Assembly (NCBI GenBank): GCA_900128565.1 | Contig: LT635949.1 | Coordinates: 1 to 34,852, forward strand | Length of the DNA stretch: 34,852 nucleotides | Origin: Stramenopiles sp. TOSAG23-6 | Lineage: Eukaryota | Direction of reading: 5' to 3' | In this document: positions 1 through 34,852 of the stretch, piece by piece | How positions within the stretch are numbered: the stretch's first letter is position 1 | How the letters are laid out: every line of letters begins with the position of its first letter | The notes under the pieces: model-generated | What the model saw: only the letters and a program-made list of their open reading frames with translations | Told to the model about the DNA's origin: nothing | The model's database searches: none | Position numbers and translations under genes: made by a program

Positions 1-2948
1 TTAATGATTTTTCAAGTCCGAATACTCGCATTGCTCTTAAAAATGATGAATTGCTGTATAAGACTGCATATTATTGCCCAGAAGGCACTGGTGTTTTTGG
101 ACCCCTAAAATGTCCAAAAGGAACATTTTGCCCAGATTCCAAAACGCAAGTATCGTGCCCTTTGTTGCCAGATGGATCAACACTTTTTTGCAATGATGGA
201 TCATTCACCAAATCTCCATGTCCTGCAAATTTTGCATGTCAAACACCTTCACTGATTACTGAATGCACTAGTCTTGAGTTTTGTAGCGAAGGTACACTAA
301 CTCCATCTGAATGTCCCGGCAACTTAGCCTTGGCAACTGGTTCTCACGATCGATGTGAATGTCCATCAACTTTCTTTGGATACTTGAAAGTAGGGACCAC
401 AGGAGTTGTAACACAGCAACAGTGTGAAAATACTACAGTTGTAAATGAAGTAGTAACCCAATCATATATTACTTCAGCAATTTCACGTCATTCCTTATCC
501 TCTGCTGTTGATGTTAAAGTTGAAATGCTTCAAGGTTTAGAAACATTTGCCATTCAGTGTACAAAGTGCCCAAAAGGAACAATGTGCAAATGCAATAGTT
601 TTGAATCTTCTTGTAGCTCTGTTGGACATTGTTCAGGTGGTTTGGCTCTCTTTACAGATGATCCAGCACGTGAAGTACATTTAGAGCCTGGATATTGGCA
701 AATCAGAGAGTACTTTAAGGATAAACCAGAAAACTTTTCACCATATTATTGTGGAGACTACGTACCTCCAAAATATGCTACTGCTTTATGCCTTGGGGGA
801 GTGGATAGGCCCCATCCAAACCCAAATGGAAGAAATTGTCGTGAGGGGCATACTGGCCCGCTATGTGCTTTATGCTGTTCCCAAAAGAAATATGATTTAT
901 GTTTAGCCAAGTGTAAAGATACTGACAATGTCTGCAAAGATTCGTGTACAGAAAAGTGGAAGAATGGATGTAAATTAGGTGCAGAGTGGGCATTGTCTGG
1001 TTTCACTTGCAATAACTGCACAGATAGTGGAGACAATTCAAATACACCCAATATACTTTTTATTGTTTTATGTATACTTCTTTACATTGTATTTATCTTA
1101 TTGATGACATTGAAGGCAAATCCTGTAGTTTATGACGATGTCTTAGCAGAAAAGAGAAAGAAAGCTAGAAGAAGATTGAAGAAGTTATCAAAAATGATTA
1201 CTCTATTTGAGGCAGGCACATCAGTGACAAAAGTAATCCCCATTGGATCATCGAAAGAACGACACACTCATGATTTAAATATATTTAAGAAGCAAAGCTT
1301 TCTTCACAATAAAATTCACAAGATGGCGGATACAAACAAGGGGCGTAAAAAATTAATGACAGTTTTGCACAAGAAAACCAAACCCAAAACTCAAGTGTCA
1401 ATTGAAGAAAAGTTGAAACGTCGAAAACGACGACACATTCATGAGGGACAAATGTCAAAAACCGACAAGGCACAGAAGTGGGGAGAATTGCAGTCCACAG
1501 TAAAGCTCATCATTAGCTTTCTACAAGTGACATCCCAATTGAAGTATACTTCAGGTGAACCACAGCCTGAAGATTTTGAAAACTTCTCTGAATCACTTGA
1601 CATTGTAAATTTAGATTTCACACAAATTGCCCCAGACCTAGGTCCATGCAGTTTTGCTTCCAATTTTGAGTACAAGTTCTACACCCATATCATACTCCTT
1701 CCATTATGTTTACTACTTATTGGAATAGCCTTGGCAAATGCTATTTGTATAAAGAACTTCTGCCACTTTAAATTAAAGTTTACAAAAAGTAGCGCAAGGA
1801 TGCATGCTCGAAACTTAATGAGCAATATATTATTTGTGATGTATCCGGGTCTTTGTATGAAGTGCTTCAATGTTTTCAATTGTCTTGAAATTAATGGAAT
1901 TAGATATCTATATGCGGATCTTAGTATTGAATGTTCTGGAGACCAATACGAAATGATGGCAATAACTGCTAAAATTGGAATAGCTTTTTATGTAGTTGGT
2001 ATACCAGCTTCATCGTGCATCTTTTTTTATCATATAAGAGACTGGCTTGTGGCACAAGAAGATATGGATGACGACATGTATACTGCTATCTCAACAAATG
2101 ACGAAATCAACAGAACACACTTTAAATATTTGGAGCAGTATGGAAATTTGTATTTGAATTATCGTCATGGTGTATGGTGGTATGAGTTTGTTGAAATGAT
2201 CCGAAAAGCTGCTATGACAGGATTTTTAACAATCTGGCCGGCTGGCGTGTATCGTAATTGTGTATCTGTAGCAACATCATTTTTCTTCTTCATGTTTTGC
2301 TTAATTGTGAAACCATTTCGACGAAATGGCGATTTTAGTCTTCAGTCACTTTTACTTTTTCTCACAATGGGTGTATTTTTCTCAAATTTGTTGATTTCTA
2401 GTGGCATGTTGACAAGTGATTCTTCTGGTCTGAATGAGGTACTGGTAGGATCCCACTGTTGTGGTTTACTATATGGTGGAATTGTTGTGTTTACAATGAT
2501 TCCACCTGTGAGGAAAAAGCTTGAGGGCTTTCACCATAGAAAACTGCGAAGAAAAGTGGCTGTTGCACGGCAAGTGTTAGGGGATTCCTCAAATCAAAGT
2601 TTAGAAAATAACAAAATTACATACGAAAATAATTTGCAGTCAGTTGCACCATCAAAATTTGCCATTGAGGAAGATTCTGTCGATGAAAATAAGTATTCCT
2701 ATGAGCCTTCAGATGAGGAAGATTCTTCAGATGAGAAAGAAATTGTTAGAGAAGATTTACCTGACTCTGTCAATGTACAGCAACTTATGGATACATTTGA
2801 TCAAGACTTACAAGGTATTACAGAAGAGTTACCTAATTCTGAAGAAAACATATCTGATTCTGTAAATTCTGAAGAAGAAATATCTGATTCTGTAAATGAT
2901 TTACCTCTTGTTGCAGAAGATTTTTCTGAGGATGAAACATATTTGTAA
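1..2948 (+). CDS. Large multi-pass membrane protein with a Cys-rich ectodomain (5'-truncated by the window edge)
   Basis: The frame is open from position 3 (NDFSSPNTRIAL...) to TAA at 2948. It has CPxGxYCP-like Cys repeats (YCPEG, FCPDS, FCNDGS, FCSEGT) and CREGHTGPLCALC. About 8 hydrophobic segments carry motifs common in protist multi-TM proteins (KLIISFLQV, YPGLC..FNC, YGNLYLNY..WWYEFVEMIRK), followed by an acidic tail. Confidence 0.8.
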   Translation, partial: NDFSSPNTRIALKNDELLYKTAYYCPEGTGVFGPLKCPKGTFCPDSKTQVSCPLLPDGSTLFCNDGSFTKSPCPANFACQTPSLITECTSLEFCSEGTLTPSECPGNLALATGSHDRCECPSTFFGYLKVGTTGVVTQQQCENTTVVNEVVTQSYITSAISRHSLSSAVDVKVEMLQGLETFAIQCTKCPKGTMCKCNSFESSCSSVGHCSGGLALFTDDPAREVHLEPGYWQIREYFKDKPENFSPYYCGDYVPPKYATALCLGGVDRPHPNPNGRNCREGHTGPLCALCCSQKKYDLCLAKCKDTDNVCKDSCTEKWKNGCKLGAEWALSGFTCNNCTDSGDNSNTPNILFIVLCILLYIVFILLMTLKANPVVYDDVLAEKRKKARRRLKKLSKMITLFEAGTSVTKVIPIGSSKERHTHDLNIFKKQSFLHNKIHKMADTNKGRKKLMTVLHKKTKPKTQVSIEEKLKRRKRRHIHEGQMSKTDKAQKWGELQSTVKLIISFLQVTSQLKYTSGEPQPEDFENFSESLDIVNLDFTQIAPDLGPCSFASNFEYKFYTHIILLPLCLLLIGIALANAICIKNFCHFKLKFTKSSARMHARNLMSNILFVMYPGLCMKCFNVFNCLEINGIRYLYADLSIECSGDQYEMMAITAKIGIAFYVVGIPASSCIFFYHIRDWLVAQEDMDDDMYTAISTNDEINRTHFKYLEQYGNLYLNYRHGVWWYEFVEMIRKAAMTGFLTIWPAGVYRNCVSVATSFFFFMFCLIVKPFRRNGDFSLQSLLLFLTMGVFFSNLLISSGMLTSDSSGLNEVLVGSHCCGLLYGGIVVFTMIPPVRKKLEGFHHRKLRRKVAVARQVLGDSSNQSLENNKITYENNLQSVAPSKFAIEEDSVDENKYSYEPSDEEDSSDEKEIVREDLPDSVNVQQLMDTFDQDLQGITEELPNSEENISDSVNSEEEISDSVNDLPLVAEDFSEDETYL

Positions 2949-3067
2949 CAAAAAAATGCTATGGAATGTCACAATGCGCACAACACTATTTGTAAAGCAA
3001 AATGATAAGAGATGAAATCATTAAATCTCCAAAGATTTAGTACAATAAATTAAATAAAAAGTATTTG

Positions 3068-3122
3068 ATATACATCAGTAACAATGACTCAATTTTATAT
3101 ACATCAGTAACAATGACTCAAT
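3068..3122. repeat. 26-nt direct duplication (period 29) in a convergent intergenic region
   Basis: ATATACATCAGTAACAATGACTCAAT occurs at 3068-3093 and 3097-3122. Confidence 0.9.
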
Positions 3123-3195
3123 ATAAAATGCATCAAAAAAAAACCATCTCTTAAAAATACTAGAATCCACATACAACATTGTCATCTACACAAAA

Positions 3196-5392
3196 TCATG
3201 CTCTCCCTGGACATTGAAACCCGTCGGGTCCACAAGCAACATTGTCATCTACACGGTATGTAAATCCTGGGTTTTCAACAGGCCAGACATGACTTCCACC
3301 AGCTGGCATTTTTGGAGCATCAACACATTCAGTACATTTCTTTTCTGGGTCTAAAGTTACTTTTACTCTTGCTTGATGATTACAACAAATACCTAAAACA
3401 TTCCATGTTGATGTCATTTTTTCTGGTTGAGAGTTAAAATCACCATCAATTGCATTTGTTACAATTTCCAACTCAACTTTTTCACCATTTCGAAGTTTTT
3501 CTTTTACATGATCCGGTAAAGCAATTTTTTGCTGAAACTGTTGCCATGCCCAGTGACTTCCCATGCCGGATTGAGGATTTGATCTCATAGCACAATTAGC
3601 AGAGTCTGGATTTTTGGCACGATCATTTGGTCTTTGAATAACCAATTCTCTCTTACTTCTTGGTATTCCGATGGGTCCACTAAATAACTCAGCAGCTTGA
3701 TAAGAATCACCTCCATCAATAGATACTTCAACACGACATATCCCACGACCACCTCCAGACCAAGCTACACCCTCTACAGTTACACTATCCATTTGACCAG
3801 ATAAAGTAGCTCTATCAGGAGGTTCTGAAATGACAGACTGGACAGGTAAAGTTTGAATTACAGGACCTTGATCGAGTCGAAGTTTATCTTCTCCTTCACG
3901 TATGTGACCTTTAAATGTTACATCTGGTGCAAAATGACGATCAAGTTTTGATCCAGAGTCCAACTCTGACGGAGCTTCAGTCAAAATAATTCTAGAAACC
4001 CACTTCACATTACGACAACCAGCATGTCCTGGAGCTAAGAGACGAATAGGGTATCCATGATCACGTGGTAGAGTTTCATCATTCATCTCATACGCAAAAA
4101 TTGTGGAAAAATATTTAAAAAAATAAAAATCGTTAGGTAAAAAATTTTCTTTGTAAAAACTTTGAAATTTTTTAAGTGGACAACATACAAGAATTGCATC
4201 ACCAAATGGATTTACTACTTTTTCAATAGGTATTACTCCAGCATACGGTGTCCCAGTCTCATCCTGGTCTTCTCCAATAAAATTTACTATTTTCACTTTA
4301 GAATGAGAAACGTTTCCTAAAGCCATATATTGTGAAAAAATATGTCGTACGTTTGAAATTTGTTAGGTACGAAAATTGGTACAAAAGAAAATAAATTTGA
4401 AATTAAGTGATAAAAACATACATACCATCTACATCTAAACCTGCAACACGAAATATATCTCGAACTTTTACACCCACCCATTTTGCACAACCAATTGCAC
4501 CACCGCGCCAATGAGGTGCGACATATAAAGGGCGATCAGGGGTGACATAATCTTCTTGTCGATTTCCAGCGCATTGTAAAGCAGATACGACTTCATGTCT
4601 GGGAAATTTAGTCTTGAGATCTGCAAGAGTTAGTTTTAATTCTTTCGTTCCTGCATCTTCATTTGCTTCAATCTCTAAAACATAATCTTCAATATCAACG
4701 CTGGGTACAGGATTATGATTACGTACAAAAAATAAGTCATTTGGAGTTAAAAAATCATTCACCAAAGCTCTAAGTGGCGGTTCCATATTCCAAGGTTTCG
4801 TTGATGGTATGCGCATTTCTGTTGCTTTTGGCCTTTCTGGATCATCCTTGTATGCATCTTCAAATTGAGACTCATTTTTGACAATGATGGCATCTTCAGG
4901 GGATAAACTACCAATCCTATAGTCTTCGAGTAACTCACGAATGTGAGGTCGGTCATGGATTTCGTGATATACCCGCCAAAAGGCATGCAAATCTTGACCA
5001 GAAACCATCATGATACGCATAGCACCACCAGGATGAGCATCCATAAAGTTAGTGACATCATAAACACCACCATTGAGACTGACCCAAACGCGACCTTCAG
5101 GTGCGTTGCGAAACTCGTCCAAGGAGAAGATTCGGTTCAATGTACCTTCTGGAGGAGCTCCACCCGAGCCAAAGGTTCCTGCAACAGGGGCATCATCACT
5201 AAAAGTATTTTGGTTGCTCACAACTGCTGCCGCGAAAGCAGCTGATCCTGCTGCTAATCCATATATACCAAATTTACGGAAATTTGACCTAGGAGGAGAC
5301 ACAATATAACTTAAAGAACGACTTCTCGGTAAAGATAATCTAGACCTTGATGCTGAAAGGTGTAGTCTGTATCCACTATGTCGTAACAACAT
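3196..5392 (-). CDS. Sulfite-oxidase-family molybdoenzyme with an N-terminal cytochrome b5 domain; 3 exons (5392-4422, 4324-4189, 4095-3196; about 668 aa)
   Basis: It has an Arg/Ser-rich mitochondrial-type presequence plus a hydrophobic stretch, and a b5 domain (GVYDVTNFMDAHPGG). The Moco domain shows FFVRNH, LQCAGNR, AYEMNDETLPRDHGYPIRL and RNVKW. The dimerisation domain shows GVAWSGGGRGICRVEVSIDGG. The two ORFs join in frame after removal of two related AT-rich inserts. Confidence 0.9.
4096..4188 (-). other. Non-canonical intron, GT...TT, 93 nt (family member 2)
   Basis: It starts GTATGTTG, contains TACCTAAC and ends ATATTTTTCCACAATTTTT. Removal restores the conserved GDAIL|AYEMN motif. 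Confidence 0.8.
4325..4421 (-). other. Non-canonical intron, GT...AT, 97 nt (family member 1)
   Basis: It starts GTATGTTT, contains TACCTAAC and ends ATATTTTTTCACAATATAT. It contains an in-frame stop, so it must be removed. Joining AT|G gives DGMALGNV. A GT-AG alternative (4425-4317) is also in frame. Confidence 0.65.
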
Positions 5393-5758
5393 TGATGATT
5401 TTTAATGATATTGTAGAGGTCTACACGAGGTTTTGACTAAATTATATACAGGATACAATGTTACAAAATGAATCGATTTTGAAAAGACACCAAAAATTTT
5501 TATGATTGTCGTCAGGTCAGGTAGATTTATTTATTTTTGTGGTGATCTCTTGAAGAAGACGACCGAAGTGTTTCAAGTTTGAATTCAAAAAAAGAAAGTT
5601 CCTGAAATTTTTGGTACGGAATATTGCTATGAAAAAATTAGCTCGCTCTCCATTTATTCATTGTTGGTGCCAGGACAATTTTCAAAAGAAGGAGTAAAGA
5701 AAATATTTGTTTTTTTACCGGTGTGTGAATTTCTCACAAAAGGAAAGTTCTTGTGGAA

Positions 5759-6437
5759 ATGAAAAATCGTGCAAAATTAGGAGTAGCATTATTATGTGCA
5801 TTAGTTGGATTTTTGATTTCCATAGTGGGCTGTATAGTTCCCTGGTCAAGAACGAGTTCAACCGTTGGAGGTTGTCGTTTCACAGGAGAATATGGTGTTT
5901 TGCAAATGTGTCTCGATGTGGAGTGTCCCGCAATAAAACAATATCGTTCTTGCGAGTCTACGACGAATGCACTAAAAGATTGGAGTGGTGAAGGGAAAAC
6001 TGCTTTTTCAAGAACAACATATGGCGCTCTCGCTTTATCTATAGTACGTCAAAATCCTTATCTCCCACCCTAACCCTAATCTCCCATACATTTCAACCAT
6101 ACCTAAAAAAAAATGATAACAATATAAAAGTCTTTCTATACACTAACAAAATTACAAATGCTTCCATTTACAATAACTAAAACAGCTTACCGTCACATTA
6201 TCAAGTATATGTATTGTACTAAATGTATTTTCACTGAGTTGCTCACCTGGACCTTGCTGGAAATGTGTTCACAGTTTTCTTGGTATACTCGGTGCGATAA
6301 CAGCAGGAACAGCTGTTATTCTTGCAAACGAATCCAATATTCTCCTTGTATTTTCTACATCTAACTCCAACCCTAATATTGTATCATATCTATTTGTATT
6401 CATTTTTGTTATTATTGATATATTGTCGACATTGTAG
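5759..6437 (+). CDS. Small four-TM membrane protein with claudin/PMP22-like topology; exons 5759-6043 and 6186-6437 (about 178 aa)
   Basis: TM1 is followed by PW...YGVLQMC...C...C, resembling the W-GLW-C-C loop. Splicing GTACGT...AACAG continues in frame (ALALSI|LTVTLSSICIVLNVF...) through further hydrophobic helices to TAG at 6437. Confidence 0.65.
6044..6185 (+). other. Canonical GT-AG spliceosomal intron, 142 nt
   Basis: GTACGT donor, CACTAAC and AACTAA branch-like motifs, and a CAG acceptor. It contains an in-frame stop, and removal restores the frame. It is A/C-rich and unrelated in sequence to the other four introns. Confidence 0.75.
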
Positions 6438-6659
6438 AATAAACACTACACCTTTAAAGGAATTCACGTAACAACATTTAGTCCGTACATTAGTTTTTAT
6501 TCTATGTGTTGTGTTTCTTTTCTTTTAACGTGTAGTGGTTTGCTAACATGGCATGCCAATTTAAGAAAAAATAATCCAGAATATATTCCAGCTTTTCAAT
6601 ATGCACAGTTTCAGCCTTAAGTGGAGTAGAAAATGAAACTGAATAATGAGAGAAAGATG

Positions 6660-6714
6660 AAAAAAACCTAAGTTTCTTTAGGCACAAAATTTCGTATGAA
6701 AAAAATAAATTTGA
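6660..6714 (-). mobile_element. Degenerate intergenic copy of the internal part of the non-canonical intron family
   Basis: The minus strand reads TCAAATTTATTTTTTTCATACGAAATTTTGTGCCTAAAGAAACTTAGGTTTTTTT. It aligns by eye with the ThrRS intron core TCGAATTTATTTTTCGTACGCAATTTTGTACCTAACAAATGTTAGGTTTTTTT at 45 of 53 positions plus a 2-nt gap. Confidence 0.6.
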
Positions 6715-7005
6715 TGAGTGTACAGTTGAAGAAAATATTTTTACCAAACCTTCATCAATTTTCAGTGGAAGAATCTCCTATATAATAAAAAAAATAATAT
6801 TTGTGTAAAGTTCTTTTTGTTTTACCTTTATTATAATCACAACATCTTATTACTTTATATGAACAAATTTTACGTTTTGTTGTGCTTTCCGGTACAAAAA
6901 AATGTGTTTTTCATAATTTTCTAATAATTAGAAGTATAAAGTAGCAATATCGTCTTGCATGAACTATCACTCTTGTGAATAATAAATTTATAAATTTGTC
7001 ATACA

Positions 7006-7557
7006 TTATTCATAAATACCTACAATTTCAACAGAACCATCTGCATTCACACGGGTTTTCTTAATCCGTTTCAACTGCTTTTTACTCATTTTCTTAATTT
7101 TTTCAACGTTTGTTATAGTTTGATAAGAACTATTTTTAAGCTCGTTTAGTTTTCGCCGTTTCTCTTGTTCCGCTCTTCTTTCTCTCTCTGCGACACGTTT
7201 TAACCTTTTTTTCTCTTTGATTTCATTTTCTAAAGTTTTCATTTGTTTCCTCAGTTTGTTTGCTGCTTGTTTCTTTTCCCATAAAGCTTTACTATTTGCT
7301 ACTTTTTTCCTACCTGCGGCAGAAGATCGACGTGGTTGCTTCCGTTTCCAATGACGATCACTGACACACTTACCAATAGTTTTATTAGTGGATACATCAA
7401 TCGCAGCAACAGATTGAACTGCGTATGGTCTTGGTAATACTTTACCTGTACTTGCTTTAACATCACATAGTGTTCCATCAGGAAATTTTCTCTCTCGATA
7501 TGTAGGTGTCTTGGTAACTTTGGCAGTCACGTTATCCTTTGAAGTCACTGGAGCCAT
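7006..7557 (-). CDS. CCDC86: CCDC86/Cgr1-family nucleolar coiled-coil protein
   Basis: GKCVSDRHWK resembles GKPKSGRxWK. It is followed by WEKK, a basic coiled coil ending RRKLNELK, and QTITNVEKIKKMSKKQLKRIKK. Confidence 0.75.
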   Translation of the reverse strand: MAPVTSKDNVTAKVTKTPTYRERKFPDGTLCDVKASTGKVLPRPYAVQSVAAIDVSTNKTIGKCVSDRHWKRKQPRRSSAAGRKKVANSKALWEKKQAANKLRKQMKTLENEIKEKKRLKRVAERERRAEQEKRRKLNELKNSSYQTITNVEKIKKMSKKQLKRIKKTRVNADGSVEIVGIYE

Positions 7558-7944
7558 GATGTTATGAATTGTATTTTAACTGAAGAATGTATTTAAGTAT
7601 CTCTCTACTATAATATACTTTTGGAGTGGGTCGTAATGTCACAATAACTTCTTGGTGGCGGGGAATCCCAATACTTTCTTGCAGGAATAGTACTTTTCAA
7701 GATGTAGAGTGTGTGTGACTGTTCTTAATTAAACTGGATAGATTTTGAATGTTACCGGGTACGCAAAATGTAACGTCCTGAAATCTGACTACCTCTTTAT
7801 CTATCTATATCTCGTTCCAAACATTTATGTGGTTGGTATAACACAGAAAGTAGTTTGCACCAACGTAATAATGTACTATTTCACCAACATTACCAAATAA
7901 TAGACACAATACAATTGTTCTATATAGACAAACAAAATCATATT

Positions 7945-9048
7945 ATGACATCAAGGTACCTTCCACCAGACATAACTCACTCGACAACAACAAAAAACTT
8001 TCAAAAAAATCATTTTCGTTTATTAGAGGTTTTGGAGGCTACTGTACTAGAAAATGAGGCATTGAAGACTGAAATCTACAATATACACACTAGAGCCATT
8101 GAGACTATTAAAGAGGAGAATAAAAAACAGAAACTTTACAATATTGATAAACAAATCCTTTTGGAAAAACATAATACCTCATTGTCAAAGGAGATAAATG
8201 AGAAAGGCGACTTACAGCAGAAACTAGACATACTTAAAGAAAACCTAAGAATGCATGAAACAAAATTCTTTACTAAGCAAAATGAATGGCATGCAAACAC
8301 AAAGACACTTAGTGACGAAATTTCTGATTTGCGAAAAAAGCTTTGTAATAAAGATAAAAACATTGAAAAGTTATTAGAAAAAGTGAAAAAAGATAAAAAA
8401 AAACACAAGGAAAAAAATTGTTTATTATGTGAAAAAAAATCACAAAAGTTTCTTCTTCTAAAAGAAAGCAATGCCACATTAGAATTAGAGATGTCTAACT
8501 TATTGGTTCAATATAATAGTGTTGTAGACATAAAAAATGAGTTAGACTTTGAGTTAAAAGAAACATTAGAAAAGTTTAAAAAAACTGAAAAGGAATTGAA
8601 AATATTACAGATAGAAAAACAAAAATTTGAAAAAGAAGTAAAAAGATTACGCTTAGAAAAACAAAATTGTACATCAAATTCAGAATCTTCAAAAAACAAT
8701 GCTACATTGTCTAGTATCCCACCTCCACCAAAATTTCAAAAACATAATAACTATAAAGGAACAATTACAGGTGCTAGAATAAAAGAAAGTCAAATTCTTG
8801 GGGAATTAGCCTCTTTAAAGAATGAAAATTTCCACTTGAAACAGAAAAAAGGATATTTTGGAATACGCCATTTACGTGAAACAAAAATGACGATGAATCC
8901 ATTTGCGGAACAGGAATCAATGTATACATCTAAAATATCACTAAATAGTATGACAACTAAGTCTAAGAGAAAACATGAACGCTATAGCGATAAAAATGTT
9001 ACAAACATTGTAGGGAGTAAAATACTAGACGAATTACTACAACGATGA
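7945..9048 (+). CDS. Lys/Glu-rich coiled-coil protein, function unknown
   Basis: Long heptad-rich ORF. The first in-frame ATG is at 7945 (MTSRYLPPD); the ORF track starts at an upstream TTG. Confidence 0.7.
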   Translation: MTSRYLPPDITHSTTTKNFQKNHFRLLEVLEATVLENEALKTEIYNIHTRAIETIKEENKKQKLYNIDKQILLEKHNTSLSKEINEKGDLQQKLDILKENLRMHETKFFTKQNEWHANTKTLSDEISDLRKKLCNKDKNIEKLLEKVKKDKKKHKEKNCLLCEKKSQKFLLLKESNATLELEMSNLLVQYNSVVDIKNELDFELKETLEKFKKTEKELKILQIEKQKFEKEVKRLRLEKQNCTSNSESSKNNATLSSIPPPPKFQKHNNYKGTITGARIKESQILGELASLKNENFHLKQKKGYFGIRHLRETKMTMNPFAEQESMYTSKISLNSMTTKSKRKHERYSDKNVTNIVGSKILDELLQR

Positions 9049-9254
9049 TTTAGATGTGTGAAAATTTTATATGAGAAAAAACATCCAAGTAAGCAAATAA
9101 TTGAAAACCAATTTATTACATTTCATCATAGCGTTTTTGAAAGTAATAAAACATAAATTAAATTGTAGTTTTTAATTTGGTACATTGACAAGCATCATGA
9201 ATAAAATAAAAGAATTGGTATATGGTCATTTATGCAATTACTTTACACACTGAT

Positions 9255-12200
9255 TTATGAAATTGGAGCGTCTGCCAAATTACTACGACATGAACCAGCA
9301 GTAGTTAGTAATGGTTTTCCTTGCCACGTAGCAACACATTCATCATTCGTTTTCAAATCTTTTGCCATTGCTTCCCACAATTTTTTCTTCTTCACTTGGC
9401 TTTTTGTTGCTGGAGTACCACTCAGTCCTTCAATAAATATGCGCTCACCATTCGCTGCACCAACAGGAGGTTCCACAAATTGAACTGCGTCGCCTAGTTT
9501 TGCACATAATACCATTCCCTCACTAGTCACACCAGCTAATTTTGCAGCTTTCAAATTTGCAACTACCAATACTTTTCGTCCTTCCATATCACTTACTTCT
9601 GGATAAAACTGTCGAAGACCTGAACTGATTGATCTCATACCAATTTCTGCTCCTAAGTCAATTTCTTCACACCATAATTTTTCAGAATCAGGATTTGGCC
9701 AAGCCTTTGTTATCGTTCCAACACGTATGTCAATCTTTGTAAATGAATCTTGATTTGGATCAGATGCTACCTTTTGCTTTTTCTTTCCTTTATTAGCATT
9801 TTTGTCACCTTTTTGAATGAGTTTTGCAGCTTCTAGGAGAGCAGATGGTTGTTGAGGTTTATCACAACATTCTTGCTTCATATTAGTAATTATTTGTTCA
9901 ATCGTTTTAACTTCTTGTCCATTTGTACCACGAGGACGAACCGCAGCCGACTTAATTGACATCTCAGCATCGCCAACTATTAAAATATAGTTATATTGAG
10001 CTAGAGACGCCTCACGAATTTTTTTTGGAAACTGTTTTGATGATAAATCTACGGAGACATGAAATCCAGCCATGTGTATTTTCTCCTTTACACTTCGAGC
10101 ATAATCATAATGAGCTTGAGCAATAGGGACAACCATAACTTGACGTGGGCTTAACCAAAGCGGCCATTTCCCACCATAATGCTCAGTAAGTATTGCAAAC
10201 ATTCGTTCAACAGACCCAAGCATTGCACGATGAACCATAACTGGTCTTTGAAACCCAGGAGCAGCTTCAGGATTTGAATTGGGTAAATTTTTATAAACAC
10301 CGCGACAAGAGGAGGATGATTCTGATTTCTTTTTTTGTTTCTTTTCTTTGGATTTTTCATTATCTGATTTTCGAATTTGTTCACCTGTACGATATTGTAA
10401 ATCGAAACGAATAGGTAGATTAAAATCTAATTGTACTGTAGCACACTGATGAATTCTGTCCATACAGTCAAATACTTTAATGTCAATTTTAGGACCATAA
10501 AATGCACCATCCCCAGGGTTATCTTTCCAATTGCCTTTTCCAGCAAACTCATCTAAAGCATTTGCTAATGACTCTTCAGCATCATCCCATCGTTTAAGTC
10601 CTTCAGGAGTATCAGCACCAACTGCTTTTTTAGGTCGAGTACTACGCTCAAGTTTAAATTTCATACCAAAAATAGAGTATACAGCTTTCATAAATTGAAG
10701 TGAACCAACAACTTCATCTTTCACTTGTTCAGGGGTGCAAAATATATGTGCATCATCTTGCTGGAAACGTCTGACACGTGTCAATCCAGTTAATGCACCA
10801 GAACGTTCATTACGATGTAAAACACCAAAATCAGCCATTCTGATGGGCATTTCTCTGAAAGTTCTGATTTGTTGACGAAACATTAAACAATGTCCAGGAC
10901 AATTCATTGGCTTCAAGGCAAATTCATCCTGATCACTTGTATTAAATAAAAACATATCATCTCTGTAGTGCTGATAATGACCTGAAATTTTCCATAAATC
11001 AGTTGAAAAAATATTCGGTGTAACAACTTCATCATAACCGCGCTGCCAATATTCATTTTTTATGAAATCGATTAAAGCATTGTATATACGAGCACCATGA
11101 GGAAGAAAGAAAGCTGATCCTGGAGTTAAATCATGAAAGAAAAATAATTGTTGACGAGGCCCAATGCGACGATGATCATTCATTCTTTTCAATTCCATCA
11201 CAGCTTTCCATTTTTTCATTTCTTTTTTATCAGGGAATGCAACACCATGTATTTTGGAAAAATATTTCAAAAAAAAAACCTAACATTTGTTAGGTACAAA
11301 ATTGCGTACGAAAAATAAATTCGAAATTGAAAAAAAATAAAACATACATATACACGCTGTAGTGAGTCACATTTTTCATCACCCATCCAATATGTTGCAC
11401 TATGTTTTATAACATCCATACACGTAATTGAAGAGGTTGTAGGCACGTGTGGTCCCATACATAAATCAATAAATGGTCCATTTTTGTACACTGTCGTAAA
11501 TGTATTATCTGTGACTTTTGTTCTTATAATTTCTAATTTAAAGGGATTATACTCAAACAACTCAAGTGCTTCAGCTTTAGAAACAATCATTCTTTCAAAC
11601 ACTTGTTTTTCTTTAATTGTTGTAGCATTTCTCTTGCTTAGTACCTGGTACCACTTTTCTTCTGTGACAACGTCTTTACCTACAAAAGCATCATAATAAA
11701 AACCATTTTTTAGTGGAGGACCAATGGTCAAGACAGCACCGAATTCACGCTCCATACTTTGACCTAGAATATGAGCTGCAGAGTGCTTAAATGTTGTTTT
11801 ACCCTCTGGTGTACTGTAATTATGAAAAATAATGTCACAATCGCCTTCTAGTGGTCTATTTAAGTCCCACAACTCAAATTCTTGTTTCTCACTGGCGGTA
11901 GTTGTATCCATCTCGTCTCCACCAGCCTCAGCCATCATTTCTTCTTCAGCGTGTGTCACAATATCAGCACCATATCTTACACCAGTATAGCGAACTTCTG
12001 CAACAAGTTGACGTTTAGCCATTTGTTTTGAAATGTTTAATGCAATCATCATTGGTGTAGTTTCCCACGTTGTTCCAGGGTGAGTCTTCTTATCTGGCAT
12101 GGTGACTGTCATTGCCTCCCGTGGTTTTTCAAGAAGACGTTTTTCATACGCAGCTTTTACACGATTATATACATCTTCACGAGCAGCAATAAACTGTGGC

Positions 12201-12397
12201 GATTTACACCCAGAATAAGAATCGCCTCCAATTTTACCTTTAGATTGAAGAGTATGGACTTGACCTTCGACAGCACGGTCTTTGTTGACACGACCTAATG
12301 TGCTCTGGAGCACATGGACATCCCCACTGCTCACTTTCAAGCGAGAAAGTTCTGCTTCCAATTCAGCAATACGTTGATCTCTTTCGTTTGGCGTCAT
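9255..12397 (-). CDS. TARS1: Cytosolic threonyl-tRNA synthetase with a C-terminal EMAPII-like tRNA-binding domain; exons 12397-11348 and 11246-9255 (about 1013 aa)
   Basis: TGS region (WETTP, LWDLNRPLEGDC), editing domain (HSAAH, GFYYD, DLCMGPH), LQRVY|GVAFPDKK across the intron, and DHRRIG. Catalytic motifs are LKPMNCPGHC, GLTRVRRFQQDDAH, GAFYGPKID and HRAMLGSVER. The anticodon domain is followed by IDIRVG...NLKAAKLAGVTSEGMVLCA. Confidence 0.95.
11247..11347 (-). other. Non-canonical intron, GT...AT, 101 nt (family member 3)
   Basis: It starts GTATGTTT, contains TACCTAAC and ends ATATTTTTCCAAAATACAT. It shifts the frame and contains a stop. Exact removal restores LQRVY|GVAFP. Confidence 0.8.
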
Positions 12398-12624
12398 TTT
12401 GCACTACCAAAGATAAGACAACAATCTGAGAATTTACTCAAAAGAATAATTGGATTATTGTTTATTACCTATGCGCGAGTAAGTAGTATATACTGCGTGC
12501 GTGCGTGTTTACGATACACGTGTGTGAGTGGTAGCTGAACTAGTTTTTTTGCCATTATTGGCCCAGCAGTTTTGTGCCAATTGAAAAGAAAAAAAAAAAA
12601 ATTTTATTGTTTTACAATAATGTT

Positions 12625-14106
12625 TTACATTTTCATTGCAAGTAAAAACTCCTCATAACTAATCACTCCATCAGTCCCACCATATTTCTCAAGCATTTGT
12701 GTTGCCTCTGTAGAGTCAAATTGTGATCCCAAAACTTCTTTTAAATTTTTTTTTGTAATTTGACCTGAGTGATCAACATCTAACATATCAAAGGCCTTTC
12801 GTAATTTTGTTTCATTCATGAACATTTTTCTAGCTATACAGGATGAAACAAATTCTGAAACTTCAATCAATCCATCACCTGAAATATCCACGGCATCAAA
12901 TATTTTTTTATATTCATCATCATCTAAAACATTTATATTTTGTGCTTTCAGTGACATATTTATAGAGTCTCTTAATTCTATTAAAGACACAAAACCATCA
13001 TGATTTTTGTCCATATTTATGAAATGTTTTTGAATGCATTCAATTTGTTGCGGGTGTAAGGTAAATGCTACTGTCGACACAATGAGTTGCTTTAATTTAT
13101 TCATATTGCTAAAGTTTTTCATTGAATCAAAAACTTCTAATGGTAATGGTGTAGGTGGGTGTTCCTGCTCTGCTTTCATTATCCAAGTATCGTTCAATGC
13201 TTCTGCTGCAGTTGGTCGAAGATCTGGATCAAATGTGAGAAGTCTTCTAACAAAATTTTTCGCATCTGTACTAATTCCATTCCAAATATCTGCTTTACGA
13301 GAAAAACTAAATTTTCCACGTTTTATCTTACTTAAGATAATTTTATCATTTGGACCTGGAAATGGCGGACTACCACTCAATATCATAAATGTTATAACAC
13401 CTAAACTCCATATATCACATTTGTAATTATACATTTTCTGTAAAGCTATTTCTGGAGCAATATAGTACGAAGTGCCAACCATATCCTTCATATTCGAATC
13501 ACTAGAATTCTTGATTTGTTTTGCAAAACCAAAGTCAATCAGTTTTAATGGTGAACTTTCACTTTTGTTTGCAAAAACAAAGTTTTCTAATTTTAAGTCT
13601 CTGTGAACAATATTTTTACTATGGAGGTAATTAATCGAGCTTAACATTTGCACTACCAATTTTGCTGCCTTATACTCCGTCAAGTGACCAGATTTCGAAT
13701 TAGCCAACCTTTCAAATAATTCACCACCACTGCATAGTTCCAACACCAAATATAAAAATCGATTTCTTTCGTTATAGGTCTCGTATAATCTTGCAACATT
13801 TGGATGGTCTGTTGCACTAAGCAAAGCTATCTCGGATCTTATTGCTTTAAGTGCATCAGTACCAGAAGCCATATATAAAGAAGCACAATTCATGACCTTT
13901 AGAGCAAACTGTTCCCCATCTGAACGTCTTGTGATTATCTTTACTTGACCTGATAAACCTTCACCTAATAACTCGAAACTATCAACACCACTATATAATC
14001 TACGGATATTAGCATATTTACCTTTACCATACTTTTTATTGGCTACAAGATTTTCATGCATTGTTGTTGTCTGGGTCGTTGCAACTTTAGCACTACAAAT
14101 TCCCAT
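12625..14106 (-). CDS. Calcium-dependent protein kinase (kinase plus four EF-hands) with a probable N-myristoylation/palmitoylation site
   Basis: MGICSAK N-terminus; kinase motifs GEGLSG, ALK, ELCSGGELF, HRDLKLEN, DFG and GTSYYIAPE. A junction helix precedes EF loops DKNHDGFVSLIE, DISGDGLIEVSE, DVDHSGQITKKN and a degenerate GTDGVISYEE. Confidence 0.92.
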   Translation of the reverse strand: MGICSAKVATTQTTTMHENLVANKKYGKGKYANIRRLYSGVDSFELLGEGLSGQVKIITRRSDGEQFALKVMNCASLYMASGTDALKAIRSEIALLSATDHPNVARLYETYNERNRFLYLVLELCSGGELFERLANSKSGHLTEYKAAKLVVQMLSSINYLHSKNIVHRDLKLENFVFANKSESSPLKLIDFGFAKQIKNSSDSNMKDMVGTSYYIAPEIALQKMYNYKCDIWSLGVITFMILSGSPPFPGPNDKIILSKIKRGKFSFSRKADIWNGISTDAKNFVRRLLTFDPDLRPTAAEALNDTWIMKAEQEHPPTPLPLEVFDSMKNFSNMNKLKQLIVSTVAFTLHPQQIECIQKHFINMDKNHDGFVSLIELRDSINMSLKAQNINVLDDDEYKKIFDAVDISGDGLIEVSEFVSSCIARKMFMNETKLRKAFDMLDVDHSGQITKKNLKEVLGSQFDSTEATQMLEKYGGTDGVISYEEFLLAMKM

Positions 14107-14334
14107 TTTATGGGGTATACTCTATCTCGATTTATTGATATTTCTTATCACAGCTGTAGCAACTCATTAGAAATGTATACAGCAGTACGATTATTCATAC
14201 TGAGCAAATATCAGGACATTACTTGAGTAGTGCATGCGGTAGTTCTATTGTTTTATTTCATTAATATAATCTATAGATCATAGCTTCTACAGCAATAGAT
14301 TGTAACTATCTATACGTAGTAGTAAATTTCTCCG

Positions 14335-14377
14335 ACTATTAATGTTCTACTACTATTAATGTTCTACTACTATTAAT
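14335..14377. repeat. 17-nt tandem repeat, about 2.5 copies, upstream of the CDPK
   Basis: ACTATTAATGTTCTACT at 14335-14351 and 14352-14368, plus a partial ACTATTAAT. Confidence 0.9.
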
Positions 14378-14538
14378 ATTGTATCTAGTCCAAACGGAAC
14401 TACTAGCTAGAGAACGGTCTGTCCGTTACGAAGACGTTCCGAATTTTGAAATCCATATTCCTATTTATAAATCATTTGAAAACAAAGCCACAAAAAAAAA
14501 AGATGATCAATTATTTTTCAAATTCAAATTTATTTTCA

Positions 14539-17500
14539 TCAAGTAGAAGATTCACCACCTAATCCTAATAGAATACCCTTAGCTGCAGTAAATGTTAACT
14601 TGCCAGAACCATTTCCACCACTGCCAATATCGAGTAATTCTCTAGCATCATATATATCCACCTCATGTCCTAATCCACATAACCAATGTTTAAGCTCATT
14701 TGCTGTCATATAACCATCACCATCTGTATCACATAGATTAAATGAAGTTTTCCATTTAAATTCAAGTCTTTCTTGTTGTGTCATTGCATCCAGTATTTCG
14801 TGCGGATCATACTTCTCCTCATTTTCATCATATGATGAATCACTATTTGTGTCAATACTATCATTATTATTTTCAATACTATTATTATTAACATCGACAC
14901 TATAACTATTTGTGTCAATATTATTAATATTTTCAATATTATTATTATTATTAATATCGACAGTATAACTATTTGTGTCAATATTATTATTATTTATATC
15001 GATAGTATCATTATTTGTATCTGTACTATCATTTTTGTTTTGTTGATTTCTGACATGTTGCTGTATTACAATAGCTGCTCTATTTCTTGCTCTTTCTTTG
15101 ACATTTTCTATTTCTTGACTGAAATCCAAAAAAAAGTCATTTTGATTGATATTAGTATCATCTATATCATGCATAATGTTATTATTATCAATGTCAATTA
15201 GATCATTATTTTCAATAGCATTCATATTATTATTATTATCAATACTACCCATATCATTATTAACCTCAATATTATTATCATTATCAACATTATTAATTTT
15301 ATCGGCATAAGCAGTTGTAGCTATTAAAATATTTCTCTTTAATCGAACCATTTTTTGTATTTTTCTCACCGAACAAATTTCTAATTTGTTGAATTTGGTT
15401 TTATACTTTATATCCAATGAACATGTTACGAAATCTTCATATGAAACCATACCAGAATTAAATGTATCAAAATTCTTGGCTAATTGATTAATTTCTGGTA
15501 ATGACAAGAAATCCATTAATATTGGAGTTAGGACTTTACAAAATGTTTTTGTTGGAAGAGCCCCAACACGTTTCATGGGGTCAATAGAGTCAGTACAACG
15601 CAGTAATTTTCGCATATTTATACCTCTAACTCTCAAAAATGCAGCACCGCTGCTTAATTTTTGGAGAAGTTCATTTGTATCAATAGTATCATCATTCTTA
15701 TCAATAGTATTATTAATTGTAGTCTTTTGTTTTGATTCATCAGTCATATCTTTTGTAGAATCTAAAGAAAATGTGACATTTGTTGGACTATGCAGTCGAA
15801 TTTTTCGTGTTCTCCGAGCCTTTTGTGCTTTTTGTCGAGCAATTGCTAATTCTATTTCTTGAGTATATTGACCACGTAGTCGATCTCTTTCTAAACGAGC
15901 AGCATTTATTTTGTCATCAGCAAATCCAACACGACCTCCTCCTCGCGATGCTCGCTTTTTCATTTTGACAAAATTTCGTGTTTTTGCTGCTCTGTATGTA
16001 CTCTGTATAACTATTGCTGCATTGTTATGATTATTTATCGTGCGTTTTTTATCATATTGTTTATATAATGCTTGTAATGTCACTGCAACCTTTAATCTGG
16101 CATGTGTGCGCAATATATATTTGTGGCAGGTTTGACCAATAATTTGACTTGCATTTTTGTGTGTTTTGTGTTTTTTGTTTTTATTTCCTTTTTGGTCTAC
16201 CCTTTCATCATCATCATATTCAATACTGCTACCAGAGGCCAGGTCATTTATTGTATTGAGTTCATTTGGTGTATTACTATTTAAATCAACCACAGCAACA
16301 ACTACATTTCCTCTCTTGATAGCTTCAGATTTCTGAAGGACTTTCATTGAATCATTATGCCCTTTTTTAATATCATATCTCGCACAAGCAGTTTTACGCT
16401 GATAATCTCCTTCGCGTTTTCTCTCAATTTTAATAGTGGCAACCTTGCGACAAGCAATTACTATTCGTGCGTATGTCTGTATTTGAAGTGCACTGCGATT
16501 TTTATGTAGCATATCTTTTCGAACAGCCGATGCACGAATTATTCTTTGTAGTAATAAAGCTGCTTTATTTCGTGTGCATAATGTTCCACGAGTCAATCGA
16601 CCTCTGTGAAAACTTTGTAAGCGTATAGCAGCTATAGTTTGTTTTTGTTCATGCTGCTTCAATTTTTTACCAATGTTACGTGTCAAATAACCCCTTCCAA
16701 TACTTTGTATCTGTATTGCCGAAGTAATATAATCTGAAGAATCCAAATAATTATTATTATCATGAATGTCATTTTCCACTGTCTTCTGTATACTGTTATT
16801 ACCATGAATATCGTTTTTCACTGTCTTTTGTATATTATCGTTATCATGAATGTCATTTTTCATAGTCTTTTGTATATTATTATTATCGCATGTGTTTTGT
16901 ATGCTTTGTATGCGTTTTTTTGCTTGAGGAGATCGTCCAGGATACGGAACAGGCAAATCAGATTTTAGTGCTGATTTTAGTGCTGATTTTTCTTTAACTT
17001 TTTTTATTTTTTTTAACTTTTTTTCACTTTTTTTTTCACTTTCTGCTTTTTCTTCAGTCTGGTTTCTAGACTTTTGTTCCGATTGTGCAGATTTGACGAT
17101 TGCATTTCTTTGTTTTAATTTTGGTGCTTCTGTTTCTTCTGTTTTACTTCGTGACTTTAATCTTTGCTTTTGCTTTGTTCGCTTTAATCGTTGGTGTCGT
17201 ACAGGAACTATTTTTTCTACATTATTTTTTTCCTTATTTTTCGTTGATTTTATACTTTTTATTTTTTTTTTGTTTTGTTTTTTTTGTTTTGCTGAACTTT
17301 TAATTTTTTTCTCGGTTGATTCTACTTGCAAAATATCAGTATCATGACCGAGAAGACCAGTGTGTGAATTTATAATTTCGGTCCATTCAACATAGCCATC
17401 ATTATTAATATCTGTCACAGTTACAGTCATTTCAGCATCTAGCTTACTTTGCATTTGCCATTCATCCATAATCTCATTAGACAAGCTTTTTACATATAAA

Positions 17501-20500
17501 TTGACTGTATCTTTGATTCGGTCATAATTTGGTATTTCCCCATACTCAGTCTGTTTATTAATTTCAATAATTTGATTCCGTAGTTTTTGATATTTCCTGC
17601 AAGCGCCAATACATTTTTTCATATATAAAAATATCATAGTAAACATATCAACTGCATGATTAATTTGCAATTTACCTTTCCCATCCTTATTATAAGATTG
17701 CCAAATTGGTCTTAATTCAGAAACTCGTAGTTGTCCTAAAACACTAAACTTCAAACTTTTCATGCTTTTTGCATTTTGCGAAATTCGCGCAATGGCTGGA
17801 AGAAGTGCAGAAGTCAGTACGTCTTCATAATCACCAAATATTGTACTATAACGTGAATTATCATTCTCATTAATATTATCTTGTGTTGATTGAGGAAACT
17901 GCTCTGTACTTGGAGCATTTTCATCCAAATTTATGATTTTCAAATTTTGTAATTTATCTTTCTTTAATAATGCGACTTTTCGAAGATTTACTGCTTCTTC
18001 TGACCAATCTTCTACATGGAATCCAGCTAAAGCATGTTTTAATCGAAGGCGATCACCTACTCTTCGAATACCTAATTTTGTACTTAAAATATGATCGATA
18101 TAAACATCTCTCTCGCTACCAACCTTTTCATTATGTAATATATTTTTTGTTTGATCACCGATGATACCTTTTCGATCATCTATATCTGTACCTAAGATTG
18201 ATGCCTTCATTGCAAGTAAAGCATCAGAAGTAATGTTATGTTGCCAAAACTTTGATATAAAACTTGACATATTTAGCGATGATAAAAACATTTCCACAAT
18301 GACATCTCGAGGATGTACGACTGATGGTGATGGTTCAACTGATGGTTCAACTGATGGTGGTAGTGTTTGAGCATCATGTCTCTGTAATGATGCCACCCTT
18401 CTTGCTCCACTTGCGCTTTTTATTTTTCTACTATTTTTCTTACTTATCAAAGCAGATGATGTTTGAGGGCGACGTCCCAGTGGAATATTTGTCCCTTTTC
18501 GTGGAACATATATCTTTCTCTCTTTACCATTCTTCTTCGAATTATTTTTTCTATCCATCAGTGAATAAGATTTCGTGGTCTTTACATTAGGTTTTTGCCT
18601 AATTTTTCTTTCTATCTCAACTGTTGAGAGTTTCAAAAAGTTTTCTAAATATTTCAAATTGGCTGATGAAGGATCACCATGATTTCGGAGTAATAATAAA
18701 GTATACGGATTTTGTTTTTCATTACTATATTGATAAGGACTTTGCAACGCTGTCCTAATATTTATACTTGAATCACGTTCATTTATAGTACGTTGTTGTG
18801 ATGTATATCGCGTTGGTTTGGCTGAGTATGGTCTACGTTTATATTTATTGCTTTGTTTTTTGTGTACTGCAGAAAATGGTCGAGGTTTTCGAATTATTTT
18901 TTTTTTCGTGCTTTTCTTCTTTATTTTAATACCCATTGGCTCTATATTATTTTTTATCGCTTTCCCCATTCCAGATGAATGATGCTTGGCTATATTTTTA
19001 TTTTGTATCCTTGACATAAATCGATTATAATCAGCTCTACGTATCGGGGAACATTGTCGCCGGGATGTGTCAGTTAATTTAATAAAACTGCTATCTGGTG
19101 TTTTCAACTGTTCATTTTTTCCTTTTGTTTCTTCAGTACTTTTTCCTTTTGTTTCTTTAGTACTTTTGTTTATATGACTAGCTGTTGTTTTTTCATACTC
19201 AGGTGGAACATTAAGGCTTAGAGAAGTTATATCTGGCGTAGAAACAGGTTTATCCATAGCCATTATTGTCATATACGGATTTTCATTATTTCCGTTCTTT
19301 CCTACTCGTGGTCCTACAAGTAGTGTTTGTGGTACCAGAAATTCTGCATCGTGCATATTGCCATCTGGGCCCTTTACAGGAATTCGTGACTTATGAATAT
19401 TATTCCAAGATGTTTTCAATGGAGGAACAAAGCTATCATTATTTGTATGTGCTTTTTTTTTATTTCTCTTTTTTTGTAGATCTTTTGATTTTTTTTTAAC
19501 TTTAGTCCGTTTCTTAAATATTTTGTTTCGGAACACTTTGTAACGCTGATTAACAGTTTTCTCATCAAGATATGATTTACCTAGTTCTTTCAACATACTT
19601 TTCTGTTGTTTCTTATGCCAATCTGTGTTTGCTTTTACTTCAGTGATTAATGAGAGACTTTGCGACATAACATTACTATGATTGATATCTGGTGTTACTG
19701 CAAAATGAATCGTCCCATTTTTATTTAATACATCATCTGCACTTGATTTGACTGGCGTAAAATCACCTAATTGATTATTGACTTTATCAAACATTGGTGT
19801 TTTTATTTGTTTCATTGGCACTTTTGTATATTTTAATGGCGCTTTATATTTTATTGGTGATTTTGTTTGCTGTATTAGTGTTTTTCTTTGTCGAATTGGT
19901 GACTTCGTTTGTTTTATTGATGATTTTATTGGTTTTACTGATGATTTTACTTGTTTTACTGGTGATTTTTTTTCTTTCAGTTTTTTTATTGACGTTTCCA
20001 TGTCATTTGAGTTACTTTCAATGATATATTTTTTCCAGTTAGGAATATTTTGTTGTAGTGCATCTAATCCACGCATAGGTCTTGGATCAACATATTTTGT
20101 ATTATCAGAATCTGTAGTATTCTTTGCAACATCTGTAGAATTATCATTCTCATTATCTATTGTATTATTATTCTCAACATCTATTGTATTATTATTCTCA
20201 ACATCTATAGTATCATTATTCTCAACATCTATAGTATCAGTATTCTCAACATCTATAGTATTATTATTCTCAACATCTATAGTATCATTATTCTCAACAT
20301 CTATAGTATTATTAGTAACACTTTCAGAATTGAGAACTGCTTTCTGCAACGTTTCGGAGACAATACTTTTATCTGCATTAGTTTGTGTAAGTAAATTATC
20401 TGAAAGATGTATTGCAAGTGCCTGTTCATGCATGGCTTTTGCTTCAGAAACTCTACCAAGTTTTTCTAATTGACTGCCATGACTATGATAAGCAATTACT

Positions 20501-21405
20501 AAATTACTTCTATGACTCCTTGCTTTTTGAGTTAATTCATGAATTTGAGATCTCACAGAAACATCTTCCACAATACTATTATTATCAATATTCTGATCAC
20601 TGTCAATGTTATTTTTACTACCAGTAGGAGATGTAGAACCAAAAAAAGAACCACTATAAAGACTTTTCGATGTATGTATTGATTCGCTATTTGTAGTCGT
20701 TTTCAATATTTTGTCTATTGTTTCGCCAATTATTTCGATTTCTTCTTCTAAATTTTTTATCGCAATGAGTGAATATTGTAATGCATCATAATGCTGTTGA
20801 TTTGAAGCCAATAATGAACTCATATTTAGTGACGTAACTGCAATCAATGGCCGACATCCTACACCATTTTTTATAGAATCACTTTCCATATTTTTATGAC
20901 CATCTGGTAAAGAACTTGCTATAGAATATGCTCTATCCAAGTGTTTCATTGCTAGCTTTGGTTGAGCAATCAACTGATAAAATAGAGCGAAATTATTGCT
21001 AGTAGTCACGTGTGCTCGACCAACGTTAGCGTAAAGATACATTTTCTTCTCTTTCATGGCGGTATTGTTAAAAGAAGGGGAAGCTAAAGAAGAAGGAATT
21101 ATTCCAGTAGTGTTTTGATCATTCCAAGGTGGCAAAATTGACGCAGCTTCGACTAAATATCTACGTATCAATTGATATTTTGAAGCATTGCGACGCTCTA
21201 TATATTGTCTAGCAACATGATTTAGGTGCTCTGTAAGTAATAAAGTTTGAGATATCGTATTTATAGACTGAAGACCGCTTTCTTTACGAACAAGTAGCAA
21301 AGATCGCTTACTTTGTTCAATCGACTGTTCTAATTTCCCTTTATTCCACAAATCAGTAGCTTCATCTTCACTTTGTTGAACTGACTCGCTTTGTACACCA
21401 TGCAT
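14539..21405 (-). CDS. 2288-aa multidomain protein: TPR-like N-terminus, low-complexity region, SAM-like domain, EF-hands, several IQ motifs and a C-terminal EF-hand pair
   Basis: Uninterrupted ORF with TPR-like helices (NNFALFYQLIAQPKLAMKHLDRA; AYHSHGSQLEKLGRVSEAKAMHEQAL) and a SAM-like segment (MFLSSLNMSSFISKFWQHNIT...LGIRRVGDRLRL). IQ motifs are IQSIGRGYLTR, LQSFHRGRLTR and IQSTYRAAKTR. EF loops are DINNDGYVEWTE, DTFNSGMVSYED and DTDGDGYMTANE. Confidence 0.85.
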   Translation of the reverse strand: MHGVQSESVQQSEDEATDLWNKGKLEQSIEQSKRSLLLVRKESGLQSINTISQTLLLTEHLNHVARQYIERRNASKYQLIRRYLVEAASILPPWNDQNTTGIIPSSLASPSFNNTAMKEKKMYLYANVGRAHVTTSNNFALFYQLIAQPKLAMKHLDRAYSIASSLPDGHKNMESDSIKNGVGCRPLIAVTSLNMSSLLASNQQHYDALQYSLIAIKNLEEEIEIIGETIDKILKTTTNSESIHTSKSLYSGSFFGSTSPTGSKNNIDSDQNIDNNSIVEDVSVRSQIHELTQKARSHRSNLVIAYHSHGSQLEKLGRVSEAKAMHEQALAIHLSDNLLTQTNADKSIVSETLQKAVLNSESVTNNTIDVENNDTIDVENNNTIDVENTDTIDVENNDTIDVENNNTIDVENNNTIDNENDNSTDVAKNTTDSDNTKYVDPRPMRGLDALQQNIPNWKKYIIESNSNDMETSIKKLKEKKSPVKQVKSSVKPIKSSIKQTKSPIRQRKTLIQQTKSPIKYKAPLKYTKVPMKQIKTPMFDKVNNQLGDFTPVKSSADDVLNKNGTIHFAVTPDINHSNVMSQSLSLITEVKANTDWHKKQQKSMLKELGKSYLDEKTVNQRYKVFRNKIFKKRTKVKKKSKDLQKKRNKKKAHTNNDSFVPPLKTSWNNIHKSRIPVKGPDGNMHDAEFLVPQTLLVGPRVGKNGNNENPYMTIMAMDKPVSTPDITSLSLNVPPEYEKTTASHINKSTKETKGKSTEETKGKNEQLKTPDSSFIKLTDTSRRQCSPIRRADYNRFMSRIQNKNIAKHHSSGMGKAIKNNIEPMGIKIKKKSTKKKIIRKPRPFSAVHKKQSNKYKRRPYSAKPTRYTSQQRTINERDSSINIRTALQSPYQYSNEKQNPYTLLLLRNHGDPSSANLKYLENFLKLSTVEIERKIRQKPNVKTTKSYSLMDRKNNSKKNGKERKIYVPRKGTNIPLGRRPQTSSALISKKNSRKIKSASGARRVASLQRHDAQTLPPSVEPSVEPSPSVVHPRDVIVEMFLSSLNMSSFISKFWQHNITSDALLAMKASILGTDIDDRKGIIGDQTKNILHNEKVGSERDVYIDHILSTKLGIRRVGDRLRLKHALAGFHVEDWSEEAVNLRKVALLKKDKLQNLKIINLDENAPSTEQFPQSTQDNINENDNSRYSTIFGDYEDVLTSALLPAIARISQNAKSMKSLKFSVLGQLRVSELRPIWQSYNKDGKGKLQINHAVDMFTMIFLYMKKCIGACRKYQKLRNQIIEINKQTEYGEIPNYDRIKDTVNLYVKSLSNEIMDEWQMQSKLDAEMTVTVTDINNDGYVEWTEIINSHTGLLGHDTDILQVESTEKKIKSSAKQKKQNKKKIKSIKSTKNKEKNNVEKIVPVRHQRLKRTKQKQRLKSRSKTEETEAPKLKQRNAIVKSAQSEQKSRNQTEEKAESEKKSEKKLKKIKKVKEKSALKSALKSDLPVPYPGRSPQAKKRIQSIQNTCDNNNIQKTMKNDIHDNDNIQKTVKNDIHGNNSIQKTVENDIHDNNNYLDSSDYITSAIQIQSIGRGYLTRNIGKKLKQHEQKQTIAAIRLQSFHRGRLTRGTLCTRNKAALLLQRIIRASAVRKDMLHKNRSALQIQTYARIVIACRKVATIKIERKREGDYQRKTACARYDIKKGHNDSMKVLQKSEAIKRGNVVVAVVDLNSNTPNELNTINDLASGSSIEYDDDERVDQKGNKNKKHKTHKNASQIIGQTCHKYILRTHARLKVAVTLQALYKQYDKKRTINNHNNAAIVIQSTYRAAKTRNFVKMKKRASRGGGRVGFADDKINAARLERDRLRGQYTQEIELAIARQKAQKARRTRKIRLHSPTNVTFSLDSTKDMTDESKQKTTINNTIDKNDDTIDTNELLQKLSSGAAFLRVRGINMRKLLRCTDSIDPMKRVGALPTKTFCKVLTPILMDFLSLPEINQLAKNFDTFNSGMVSYEDFVTCSLDIKYKTKFNKLEICSVRKIQKMVRLKRNILIATTAYADKINNVDNDNNIEVNNDMGSIDNNNNMNAIENNDLIDIDNNNIMHDIDDTNINQNDFFLDFSQEIENVKERARNRAAIVIQQHVRNQQNKNDSTDTNNDTIDINNNNIDTNSYTVDINNNNNIENINNIDTNSYSVDVNNNSIENNNDSIDTNSDSSYDENEEKYDPHEILDAMTQQERLEFKWKTSFNLCDTDGDGYMTANELKHWLCGLGHEVDIYDARELLDIGSGGNGSGKLTFTAAKGILLGLGGESST
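20155..20312 (-). repeat. Coding 24-nt minisatellite encoding (N[ND]TIDVEN)n, about 6-7 copies
   Basis: Repeated TTCTCAACATCTAT units on the plus strand. The translation shows NNTIDVEN/NDTIDVEN repeats. Ends are approximate. Confidence 0.85.
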
Positions 21406-21715
21406 TATTCTAATATATGACTGTGCATATATCTATAATCAAATGTTAAAGCAAAATGGAGAAAGTGAATACAATTCAGAACAGAACCTTGCGTATAACA
21501 ACGTGGTAGTAAACTATTAGTAATTTTTACTCTAGCTACTGGTACAAGCCTAATAACACTATAACGCTAATAATTGGTAACGGCCAAAAAATAAACGGAT
21601 GAACAAACCGAACAAACCTGTTGTTCTCTTCGATTTTGAAATTGAATGAAATGAAATGAAAGAATTCAATTTGATTTACTTTAGTTGATCTTTTACTAAT
21701 GCCAACATCAACACA

Positions 21716-22306
21716 ATGGATCGGATAACATGCTCACAGGAGGAAGAACACATTTCTTCATCAGATGATGATCTTCCAAGTCTTGCAAATAGACTACGTT
21801 GCAAAATGTCATCAAATATTTCTTTCTTAGTTGTATCGTCAACAATAGCTGACCTTCAAACAAAAAATGGCGAGAAAATCGTCACTGCACTATCGAAAGC
21901 ACAGCGAAGAGCATATCGAAAAAAAGCTCGACAGGATAACTTACGGAGTACTCAGTACAATGTTGATATTACAAAAAGTGGAAAAAATTTAAAGAAAGAA
22001 AATAAATTTAGCCTGAATATAGATGAGAATCATAAGAAAACAAATTATAATAAAAGTGTGGTGAAGACAACTTTGCCATCTAGTGTGTCAAGTGTACCTA
22101 AAGCATTACACGCCAAACGTCCCGTAATCTCTACCATTGACAGTGAACCAGCCATAAAAAGACAAAAAGCAAAAAATGCAATAGATTCAAAATTAACAAA
22201 AAGTGCAATAGATTCAAAATTAACAAAAAGTGCAATAGATTCAAAATTAACAAAAAATCCATGGTCACTATCTCTACTAAAGGGAAAAAAAAAAGTTGCA
22301 AGTTAA
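21716..22306 (+). CDS. Basic low-complexity protein, function unknown; possibly a partial duplicate of a locus at the right window edge
   Basis: 196-aa ATG-initiated ORF, divergent from the 2288-aa gene. Its last codons are duplicated exactly at 34798-34852 on the minus strand. Confidence 0.55.
   Translation: MDRITCSQEEEHISSSDDDLPSLANRLRCKMSSNISFLVVSSTIADLQTKNGEKIVTALSKAQRRAYRKKARQDNLRSTQYNVDITKSGKNLKKENKFSLNIDENHKKTNYNKSVVKTTLPSSVSSVPKALHAKRPVISTIDSEPAIKRQKAKNAIDSKLTKSAIDSKLTKSAIDSKLTKNPWSLSLLKGKKKVAS
22177..22257 (+). repeat. 27-nt coding tandem repeat x3 (AIDSKLTKS)
   Basis: TGCAATAGATTCAAAATTAACAAAAAG at 22177, 22204 and 22231 (the last copy ends in A). Confidence 0.95.
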
Positions 22307-22389
22307 AGTAAAAAAGACGAAAGAGATCGGACAACCATTTTTTCTTCTCTAAAAGAAGAACACTAACTATACTATATACATTTTTGATT

Positions 22390-24444
22390 TTATAAACGAC
22401 ACCTAATCGTTTCTTGAATTCTATAATTCTGTTTTTCATTATACTGCTGCTCTCTTTTTCCAGTAGTAGTTTTATATTTAATTCCCAAGTTGCCGACAGC
22501 AAAAACATTCTGTGGATCAACAGCACTCTTGAAACCAGACAGCATATTCATGCCGACATTAGAAATAACTCGTGGCATCCATTTTTGTCGTATCTTACCG
22601 ACACCATGATGATGCGACAAAGCACCACCACACGCCAATACTTGATTTCGTGCGTTTGTCTCTATTGTTTCAAATAAATGAATCACTTCTTCTGCAGCCT
22701 CTTTTTCGTGCTTTCCTCTTTTCTTAAATTCATCAAAAACATGTCCAAATGGCATGGCCACATAAAAATATATAGCAGCCCCAGACGCATATGTTTGAGT
22801 CACTCGACAACATACAAATGGATCACCTGGAATACCTAAAGTGGAAAAACTTTGAGCAATATTCTGCTTCACTAATGTACACAACTCATTCACTCTTCCC
22901 CAAGGAACTGAAGTTTCAAAACTTTCAGCCAATAAACCATAATTCATTCCAAAATCTCTAATGTAAGCGATTAAATACGTAAGTAAATATCCGCGCATAC
23001 CATTCTCACTGCCACCATTCATTCCACCATATTTTTTAACAATACTAAAAACATTTCTTTGTTGTTGACGAACCTGATCGCCAGTGCCCTCAAAAAGAAG
23101 AGTCATTGCCACCATTTTTTCTGGGTTAAAGCCTTTATATTTCGTGACATAAAACTTTTTTGCTGAATCAACAACGTGATCATATAGAGGAGTCGCACTC
23201 GTAGGTTTCATTACTCTACCAAGTTGAAATTGTAAATTATCCATTAATCGTATTGAAGCAGGTTTGTTTGTCGCCGATGAAGATACATTGGCTACTTCTT
23301 TCATGGCAGAAACCCCAGCTTCAAATGATGGAAAAATAACCGAACCATACTCACATACTGCAGGCAATTCTTGTAATTTAACCACACATTCTGTAATAAC
23401 ACCAAACATTCCTTCACTACCTATAATCATTTCTATCATATCTGGACCAGTAGACACTCTACCTCCTTCACGACAGGTAAGTTCCAATGTCCCCGTTGAA
23501 GTTACAACACGTACATTAAGAATAATATCTTCAATATTGCCATACTTATTTTTCTTCATTCCTGATGCCCTTGTAGCAACCCAACCACCCAACGTCGAAA
23601 ACTCCGATGAATCAGGCTCATGACCTAACTTTAACCCTAATTGTGAAAGTTCTTCCTCCAGTGAAATACCAACTGCTCCAGCCTGAATTTTTGCCGTCAT
23701 TGACTCACGATCTATCCATAAAATATTATTCATTTTTTTCATATCAAGTACAACAACCATGCGACCTAAGGATTGATCCGACATACATTGAAGCGCCCCT
23801 GTAACGTTGGTACCCCCACCATACGGGATAATACATACGTTATGAGTGATTGCAGCTGTAACAATAGCTACGACATCTTCATGTGAACGAGGGTAAATTA
23901 CACAGTCAGGTGCAATGTGATACTGTTTTACGTTCTTCGTTGCAATATTTGAACTTTTCATATTTGATTTATCACGGTCTAAATCTGAAATCACAGAAGA
24001 AGGACCGGAAGGATAATCACAAGGAGTTCCCCATCGTAAATTCATCATCTCTTCTGAAGTTTGACCGTGAGAGTGCTTTAATCGAACTTTGTTATCTATA
24101 GATATTGCACCAAAACAAGGAGAAATTGCACCTCTTTCAGGTTCGTCGATGCAAATTTCCCCTAGTTCAGTGACCCCAATGGCTCCCAAAAATTGTTTAT
24201 TCAAATATGGAACAGGAAGAACAGGAGGTCCAGATCGACCTTTGTTTGGATTATTTAGATCCATCATAGGAAATCGTTCCTTGATAAAAGAGATAAATTT
24301 TGGAAGTACACGACCAGCAGAAAATATAGAGGCAAAACGCTTACCAGTGATATAAATAGAACTTGATGCTGAAGAGGCAGTACCATCGACAGCAAATGCT
24401 GTATCTTCGAAACCCCAACCATTCCAACGCTCATGGTCTGACAT
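22390..24444 (-). CDS. AGPS: Alkyl-dihydroxyacetonephosphate synthase (FAD-linked, ether-lipid synthesis)
   Basis: Motifs WNGWGFEDT, HSHGQT, IIPYGGGTNV, GHEPDSSEFSTLGGWVATRASGMKKNKYGNIED, GSEGMFG, ESFETSVPW, CRVTQTY and LSHHHGVGK. The protein ends in CRL. The first ATG is at 24444. Confidence 0.95.
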   Translation of the reverse strand: MSDHERWNGWGFEDTAFAVDGTASSASSSIYITGKRFASIFSAGRVLPKFISFIKERFPMMDLNNPNKGRSGPPVLPVPYLNKQFLGAIGVTELGEICIDEPERGAISPCFGAISIDNKVRLKHSHGQTSEEMMNLRWGTPCDYPSGPSSVISDLDRDKSNMKSSNIATKNVKQYHIAPDCVIYPRSHEDVVAIVTAAITHNVCIIPYGGGTNVTGALQCMSDQSLGRMVVVLDMKKMNNILWIDRESMTAKIQAGAVGISLEEELSQLGLKLGHEPDSSEFSTLGGWVATRASGMKKNKYGNIEDIILNVRVVTSTGTLELTCREGGRVSTGPDMIEMIIGSEGMFGVITECVVKLQELPAVCEYGSVIFPSFEAGVSAMKEVANVSSSATNKPASIRLMDNLQFQLGRVMKPTSATPLYDHVVDSAKKFYVTKYKGFNPEKMVAMTLLFEGTGDQVRQQQRNVFSIVKKYGGMNGGSENGMRGYLLTYLIAYIRDFGMNYGLLAESFETSVPWGRVNELCTLVKQNIAQSFSTLGIPGDPFVCCRVTQTYASGAAIYFYVAMPFGHVFDEFKKRGKHEKEAAEEVIHLFETIETNARNQVLACGGALSHHHGVGKIRQKWMPRVISNVGMNMLSGFKSAVDPQNVFAVGNLGIKYKTTTGKREQQYNEKQNYRIQETIRCRL

Positions 24445-24726
24445 CTTGTGTATCACTCACCACCAGAAATATTTAACGCAAAGACAATACTGTGGCAAAA
24501 TAATTGTGTGTGTCTACAATTTTCGTCTCTGCTACGTATTTCTTTTCATTGACATTTTTTTTGTGTGAATATTTTCGAAGTTCCTCAACAACACGAAAAC
24601 AAACGAAAAAAATGAAAAAAAACGAATTCAGGAACGACATCATCTTCTTGATTTGAAAAAACAAGGTTCTCTTCTTTTATGTAAACACTACCTTCAGTCA
24701 AAAACATAAGAACAACTTCAAGAATT

Positions 24727-25975
24727 ATGGCGAAGGGACATGGTCTTAATTCATGCTACTTGGCAATTTATTATGCAACGTTATCAATAGTTTGGTTAAG
24801 CTTAGCAGTATATGCTTCATTATTTTACGAAACTTATGAAGAAAACTGTTCCGCGACTTGTCCGCTTGTTACTTTAGATGTTGCCTATGTTAATGAAAAA
24901 ATTGCAGCAGGGGACCAAAGAGTAATAGACTTCTATGGTGGTGCAACATATAATAATGATCCAATTAATACAGTATCTTCAAAATTTTGTTACAGATCGG
25001 GGGCAATATGTCTTAAAAAACCTGAGACCGATGGACAATTGCGTAACCAGTGCGAAGTTTACAGTGAAATTTATAATCTGACAGCAGCAGACGCTTGGAA
25101 ATACAAGTGCTTGATTTGCGATGAAACCAATCAGTCTAGAGTCTTATGGCCTTCTTTAACAACATCACTAGAGAGTTTTTGGAACGTAGCACAACCTTGC
25201 GGCGAAGTAAGTATAGTACCTGGAATACCAGAGACGGATATCCCCACAGCGCTTTTTCCAGATATGCCAATCGACTCTCGTCAAGAAAAAGGCTATTTCA
25301 GGTATCCATTCGGTGTAGGCGATTATACAATGTGTTATAACTTTGATGAACCAAGTGATTTCTGGATTACTGTAGCAAAATTGTCTCTTAAAATTTCTAT
25401 TTATATTTTTTTCATTAATTCAACTTTAGGTTTACTATCAGCGGCGATACTGGCAACGTTTCATAAAGTACTTTTAAGCGATTGGAATAGACTGTCACTT
25501 CCCAAGCAATGTGCTTCATACTTATTGACAATTATGATGAAATTACTTAAAATTTCATGGTTGATTGGTTTCTGCGTTTCCTTTATTGCTTTAGGTACTA
25601 ATGGATTGGATAAAACTTGCGTTTTTCAAGAAACTGAATTAGGGTCCGTTGATGTTTATCCAAAGGCAGAAGCGTTTTGTTGGGCCTCATTTATTTCTTA
25701 TTTATTAGTACTCATCTATCGTAATTTTAGAAGGCAAGATATTGTGTGTTGTCTATTTTAATTTCAAATATATTTTTTTATTGAAAATTTCTAACCTGAC
25801 GAATTTCAAACTTATAACATATTTTCTTACTATACTTATCGGTGATGTGCAGTTTATGTATATACCATATGAACTATCGCCAGTTAGATCTGATGATAAG
25901 TGTGACTGTGGAAGTTTCTATCGTGTTTTTTTACAACCATGCTTTGTATATTTTGAAAAATATGTCGGCCCATAA
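24727..25975 (+). CDS. Multi-pass membrane protein with a Cys-rich luminal loop; exons 24727-25743 and 25838-25975 (about 384 aa)
   Basis: N-terminal TM, a Cys- and N-glycan-site-rich loop, then three further hydrophobic helices. The two overlapping ORFs join in frame once the family intron is removed. Confidence 0.7.
25744..25837 (+). other. Non-canonical intron, GT...TT, 94 nt (family member 4)
   Basis: It starts GTGTGTTG, contains AATTTCAAA and AACCTGAC, and ends ATATTTTCTTACTATACTT. Cutting at the end of the 19-nt block gives the in-frame join RQDI|IGDVQF. A CAG at 25850-25852 is an in-frame alternative. Confidence 0.55.
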
Positions 25976-26114
25976 ATTATTGAAGACTAATAAAAATATA
26001 CTCTTGTAGTTTCTGTATTTTATTAAAGAAACACCTTCCAAGGAAACAGAAGATTTGATTGCAAATCATAGTTTTATACATACAACATACTAAAAAATAG
26101 TAGACATATTGATT

Positions 26115-27332
26115 TCAAACTCGAAGTCGCATAGCTTCTAATTTTTTCTTTTTCCTGTCAATTATCTTTTGCCTAGCTGCAGCTCTTGCATCAACAACAA
26201 CACCAGCTTCGGATTCATATTTTTTTATAATTGATGAGAAAACAGATTTTTTAAGCATACGATCTATCTGACCAAGCAATCCTAAATTTGGTTCATTTCC
26301 TTTTTTTTTTAATATTTTTGAATCAATTATCTTCGACATTCCAAAGTCGATCAACTTAAATGTTCCGAAATGATCCATCATCATATTTTTACCAATATTA
26401 TCATCATTATGAAGAATTTCAGCAGCGCTGAGATCACGGACTAACTTTTCAATTTGTTTGGCTTGAGAAGATTTCAATGTCTTATTCTGTTCCATGATGA
26501 CGTCCTCTAAAGTTTTATAAAGTTTTTCCATAACAAAACAACGATTATTGGCGTCAATACTCCAAGTAGATACAATTTTAGGTGCAAGACCAAGCGCAGC
26601 CGCTTTCTTCTGAAATGCAATTTCTTTACGAATATTAGTAGTAGATTTTGTTGGTTTAAAAACCTTCATGGCATATTTTTGTCCATCTTTAAGCGAGAGA
26701 ACGAGAAATACTTGACCATCTTTTCCCTCAGCACCTAAAGTTGAAAGTGGTCGGAATTCATTTCGAGCCGACTGACTACAACTTTTCAATAAACGAGAGG
26801 TATCAAAATTTTCCACCTGTGGATCTTCATTATCAGACAAGGAAGTTATTTCGATACCATTTTGAAGAGTTTGAAATTTTCTTTGGCCTCTTTTTGTATA
26901 TTTTTTGGACTTTGATGTAGCTTTTTCATGGTTGACTGTAGCATCATCTTGAACAGAAGATAGACTATCGTCGTCTGATGTATTTGACTGCAAATTAGAG
27001 CTTTCTCTCGCCAGCTCAAGAAGAAGACGTTCAACCAATTCTGCCTTTCGCCCACTTACTTTGCAACCTAGTTTTGAAAGTTCAGCTTTTAACTCAACTA
27101 CTTTCATTTTTTTGACTTCTTTAGAGTGTATTCGCCCTAATTCCAGTGCGGCATCCGAAATACTTGGTACAGCTTTTACTTTTGCCATTTCAGTTCGAGT
27201 AGACTTTTTTCTACTAAAATTTTGCTGAACAACTTCAGATTCATCGTCAGAAGACCCCGTTATGTCGCCATTTGCAATACGGTAACTAAGCGGACCACGG
27301 CAAGATCTTTGACGTTGACCTCTAATTGTCAT
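26115..27332 (-). CDS. SAP-domain protein fused to a short atypical protein kinase domain
   Basis: SAP motif VKKMKVVELKAELSKLGCKVSGRKAELVERL. Kinase motifs are LGAEGKDGQV, YAMKVF, EIAFQ, VMEKL, LHNDDNIGKN and LIDFGMS, with no APE motif. Confidence 0.8.
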   Translation of the reverse strand: MTIRGQRQRSCRGPLSYRIANGDITGSSDDESEVVQQNFSRKKSTRTEMAKVKAVPSISDAALELGRIHSKEVKKMKVVELKAELSKLGCKVSGRKAELVERLLLELARESSNLQSNTSDDDSLSSVQDDATVNHEKATSKSKKYTKRGQRKFQTLQNGIEITSLSDNEDPQVENFDTSRLLKSCSQSARNEFRPLSTLGAEGKDGQVFLVLSLKDGQKYAMKVFKPTKSTTNIRKEIAFQKKAAALGLAPKIVSTWSIDANNRCFVMEKLYKTLEDVIMEQNKTLKSSQAKQIEKLVRDLSAAEILHNDDNIGKNMMMDHFGTFKLIDFGMSKIIDSKILKKKGNEPNLGLLGQIDRMLKKSVFSSIIKKYESEAGVVVDARAAARQKIIDRKKKKLEAMRLRV

Positions 27333-27683
27333 ATTAATTTGTTGTTCTTGTATTTTTACGTGCTCTCGCGAATTGAGTTTTGTTAGTTTTGTTTTGCAAT
27401 TTTTGATGGATTTTTTAAATTTTTTTTATTTGATTGATGTTGACACTTTGCGGTTTGCTTTCCTTTGATATCTTCTTCTCATTTATTATAACATTTTTCA
27501 TTACATATAGTCTGTGGTAAAGACTTAAAGTATTAACATCGACAAACATCATAACAATCTTAAATAATAATTCGGATAATTCGTACAATAAAAAAAGAAA
27601 ACACTTTTAACCAAAGATACTGGGCTGATATAGCTAAAATCTCTACTTTATTATATTATTTATGAGTGTTTTCTGTCAACATA

Positions 27684-28964
27684 TCAAGATATAGGCAAAA
27701 ACATACAGTAATTCATTGATTTTAAGATGACCTTTTCTTCACGAATAAACCTGTCCAACTCAAAATTTTCACAAATTTCAGGAAATTCTTCATCGCAATC
27801 TGACACATCAATTTTTTCTTGTTCATAAATTTTTACCGCCAGGATCACACAATGTACCCATGCGGTAATATCATCTAAAGGAGCCCAAATTTCACCATCT
27901 TCATCACCTTCTTTCTCTTCAGTTGCAATTCGTTCTAATGCGTCTGGTGAAGCATACGCAGCGTTATGATATGCACTTGCAGCAACTAATACAAAATCAT
28001 TTTGTATTTCAAAAACACGACAAACTTTTTGTAGGGTTGGATGGCGGACAGTTTTGTTTTTTCCCTTTCGTTTTGTTTTTGAACCAGTTTTTTTACTTTG
28101 GTCCGTGACAGTCTTCATTGTAAATAATTTTGGATTCACTGTTTGAAATTTTTCATTTGATGCAAATATAGGCAGCATCAATGCTTCTTTTGCTGTAATA
28201 CGAGTACTTGGATTCTCATCAAGAAGTTGTTTAAGGAGGTTTGGAACAGGTTTGTCTGGAAGGTCAGCTTTAATTTGTTTTACTTTTTGGAACGCAGCTT
28301 TATCTCTTTCACACTTTAATTCTCCTACAAATGTCTCTAACAGAACAATACCTACACTCCATATATCTGCGGAAATATCATATTTTTCTTTTGCGTATAC
28401 TTCTGGTGCCATATATCCTGCAGTACCACAATCAGTGGTGTGAGTCGTCCCATGAAGATCTTTTTTATTAGTAATCTTGGCCAAACCAAAATCAATCAAT
28501 ACTGGACACATTTTATCAGTAAACATGACATTCTCAGTTTTGATATCTCGATGCATTACACCATTTTCATGAAGATATGCTACAGCAGAAAGTAAACCAT
28601 GTGCAATACGAAGTTTGAGACCTTTTTGTTTGAGTCCAGAGCCCTGAATTGCGCCTTTTAAATCGCAAACAAATTTTGGCATTACCATACAAAGCTCACC
28701 CTCAATCACACATAAATCTGACATACCAACTATATTAGGATGAGCATTTTCACCGCTCAGGATACGAAGCATGGCCAACTCACGAAACGTTTCCAGTGCA
28801 GTTGTCTCATCCTCCTCGTCTGGTTCAAATGTTTTCATTGCAAATACTGCTCCATCATCGTCATATACCATATTTACTGCACCACAAGCACCATCACCGA
28901 GCCGCTGAGCACGATGATATTGCTTCCATGGTAAAGATCCAAAGCAAAACTGTCTTGCTGACAT
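27684..28964 (-). CDS. Ser/Thr kinase with a CDK-like N-lobe and a C-terminal cyclin-box-like domain
   Basis: Kinase motifs LGDGACG, AMK, ETFRELAMLR, HPNIV, HRDIKTEN, DFG, GTAGYMAPE, DIWSVG and RITAKEAL. The C-terminus has HCVILAVKIYE and FIREEKVILKSMNY, like cyclin-box helices 3 and 5. Confidence 0.85.
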   Translation of the reverse strand: MSARQFCFGSLPWKQYHRAQRLGDGACGAVNMVYDDDGAVFAMKTFEPDEEDETTALETFRELAMLRILSGENAHPNIVGMSDLCVIEGELCMVMPKFVCDLKGAIQGSGLKQKGLKLRIAHGLLSAVAYLHENGVMHRDIKTENVMFTDKMCPVLIDFGLAKITNKKDLHGTTHTTDCGTAGYMAPEVYAKEKYDISADIWSVGIVLLETFVGELKCERDKAAFQKVKQIKADLPDKPVPNLLKQLLDENPSTRITAKEALMLPIFASNEKFQTVNPKLFTMKTVTDQSKKTGSKTKRKGKNKTVRHPTLQKVCRVFEIQNDFVLVAASAYHNAAYASPDALERIATEEKEGDEDGEIWAPLDDITAWVHCVILAVKIYEQEKIDVSDCDEEFPEICENFELDRFIREEKVILKSMNYCMFLPIS

Positions 28965-29319
28965 CCTTTTTCTACAAAATCTTCCAAAATTTGTAAAAAC
29001 CTTTTCTTCGGAAGTGGTTCTGGAACCAAGTCTGAAGTTCTGAACACTTTTTTTTTGCCAAACATCAACTTTTTATTCGCGCGCAAAAAAGACCCCGACG
29101 AATTGATAAAATATTTTAATCAAATCGCTCCATTATTTTTTATTTTTTTTCTGTATATATTAAATATTTATTCATCGGTCAACTGAAGCTATAGCTAGAT
29201 TATTAAAATATTAAGGTATCAATAAAGAACATCAAGATTTTTTTTTATTTCTTGAGCGAAAACACGAAATGAATGAAGCATATTCGTTAATTTATTCCGT
29301 ATTATAGAAAATACATTAA

Positions 29320-30216
29320 TCATTCTAGACCGTCATCGTACTCTTGTTGTTCGTTTTTCTGTTGAAAATCAACAGAAATATTCTTGTTTTCACTCGCCAT
29401 ATGTAATAAAGTGATTTTTCTCGCTAGCATTTGTGCCTCGACTTTGGCTTTTTCTTGTTCACTTTGCTTTTGTTTTTTATTTAGCGATTTATTATACACT
29501 ACATAATCTTTTTCAGTATTTGAACAGGTAAGAGAAGAACCATTATATTTAAAGAATTTTTTAGTTTTCGATTGCAGAAAAGAATTCATGACACTGTTGA
29601 TATTGAGATATTGAACCATGATATGATGCATTGACTGTTTTTTTGCGATAAGTGTCATTAACTGAAAGAGATGTTTTCCTAAACCTTTGCGCTGATAGTC
29701 GTCACGGATCTGAATTTCCTTCACCAACAAACACGATTCACCAGACATTTCATTATACAAAGCCCCTTGAAGCGTAAAGCAAAGGGTTGCGTATCCTATT
29801 ACCTCGCGTCCAGGTAAAGAGTTATCGAAACATACAATGTGCCGAGTAGATTTCTCCTTCAAATCTTCTTCTTTATCTTCATCGACCCATTCGAAGTTAC
29901 CAGCATAAATAGGCTTCATATTATCCTTTGTAATCTCTAAACAAGTATCACAAATGTCTTCTTCTTTTCTCATTAAACTCCCACTGAAAAATTCTAAAGA
30001 AATATCCAAATTATTCCTTCGATATAAACAAAAAGGTTGGAAGTCATTTAATACATTGCGGTCTGTGCCATCTGAGTTAAATAAAGCTGCTCTTAATGAA
30101 ACAAGGAATTCCTTTGGTGTCTTCAACTCCTTCGAAAGCATATTCGTTGTTTTCCCACCCCCACCTCGAGATTTCCCACTACCGCCTTTTGAACATTTAC
30201 CTCCACCAGATGCCAT
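29320..30216 (-). CDS. NAA40: N-alpha-acetyltransferase 40 (NatD)-like GNAT
   Basis: PFCLYRRNNLDISLE, ITKDNMKPIY...W..EDKEEDL, and EIQI..DYQRKGLGKHL (acetyl-CoA motif) follow the NAA40 pattern. Confidence 0.75.
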   Translation of the reverse strand: MASGGGKCSKGGSGKSRGGGGKTTNMLSKELKTPKEFLVSLRAALFNSDGTDRNVLNDFQPFCLYRRNNLDISLEFFSGSLMRKEEDICDTCLEITKDNMKPIYAGNFEWVDEDKEEDLKEKSTRHIVCFDNSLPGREVIGYATLCFTLQGALYNEMSGESCLLVKEIQIRDDYQRKGLGKHLFQLMTLIAKKQSMHHIMVQYLNINSVMNSFLQSKTKKFFKYNGSSLTCSNTEKDYVVYNKSLNKKQKQSEQEKAKVEAQMLARKITLLHMASENKNISVDFQQKNEQQEYDDGLE

Positions 30217-30465
30217 ACTACAGTCGATAAATACACCTACTAAGTAACTTTCCTACTTTAATGAAGTATTTAGTCGCTATTTAGTCGTCGAAACTCGAAA
30301 AGTTGTTTTTTATATCAATCAATTGGTCAAAAAATATTTCAGACTTTGATTGATTGATTGCTTACTAGGGTTAGGGTTCAAAAAGAAGTGCTGGCACCAC
30401 AACAAAAAGTGTAAAAAAAGCAGCACTCAATTTATTTCAGACATGTTATTGATACTTTAATCAAA

Positions 30466-32136
30466 ATGCTGAATAGTACATTAAGAGAGTGCGCTTCAAA
30501 TCTCCGCAGCTTGAACCAAGAAACGCCTAACTCATGTACCACTGAGAAACAAAAAGAATCTAAGGATGATTTGGTGAGTCGTTTAAAACATATTTCATCC
30601 GAGCTCGGGCTTGATTTTTGTGATGAGGCTGGTCTTGATAATATTGTCACTATTGAAAATCCAACGATGTTTATTGAGATAACTATGGGTGATGGTAAAT
30701 CTATTCGTGTCGAGCAAGACCAGGGTGATCTTCTCCGTCGTGATACTGATTGGGAATCAGACATTAATAATAATTTAAAAAGGGTACTTCAAGAAAATTC
30801 TCTCGAACAAGTAGAGACAGCTTTATATGGTTTAGCACGTCGTAGCAGACTTGTTCAAAAATACAAAAGGTTACAAGCACAGTATAAAGAATCACAGACT
30901 CCAAACCCTAGTCAATCTTTAGTCAGTTTTCACAAAACTGAAACTGAGTTGTACACAATATTTAAAAATATAGTGAAACTAAGTAACGAAGAAACTTCAT
31001 CGGAAACAAACTCAGTGGCTCTTACTCAGAATGGTAAATATAGTGTCAGTCGTACTTGTGAAGGTGTAATTCTACATTATTTTTCGAATAACATTAGAAA
31101 TATAGAGTTTGCATGTAAATGTATATTAACTAGTGGTGGTGTTATCTTTAGACTTTCGCCAGCAGTATGCTTACCTAATATTATATGTAATTATATACGA
31201 AACCAGTTTACTTTATTGATACATGATTCAGGAAACAAAAAGGGATATATTTCAATGAATGGCTCTAAAAATGAACTCACTGTTTCTCATTCCAATGATG
31301 ATCACTCAGACTTTCAAGTACAAAAAAACCTTGCACGAGAATTGTTGGTGTTGCATAAAAGTTTCATTCAAAATCCTTTTTTTTTTACACCGTTACTGAA
31401 CATGAGTGTTTCGGGAGAAACGTTTCATGTTGAGAGTAATAGTTCTTCATCAATTATAAATGGGGAAAAGATACCAAGCTTACAAATGGTAACAGATTTA
31501 AATGTCCAGCCAATAGATGTTACAAGTCTGGAAAGTTCAATTAAATTCCATCAAAAACTTTACTCTATTTTACAACTAATAAAATGGGTTATTGAGATGA
31601 ATAGATTATTCTGTGATGGTATAAATCAAATACATATTGATAGGTTTAATCCTATATTAGATAAACCTTCTTCTGTTTTAGCAAATGATGAAAAGAAATA
31701 TATGTATATTAAATCTGTTGTACCAGGTATACAAATTTGTAAAGTCAGTGATAGCAATAATATGACTTCATTTGAATCACAGATGATATTTTTATGTGAA
31801 ATTAGTAGAAACAATTCCAAAAACAATTCCAAAAACATATCAAACTCTAACAGCAGATTCACCACGGACACTATGAAAGTTGTTATCCATTCAAGAAGTC
31901 CAAAAAATTGTTTCACAAGAGTGGAATATGTATTGAATACAAAAACGATAGTTTTGATGAGAGATGATATTTTCAAAGAATTTAATGGTACAACAAACAA
32001 TATTGTAAGTGCTTTGAAACATGGAATCCAATTGTTTTCCCCAAAAACTGACAAAAATGAGAAAATTTCACCTAAAATAACAAAACGAAAGACAAAAGCA
32101 ACAGATAACAAAAAGAGTAAAAAAACTCGGAAATAA
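30466..32136 (+). CDS. Putative Mediator subunit MED1-like protein
   Basis: RLKHISSELGL...TIENPTMFIEITMGDGK...LKRVLQENSLEQVETALYGL resembles the MED1 N-terminal domain as I recall it (RLESIARQNGL...YITSDMFYVEVQL...LVQQLREKNFDEFSKHLKGL). It has a basic C-terminal NLS-like tail. The ORF is solid but the identity is tentative. Confidence 0.5.
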   Translation: MLNSTLRECASNLRSLNQETPNSCTTEKQKESKDDLVSRLKHISSELGLDFCDEAGLDNIVTIENPTMFIEITMGDGKSIRVEQDQGDLLRRDTDWESDINNNLKRVLQENSLEQVETALYGLARRSRLVQKYKRLQAQYKESQTPNPSQSLVSFHKTETELYTIFKNIVKLSNEETSSETNSVALTQNGKYSVSRTCEGVILHYFSNNIRNIEFACKCILTSGGVIFRLSPAVCLPNIICNYIRNQFTLLIHDSGNKKGYISMNGSKNELTVSHSNDDHSDFQVQKNLARELLVLHKSFIQNPFFFTPLLNMSVSGETFHVESNSSSSIINGEKIPSLQMVTDLNVQPIDVTSLESSIKFHQKLYSILQLIKWVIEMNRLFCDGINQIHIDRFNPILDKPSSVLANDEKKYMYIKSVVPGIQICKVSDSNNMTSFESQMIFLCEISRNNSKNNSKNISNSNSRFTTDTMKVVIHSRSPKNCFTRVEYVLNTKTIVLMRDDIFKEFNGTTNNIVSALKHGIQLFSPKTDKNEKISPKITKRKTKATDNKKSKKTRK

Positions 32137-32332
32137 TAGTAAACATTGTTTTATTAAATGATAAATATTTTACATTCATTGTATTTAGTTCCCACTTCTC
32201 ATTGAAAAACAAAACAATTTTTCTTTACAACGACTAAAACTTTTACAACAAATGTAGTATAATTCTGTTATGTTTTTATTTTTTATTTGAAAAATTCTAT
32301 ACGATGAATCAACTACAAACATATACACAATT

Positions 32333-33142
32333 TCAACGATTGTTATATTTCTCTTGCTCATATCTGTCTTGTACTTTGTGATGCACTTGTTGTTTTTCCC
32401 ATTGTTCGGAGTCTACCCACGGATCGAGATAATATTTATTATTTTCTATGTTCTTCTTTTTTTCATTATTTATTCTTTTATTTAACAGCCAATTCCACTG
32501 TTCTTGCTCAAAAAGCAAACTTTCATCATCGTATGTTTTCTGATGATTATCTATATCCATTAATCTAAGTGGTATATCTTTCCCATATTCAGAAGGGTTA
32601 TCCTTTCTATTTTGACTATAATGCGGACTTGGAACAATAGTAGGAGAAATAAACGTGTCATAATTACTTTTAATAGGCTCTGATGTGTCATTGTTCTCAT
32701 GTTTAAATTTCGAATTTGCATAATGCTGTGGTATATATCGTGTTGATGATCTACGCATCATTCTATCTATACCTTTTTCTTGTGCTTCACGAACTATCCG
32801 TTGATATTTCGTAGGCTCTTGTGCATTACGCAGTACGTCACTAATTCTATATTTACTTCCATAAGCAAGAGCTCCGATATGTGCTCCAATAGCAGCACCG
32901 AATAATACAAATGGTAACCTATGTGTAGACTTGGCAGTAAATTTCAAACCGCTACGCACAAGATATTTAGGGTGTTGGCGGCATAAAGCGTAACTCGCAG
33001 CGCCGGCAACACTTCCAACTACAAAGCCTTTAAAGCCACCGGTCCATATTGCACGACGTATATCCGCGATTTGACGAAAGTCTTCGGGTTCTAAAATGTC
33101 CTGTAATGACTTTTTCTTCTCATCTCTACGTGGGCTATCCAT
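32333..33142 (-). CDS. Two-TM membrane protein, function unknown
   Basis: 269-aa ATG-initiated ORF with two Gly/Ala-rich hydrophobic helices near the N-terminus and a hydrophilic tail. Confidence 0.7.
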   Translation of the reverse strand: MDSPRRDEKKKSLQDILEPEDFRQIADIRRAIWTGGFKGFVVGSVAGAASYALCRQHPKYLVRSGLKFTAKSTHRLPFVLFGAAIGAHIGALAYGSKYRISDVLRNAQEPTKYQRIVREAQEKGIDRMMRRSSTRYIPQHYANSKFKHENNDTSEPIKSNYDTFISPTIVPSPHYSQNRKDNPSEYGKDIPLRLMDIDNHQKTYDDESLLFEQEQWNWLLNKRINNEKKKNIENNKYYLDPWVDSEQWEKQQVHHKVQDRYEQEKYNNR

Positions 33143-33495
33143 GATAATTTTCTTTGTTTGAGTTTTAGTATTCGAATCTTAAGGACCAGATTAAATAAAA
33201 CTGTAATGTGTTCCAGTTTGTGTTGTGGTTGTTTGATGAAAGATTTTCTGGAAAGATTGACCGCAGGCGAAGTCTGTAACGTTTACAAAAACACGAAAAA
33301 AACCCGAAAAAATGCAAAAAAAGAAAAACAAAAGAAGAGAATTAGAGAGAAGGCCAACAAGAAGAAGAAAGCACACAACAACAAAATTTTCAACGGTTGT
33401 TAGGTTGCTCTTTACTGTTGAATATTGCTGTGGCATCCACGTAGAATTTTATTGATAGGGACATATCCATAGAAATATATTAGTACATCATAGTT

Positions 33496-33777
33496 ATGCC
33501 GTATGTGTCTAATGGTCGAGTGACGGAGAAGCGATCAATGTGGAGACTTTCCATATTTTCCGACACATTTTGGGGCATTTTAGATTTTTTAGCGCTTTTT
33601 TTACAAACAATGTTTACGCCGGATTCATTCGATAAACGTTGGCGACGAAAGCCAACGAATAACAATGGTGATGGAGGGTCTGGTGGAGGTGGTGGAGGCG
33701 GTCCTCGACGTCTTGGTCGTATAAATAATCAGGATGCAGTCAAAATGAAGCCTCCTATGGGTGGGGGCTGATCATAA
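33496..33777 (+). CDS. SELENOK: Selenoprotein K (93 aa, Sec encoded by TGA 33769-33771; true stop TAA 33775-33777)
   Basis: MPYVSNGRV..KRSMWRLS...FWGI..F..LFLQTM, a Gly-rich region, PRRLGRI and PPMGGG-TGA-TCA-TAA. This matches the SelK pattern MVYISNGQV...SPWRLS...PPMAGGU. Confidence 0.92.
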
Positions 33778-33934
33778 GTGAGGTGTTTTGTGTATCAGTT
33801 GTCTTTTATTTCTCAAAAATATATTAACATTGAGCTATATCACACGTATTTGTTGTAGATATTGTAATTGCAGACGCATGATACACAAAAAGCCTCATGC
33901 CCTTGTATGAATCAACAGAATTTGAAGTGGTTGT

Positions 33935-34012
33935 TAGTTTCCTTTGACGTATTTAACGTGAAAACCAAACATATATTTTATAAGTGGAGACGTAATTTGA
34001 CCGAGGAAACTA
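33935..34012 (+). promoter_or_regulatory. Candidate atypical SECIS element
   Basis: A perfect 9-bp helix TAGTTTCCT/AGGAAACTA encloses opposing TGAC (33945-33948) and TGAC (33998-34001). AAAA lies 12 nt above the 5' TGAC. The core is TTGA rather than ATGA, and helix II is weak. Confidence 0.4.
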
Positions 34013-34102
34013 TTCATTTCTTTGCAAAGTTGATTAAAATTTTAAAATAATATAATATTAAAAATTGTCAAACAACAGTTTTTTCAAAAAGATATTTTAC
34101 TT

Positions 34103-34744
34103 CTAGTTTTGCTGACTTTGACGAAAAGCAATTCGCTGAGCTTTAAACCTTGATATTTTTTTACGCTGCGGTTGATACAGCTCTTGCTGACCATCATTTT
34201 TAGGGTTTCTATTGAATATAACACGTTTACCCCTTCCCGATACATCATCAAAAGAAGTGCTCTTTTTGATATTTGAATTGTTTGGTTTTGAATTGTCCGT
34301 ATTTTTTGTAGTGAATAACTCATTCTTCGTTACTTGTGTAGGTATATTTTGTATTCCCTTTGGTGGAATGACATTAAATTGCAAACTACCAACTTTCATT
34401 GGAATTGGTACAGGTAAATCAGGCCACTTTAACATTTTAGAACTTGGTTTACAGATCTTGTCTACATGAGAGCCCAGAATATTAGGGTTAGGGTTGCCTA
34501 GAGTGGAAGACTTTGGAAAAGAACGTTGCAAAGAATTAATGGCATCTTGTCTAACATTCACAGAAGTTACATCGTTGCTAAATAACGCTTCATGAATGTC
34601 TTCCGGAGACATTTCACCACTCGATACACTACCATTATTTACAACGTGATCAGGGTTAGAGTTAGGGTCAACAACACCACCTAGCATGTTCTGTAAACGT
34701 TTTAATGAAGCCAATTGTTTTTTTTGCTTCATGTCATTTTTCAT
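34103..34744 (-). CDS. Hydrophilic protein ending in a URI1/Bud27-like C-terminal motif; 5' end uncertain
   Basis: The frame is open to about 34825 and the first ATG is at 34744. The C-terminal RKKISRFKAQR resembles KRVSKFKAAR of URI1. No prefoldin domain is visible in the window. Confidence 0.55.
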   Translation of the reverse strand: MKNDMKQKKQLASLKRLQNMLGGVVDPNSNPDHVVNNGSVSSGEMSPEDIHEALFSNDVTSVNVRQDAINSLQRSFPKSSTLGNPNPNILGSHVDKICKPSSKMLKWPDLPVPIPMKVGSLQFNVIPPKGIQNIPTQVTKNELFTTKNTDNSKPNNSNIKKSTSFDDVSGRGKRVIFNRNPKNDGQQELYQPQRKKISRFKAQRIAFRQSQQN

Positions 34745-34797
34745 TTTCCCTTTTATATTTTGTTGACTCTTCTCTTTACTATTATTCGGTCTTTTTT

Positions 34798-34852
34798 CTT
34801 TAACTTGCAACTTTTTTTTTTCCCTTTAGTAGAGATAGTGACCATGGATTTT
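34798..34852 (-). repeat. 55-bp exact inverted copy of 22254-22308 at the window edge
   Basis: The reverse complement reads AAAATCCATGGTCACTATCTCTACTAAAGGGAAAAAAAAAAGTTGCAAGTTAAAG, identical to 22254-22308. Confidence 0.95.

Follow-up and report, generated by a model that had tools for sequence, protein, structure and literature searches.

Introners are short, similar sequences that occur as copies across unrelated genes of marine protists, as in Micromonas pusilla, Aureococcus and the Chrysochromulina-type families. According to the accounts available to us, they reach high copy numbers, carry their splice signals in one orientation and are bordered by repeats resembling target-site duplications; the element and one duplicate are cut out together, leaving the mRNA unchanged. 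Elements of the Chrysochromulina type bring their own 5' splice site and take the 3' site from the duplication, and no clear terminal inverted repeats are described in the consulted sections of the two reports (PMC9860276, PMC11282704). Four inserts of about 95 nt in the stretch analysed here (the window, 34,852 nt of contig LT635949.1) share these traits and this layout. In the families of the same two reports, as far as those sections go, the recruited 3' site is an AG; all four copies described here duplicate AT or TT, so no AG is recruited. A 2025 introner survey, in its accessible part, accepted AG or AC as 3' ends and dropped families with unfamiliar sites that lacked RNA support.

Non-AG 3' ends, including AT (AU), are also found in the transposon (MITE)-derived introns of the tunicate Fritillaria borealis. 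In the extracts at hand, their removal is thought to be carried out by the U2-type spliceosome, the preceding exon sequence is said to shape the 3' site, and paralogues that arose by duplication of U2AF1/U2AF2 bind these unusual 3' ends. The 5' end is non-canonical there too (mostly AG-AC and AG-AT), as are about 95% of introns, whereas the 5' site and branch site of the present inserts are textbook and stand alongside ordinary GT-AG introns. Rare TG acceptors used as alternatives in human U2 introns are a further case in which the major spliceosome occasionally ligates at a non-AG dinucleotide (PMC2374985). As presented in the part of that report available to us, these sites are sporadic beside a normal AG, are TG and not AT or TT, and do not form the constitutive end of a whole family.

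The marine protist Amoebophrya likewise has repeated introns with direct repeats of 3-5 nt at their borders and non-GT-AG termini. Its elements carry inverted repeats of 8-20 nt that form hairpins, their terminal dinucleotides follow no consistent pattern, and detection of U1 snRNA failed; in contrast, the inserts described here have no predicted hairpin and an invariant GT. The nonconventional introns of euglenids and hemistasiid diplonemids resemble the inserts in having a pyrimidine-purine step at both borders and short junction repeats, and a MITE origin has been proposed for them. In the available descriptions their two ends have to pair with each other, circular RNA is left in Euglena, and both a U1-pairable GT donor and a pyrimidine tract are missing. 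The present inserts differ in having a donor, a branch motif and a T tract, and end-pairing is unsupported in them.

Insert family and host genes

The coordinates, lengths, strands and four 19-nt end blocks were all as given in the initial annotation (Table 1). As it proposed, the inserts form a genuine family in sense orientation, with a GTRTGT donor and a branch-like CTRAC but without a terminal AG; they also have a T-rich tract. Their alignment (MAFFT, 104 columns) showed a mean column identity of 76%, and a profile built from them recovered all four in the window (nhmmer, E 1.7e-17 to 2.9e-15). It also matched a decayed partial copy in the intergenic space between two convergent genes, which has neither donor nor end block; the next match in the window had an E value of only 0.66. 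Three of the motifs were enriched in the window, and the observed counts were reached in 0/100 shuffles: AATTTCRAA (12 matches, 4.36 expected), ACCTRAC (11, 4.55 expected) and the end-block pattern with at most one mismatch (8, 1.10 expected). The exact end-block matches number four, and all of them are the inserts. GTRTGTT by itself was not enriched in the window (12 against 12.85 expected).

Table 1. Inserts, related copy, host genes and comparator introns in the window
Feature	Positions	Strand	Length (nt)	Gene or exons	Phase	Last dinucleotide	Signals	Junction repeat	Support
Insert 1	4325..4421	-	97	sulfite oxidase	2	AT	5' GTATGT; ACCTAAC 4362-4368; end block 4329-4343	TATG	
Insert 2	4096..4188	-	93	sulfite oxidase	0	TT	ACCTAAC 4132-4138; end block 4100-4114	TTG	
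Insert 3	11247..11347	-	101	threonyl-tRNA synthetase	0	AT	ACCTAAC 11289-11295; end block 11251-11265	ATG	
Insert 4	25744..25837	+	94	orphan membrane protein	0	TT	5' GTGTGT; ACCTGAC 25794-25800; end block 25819-25833	TT	
Decayed partial copy	6657..6714	-							nhmmer E 3.6e-5; profile positions 24-79
Host gene 1, sulfite oxidase	3196..5401	-		5401-4422, 4324-4189, 4095-3196					
Host gene 2, threonyl-tRNA synthetase (ThrRS)	9255..12397	-		12397-11348, 11246-9255					
Host gene 3, membrane protein	24727..25975	+		24727-25743, 25838-25975					
Comparator GT..AG intron	6044..6185	+	142				GTACGT...CACTAAC...CAG		joint 6043->6186, X10 record 4
Comparator GT..AG intron	6348..6437	+	90						joint 6347->6438, X10 record 4

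The sulfite oxidase contains the cytochrome b5, Moco-binding and dimerisation domains (Pfam, with PDB matches and the relatives P0002-P0008), and the ThrRS ends in a tRNA_bind domain (Pfam). For the membrane protein no Pfam family was found. Cutting exactly at the end of the end block left open frames in all three genes, in agreement with the initial annotation: 672 codons for sulfite oxidase and 1016 for ThrRS, each with its sole stop at the terminus, and 339 + 46 codons for the membrane protein. These in-frame joins do not reveal how the 3' site is chosen, since they are expected of any insertion with one target-site copy. Inserts 1, 3 and 4 break the frame or contain stops and their removal is therefore obligatory, while insert 2 can be read through in frame as 31 stop-free amino acids.

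Mobile-element nature

In every insert the last 2 nt duplicate the 2 nt that precede its GT, and the base at -2, which varies between copies (A, T, A, T), recurs at the insert end in 4/4 of them. The four junction repeats sum to 12 nt, a value that random pseudo-inserts reached in 42 of 20000 trials. The case for a target-site duplication is nevertheless thin, as a single position varies among the four copies. Thousands of metagenome contigs map onto the element; on a 20-kb stretch, 3153 contigs came from the DNA run X5 and 457 from the polyA-RNA run X10. The bin depth at insert 3, the copy nearest to the abundant family members, was 12556.7 (X5) and 2712.2 (X10), compared with about 3-10 elsewhere. 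The flanks of other copies diverge at 11247 and at 11349/11350, and many cross-copy joints, from about 6705 to 11247-11330, were present in X5.

The terminal dinucleotide repeat, the decayed intergenic copy and the massive repetition in DNA and RNA runs, all overlooked in the initial annotation, identify the inserts as mobile elements of the introner type. The conserved end block is simply the terminus of the element. A fixed distance from this motif, which had been put forward as the rule that sets the 3' splice site, would be seen with any transposon terminus and is therefore silent on the splicing mechanism.

Proposed mode of removal

The inserts are one sense-oriented, repetitive family with junction repeats, and their exact removal is needed to recover the conserved proteins. 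The best reading, which we consider probable, is that they are introners which the spliceosome cuts out without a scar at a 3' site other than AG. They would be copies of a short non-autonomous (MITE-like) introner in a marine stramenopile, for which the label of the best hit indicates MAST-3. In one orientation the element itself supplies GTRTGT as a 5' splice site, ACCTRAC as a branch site and a T-rich tract. About 2 bp of target sequence (AT or TT) seem to be duplicated when it inserts. The pre-mRNA would then lose the element and one duplicate copy, restoring the original reading frame exactly, so that the last dinucleotide of the intron would simply be that of the target, which is AT or TT in these copies and AG in none. 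Removal may be carried out by the major spliceosome through the GT donor and the CTRAC branch, with exon ligation at a non-AG site set by the conserved terminus or by a spacing of 37-43 nt from the branch point. We know of no mechanism by which the major spliceosome ligates exons at AT or TT after an intron that starts with G+1. If RNA data confirm this reading, the cell removes introns of about 95 bases precisely without the usual AG end signal.

The borders can also be read as those of nonconventional introns of the euglenid and diplonemid type, excised exactly but without the spliceosome; the ends would be brought together and cut at a pyrimidine-purine step with short direct repeats, perhaps yielding circular RNA, and the GT and CTRAC motifs would be incidental or a mere backup. 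We regard this as quite improbable. The steps and the short direct repeats across the borders fit it: 4/4 inserts have a pyrimidine-purine step at both junctions (T/G at every 5' border, T/G at three 3' borders and T/A at one). A 3-bp pairing between +4..+6 (UGU) and -9..-7 (ACA) is possible in inserts 1 and 2, but inserts 3 and 4 disrupt it without compensation. Against such excision, no consensus structure was predicted for the four inserts (RNAalifold, 0 pairs), single-insert folds did not outperform those of shuffled sequences (z 0.76, 0.22, -1.77 and 0.96), and the strong donor, branch motif and T-rich tract are features that nonconventional introns, as characterised in the excerpts available, do not have.

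Exact removal and homologous proteins

Alignments of homologous proteins were gapless within 8 residues on either side of the junction in 86/90 sulfite oxidases for insert 1, 90/90 for insert 2 and 97/97 ThrRS sequences for insert 3. Chicken sulfite oxidase reads DVLL/AYEMN across insert 2 (the slash marks the junction), and the 31 intron-encoded residues are exactly the insertion. The close relatives P0002-P0008, one of which is a TRINITY transcript, show GMALGN and DAILAYEMNG. Removal exactly at the non-AG borders, as initially proposed for the whole family, is thus demanded by homology at three of the four junctions (inserts 1-3); the homologues for insert 4 are too distant to decide between joins. 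It should be considered against the preferred reading that the conserved flanking codons could be a mere leftover of recent insertion.

In the main rival reading, the same mobile elements are spliced canonically, the spliceosome pairing a GT with the nearest usable AG, internal in insert 3 (11280) and shortly after the start of the downstream exon in the others (4317, 4087 and 25852). The mRNA would then show minor in-frame losses or a gain of 11 codons; introner families whose insertion adds or removes at least one neighbouring codon are described in the accessible part of Gozashti et al. (2022). Three of the four inserts have their first AG beyond the branch site in frame with the GT donor, and all four do if an overlapping donor at 4425 is allowed for insert 1. 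Such in-frame AGs would be predicted if their use were under selection; at 1/3 each, the chance of at least three in four is about 0.11 by arithmetic. The AG ending at 4317, initially listed as in frame, proved out of frame with the GT at 4421 and in frame only with the GT at 4425; this join gives a sulfite oxidase of 665 codons with one terminal stop, but it requires a donor other than the family's own. For insert 4, the tail after FRR would be 43 aa, compared with 43-45 aa in four distant homologues and 48 aa after exact removal. A public gene model of the ThrRS locus (P0121) adopts exactly such an AG for insert 3, a forced GT..AG solution at 11280.

The protein costs of these joins weigh against them. 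P0121 reads LQR-VFFLKYFSKIH-GVAFPD where all relatives have LQRVYG[VI], which by comparison of sequences would be an aberrant peptide: 11 residues are added within the gapless LQRVY/G, and the internal AG lies just 10 nt from the branch A. Insert 2 would lose AYE from the AYEMN strand and insert 1 four residues of GMALG, both in the gapless regions given above. Overall, splicing to these cryptic AGs appears unlikely.

RNA and DNA contigs

Record 1 of X10 (949 nt) covers 3207-4094, and 61 further letters are not contiguous there. Its stop at 4094 is the "from" value predicted for the exact junction of insert 2, with its three ambiguous letters assigned to the opposite side. It includes 4087-4094 without any intron letters, so the AG at 4087 was not the acceptor in that molecule. 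Splicing to this AG, which the initial annotation had named as an outcome that would overturn its proposal, is thereby contradicted for one molecule. It is partly shown (one contig, one study) that mature polyA RNA lacks insert 2, precisely at its border; among the joints listed, none spans any of the four inserts. The X10 strain might, however, carry an empty site at insert 2 in its DNA, with the same appearance. The X10 SNPs agree with the insert-bearing DNA run X5 at 3/4 listed exon sites.

Two ordinary GT..AG introns in the window were spliced in polyA RNA of the same run (Table 1). The splicing machinery otherwise works normally, and AG recognition has therefore not been lost, a point that also suits splicing to cryptic AGs.

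The element together with its flanks was present in many RNA contigs, with 7 loose ends of X10 at 11247 and 3 at 11349, which means retention or DNA carry-over. These contigs would also fit inserts that stay in RNA, as inactivating alleles or, for the in-frame and stop-free insert 2, read-through alleles, or inserts that the DNA of expressing nuclei or of other strains lacks or has lost; an exact RNA junction alone is indistinguishable from an empty-site allele. We find this extremely improbable. The inserts lie in three unrelated genes, ThrRS among them, with otherwise intact long ORFs that inserts 1, 3 and 4 interrupt, and neither their strictly uniform orientation in the sense direction nor the splice signals they carry would be explained. 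Moreover, inserts 1 and 2 were present ungapped in the DNA of an independent 2024 metagenome (X5 record 15, 3100-5636), and none of the listed X5 joints removes either. Of the 9 X5 differences listed within 3100-5636, 2 lie inside insert 2 (93 nt), suggesting that this insert is not coding.

The insert family and its signals

The four inserts that the initial annotation had proposed as introns were reproduced from the sequence with the same coordinates, lengths, strands and end blocks. Aligned over 104 columns, they showed a mean column identity of 76%. A profile of the four recovered all of them from the window (nhmmer, E 1.7e-17 to 2.9e-15), together with a fifth, partial copy (E 3.6e-5); the next best match in the window had only E 0.66. 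AATTTCRAA (12 matches vs 4.36 expected), ACCTRAC (11 vs 4.55) and the end-block pattern (8 vs 1.10) were found in the window at counts that none of 100 shuffles reached, and GTRTGTT by itself was not enriched there (12 vs 12.85). The family is real, beyond chance; all statistics on it come from four copies and from summed read-alignment tables. The full copies are spread over three genes within at most 35 kb and lie strictly in sense orientation. The decayed fifth copy is located about 290 nt past the stop of a minus-strand open reading frame (7006-7575), and may stand in sense orientation in the 3' UTR of that gene.

Inserts and other features of the window. AG offsets are measured from the exact 3' end to the first AG past the branch motif; homologue counts are those gapless within ±8 residues of the exact join.
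Feature	Position (strand)	Length	Host or content	First AG	Effect of joining at that AG	Gapless homologues
Insert 1	4325-4421 (-)	97 nt	cytochrome-b5/Moco sulfite oxidase gene	+8 (4317)	out of frame with the family GT, in frame only with the overlapping GT at 4425; four residues of GMALG lost	86/90 (90 of 119, at least 450 aa)
Insert 2	4096-4188 (-)	93 nt	same sulfite oxidase gene	+9 (4087)	in frame with the family GT; AYE lost	90/90 (same 90 of 119, at least 450 aa)
Insert 3	11247-11347 (-)	101 nt	ThrRS gene with C-terminal tRNA_bind	-33 (11280), 10 nt from the branch A	in frame with the family GT; 11 residues added between LQRVY and G	97/97 (97 of 119, at least 700 aa, P0121 excluded)
Insert 4	25744-25837 (+)	94 nt	membrane-protein gene without Pfam family	+15 (25852)	in frame with the family GT; 5 residues lost	
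Decayed copy	6657-6714 (-)		spacer between two convergent genes			
Small gene	5750-6620 (+)		RNA-confirmed GT..AG introns 6044-6185 and 6348-6437			
ThrRS locus	9255-12397 (-)		host of insert 3			
Long open reading frame	14539-21432 (-)	2297 codons	C-terminal EF-hands			
Gene 4	24727-25975 (+)		host of insert 4			
SAP-domain gene	26115-27425 (-)		SAP domain, partial kinase domain			

All four inserts begin with the GTRNGT donor of U2-type introns (GTATGT in three copies, GTGTGT in one) and hold, 37-43 nt before the 3' end and ahead of a T-rich tract, a candidate branch site of the YTRAY kind (ACCTAAC or ACCTGAC). The GT register is the only one common to all of them, and the claim that an AG acceptor is lacking was borne out: the inserts end in AT, TT, AT and TT, and shifting the register by -3 to +1 never gives a 3' AG. 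An AT..AC register is compatible with insert 3 only, and a TA..TA register or TA target-site duplication (TSD) is possible for insert 1 only. The U12 class, with its 5' consensus /RTATCCTT and its branch site TCCTTRAC at 10-20 nt before the 3' end, is ruled out by the donor GTATGTT and by the distance of the branch motif.

The predicted consensus RNA structure of the inserts had 0 pairs, and single-insert folds were no better than those of shuffled sequences (z 0.76, 0.22, -1.77 and 0.96), which rules out a stable pairing of intron ends as in euglenids and diplonemids. Since the end pairing is unsupported, exact excision by a non-spliceosomal process of the euglenid type is regarded as quite improbable. 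Rfam gave nothing at the gathering threshold over the whole window and nothing at E ≤ 1 for 4050-4470, and no tRNA genes were found in the window with ARAGORN.

The repetitiveness of the element was evident from public marine sequencing runs. The summed depth in the bin of insert 3 was 12556.7 in the DNA run X5 and 2712.2 in the polyA run X10 vs single digits elsewhere, depth not being equivalent to copy number. On 3100-23099, 3153 contigs of X5 and 457 of X10 could be aligned, thousands of them in X5 on the element. Loose ends and cross-copy joints cluster at 11247, which is the 3' end first proposed, and at 11349/11350, 2-3 nt before the GT, showing that the element is highly repeated and that the repeat unit ends at the proposed intron end. 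A scan of metagenome contigs with a loose pattern returned at least 117 loci; among the matches listed all were chance hits, the best having an nhmmer E of 0.034 and none reaching 1e-3. In viral contigs one pattern gave five chance loci and a second pattern none, and genome contigs gave 0 family copies. In insert 3, ACCTAAC occurs on the plus strand at 11278-11284 and on the minus strand at 11289-11295, and the two sites form a 7-bp hairpin (CCTAACA...TGTTAGG) not present in the other copies. One contig of run X2 holds a version of insert 3 that is 9 nt shorter, with the deletion in the region of 11278-11295; it is probably another copy.

Junction repeats and origin of the inserts

In each of the four cases the insert ends with the dinucleotide that precedes the GT in the exon (AT, TT, AT, TT). 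With adjoining matches the junction repeats read TATG, TTG, ATG and TT, a sum of 12 nt. Random pseudo-inserts gave a mean repeat of 0.79 nt each, and a sum of 12 nt was reached in 42 of 20000 random sets. Position -2 varies among loci and matches the end of its own insert every time (A/A, T/T, A/A, T/T); position -1 is T at all four loci and position -3 matches at one, and with n = 4 copies a junction consensus would look alike. From this comparison of the borders, a 2-bp TSD is likely. Insert 3 with its two upstream bases is bounded by a perfect 6-bp inverted repeat (ATGTAT...ATACAT), which the other three copies match only partly. According to the available text of Gozashti et al. 2022, terminal inverted repeats are absent from many described introner families.

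Considered jointly, the repeated nature of the element, its decayed intergenic copy, the sense orientation of the genic copies and the presence of a donor, a branch motif and a T tract within it identify the inserts as an introner-type mobile element. Two earlier arguments thereby carry a different weight. The conserved end block, whose fixed distance from the junction had been proposed to set the 3' splice site, is simply the terminus of the element, and this distance does not by itself speak for the proposal. The in-frame join on exact removal holds at all four loci, but it does not serve as an argument, being true of any insertion with one TSD copy.

Implied removal of the inserts from conserved proteins

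At inserts 1 to 3, recovery of the conserved host proteins requires exact removal, with a cut at the GT..AT or GT..TT borders. At insert 2, chicken sulfite oxidase ...DVLL aligns with ...DAIL, then AYEMN, leaving over precisely the insert-encoded 31 residues. The close relatives P0002 (76% identical), P0003, P0004, P0007 (a TRINITY transcript) and P0008 all contain ...DVDGMALG... and ...GDA[IL]LAY[EDK]MNG..., and this is also the sequence of the window at both sulfite oxidase junctions after removal at the proposed borders. For the counts in the table, the exactly joined proteins were aligned with the longer homologues; shorter ones were left out, as they need not span the junctions. In the case of gene 4, a word-index protein search gave no homologue and a HMMER library search gave seven distant matches (best 33% identical), in which the motif FRxxxx[IM]ETxF[YF] at the C terminus agrees with the exact join in content and with the AG join in length. 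Overall, protein conservation strongly implies that the inserts are cut out precisely at 3' borders lacking AG.

The ThrRS gene gave information on both the lineage and the annotation of the organism. Its best match, P0121, bears a EukProt label that starts with GSMAST32, and other matches are labelled MAST-4 and INCI, the latter taken as Incisomonas; these labels place the organism among the marine stramenopiles of the MAST-3 group. All aligned blocks of P0121 match the window at 100% identity, which makes it a public gene model of this very locus. At insert 3 it reads LQR-VFFLKYFSKIH-GVAFPD, an artefact of 11 residues in which two conserved residues were also dropped; by our own reading of the sequence and the alignment, this model appears to join an exon GT at 11353 to the AG at 11280. 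Seven further spurious internal gaps fall within the continuous open reading frame, and the lost segments include ...KHSAAHILG... and RSTRPKKA. Intron calls that are forced to GT-AG or made ab initio damage the predicted proteins of this assembly.

RNA and DNA reads

The window stretch is present in runs of seven studies, all of them marine. Runs X2 and X6 (2016, labelled metatranscriptomic), X10 (2024, polyA) and X5 (2024, DNA) were aligned on 3100-23099. Contig 4 of X10 joins 6043 to 6186 and 6347 to 6438, both GT..AG introns, which shows that the organism splices ordinary introns and that this run is able to detect splicing. Contigs of X2 and X6, labelled as cDNA, run with 0 mismatches through intergenic DNA and through GT-AG introns that are still in place (e.g. 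5404-7526). Both runs look like genomic DNA from this same strain and, as their contigs are unspliced through both GT-AG introns and the intergenic DNA, they are uninformative on splicing.

Contig 15 of X5, from an independent DNA study, covers 3100-5636 without gaps, and inserts 1 and 2 are thus present in DNA. This, like the TA..TA register that is possible for insert 1 only, speaks against an internal eliminated sequence of the ciliate type. The DNA contig also stands against the reading that the inserts are absent at DNA level; that, or a lack of any removal from RNA, is considered very improbable. Two of the nine X5 differences listed for 3100-5636 lie inside insert 2. One of them, plus-strand 4185 A>G, turns its donor from GTATGT into GTACGT, which is still consensus and is the donor of the RNA-confirmed ordinary intron at 6044.

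Letters 62-949 of contig 1 of X10 (949 letters) align on 3207-4094. At the exact junction of insert 2 three letters (G, T, T) are ambiguous, and under a leftmost-cut convention the predicted last place is 4094, as observed. The contig contains 4087-4094, so the AG at 4087 was not its acceptor, and the absence of intron letters shows that the insert is not retained in it. That the aligned part of the contig ends where an exact junction of insert 2 would place it is a moderate hint, from one contig of one study whose joint is not among the joints listed, and the exact RNA junction is in this way partly shown; the same pattern is also expected from an allele without insert 2. The depth of 0 in X10 at 4173 and 4185, within insert 2, was discarded as evidence of splicing because exon position 4588 also has 0, which indicates a coverage hole.

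These data bear on the possibility that cryptic AGs are used with small in-frame changes to the proteins. The initial annotation had listed an in-frame AG near every insert, which proved right for inserts 2, 3 and 4 and, for insert 1, only with the donor at 4425. Such proximity at three of the four inserts, or at all four with the alternative donor, is mildly suspicious, and introner families that add or delete adjacent codons do exist, as stated in the available part of Gozashti et al. 2022. Contig 1 of X10, on the other hand, did not use the AG at 4087, and we consider this explanation unlikely. Element-bearing RNA contigs of X10 with foreign flanks (seven at 11247, three at 11349) show retention or DNA carry-over at other loci.

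Proposed mechanism

The reading that we favour, and hold to be reasonably probable as a whole, is a scarless excision at the RNA level. The element would insert with a 2-bp duplication of its target. The pre-mRNA would then be spliced from the element's own GT via the CTRAC branch 37-43 nt before the end, and exon ligation just behind the second copy of the duplicated bases would restore the mRNA exactly. The agent would presumably be the spliceosome. The last two bases vary with the target and cannot themselves be the signal; hence the site would be set by the conserved terminus ...ATATTTTYYYAMWAT(N2) or by the distance from the branch point.

More tentatively, and with somewhat less than even confidence, one nucleus of this MAST-3 organism may use two modes of 3' site choice: AG for ordinary introns, and placement by the element terminus or the TSD copy for a high-copy, transposon-derived class without AG. 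Placement of the latter kind would allow any insertion to be excised scarlessly whatever the target sequence. It would also call for a specialised factor, be it a small RNA, a U2AF-like paralogue or an adaptation on the Prp8/Slu7 side, whose evolution was coupled to that of the transposon.

A central and open question about introners is how a newly inserted transposon can at once behave as a harmless intron. Described introners, in the parts of the reports available, bring or recruit both GT and AG. If the scarless excision proposed here is true, its precision with an arbitrary 3' dinucleotide means that no suitable target is needed and that any coding position can be colonised. It would furthermore offer a setting, with donor and branch site both canonical, for studying exon ligation without AG next to AG-dependent splicing.

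Comparison with described introns

The layout of the inserts is that of introners with their own 5' site and a 3' site derived from the TSD, as described in the available text of PMC9860276 and PMC11282704; the recruited 3' site is AG in those introners, whereas it is AT or TT here. In Fritillaria borealis, transposon-derived introns with non-AG ends, including AU, are likewise found, although there, in the text available, duplicated U2AF paralogues bind the odd ends, the 5' end is non-canonical as well and nearly all introns are affected. The odd borders of Amoebophrya, euglenids and hemistasiid diplonemids are accompanied, in the available descriptions, by end-pairing hairpins that are absent from the inserts.

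Large introner surveys start from annotated introns. The accessible part of a 2025 survey counts no 3' sites but AG and AC as familiar and discards families with mainly unfamiliar sites lacking RNA support. Under such rules a family of this kind would be missed or given wrong borders. Searches of article text turned up no intron family of the GT..non-AG type from stramenopiles or MAST lineages. In the available portions, the MAST-3 genome paper (PMC5778133) mentions introns only in its methods, and a 2026 SAG preprint only in methods or genome architecture. The combination of lineage and signals of these transposon-derived non-canonical introns was not found described in the literature searched.

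Other features of the window

The window is gene-dense and intron-poor, with about 35% G+C and long open frames under standard stop codons. The 2297-codon open reading frame is uninterrupted; the EF-hands are its only Pfam match above the curated cut-off, and TPR_12 and SAM_1 matches fall below theirs. In the SAP-domain protein, the kinase match covers only profile positions 6-151 of 263, so that it is either a truncated pseudokinase or a protein with a missed exon; no family insert and no obvious intron was seen downstream of the gene. Telomere-like CCCTAA motifs occur in both introns of the small gene: ccctaaccctaa lies at about 6068-6079 in the first and ccctaa at about 6371-6376 in the second.

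Follow-up and report, generated by a model that had tools for sequence, protein, structure and literature searches.

In the window, the 34,852-nt stretch of DNA analyzed here, a sulfite oxidase gene is interrupted by a 93-nt intron (intron A) that is precisely absent from contigs assembled from polyA RNA and that does not end in AG. Two further introns in coding sequence, B and C, resemble it and, by homology, also end without AG. We consider it probable that the three represent an introner-like family of spliceosomal-type introns, with a 3′ site that is not dependent on AG. The organism seems to use an unusual mark for the ends of these introns, one that gene-finding programs misread. Few signals in eukaryotic gene expression are as constant as the AG with which introns end, and the large-scale exceptions known from Euglena, Amoebophrya, and some tunicates have each shifted views on the limits of the spliceosome.

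Introns A and B are located in the same gene, which together with the elements of intron A is laid out as follows.

3196..5392, reverse strand: cytochrome b5 and Mo-co sulfite oxidase gene (Pfam, PDB matches, joined model)
4096..4188, reverse strand: intron A, 93 nt, GT..TT in the register that keeps the donor (sequence, RNA contigs, homologues)
4183..4188, reverse strand: donor-like hexamer GTATGT of intron A, which also starts introns B and C
4132..4139, reverse strand: branch-point-like TACCTAAC with a putative branch role in intron A, 36 nt upstream of the 3′ junction
4100..4114, reverse strand: conserved 3′ block ATATTTTTCCACAAT of intron A, ending 4 nt before the 3′ junction

The exons of this gene (5392..4422, 4324..4189, and 4095..3196, including the stop) amount to 669 codons. 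Pfam finds Cyt-b5, Oxidored_molyb, and Mo-co_dimer, in that order, on its two ORFs, PDB sulfite oxidases match it with E about 1e-31, and its domain order is that expected of a eukaryotic sulfite oxidase. When joined across both non-AG junctions, the 669 aa model has no internal stops, is 78–81% identical to P0002 and P0003, and shows 0 gaps across the 583 residues aligned to P0003. With the nearest AG used instead, gaps of 3 residues at A and 4 residues at B open against P0003, and a model that keeps intron A leaves a gap of 31 residues.

Read from 4188 to 4096, intron A begins with GTATGT, proceeds to TACCTAAC, and then runs for 36 nt without an AG up to its end, ...CACAATTTTT; the exon that follows is GCG TAT GAG ATG AAT. 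The first-pass annotation had described a 93-nt insert that the ORF track translates as 31 residues between GDAIL and AYEMN, and had stated that no AG occurs from CCTAAC to AYEMN, the first one being that of the Glu codon. The sequence confirms both statements: this AG is located 9 nt past the junction, and splicing there would delete A-Y-E. By our own estimate, it is unremarkable for 36 A/T-rich bases to contain no AG. The presence of TTG at both junctions, a 3-nt repeat, makes the position of the cut ambiguous (4095–4098 / 4187–4190) and allows four registers: TA..TG, GT..TT, TG..TT, and TT..TT. None of these is GT-AG, and GT..TT is the one that preserves the GTATGT donor. An alignment with homologues, the check proposed in the annotation, was made with the best 120 matches, of which 112 span both sides of intron A and 8 have no coverage there. 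All 112 spanning homologues have 0 residues at the position of the insert. The three residues following the junction are AYE in 85, AFE in 14, and VYE in 7 of these, with AYD (2), AYK (2), AMK (1), and ANE (1) as rarer forms. In the alignment with chicken sulfite oxidase, both sides of intron A match as well and the 31 residues are unmatched.

RNA contigs over the locus were obtained from four runs, X1–X4, of which X3 and X4 are polyA metatranscriptomes from different studies. One contig each from X3 and X4 omits exactly 93 nt (4094->4188, ambiguity 3), not 102, and joins ...ATTCTT to GCGTATGAG, such that A-Y-E is retained. The contigs have depths of 12.9 and 6.85, sides of 77 and 30 nt, and no letters between the sides; they are 99.6% and 99.3% like the window, with 4 of ~1010 and 7 of ~975 bases differing. 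They end at 4264/4433 and 4217/4473, short of bridging intron B. Intron A is cut out of polyA RNA exactly, as a U2-type intron should be, with the evidence consisting of assembled contigs rather than raw junction reads and coming from sister populations 0.4–0.7% divergent from the window. Within that scope, the ATTCTT junction anticipated in the first-pass annotation is found, and its proposal of precise GT-TT splicing stands as to the 93 nt removed, with GT..TT being one of the four registers. Retention of the 93 nt in mRNA, which it had named as an outcome that would count against splicing, is not seen in X3 or X4. The X1 and X2 contigs do retain the 93 nt. These contigs read as DNA because they also contain intron B and flanks outside the gene with 0 differences, and being colinear with DNA they were set aside as probably DNA-derived. 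Overall, the earlier reading of intron A is supported.

Two explanations that would do away with an intron can be weighed against these data. Template switching by reverse transcriptase can mimic non-canonical introns, and a 3-nt repeat does flank the 93-nt skip, so a switch at TTG, or else an error in assembly, might be invoked. We find such an artefact hardly credible, as a single identical junction is the sole form in the X3/X4 contigs from two studies at the depths given above, the skip restores a motif conserved in all 112 spanning homologues, and the repeat is merely 3 nt long. The other explanation is that the 93 nt are coding and represent a lineage-specific insertion of 31 residues kept in the protein. 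Intron A is 3n, stop-free, and read through by the ORF, and the X1/X2 contigs retain it. However, 1522 of 20000 shuffles (7.6%) are likewise 3n and stop-free, such that this state is no more than chance, and the G+C content of the insert is 0.18, versus 0.36–0.42 in the exons. With the insertion found in none of the 112 homologues, with polyA RNA contigs that lack it, and with the same signals present in B and C, which are non-coding by their stops and lengths, a retained insertion is very improbable.

Intron B is located in the sulfite oxidase gene and intron C in a threonyl-tRNA synthetase gene.

4325..4421, reverse strand: intron B, 97 nt, GT..AT (in-frame stop, not 3n; homology)
9255..12397, reverse strand: threonyl-tRNA synthetase gene with a C-terminal tRNA_bind domain (exons 12397..11348 and 11246..9255)
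11247..11347, reverse strand: intron C, 101 nt, GT..AT (homology, frame)

Both introns, like copy E described below, must be removed, because they contain in-frame stops and are not 3n. Homologues read DVDGMALGN straight across intron B, and PDB ThrRS entries match on both sides of intron C. Excision of 11347..11247 yields a 1016-codon frame with a terminal stop only and the junction DSLQRVY|GVAFPD. Of 7 homologues checked, 5 agree with LQRVY|GVAFPD; the remaining two are unmatched by the motif search, and one of them is P0121. Judging from these homologues, introns B and C would have to end in AT, 4 nt after the conserved 3′ block. The sole AG after CCTAAC in intron C sits 8–9 nt beyond CCTAAC. 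The canonical in-frame options cost A 3 aa and B 4 aa, the latter via a GT 4 nt upstream, and add 10–11 aa to C. The one public model that was compared, P0121, agrees with the window at every aligned residue, yet it reads ...LQRV-FFLKYFSKIH-GVAFPD where homologues have ...LQRVYGVAFPD. On this comparison, P0121 appears to have forced a GT-AG intron at C and thereby placed junk residues in a conserved synthetase motif. The first-pass annotation had expected gene predictors to damage conserved residues at such introns, and the padded LQRV-GVAFPD motif is a case in point. P0121 also removes false introns from genuine coding sequence.

The three introns have GTATGT, AATTTCRAA, AATTTTNGTACCTAAC, and ATATTTTTYCAMAAT in common, with a mean column identity of 75% including flanks. 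In the window, GTATGT-N20-50-CCTAAC is observed 4 times versus 0.06 expected, and the 15-nt 3′ block ATATTTTTYCAMAAT has 3 exact matches (A, B, and C) versus 0 in 100 shuffles; it is always located 4 nt before the junction demanded by homology. The branch-like TACCTAAC fits a YTRAY-type motif and is 36, 37, and 42 nt from the 3′ junction in A, B, and C. In A and B the tail of 36–37 nt is free of AG; in C, an end at AT passes over one AG. The introns end in TT, AT, and AT, an AG is present in none of the 4–5 registers per intron, and the downstream exon begins with G in all three. The combined signal set of A–C exceeds chance. Each intron also has a repeat at its junctions (TTG, TATG, and ATG; 3, 4, and 3 nt); a repeat of at least 2 nt on the left plus 1 nt on the right is found in 3/3 introns versus 2.4% of random site pairs. 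This repeat could be a splice-site consensus instead of a target-site duplication. No significant stable shared fold is found in A, B, and C with their flanks (z-scores 0.22, 0.76, and −1.77), and an inverted-repeat scan of the three turns up nothing but pairs of A/T runs and, in C, one terminal pair, such that a terminal inverted repeat is present in 1/3. The lack of a shared fold or terminal inverted repeat fits a removal that is driven by signals rather than by structure. A search of the window with Rfam gives 0 matches at the gathering score, snRNA genes included.

A covariance model was built from copies A–D, and the further copies in the window are the following.

6643..6729, reverse strand: copy D, non-coding, with decayed donor, branch, and 3′ blocks (50 bits, as a member of the model's training set)
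25744..25837, forward strand: copy E, GTGTGT...CTAAC..., at the end of ORF 24685–25761 (25.8 bits, E about 3e-7)
5588..5638, reverse strand: partial copy F, 5′ of the start codon of the sulfite oxidase gene (a weak match at 15.4 bits, E about 5e-4, model positions 34–88)

The in-frame junction options of copy E are 94 nt (GT..TT), 97 nt, or a canonical 109 nt with the AG at 25851–25852; its host gene has no homologues at E<=1e-5. Copies of the family are about 60–75% alike, with indels, and the confirmed coding copies are three (A, B, and C). Introners are expected as multiple introns of like sequence at unrelated positions of a genome, and A, B, and C, which lie in two genes, conform to this together with copy E and the non-coding copies D and F. 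Two other candidates in the window were rejected. The one at 26090 on the reverse strand has GTATGT, has only a poor 3′ block 127 nt on, and follows the stop codon of its own ORF; the GTATGT...CCTAAC at 2624..2576 (reverse strand) lies antisense to ORF 3..2948, a long one, and has none of the other blocks.

Because the X3 and X4 populations differ from the window, their contigs could also stem from an allele without the insert. In that case we would be looking at an insertion polymorphism, where the X3/X4 strains lack copy A and the window's strain splices its copies at ordinary GT-AG sites, with A-Y-E lost, M-A-L-G lost, and 10–11 residues gained in ThrRS, and where the family represents a mobile element with recent activity. 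The contigs, which differ at 4 and 7 bases and share variants, do point to another population, and no intron-bearing contigs are seen in X3/X4. In addition, an in-frame GT-AG option exists for every copy (A, B, C, and E), and a fresh insertion with a short target duplication would likewise leave the flanking codons exactly restored. According to the available text of PMC9860276, polymorphism is frequent among known introners, and codons next to them can be gained or lost. Nevertheless, we regard a polymorphism as unlikely, since a single genome would have to carry three damaging changes, in strongly conserved motifs, across two genes of the housekeeping type. Residues fill the AYE position in 112/112 spanning homologues among the best 120 matches, the 5 closest relatives compared all have MALG (a sixth has IALR), and LQRVYG of an essential synthetase would be interrupted. 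Intron B would have to pass over the GTATGT of the family in favor of a GT located 4 nt upstream, and intron C would have to use the AG just 8–9 nt after CCTAAC. Finally, despite the ~60–75% likeness and the indels among copies, the supposed "relic" codons specify the exact orthologous residues.

Exact removal at the RNA level might also be carried out by a non-standard pathway guided by repeats or pairing, of the kind proposed for Euglena nonconventional introns or Amoebophrya introners. In the accessible portion of PMC7789003, Amoebophrya introns have non-GT-AG borders with RNA support, direct repeats of 3–5 nt at the borders, and repeated intron families. The setting here is similar in being a marine protist with non-canonical borders, 3–4 nt direct repeats over both junctions, intron families, and failing standard gene predictors. 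The Amoebophrya introns in that account, however, have an inverted-repeat hairpin of 8–20 nt and no conserved terminal dinucleotides, whereas A–C have a strict GTATGT and CCTAAC and no shared hairpin; the direct repeat of an Amoebophrya-type introner is present in A–C and its end-joining inverted repeat is absent. With the euglenid nonconventional and "intermediate" introns, as far as PMC4770533 and PMC12501133 were available, A–C share one canonical and one non-canonical border, a purine at the exon start (3/3), and direct repeats at the junctions, which euglenid introns of recent gain have too. A 3-nt pairing of the ends is possible in A and B, where intron positions +4..+6 (TGT) can pair with ACA at −9..−7, leaving a 6-nt spacer. 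This and the purine loosely echo the Euglena signature N3-CDG...CH'G-N5-6|purine given in the available text of PMC12501133, but no CDG/CHG motif occurs in A–C. Unlike the euglenid introns of those accounts, A–C have a branch-like motif and lack both the CAG/CTG signature and a stable end-joining structure, and the TGT/ACA pairing fails in C, where the block is CAAAAT. Amoebophrya is a dinoflagellate, whereas the host here is a stramenopile by best-hit labels. We judge a non-standard pathway decidedly improbable, as all three introns preserve GTATGT and CCTAAC against a background of drift between the blocks, which points to spliceosomal signals, and as no hairpin or 8–20 nt inverted repeat is common to them.

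The yeast-type U2 introns of intron-poor genomes have the consensus GTATGT / TACTAAC / YAG. A–C are like them in the GTATGT donor, the CTAAC branch-like motif, and the short length (93–101 nt), and the window is likewise gene-dense and intron-poor, with three coding introns in ~35 kb and ~16 long ORFs. They are unlike them in forming a family without a 3′ AG, in the extra C of TACCTAAC, and in the conserved 15-nt block 4 nt before the junction. In sequence, A–C agree with U2-type introns in donor consensus and branch motif and depart from them in the 3′ AG. In U12-type introns, the donor is RTATCCTT, the branch sequence TCCTTAAC is located 10–20 nt from the 3′ end, and the 3′ terminal dinucleotide is variable, the site being set by distance from the branch site. 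A–C do not belong to this class: their donor is GTATGT, they have TACCTAAC and not TCCTTAAC, and the distance to the 3′ end is 36–42 nt. U12-type, nested (stwintron-like), and recursive splicing were rejected as candidates, as the final 3′ border would still need AG, or AC with an AT start, and no register fits.

The available text of PMC9860276 describes introners in Micromonas, Aureococcus, Chrysochromulina, and others. A–C are like these in being similar introns at unrelated sites, with short direct repeats at the borders, a donor of their own, and an unchanged mRNA length; shared inverted ends are absent from some introner families in that text, as they are from A–C, and copies D and F are outside coding sequence. 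Introner 5′ variants GC and GA, and splice sites co-opted from the target duplication, are also described there. A family lacking AG is not among the introners in that available text, unlike A–C, whose junction repeat cannot supply an AG because the repeat is WTG. For the tunicate Fritillaria and relatives, the available part of PMC13326754 reports that U2-type machinery handles many non-GT/AG introns and proposes a change in U2AF; that host is an animal, and the host here is a protist. In the literature covered, with subscription journals represented thinly and supplements aside, we found no GT...non-AG intron family with an intact donor and branch motif, and no unusual introns in MAST-type stramenopiles.

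On the reading that we favor, of an introner-like family with an AG-independent 3′ site, an ordinary spliceosome would use the GTATGT donor and the branch-point-like TACCTAAC of the family. The second cut would fall after WT and before G, at a fixed 4 nt past ATATTTTTYCAMAAT and 36–42 nt downstream of CCTAAC. Since the same short bases (TTG, TATG, and ATG) span both junctions of A, B, and C, the excised piece would consist of the element together with a single copy of a short target-like repeat, and excision would leave the mRNA with its coding sequence unbroken. Solved spliceosomes have the last G of the AG paired with the first G of the intron, so a U at the last position of the intron is chemically unexpected. 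A broader version, which we put forward tentatively, is that the spliceosome of this lineage is free of AG and finds the 3′ site by a ruler from the intronic block or by the junction repeat, and that a mobile family exploits this, excising itself plus one copy of the target duplication exactly. If this were true, the family could land anywhere in coding sequence harmlessly, and a distinct splicing code, tied to intron spread, would be invisible to GT-AG annotation.

As the departure from the textbook is confined to the 3′ end, with a regular donor and branch-like motif, the case isolates how the second splicing step finds its site. Every coding site is open to an element whose exact excision needs no AG in the target, which bears on how introns spread. 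Gene models of this uncultured marine protist would be wrong wherever such introns occur, and those of relatives in ocean genome catalogues probably would be too.

Finally, candidates were sought outside the window. A metagenome scan with the branch block and the 3′ block returned 5 loci at a chance-like level, which were rejected since 0 have GTATGT within 90 nt upstream and their flanks are unlike the family. In X3, record 14 (192 nt) contains 35 nt like intron B (4352–4386, 2 mismatches) between flanks that are unlike it, and this very short match hints at another copy of the family in RNA.

The window is eukaryotic and gene-dense, with about 35% G+C and about 16 long ORFs. One of these genes encodes a sulfite oxidase, whose product matches PDB sulfite oxidases with E ~1e-31, and the introns discussed here lie in it and in a second gene as follows.

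5392..3196, reverse strand: cytochrome b5 / molybdopterin sulfite oxidase gene (Pfam Cyt-b5, Oxidored_molyb, Mo-co_dimer)
4421..4325, reverse strand: intron B, 97 nt, GT..AT, in the sulfite oxidase gene
4188..4096, reverse strand: intron A, 93 nt, starting with GTATGT, with TACCTAAC at 4139..4132
11347..11247, reverse strand: intron C, 101 nt, GT..AT, in the threonyl-tRNA synthetase (ThrRS) gene

In intron A, the 36 nt downstream of TACCTAAC are free of AG, and the intron ends in ...CACAATTTTT, followed by GCG TAT GAG ATG AAT. Its frame is open, so that an ORF lister adds 31 residues between GDAIL and AYEMN; being stop-free and a multiple of three is unremarkable, as 1522 of 20000 shuffles were stop-free. 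The G+C content is 0.18, against 0.36–0.42 in the exons. The first-pass annotation had regarded the insert as foreign to the protein and the AYE beyond it as conserved, and homology bears out both. The chicken sulfite oxidase alignment matches up to ...DVLL and restarts at LLAYEMN, with no counterpart for the 31 residues. Among the best 120 database matches, all 112 that span both sides (8 do not cover the site) have no residues there, and thus none carries a similar 31-residue insertion. The three residues after the junction in these 112 are AYE (85), AFE (14), VYE (7), AYD (2), AYK (2), AMK (1) and ANE (1), and the three closest relatives, at 78%, 75% and 65% identity, have GDAILAYEMNG or GDAILAYDMNG here.

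RNA evidence came from assembled contigs, containing the sulfite oxidase gene, from four marine metatranscriptome runs (X1–X4). The polyA runs X3 and X4, from two different studies, each supply one contig that passes from exon 3 to exon 2 and skips exactly 93 nt (4094 to 4188). The ATTCTT side is joined directly, with no letters between the two sides (depths 12.9 and 6.85; shorter sides 77 and 30 nt), and no X1–X4 contig shows a 102-nt skip reaching the AG in the Glu codon. TTG occurs at both junctions, which makes the skip ambiguous by 3; the excised pieces that the mRNA allows (coding strand) are TA..TG, GT..TT, TG..TT and TT..TT, none of them GT-AG, GC-AG or AT-AC. The proposed precise GT-TT splicing is supported as to the exact 93 nt, with GT..TT one of four registers and the only one that retains the GTATGT donor, at 4188..4096. 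The X1 and X2 contigs, which come from one study, run colinear with the DNA and show 0 differences. Since they include both introns and flanks outside the gene, we take them to represent DNA or source material and not evidence of intron retention. Retention of the 93 nt, or an artefact behind the skip, is very improbable.

Intron B, bridged by no X1–X4 RNA contig, repeats the pattern. Its context is ...GAT GGT AT, GTATGT...TACCTAAC...CACAATATAT, then G GCT TTA GGA, and exact removal of the 97 nt restores DVDGMALGN, where the closest relatives read ...GLDVDGMALGN...; M-A-L-G would be lost if the nearest AG served as acceptor for a GT 4 nt upstream. With both non-AG junctions, the 669-aa model and the sulfite oxidase homologue P0003 align across 583 residues without a gap, whereas the AG alternatives at A and B each add a 3- or 4-residue gap and retention of A adds 31. 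Removal of intron C leaves a single 1016-codon frame with a terminal stop only and the junction DSLQRVY|GVAFPDKK; LQRVYG[VI].F.D occurs in 5 of the 7 homologues checked, the motif search having missed 2. The only AG after CCTAAC lies 8–9 nt downstream of it. Introns B and C contain in-frame stops and are not multiples of three, and therefore cannot be coding.

Introns A, B and C share GTATGT, AATTTCRAA, AATTTTNGTACCTAAC (with T for G in A) and ATATTTTTYCAMAAT, followed by 4 bases and an exon starting with G. The 3' block occurs exactly 3 times in the window and not once in 100 shuffles, and GTATGT-N20-50-CCTAAC is observed 4 times against 0.06 expected; the fourth occurrence, antisense to an ORF, is not a family member. 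The last two exon bases and the intron's first G recur at the 3' junction, formed there by the final two bases of the intron and the G that opens the next exon (TTG, TATG and ATG). Such a repeat is found at 2.4% of random site pairs, making 3 of 3 unlikely by chance; it may reflect duplication of a target site or a preference in splice sites, which three cases cannot separate.

The 3' junction does not use the AG nearest downstream of the putative branch: in A and B that AG lies 8–9 nt inside the exon, and C bypasses one. It lies instead a constant 4 nt past the 3' block and 36–42 nt from CCTAAC. Since GTATGT and CCTAAC are kept while the spacers drift, the ordinary spliceosome would act through the first step, and the 3' site, judging from sequence, would be set by the 3' block or the junction repeat and not by AG. 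Exact removal by a non-spliceosomal pathway is quite improbable beside so strict a donor. It is also unlikely, if somewhat less so, that the DNA of the X3 and X4 populations carries no copy A and the window strain splices at canonical sites with small in-frame changes. The two skip contigs do differ from the window by 4 and 7 bases and so derive from a closely related population, introners are known as polymorphic and sometimes add or delete codons (PMC9860276), and every window copy has an in-frame canonical option. That account, however, would demand three harmful changes in invariant motifs of two genes within a single genome, splicing at weaker or oddly positioned sites next to the family consensus, and perfect "relic" codons in copies otherwise only 60–75% alike. 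The first-pass observation is confirmed and its interpretation supported; the data favour spliceosomal-type, introner-like introns (look-alikes at unrelated sites) with an AG-independent 3' site.

Known introners use AG, as far as the consulted text of PMC9860276 goes, unlike introns A–C. The non-canonical introners of Amoebophrya, in the portion of PMC7789003 consulted, have direct repeats, non-canonical ends, hairpins and no conserved donor; the window introns share the first two features but lack the hairpin and have a conserved donor. Folding and an inverted-repeat scan gave no shared hairpin of that kind in A, B and C (fold z-scores with flanks 0.22, 0.76 and -1.77), and a terminal inverted repeat (9 nt, 89%) is confined to C. 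To the CAG/CTG pairing signature of Euglena nonconventional introns, in which a purine begins the next exon (excerpts of PMC4770533 and PMC12501133), there is only a loose analogue in two of three window copies. U12-type signals are absent from A, B and C. The literature searched, incomplete in coverage and including one genome paper on MAST single cells, contained no account of introns like these.

A sequence-only covariance model, trained on copies A–D and searched without filters, adds copy E and the partial copy F to the family, alongside copy D.

25744-25837, forward strand: copy E, 25.8 bits, E ~3e-7, at the end of ORF 24685-25761
6643-6729, reverse strand: copy D, its signals decayed, located in non-coding DNA ~270 nt beyond the stop codon of ORF 7006-7575
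5588-5638, reverse strand: copy F, weak partial match in non-coding DNA 5' of the sulfite oxidase start

Copy E has a GTGTGT donor and three in-frame acceptor options (window 25744-25852); a database search found no homologues of its host ORF. Copy E is followed by a tail of 45 codons (to 25975) rich in Cys and aromatic residues. That copies also occur outside coding sequence points to a repeated element, which may be mobile and would not be restricted to introns in coding regions. A 192-nt X3 contig (record 14) shares 35 nt (2 mismatches) with mid-intron B (4352-4386) between unrelated flanks, and after CCTAAC seems to contain AG and to become G+C-richer within ~25 nt; this contig may hold a further family member, perhaps one that ends canonically.

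The expectation that gene predictors would fail on such introns is realized in the ThrRS gene (9255-12397, reverse strand). Its best match, P0121, is identical to the window protein at every aligned residue; the next named matches are labelled MAST-4 or belong to an INCI-prefixed set. At intron C, P0121 reads ...LQRV-FFLKYFSKIH-GVAFPD, the inserted residues being the translated intron-C 3' tail after TTAG, so that GT-AG was forced. P0121 also lacks eight stretches (7–31 residues) of continuous conserved coding sequence, such as FKHSAAHILG, which aligns to the bacterial enzyme; apparently the predictor removed parts of real exons as spurious GT-AG introns, and the protein set published for this organism is probably not reliable overall.

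The ThrRS C-terminus (9255-9800, reverse strand) carries an EMAP-II-like tRNA_bind domain (PF01588), a fusion common to the closest of the listed relatives (P0121–P0131) and not to most other eukaryotic matches. The sulfite oxidase has a ~45-residue C-terminal extension beyond the dimerisation domain (3196-3400, reverse strand) and an internal ~65-residue segment (query residues 216-284), both common to its closest relatives and absent from the chicken enzyme. Two very long single-exon ORFs encode a 981-residue Cys-rich membrane-type protein with CPxGTxC-like repeats and no Pfam match (3-2948, forward strand) and a 2297-residue protein in which only a C-terminal EF-hand pair is recognised (14539-21432, reverse strand). 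A protein kinase fused to EF-hands, of CDPK-like architecture, lies at 12625-14121 (reverse strand), next to two further kinase genes (26115-27425 and 27684-29072).

Follow-up and report, generated by a model that had tools for sequence, protein, structure and literature searches.

A threonyl-tRNA synthetase (ThrRS) gene of Stramenopiles sp. TOSAG23-6 is interrupted by a 101-nt insert, which looks like a copy of an introner, a transposon-derived intron. On balance, we favor the reading that this insert is removed exactly, at a 3' site that is not AG. In the mechanism we propose, a short non-autonomous transposon-like element (about 95–100 nt) would have inserted into the ThrRS coding sequence in the sense orientation, duplicating 2–4 nt of the target. 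The element would bring its own GTATGT 5' splice site, TACCTAAC branch site, pyrimidine tract and 3' block ATATTTTTYCAMAAT. Together with one copy of the target repeat, it would be excised exactly from the pre-mRNA to give ...LQRVY-GVAFP..., with the 3' cut falling 4 nt past the CAMAAT block and 37–43 nt past the branch A, at a non-AG site. We infer that this site is set by the element-borne 3' block and not by AG. Such a site is not known to be used by a major spliceosome of the GTATGT/TACTAAC type.

The ThrRS gene and its insert

The window, which is the whole stretch of 34,852 nt analysed, carries the ThrRS gene on the minus strand at 12397..9255, and the insert divides it into two exons (Table 1). 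Exon 2 matches the ThrRS of human, yeast and E. coli (E down to 5e-149), and AIMP1/EMAP II is matched at residues 489–667. TGS, editing, class II core and anticodon-binding domains are all found in the host gene. The precomputed Pfam families of P0001, a near-identical public gene model, are PF02824, PF07973, PF00587, PF03129 and PF01588.

Table 1. Positions of the ThrRS gene parts, the signals of its insert and the other copies of the element in the window.
Feature	Position	Strand	Description
ThrRS exon 1	11348..12397	-	ATG-started open frame, 350 codons, MTPNERD...DSLQRVY; N-terminal extension, TGS and editing (N2) domains
ThrRS exon 2	9255..11246	-	GVAFPDKK...APIS, stop 9255–9257; class II catalytic core, anticodon-binding domain, C-terminal EMAP-II-like tRNA-binding domain
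Insert	11247..11347	-	101 nt; exact removal joins Y to G; nhmmer family match 11348..11245, E 4.4e-21
GTATGT	11342..11347	-	Consensus-like 5' splice site borne by the element; common to three of the four full-length copies, GTGTGT in the fourth
TACCTAAC	11289..11296	-	Branch-point-like motif; distance from the branch A 43 nt to the exact 3' end, 10 nt to the internal AG
Internal AG (TGTTAG/G)	11280..11281	-	Sole canonical acceptor; in frame; 33 nt (VFFLKYFSKIH) would remain in the mRNA
ATATTTTTCCAAAAT	11251..11265	-	Conserved 3' block (pyrimidine tract and CAMAAT); always 4 nt ahead of the exact-excision end
SOX_A copy	4325..4421	-	97 nt by exact excision; direct repeat TATG; sulfite-oxidase-like gene; nhmmer E 4.9e-21
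SOX_B copy	4096..4188	-	93 nt; direct repeat TTG; ends TTTTT; same sulfite-oxidase-like gene; nhmmer E 1.1e-17
Diverged fifth copy	25744..25837	+	GTGTGT...CTAAC...ATACTT; direct repeat TT; end of an orphan membrane-protein gene; nhmmer E 1.6e-8
Partial copy	6637..6734	-	Middle of the element; internal CTTAG/G; nhmmer E 1.3e-5

On the minus strand, the region reads CTA CAG CGT GTA TAT / GTATGT...TACCTAAC...TGTTAG G(T)10 GAAATATTTTTCCAAAATACAT / GGT GTT GCA TTC CCT, reproducing the letters of the original prediction, which was made from the sequence alone. The frame of exon 1 meets a TGA at codon 27 when continued into the insert, and exon 2 lies in another frame, so read-through of the insert is impossible. 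The earlier claims of a frame change, of a stop and of one in-frame AG behind the branch motif, which would add VFFLKYFSKIH, all agree with what we find. The boundary had been given as GT...AT. The exact Y/G junction stands, but this pair of border dinucleotides is not unique. Since the insert is bordered by a direct repeat (AT on its left side, G on its right), GT..AT is only one of four equivalent pairs, and AT..AC, TG..CA and TA..TG yield the identical mRNA. Including the flanking AT (to 11349), the insert reads ATGTAT...ATACAT.

Judged as a U2-type intron, the insert begins with GT (GTATGT, 11347–11342), and its branch site (TACCTAAC, 11296–11289) precedes a pyrimidine tract made of the T10 run and TTTTTCC. 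At the 3' end, the border that gives LQRVY/GVAFP ends in CAT, and sliding it along the repeat yields AC, CA, AT or TG only, never AG. We considered a twin intron, in which removal of an inner intron would create an AG, and rejected it, as the remainder after GT..AG(11280) excision still ends in CAT by eye.

Exact excision of the 101 nt unites LQRVY with GVAFP. A MAFFT alignment places nothing between Y and the following G, S or A in all 11 stramenopile homologues. Within LQRxYxxxF, 50 of 50 ThrRS sequences share L, Q, R, Y and F without exception. Exon 1 aligns with E. coli ThrRS (1qf6) up to Y219 and with S. aureus ThrRS (1nyq) up to residue 218. For the downstream frame, query residue 5 aligns with chain residue 213 of 1qf6, which puts the G (query 12) at residue 220 by offset. 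In the AlphaFold model of the homologue P0003, residues 332–341 (LQRVYGVGF) form one unbroken beta-strand (mean pLDDT 94; blocks covering 331–350), and an insertion of 11 residues would be predicted to split it. The conserved motif pins the ancestral junction exactly to Y/G, and no GT..AG pair reproduces it.

The strong conservation attributed to LQRVYG(I/V)xFP is thus borne out by the five residues invariant in the 50 sequences, and the alignment to orthologues proposed with it returned 11 homologues free of any residue at the junction. The further claim, that the non-AG junction is the functional one, is supported in part. The ancestral junction and the lack of a fitting GT..AG pair favor it, but the motif cannot decide the splice site by itself. 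Since the insert looks like a transposon insertion, its exact removal restores the motif whatever the real splicing is.

The insert may also not be usefully removed at all: a recent transposon could have disabled this ThrRS copy, or the assembly could be at fault, with another gene supplying the cytosolic ThrRS. We consider this the least probable of the readings. Against it, both exons are open (350 and 663 codons), and the differences between the window and the strain of X6, an independent marine DNA run, are mostly silent in the two host genes among the 40 listed out of 67. Seven of nine in ThrRS are synonymous, with one in-frame 9-nt indel as the sole indel, and so are four of five in the oxidase gene; none of these 40 lies at the insert borders. 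Purifying selection acts on both ThrRS exons. Together with the ThrRS identity and the open frames, it supports the earlier description of the gene as otherwise intact. Three DNA runs of organism A contain 0.94–0.99 of the sampled words of the stretch, and four further runs from other samples and years contain 0.60–0.98, which also speaks against an artefact.

In favor of an insert that stays in place, contigs from RNA libraries carry the inserts unspliced (X2 record 12, 3943–4724; X5 record 18, 4127–4529), and X2 record 15, likewise unspliced, extends from 12433 as far as 11289, inside the ThrRS insert. The depth of the X2 and X5 contigs is flat (about 5–10) across eight genes and their spacers. 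We take these contigs for DNA because of this flat depth and the coverage of spacers, as DNA may be present in such libraries; being unspliced, flat and spacer-covering, they are uninformative on splicing. The joint 11246/11348 is absent among the 15 joints listed out of 63, which weighs against the exact removal that we favor, and none of those 15 is a spliced joint. The poly(A) run X10 covers the ThrRS and oxidase genes in their 3' parts only. It has loose ends at 10476, 10737, 10997 and 11407, which do not lie at insert borders and look like transcripts of a relative. Searches with the downstream frame (370–1180 aa) and with the first 200 residues (110–350 aa) found no transcript-derived ThrRS protein of the source organism. 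The sole near-identical protein in them was the gene model P0001, and the best others were 60–71 % identical.

A repeated element in the window

The original prediction overlooked the family to which the ThrRS insert belongs. An nhmmer profile of three copies finds five places in 34.8 kb (E 4e-21, 5e-21, 1e-17, 1.6e-8 and 1.3e-5), which are three full copies, a diverged copy and a partial copy of a single element about 95–100 nt long (Table 1). Four of these five are inserted into coding frames in the sense orientation. Their hosts are ThrRS, a sulfite-oxidase-like gene (two copies), an orphan gene and one locus without an assigned host. The host protein of the fifth copy has no Pfam family and no homologue at E <= 0.001. 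Similar copies thus sit in unrelated genes, as for introners. Empty sites are found as well, in the 11 ThrRS homologues and, for SOX_B, between residues 270 and 271 of chicken sulfite oxidase, all in distant homologues and not in same-species empty alleles.

The conserved blocks were read from the alignment of the copies and then tested against shuffles. GTATGT-N35-65-TACCTAAC occurs three times in the window versus 0.01 expected in the shuffle test. All three occurrences of TACCTAAC on either strand of the window lie inside copies of the element. ATATTTTTCCAAAAT has three exact matches, all in elements, and one match with one mismatch elsewhere, with 0.25 expected. The borders of the four full-length copies carry locus-specific repeats of 2–4 nt: ATG (ThrRS), TATG, TTG and TT. 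With repeats in four of four, so few copies make a duplicated target and a target preference inseparable. The 6-nt inverted ends ATGTAT/ATACAT are seen in the ThrRS copy only. An element supplies its 5' and branch signals, and AG stands at the exact-excision border in none of the four full-length copies.

In run X6, the summed depth on the element ranges from 2,084 to 59,814 versus about 6 on the flanks; this roughly 10^3-fold excess is not a copy number, and part of the element is of low complexity. The repeated copies, the sense orientation, the border repeats and this excess are what make the insert look like an introner. An element so common in a genome that, to judge from this window, is mostly coding would be hard to sustain unless its insertion were nearly neutral, that is, unless it were exactly removed. 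By scanning for the element pattern, we found no occurrence in viral contigs or in prokaryote genome contigs. Five loci from a scan of metagenome contigs were taken as chance, none having GTATGT or other family blocks by eye. A regular-expression scan of the window for yeast-like introns matched only within long open frames, and we found no certain canonical intron there that could act as a control.

Competing choices of the 3' site

Canonical splicing to the internal AG is an unlikely but serious alternative. The intron would then span 11347..11280 (68 nt, GTATGT...TGTTAG), and ThrRS would gain VFFLKYFSKIH between Y and G. The retained segment would consist of the last 31 nt of the element and the 2-nt target repeat. 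This AG is the only one past the branch site, stands in a good TAG/G context 10 nt from the branch A, and leaves exactly 33 nt in frame without a stop. Support comes also from an Aureococcus introner that adds 12 nt, or four residues, according to the portion of the report available (bioRxiv 10.1101/2022.06.06.494994). The public model P0001 takes the AG at 11280 as its acceptor, which lends slight weight, because the pipeline behind it was homology-based and ab initio as far as its accessible description goes (PMC5778133).

The other copies bear on the same question. Measured against exact excision, the first AG past the branch site is in frame for three of the four (+33, -9 and -15 nt), and for the fourth too if the donor is an upstream overlapping GTATGT. 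At least three of four would be in frame by chance with a probability of about 0.11. This coincidence favors an AG rule and would be expected if AG splicing were real and out-of-frame insertions had been purged. For SOX_A, the canonical alternative intron is 4425..4317. In the fifth copy, removal is in frame either way, by exact excision (94 nt) or up to the CAG at 25852 (109 nt).

Several observations weigh against the internal AG. The 11 extra residues would interrupt the 10-residue beta-strand modeled in P0003 and would adjoin the positions invariant in all 50 ThrRS sequences, and none of the 11 close homologues has an insertion there. Nor is the internal AG a feature of the family. Among the four full-length copies, it is present only in ThrRS and missing from SOX_A, SOX_B and the fifth copy, and a further copy in run X2 (TACCTAAC-GA-T run, read from gaps) lacks it as well. 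The X6 depth at 11282 is 2,084, about a tenth of the 29,847 and 21,050 at 3–4 nt on either side, which counts against it in the same way.

The SOX_B copy is a multiple of 3 nt, in frame and stop-free, a point against our reading. Its exact removal, at a non-AG end, gives DAIL/AYEMND, whereas the next AG (4088–4087) is a poor GAG/ acceptor and would delete the conserved AYE. In the alignment with chicken sulfite oxidase, L58 corresponds to chain residue 270, and A90 corresponds to 271 by offset from T87 at 268. On this alignment, only exact removal appears to keep the AYE of the conserved L-AYEMN-G block.

Exact removal could also proceed without the major spliceosome, either as an AT-AC intron (ATGTATGT...AAATAC) spliced by a minor or AT-AC-tolerant spliceosome, or by excision guided by the border repeats and the terminal inverted repeat, as proposed for Amoebophrya. 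We regard this as improbable. U12-type introns have a 5' box RTATCCTT and a branch box TCCTTRAY 10–20 nt from the 3' end, and they tolerate non-AG 3' ends set by the distance from the branch site. Sliding the ThrRS borders by 2 nt gives AT...AC and the same mRNA, and AT...AC is thus among the four equivalent border pairs. The 5' end ATGTATGT is unlike RTATCCTT, no TCCTTRAY box lies 10–20 nt from the end, and the sequence most similar to it, TTCCAAAAT, ends only 4 nt before the border. Nor do the older copies fit AT-AC; the pair would be AT..AT for SOX_A and TT..TT for SOX_B.

For repeat-guided excision, the ends ATGTAT and ATACAT of the ThrRS copy are inverted repeats, and removal at non-GT-AG sites has a precedent by RNA-seq in the Amoebophrya introners, as given in the part of the study available (PMC7789003). 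Against it, the four copies, folded together with their flanks, do not exceed shuffled sequences (z -1.87, +0.76, +0.22 and +1.34). They share no end-to-end stem and have no end-pairing inverted repeats of 8–20 nt of the Amoebophrya type. The strong retention of GTATGT and TACCTAAC suggests U1/U2-type recognition.

Relation to known introners and significance

Introner elements of marine algae were reportedly described by Huff et al. in 2016. As far as the accessible text of three papers goes (bioRxiv 10.1101/2022.06.06.494994, 10.1101/2020.10.14.339549, 10.1101/2021.10.25.465678), introners of Aureococcus, Micromonas, Pelagomonas, Chrysochromulina and dinoflagellates are similar short introns in unrelated genes, with border repeats resembling target duplications, short inverted ends, partly element-borne splice signals and sense insertion. 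In every class described there, the 3' site is an AG, either element-borne or recruited from the duplicated target. Compared with these accounts, the ThrRS family is alike in being repeated, in sense orientation and flanked by border repeats, in bringing part of its splice signals along, and in that removal with one repeat would restore the coding sequence. It differs in that its duplicated target is AT, TAT or TT (plus G) and its exact border has AG in none of the four copies. The legend of Fig. 2F in the first paper, which we have in part, describes an Aureococcus sp. introner leaving 12 nt in the transcript. If AG 11280 were used, the ThrRS insert would resemble it in having both splice sites borne by the element and an in-frame tail (33 nt) in the mRNA. 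Unlike that introner, its tail would count 11 residues versus 4 and lie within an invariant beta-strand, while the other copies lack the internal AG.

In the available portion of PMC7789003, the Amoebophrya introners have direct repeats of 3–5 nt over the exon/intron borders and inverted repeats of 8–20 nt forming a hairpin, but no conserved 5' or branch signals. RNA-seq shows their removal at non-GT-AG sites, and they hampered gene prediction. The ThrRS family shares with them, on this description, its repetition, the direct repeats at the borders and the lack of a GT-AG pair that restores the mRNA. In contrast to these dinoflagellate elements, it keeps GTATGT and TACCTAAC, has no significant hairpin and resides in a stramenopile. 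Tunicate genomes with mostly non-GT/AG introns dispense with AG recognition in splicing genome-wide, owing to altered U2AF and snRNA function, in the part of PMC13326754 at hand. That case differs in its animal lineage, in the lack of a single repeat family and in 5' sites that are also non-canonical.

We found no description of the ThrRS-insert family in the literature on introners, on stramenopile or MAST-3 introns, or on non-canonical splice sites. The accessible part of PMC5778133 holds two method sentences on introns and splicing and nothing further on MAST-3 introns, and that of PMC12614181 makes no mention of intron or splice.

Among the sources of new introns, introners have the best support, and the AG rule holds at the 3' end in all families described, as far as the sources at hand extend, except the poorly understood Amoebophrya elements. 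If the internal AG were used after all, an essential synthetase would tolerate 11 transposon-encoded residues within an invariant beta-strand, which would also be unusual. Either way, such inserts break open frames and defeat gene finders that accept GT-AG only, as illustrated by P0001, from which several ORF segments are missing, and gene counts of the lineage may therefore be too low. The question can be tested with existing marine poly(A) metatranscriptomes. We tentatively entertain the wider possibility of a marine stramenopile with perhaps thousands of introns derived from one transposon, combining textbook 5' and branch sites with a non-AG 3' site set by the CAMAAT block plus 4 nt. A family with perfect 5' and branch signals and no AG at the motif-restoring border would bear on how the second-step site is chosen. 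If the exact removal that we favor is true, AG-independent choice of the second-step site would have evolved together with the introner invasion.

The split threonyl-tRNA synthetase gene

The window, with about 35 % G+C and dense with long unbroken frames, contains a gene whose product is, judging from its sequence, a threonyl-tRNA synthetase (ThrRS). Exon 1 aligns with bacterial ThrRS over the N-terminal and editing domains, the alignment ending precisely at residue 219 of the E. coli enzyme and residue 218 of the S. aureus enzyme. Exon 2 resembles the catalytic and anticodon-binding domains of the human, yeast and bacterial enzymes (E down to 5e-149), and its product ends in an EMAP-II-like tRNA-binding domain. 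The two exons lie in different reading frames, and the exon 1 frame, continued into the insert, reaches a TGA at codon 27. The fused EMAP-II/AIMP1-like domain occupies the C-terminal ~180 residues (9258-9800, minus strand; PDB matches, downstream-frame residues 489-667). This fusion (PF01588) is also found in the ten closest homologues in the protein collection (P0001-P0011 minus the partial P0008) and is absent from most other ThrRS matches.

Positions of the ThrRS exons and insert and of three further element copies
Feature	Position	Strand	Description
ThrRS exon 1	12397..11348	-	open frame, 350 codons from ATG, ends ...DSLQRVY
ThrRS insert	11347..11247	-	101 nt; starts GTATGT; holds TACCTAAC; ends ...ATATTTTTCCAAAATACAT
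Single AG in ThrRS insert	11281-11280	-	context TGTTAG
ThrRS exon 2	11246..9258, stop 9257-9255	-	663 codons, starts GVAFPDKK
SOX_B	4188..4096	-	93 nt, ends TTTTT
Fifth copy	25743-25835	+	diverged but full; profile match E 1.6e-8
Partial copy	6714-6658	-	profile match E 1.3e-5

The original prediction placed the insert within a conserved ThrRS motif, and this observation was right in every detail, as seen from homologue alignments and an AlphaFold model. In a MAFFT alignment with two conceptual products, Y stands directly before G, S or A in 11/11 stramenopile homologues (~56-62 % identity), with no residue between. Five positions of LQRxYxxxF (L, Q, R, Y and F) do not vary among 50 aligned sequences. 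In an AlphaFold model of the homologue P0003, residues 332-341, covering this motif, form one unbroken beta-strand (pLDDT ~94) followed by a helix. On the other hand, the two borders have AT in common on the left side and G on the right, so AT..AC, TG..CA, GT..AT and TA..TG all yield the same mRNA. The predicted GT...AT boundary is thus compatible with the junction, as one choice among four equivalent pairs and not as a fact.

The best protein match, P0001, is identical to the frames of the window wherever it has sequence and bears a marine-stramenopile MAST-3-type label in a public proteome collection; the matches that follow come from other stramenopiles, among them MAST-4 and Incisomonas entries. 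P0001, a predicted model, omits several open-frame segments and spans the insert as LQR|VFFLKYFSKIH-GVAFP, using the AG at 11280. Since the stretches it lacks, for example after VRYTG, FHNYS and KFKLE, are conserved in the window and have an open frame there, some introns of the model appear to be spurious. Gene finding restricted to GT-AG introns does not seem to work on this genome.

A dead or uncorrected ThrRS copy is the least probable reading. Compared with the strain in X6, an independent marine DNA run, and among 40 of 67 differences listed, 7/9 in ThrRS are synonymous (the others K>R and A>S), as are 4/5 in the oxidase gene that hosts two further copies; the one ThrRS indel listed is 9 nt, in frame. 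Such differences imply that both exons are translated in their own frames and that the insert must be handled in RNA. The 9 nt missing from the X6 strain at 12306 lie near the ThrRS N-terminus, in a coiled-coil-like extension.

A calcium-dependent protein kinase gene (12628-14121, minus strand; Pkinase E 2.5e-67 and EF-hand pairs) ends about 230 nt before the start codon of ThrRS; close to its beginning, its frame reads MGICSAK, which resembles an acylation signal. A single 2,297-codon frame occupies 14542-21432 (minus strand), its sole Pfam match being EF-hands at the extreme C-terminus. The frames 3-2945, 7789-9045, 29323-30252 and 30415-32133 matched no Pfam family.

A repeat family within coding sequence

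The window contains three instances of the pattern GTATGT-N35-65-TACCTAAC, where 0.01 would be expected, all on the minus strand and within genes: in ThrRS, and as SOX_A and SOX_B in a cytochrome-b5/molybdopterin sulfite-oxidase-like gene (Pfam, PDB). The three inserts align at a mean column identity of 73 %, and, as we read the alignment, have in common the blocks GTATGT, AATTTCRAA, ATTTT-N1-2-TACCTAAC, and ATATTTTTYCAMAAT followed by exactly 4 nt. The ATATTTTTYCAMAAT block has three exact matches in the window, all inside elements, and one one-mismatch match elsewhere (0.25 expected). A profile of the three copies found two further places, giving 5 copies per 34.8 kb; 4/5 lie within a coding frame in sense orientation, and the remaining one is the partial copy. 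Direct repeats across the borders are locus-specific (ATG in ThrRS, TATG in SOX_A, TTG in SOX_B, TT in the fifth copy), and the distance between the branch A and the exact end is 43, 38, 37 and 43 nt in four copies.

In X6, summed depth was ~6 on the flanks vs 2,084 to 59,814 on the element, a measure that differs from copy number in a partly low-complexity element, so our claim is limited to this: the element sequence is highly repeated. At 11246-11247 and 11349-11350, hundreds of X6 contigs diverge. Within TGTTAG, at 11282, depth falls to ~1/10 of the values 3-4 nt to either side, so the internal AG differs in most copies. It is lacking from the other readable copies, including a gapped contig of the RNA-library run X2.

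The partial copy is without the 5' and 3' blocks of the family and lies within a 91-codon open frame; its region (6637-6777, minus strand) has an internal CTTAG|G where the ThrRS copy has TGTTAG|G, and X6 depth in this bin is 1,070. The element, rich in T, often has an open frame, as 4 of the 12 frames across four copies contain no stop. SOX_B, a multiple of three, is stop-free in its host frame, and read-through would add 31 residues before AYEMN. The X6 strain has GTACGT instead of GTATGT at the SOX_B donor at 4185 (10.2 of 17.7 summed depth) and a second difference within this insert at 4173.

Removal of the insert

We lean towards exact removal at the non-AG border as the probable route. 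The non-AG border would restore the conserved junction, and to this extent the earlier interpretation is partly supported. The ThrRS and SOX_B insertion sites lie inside invariant strands, where residues kept or lost should hurt. Exact removal of SOX_B would give DAIL|AYEMND, matching DVLL|AYEMNG of chicken sulfite oxidase at the consecutive residues 270 and 271 (271 placed by offset); the next AG, which has a poor GAG context and lies 9 nt inside the exon, would delete AYE. The 3' block is also the best-kept part of otherwise diverged copies.

Alternatively, the AG at 11280 is used and the 11 residues VFFLKYFSKIH are kept, which we regard as unlikely. In 3/4 copies, or 4/4 if an overlapping donor is allowed, the first AG beyond the branch is in frame, which favors this alternative and counts against exact removal; the chance of at least 3 of 4 is ~0.11. 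However, the added residues would fall inside an invariant strand, and the internal AG is no family feature. Under an AG rule, copies without it would be cut at random exonic AGs, which would be hard to tolerate for an element so frequent in coding sequence. A further point against exact removal is that a GTATGT/TACTAAC-type spliceosome is not known to use second-step sites without AG. Formation of the same product by a route other than the major spliceosome is quite improbable. Likewise against exact removal, in the accessible parts of three preprints the introner classes all use AG (bioRxiv 10.1101/2021.10.25.465678, 10.1101/2022.06.06.494994, 10.1101/2020.10.14.339549), and in the second, one Aureococcus introner adds codons, as the AG at 11280 would.

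No joint across any insert was among the 15 joints listed of 63 in the contigs aligned to the window, the other 48 standing behind repeat-driven X6 joints. In the RNA-library runs X2 and X5 the inserts are unspliced, and depth is even across eight genes and their spacers, as for DNA. Unspliced contigs count against any splicing claim, but we think that these are uninformative. Searches of the protein collection with the ThrRS downstream frame found no transcript-derived protein of the organism. X2 and X5, metatranscriptomes on record, cover genes, spacers and inserts of window 1-14500 at a depth of ~5-10; coverage is thin at 7526-7805, between two divergent genes, and contigs end at 12427-12433, ~30-36 nt before the ATG of ThrRS.

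Relation to known introns

The ThrRS insert departs from U12-type introns in both the 5' and branch boxes. The closest kinds are the introners of algae and dinoflagellates and the non-canonical introners of Amoebophrya. The former, in the published parts available to us, share a transposon, a duplicated target and exact removal with the present element, but always use AG. The latter share border repeats and non-GT-AG ends, confirmed there by RNA-seq, whereas the accessible text describes a hairpin and no conserved 5' or branch signals (PMC7789003). Folds of four copies contained no hairpin of this type. A literature search, covering material other than supplementary files, found no published description of the family, nor of anything peculiar about introns in MAST-3 genomes. 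The element is best filed as an introner variant, a transposon-derived intron family without AG at the restoring border.

Follow-up and report, generated by a model that had tools for sequence, protein, structure and literature searches.

To our knowledge, almost every spliceosomal intron ends in AG, and models of intron gain from transposons assume that a new intron depends on an AG which it either finds or creates. U12-type (minor) introns, which carry RTATCCTT at the 5' site and a TCCTTAAC branch box 10-20 nt upstream of the 3' end, can differ in their 3' terminal dinucleotide. Introner elements derive from short DNA transposons, and one of their splice sites often comes from the target-site duplication; introners of the kind found in Micromonas were reportedly also described by Huff et al. 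in 2016. Such introners are known from Micromonas, Aureococcus, Chrysochromulina, Symbiodinium and others (Gozashti et al. 2022, 10.1101/2022.06.06.494994; PMC12130899), and the available parts of these reports describe some families that bring the 5' site with them, while the target-site duplication (4 bp in Chrysochromulina) provides the 3' site (Gozashti et al. 2022/PMC12130899). Repeated families of non-canonical introns, or introner elements, were described in Amoebophrya sp. A25 and A120 (Farhat et al. 2021, PMC7789003). In the tunicate Fritillaria borealis, a possible connection of the non-canonical introns with introner transposons that have weak sites has been discussed (PMC13326754), again according to the available parts of the two papers.

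Here we describe an introner-like family with an AG-independent 3' junction in a window of 34.8 kb, by which we mean the whole stretch of DNA that was analysed. The family and its junction are real, and an origin from a transposon is plausible. An initial annotation of this DNA had proposed an introner origin marked by a target-site duplication and terminal inverted repeats. The observation that it reported was partly confirmed, holding with limits, and its interpretation as an introner was partly supported.

The repeated intron family

The window is gene-dense, AT-rich eukaryotic DNA, and the proteins most similar to its own bear source names that indicate marine stramenopiles (MAST). It contains one sequence family of 93-106 nt in five copies. 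Four copies lie in coding sequence, all in the sense orientation (one in the ThrRS gene, two in a sulfite oxidase gene and one in the gene of an orphan membrane protein, TM), and the fifth, copy C, is non-coding and antisense, lying just past the stop codon of another gene.

The ThrRS gene is on the minus strand. Its exon 1 (11348..12397; TGS and second additional domain) ends in ..SLQRVY, and exon 2 (9255..11246, stop codon included; class II core, anticodon-binding and C-terminal tRNA_bind domains) starts with GVAFPD... The family intron between them (11347..11247) has 101 nt and reads GT..AT; its 5' site is GTATGT, a TACCTAAC box lies 43 nt ahead of its end, and the direct repeat is ATG. 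The sulfite oxidase gene (3196..5392, minus strand; exons 5392-4422, 4324-4189 and 4095-3196) has a spliced ORF of 668 aa with cytochrome b5, Mo-co binding and dimerisation domains. It is interrupted by SO_A (4421..4325, minus strand; 97 nt, GT..AT, direct repeat TATG) and SO_B (4188..4096, minus strand; 93 nt, GT..TT, repeat TTG), the latter being skipped in polyA RNA contigs. The TM gene is on the plus strand (exons 24727-25743 and 25838-25975), and its intron (25744..25837, 94 nt) reads GTGTGT..TT with the direct repeat TT. Copy C (6640..6745, minus strand) starts 20 nt past the stop codon (end 6620) of a plus-strand gene, to which it is antisense; its 5' GTATGT is degenerate and a CCTAA..TTAGG hairpin is kept. 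Two ordinary GT..AG introns on the plus strand, 6044..6185 (142 nt, GTACGT..ACACTAAC..CAG) and 6348..6437 (90 nt), do not belong to the family, have no direct repeat and served as controls.

Whole-length alignment of the five copies gave a mean column identity of 64%, and alignment of the four family introns only gave 76%. When each copy was left out in turn, nhmmer recovered it (E = 1.8e-8, 1.1e-6, 9e-4, 4.8e-5 and 3.8e-5); over the whole 34.8 kb window, the same search found nothing beyond the five copies at E<0.02 and left the two GT-AG introns unmatched. Full-length similarity was therefore seen among four introns of three unrelated genes and a non-coding copy, and, as one repeated sequence family, the introns are introner-like. 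Two candidates from a repeat finder (14503-14536 and 32683-32717) looked like chance AT-rich matches. A scan of the window against Rfam gave no match reaching the gathering score, and no transposase was seen in the window. Pattern scanning of metagenome contigs gave at least 118 loci, with no family member by nhmmer among the matches listed. In genome contigs, a stricter pattern gave one match, by chance, in a Bacillota MAG, and three pattern scans of viral contigs gave 0, 57 and 4 loci, the best nhmmer match having E=0.12.

In all four family introns the 5' site is GTATGT or GTGTGT, and a branch box similar to TACCTAAC, a T-rich tract and a block similar to CCACAAT are present; a AATTTCAAATTTATTTT block is conserved in the family between the 5' site and the branch box. 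Their 3' end lies 4 nt past the CCACAAT-like block and is AT or TT, never AG. Of the features of a canonical U2-type intron, the extended consensus at the 5' GT (GTATGT/GTGTGT) and a CTRAY branch box (TACCTAAC or AACCTGAC) were found, and a 3' terminal AG was found in no copy or register; all registers of the four introns were checked and gave neither GT-AG nor GC-AG. The ordinary introns of the window have CTAAC-type branch boxes, the same type as in the family. One ThrRS register reads AT..AC, and the same register elsewhere reads AT..AT, TT..TT and TT..AC. A U12-type reading was rejected because both U12 boxes, the 5' RTATCCTT and the TCCTTAAC branch box, were absent. Group II, bulge-helix-bulge and HAC1-type splicing were set aside, since the copies carry a 5' site and a branch box like those of ordinary introns. 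These signals suggest that the cutting is probably done by the spliceosome.

Exact junctions in ThrRS and sulfite oxidase

The exact junctions were established for three copies, namely ThrRS, SO_A and SO_B; the TM junction is putative. In the alignment with PDB chain 1nyq_A, exon 1 of ThrRS extends to residue 217 (+1) and exon 2 begins at residue 219, and the two exons abut on consecutive residues of both 1nyq_A and 1qf6_A. The joined sequence LQRVYG.. was found without insertion in 11 of 13 ThrRS relatives; of the other two, one stops short of the site and one is the public model of the same gene. In the case of sulfite oxidase, the spliced ORF aligned with the relative P0124 over 599 aa with 0 gaps. 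Junction A was reached by six of seven relatives, all six of which have the three residues plus G/R that would be lost with a canonical AG, and four of the six have MALG. Junction B was spanned as DA[IL]LAYEMN in six of the seven, and the seventh ends at DAILA. Searches by phmmer and Pfam with the 47-aa exon 2 alone gave nothing useful, and a word-based search resolved this exon. No TM homologue was found at E<=0.001 among 1598 candidates, and hence the TM junction was placed solely by alignment within the family and by reading frame; an in-frame GT..AG alternative exists 15 nt downstream. Retention of the intron would truncate all four proteins.

RNA support covers one junction, SO_B. In polyA metatranscriptome contigs of runs X10 and X11, 93 nt are skipped at 4095-4187 (register ambiguity, 3 nt), and the X11 record with this skip is wholly accounted for (933+77=1010 letters). 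The GT..AG introns of a neighbouring gene are spliced out in the same two runs. Removal from mRNA was thus observed in RNA at SO_B (two runs) and is indicated by homology at ThrRS and SO_A; joints across the ThrRS or SO_A intron were absent from RNA contigs among the matches listed. The initial annotation had stated that the element is removed seamlessly at non-AG ends, and the homologue-fixed junctions of ThrRS, SO_A and SO_B, the last also with RNA contigs, bear this out. The SO_B-skipping contigs differ from the window by 3-4 bases per about 900 and therefore come from another strain, which might simply lack the insert.

Run X10 yielded 708 contigs, nearly all on element sites, and these may include related species; the summed depth was about 7080 over the bin of the ThrRS intron versus 12 or less in most bins. 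Similarity was lost exactly at 11246/11247, the 3' end of the ThrRS intron, in 21 X10 and 2 X11 contigs. Two more copies were glimpsed in RNA contigs, also as ..AT|GTATGT. Copy C was kept in an RNA contig from which the GT-AG introns of the adjacent gene are removed. Runs X3 and X6, which are labelled RNA, were rejected as splicing evidence, as their contigs are unspliced even across GT-AG introns. Joints in X6 with sides of 23-24 letters and long X10 'skips' between element sites were taken as other family copies or chimeras.

Direct repeats, element ends and alternative explanations

It had been noted initially that the last two bases of the exon equal the last two bases of the intron in all four cases. 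This holds for the family (AT/AT, AT/AT, TT/TT and TT/TT) and not for the two RNA-supported GT..AG introns of the window (6044-6185 and 6348-6437), which have no such repeat; the G said to follow on both sides in three introns was indeed found in 3/4. The full junction microhomology was 3 nt in ThrRS, 4 in SO_A, 3 in SO_B and 2 in TM, and the sum of 12 had P=0.002 against 200,000 random junctions matched in length and drawn from this window. T stands at position -1 in 4/4 exon ends and 4/4 intron ends, and position -3 matches in 1/4. Between copies only position -2 varies, and its match within the locus in 4/4 has a permutation P of 1/6. The repeated dinucleotide may be a target-site duplication, as proposed, or just as well a WT|G consensus shared by the two junctions: the repeats of 2-4 nt exceed chance, and the covariation comes from one position in four copies.

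Complementarity of the element ends had also been proposed. Between the first and the last 9 nt of the four introns, 6, 6, 5 and 5 of 9 positions formed Watson-Crick matches, and 8, 8, 7 and 7 of 9 paired when G.U pairs were included (null P for 7 or more, 0.03). Pairings of ends across copies scored 5-9, overlapping the within-copy values, so that the ends show terminal pairing without covariation. The longest consecutive Watson-Crick end pairing was 4 nt, in ThrRS only, compared with the 6 nt or more expected of a terminal inverted repeat. Furthermore, the introns folded no better than shuffles (z = -1.77, 0.23, 0.22 and 0.96), the ends were paired in the minimum-energy fold of the ThrRS copy only, and RNA folds of the five copies gave no conserved end-to-end structure. 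What stands is a rough complementarity, best with G.U pairs; as inverted repeats the ends are weak, with 5-6/9 Watson-Crick matches and cross-copy scores in the same range. The proposed introner origin finds support in the single repeated family and its antisense non-coding copy, and the ends are at best putative terminal inverted repeats of a DNA transposon.

On balance, we favour as somewhat probable the explanation that an introner-like element of 93-101 nt has spread through the genome of a stramenopile-like marine protist and is removed, independently of AG, at the end of the insert. Each copy would supply a 5' splice site of its own, GTATGT or GTGTGT, a branch box of U2 type (TACCTAAC) with the branch A 37-43 nt from the end and then a T-rich tract, and a conserved 3' block that is ATATTTTTCCACAAT-like. 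The transcript would be cut at WT|, 4 nt past this block, without any AG. The cut would fall exactly at the end of the inserted DNA, one copy of the 2-4 nt repeat included, which would restore the reading frame. The 3' block or the branch-point distance of roughly 38 nt may set the 3' cut, and the element may be mobile now or have been so formerly. AG-independent 3' cleavage by a U2-type spliceosome is putative. We put forward only tentatively the narrower idea of a self-sufficient introner, whose 5' site, branch box and 3' 'ruler' block would fix the spliceosomal cut at the insert end whatever bases are there.

The same family and the same non-AG removal could also be explained with neither a target-site duplication nor a DNA transposon, WT|G being a junction consensus, the counterpart of AG|G, or an insertion-site preference, as in reverse splicing, and the end complementarity being an RNA feature. 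We regard this as doubtful. It agrees with the constant T at -1 in all exon and intron ends, the G that follows in 3/4, position -2 as the sole variable one and the 1/4 match at -3. The end pairing, which is better with G.U (8, 8, 7 and 7 of 9) than as DNA identity (6, 6, 5 and 5), includes the terminal WT and has cross-copy scores (5-9) in the within-copy range, and so fits as well. The two copies from RNA contigs also have ..AT before GTATGT, which fits duplication equally well, and the non-canonical introns of Fritillaria, in the part of the paper available, have a similar repeated triplet, YAY, which precedes the 5' site and recurs as the final three intron bases. However, position -2 matches within the locus in 4/4, the SO_A repeat has 4 nt, and duplications of 3-8 bp are described for many other introner families in the portions of the literature at hand; the antisense untranslated copy C is also easier to obtain by DNA insertion. 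Copy C, non-coding and antisense, likewise argues for insertion over conserved splicing signals alone, the latter being the basis of a quite improbable reading without mobility, in which old introns of an intron-poor genome converged on extended conserved signals and their similarity is shared constraint only. The conserved blocks do fall on 5' site, branch box, T-tract and 3' end, but the AATTTCAAATTTATTTT block is conserved between 5' site and branch box, both GT-AG introns of the window that have RNA support share none of it, and one RNA run has hundreds of element-bearing contigs.

Short direct repeats of which one copy is retained are the signature of precise DNA excision. Accordingly, the repeats seen here would suit removal at the DNA level, by precise excision between short repeats as in ciliate eliminated sequences with pointers, or RNA from strains that never carried the insert; the X10 and X11 contigs, with a few bases different, do come from another strain. 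We consider this very improbable, as the copies have a full 5' splice site and branch box as in the ordinary introns of the window, the four coding copies are all sense with the non-coding one antisense and its 5' site decayed, the interrupted ThrRS is an essential single-copy gene, and we know of no nuclear dimorphism in this lineage. The last explanation, ordinary GT-AG introns in proteins with small in-frame insertions or deletions, is extremely improbable and already contradicted at SO_B, where RNA contigs of two runs are joined at the non-AG site. The public ThrRS model P0003, identical to the window protein wherever aligned, does join an upstream GT to the internal AG, giving ..SLQRV-FFLKYFSKIH-GVAFPD, and in-frame GT..AG options exist in SO_A (losing MALG), SO_B (losing AYE) and TM (losing IGDVQ). 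However, the insertion is absent in 11/11 true ThrRS orthologues, MALG-type residues are present in 6/6 relatives reaching the SO_A site, and AYE, which occupies positions 123-125 of the PF00174 profile, aligns from residue 1 to chicken sulfite oxidase residue 271. Conserved coding stretches are also missing from P0003, which is therefore a poor model.

Implications and comparison with known systems

If the AG-independent removal of an introner-like element is true, either a mobile element supplies a sequence-independent 3' cut or the lineage picks 3' sites independently of AG. A ruler-type cut at the insert end would allow landing in any coding position with scarless removal, and intron gain would be freed from AG-containing target sites. 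It would also mean that second-step splicing is AG-independent in a U2-type system which, within one cell, processes ordinary GT-AG introns too. The public ThrRS model carries a spurious 10-residue insertion, and standard gene finders, which force GT-AG, would mis-model such genes; at these sites, systematic errors may therefore exist in the proteomes of uncultured marine protists of this kind. A literature search covering main texts, with supplements outside its scope, found no paper on introns of this lineage, and the word 'intron' was absent from the main text of a comparative-genomics paper on it.

The variable 3' end and the ThrRS register AT..AC resemble U12-type introns. Unlike these, the family has no RTATCCTT, and its U2-type branch box is 37-43 nt away from the end, not about 10-20 nt. 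As far as the available part of the Amoebophrya report goes, the likeness to that marine protist is closer, extending to repeated intron families, non-GT-AG boundaries, some end complementarity and the lack of a transposase inside the element. Direct repeats overlap the exon-intron boundaries in both, with 3-5 nt in Amoebophrya, where the exact cut is therefore unplaceable, and 2-4 nt here. The same part of the report describes no conserved dinucleotide at either end, an apparently missing U1 and inverted repeats of 8-20 nt with clear hairpins, compared with 7-8/9 end pairs including G.U and folds without significance in our case. In contrast to Amoebophrya as described there, the present family has a strong GTATGT and a U2-type branch box, lacks only the 3' AG and coexists with ordinary GT-AG introns.

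In the accessible sections on Fritillaria, the non-AG 3' end (AT or AC) and the repeated triplet YAY|..YAY| are similar to ours, and such triplets were found in two of our four copies (TAT|..CAT| and TAT|..TAT|). According to the same sections, 95% of the introns of Fritillaria are non-canonical and start with AG, and duplicated U2AF subunits are involved. Here, in contrast, the introns of the non-canonical class have a canonical 5' end and all belong to one sequence family, and ordinary introns occur alongside them. With the introners of Micromonas and others, as the parts at hand describe them, the family shares the character of short non-autonomous elements that make introns on insertion and occur also outside genes. 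In those introners the co-opted 3' site is still AG, according to the same parts, and seamless removal therefore requires that the target contain or adjoin an AG, codons being otherwise gained or lost; in the family described here the 3' end is AT or TT, and removal is still exact.

Intron copies and their genomic setting

The ThrRS (threonyl-tRNA synthetase) gene is interrupted on the minus strand at 11347..11247 by an intron of 101 nt, which starts with GTATGT and ends with ..AAAATACAT; ..SLQRVY is encoded upstream and GVAFPDKKEMKKW.. downstream. Interruptions resembling it were observed twice in the sulfite oxidase gene, namely SO_A (4421..4325, minus strand, 97 nt) and SO_B (4188..4096, minus strand, 93 nt), and once in an orphan membrane-protein gene, TM (25744..25837, plus strand, 94 nt). 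These four introns and a fifth, non-coding copy, C (about 6640-6745, minus orientation), aligned end to end and shared the blocks AATTTCAAATTTATTTT, TTTTGTACCTAAC, and ATATTTTTCCACAAT, followed by four variable bases. When each copy was left out in turn, nhmmer regained it with E-values of 1.8e-8 to 9e-4; no further match below E 0.02 was found in the whole window, and two ordinary introns were unmatched. The repeated-intron feature is real. Copy C is antisense to a plus-strand gene and starts 20 nt past its stop codon. Its 5' GTATGT has decayed, and it is retained in an RNA contig from which the introns of the plus-strand gene are already removed.

We also compared the window with contigs from X10 and X11, polyA metatranscriptome runs of a single study. 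From X10, 708 contigs were placed on the window, a count that may include related species, and the summed depth reached ~7080 in the bin of the ThrRS intron against <=12 in most other bins. In 21 X10 and 2 X11 contigs, the similarity stopped precisely where the ThrRS intron has its 3' end (11246/11247), and differing flanks followed. The pile-up and the shared stop therefore indicate that the family is abundant and that its edge coincides with the splice junction. One X10 contig (joint 11349 -> 11257) apparently carries two family elements only ~28-40 nt apart; at such a locus, elsewhere in the genome, the short stretch separating them would be a micro-exon flanked by family introns. In the ThrRS copy (11270-11300) and C (6665-6690), both in minus orientation, the branch box forms one arm of a perfect hairpin (CCTAAC..GTTAGG, 5-6 bp), which also conceals the sole AG downstream of the branch box. 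This stretch is 9 nt shorter in one contig of the run X3.

The window (34.8 kb, ~35% G+C) is gene-dense; long open frames occur on each strand, and its genes are eukaryotic. It encodes a calcium-dependent protein kinase, other kinases, an FAD-linked oxidase, a sulfite oxidase with a cytochrome b5 domain, and a ThrRS fused to a C-terminal tRNA-binding domain. The nearest proteins bear marine stramenopile (MAST) labels as source-given names, a hint at the lineage. The C-terminal ThrRS domain is EMAP-II-like (PF01588; 9255-9800, minus strand); the fusion also occurs in the nearest relatives (~54-62% identity) and is absent from the diatom and Ectocarpus entries listed. A plus-strand gene at 5759-6620 for a small four-helix membrane protein (209 aa) has two ordinary GT-AG introns with CTAAC-type branch boxes; therefore, a standard splicing system is in use. 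One open frame of 2297 aa (14539-21432, minus strand) contains C-terminal EF-hands and long 21-nt and 24-nt tandem repeat arrays (14818-15318 and 20090-20329). An inverted repeat of ~62-68 nt (22254-22321 / 34785-34852), 94% complementary and with arms 12.4 kb apart, ends with one arm exactly at the final base of the window; it could be a repeat at which the contig breaks off, or a chimera of amplification or assembly.

Junctions without AG

When every register allowed by the junction repeats was listed, no GT-AG or GC-AG intron was obtained for any of the four copies. From the branch box to the junction, three copies contained no AG; the lone AG of ThrRS lies 9 nt past the branch A, within the hairpin. 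The first AG downstream of the junction was 8-25 nt inside the exon. One ThrRS register read AT..AC, but in this register the other copies were AT..AT, TT..TT, and TT..AC.

The junctions were then placed using homologues. Against Staphylococcus aureus ThrRS (1nyq_A), exon 1 reached residue 217 and a cut-off Y, and exon 2 continued from 219; the alignment with Escherichia coli ThrRS agreed with this placement. LQR[VL]Y[GSA].. was present without insertion in 11 of the 13 ThrRS relatives compared. One of the others stops short of the site, and the other, the public protein P0003, reads ..LQRV-FFLKYFSKIH-GVAFPD. P0003 is identical to the window ThrRS (9255-12397, minus strand) in all aligned parts; it has a spurious 10-residue insertion where the true intron sits, and several conserved stretches are missing, taken out as false introns. 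This public entry is an ab initio model for the same gene, forced onto GT-AG sites; such models are apparently unreliable for this lineage. For sulfite oxidase, a word search with exon 2 yielded seven relatives. Junction A was reached by six, all of which keep the residues that would be lost with a canonical GT-AG intron (MALG in four). Across junction B, six read DA[IL]LAYEMN, and the seventh stops at DAILA. The exon 3 start, AYEMND.., corresponds to position 123 of the PF00174 profile and to residue 271 of chicken sulfite oxidase. Joined at the non-AG sites, the open reading frame was stop-free over 668 aa and aligned without gaps to the relative P0124 over 599 aa (82% identity). The homologue search detected none for the TM protein. 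Its junction is predicted from its alignment with the other copies and from the frame, and an alternative in-frame GTGTGT..GTGCAG intron, costing five residues, exists.

In the X10 and X11 contigs, a segment of 93 nt is missing (4095-4187, the register being ambiguous by 3 nt), which is exactly SO_B; in the X11 record, the two sides account for the whole length (933+77=1010). In these runs, a neighbouring plus-strand gene was spliced at its ordinary GT..AG introns (6044-6185 and 6348-6437), and the contigs therefore represent real spliced RNA. They showed 3-4 mismatches per ~900 bases to the window and hence derive from another strain. Strictly, a functional message lacks the SO_B element at exactly these bases; splicing by this cell would be a further step. 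X3 and X6, labelled RNA, keep even GT-AG introns and are therefore uninformative on splicing. Joins over the ThrRS or SO_A introns were absent among the RNA-contig matches listed. The initial annotation had proposed seamless removal at non-AG junctions; this was borne out by homologues for ThrRS, SO_A, and SO_B, the last also by RNA, and is predicted for TM. Taken together, there is good support for the intron family and for its removal at non-AG sites.

Repeats and pairing at the intron ends

As initially annotated, the last two bases of the intron equal those of the upstream exon in all four copies (AT, AT, TT, TT), and G comes next on both sides in three. Extended both ways, the repeats are ATG (ThrRS), TATG (SO_A), TTG (SO_B), and TT (TM). 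They had been attributed to target-site duplication, and the alternative is a junction consensus formed without duplication. Ordinary introns have an equal formal symmetry, AG|G..AG|G, with no duplication involved. Across the copies, positions -1 (T) and +1 (G) are almost invariant and -3 matches in one of four, as a consensus would have it; two extra copies in RNA contigs, visible on the 5' side only, also have ..AT ahead of GTATGT. In Fritillaria, non-canonical introns are described in which YAY both precedes the 5' site and makes up the last three bases (PMC13326754). The repeats sum to 12, beyond chance (P=0.002) for random same-length junctions of the window. Covariation is confined to position -2 (A/A, A/A, T/T, T/T), where random pairing, with two of each, succeeds in 1/6 of cases. 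Because one position covaries and ordinary and Fritillaria introns show a like symmetry, target-site duplication is plausible, and no more.

The element ends had also been described as roughly complementary once the dinucleotide is set aside; in that register, four consecutive Watson-Crick pairs were present in ThrRS only. When the full register was used, the nine bases at either end paired at 8, 8, 7, and 7 of 9 with G.U and at 6, 6, 5, and 5 without (null P of 0.03 for at least 7 of 9, G.U allowed); the two ordinary introns scored 3 and 5 of 9. When the ends of different copies were paired with each other, the scores were 5-9, overlapping those within copies, so there is no covariation. Minimum-energy folds of the copies were no better than those of shuffles, with the ends paired in ThrRS only. 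Terminal pairing is a weak family-level trait and resembles RNA pairing more than it does a DNA repeat. An origin by transposon, duplication, and inverted repeats is plausible.

Presumed removal and related systems

The distance from the branch A to the junction was 43, 38, 37, and 38 nt, and the junction was constantly four bases past a CCACAAT-like block. A strong 5' site comes with the element, as does a U2-type branch box; both resemble those of the ordinary introns. We infer that the spliceosome would carry out the first splicing step normally, and that the second would be set by the CCACAAT-like block or by distance, AG not being used. The element would have arrived by insertion and left a short repeat, one copy of which would go with the intron.

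In the literature searched, supplements aside, no account of introns of this lineage was found, and the word 'intron' is absent from one genomics paper on it. The closest systems are the non-canonical introners of Amoebophrya, classical introners, and the non-canonical introns of Fritillaria. Amoebophrya introners are described with direct repeats of 3-5 nt, inverted repeats of 8-20 nt, and termini that are not conserved (PMC7789003). Classical introners either bring a splice site of their own or recruit one that the target duplication provides, and AG is still used (10.1101/2022.06.06.494994; PMC12130899). Unlike each of these three systems as so described, the present family has a fully canonical 5' half and an exact AG-less 3' junction, with ordinary introns alongside.
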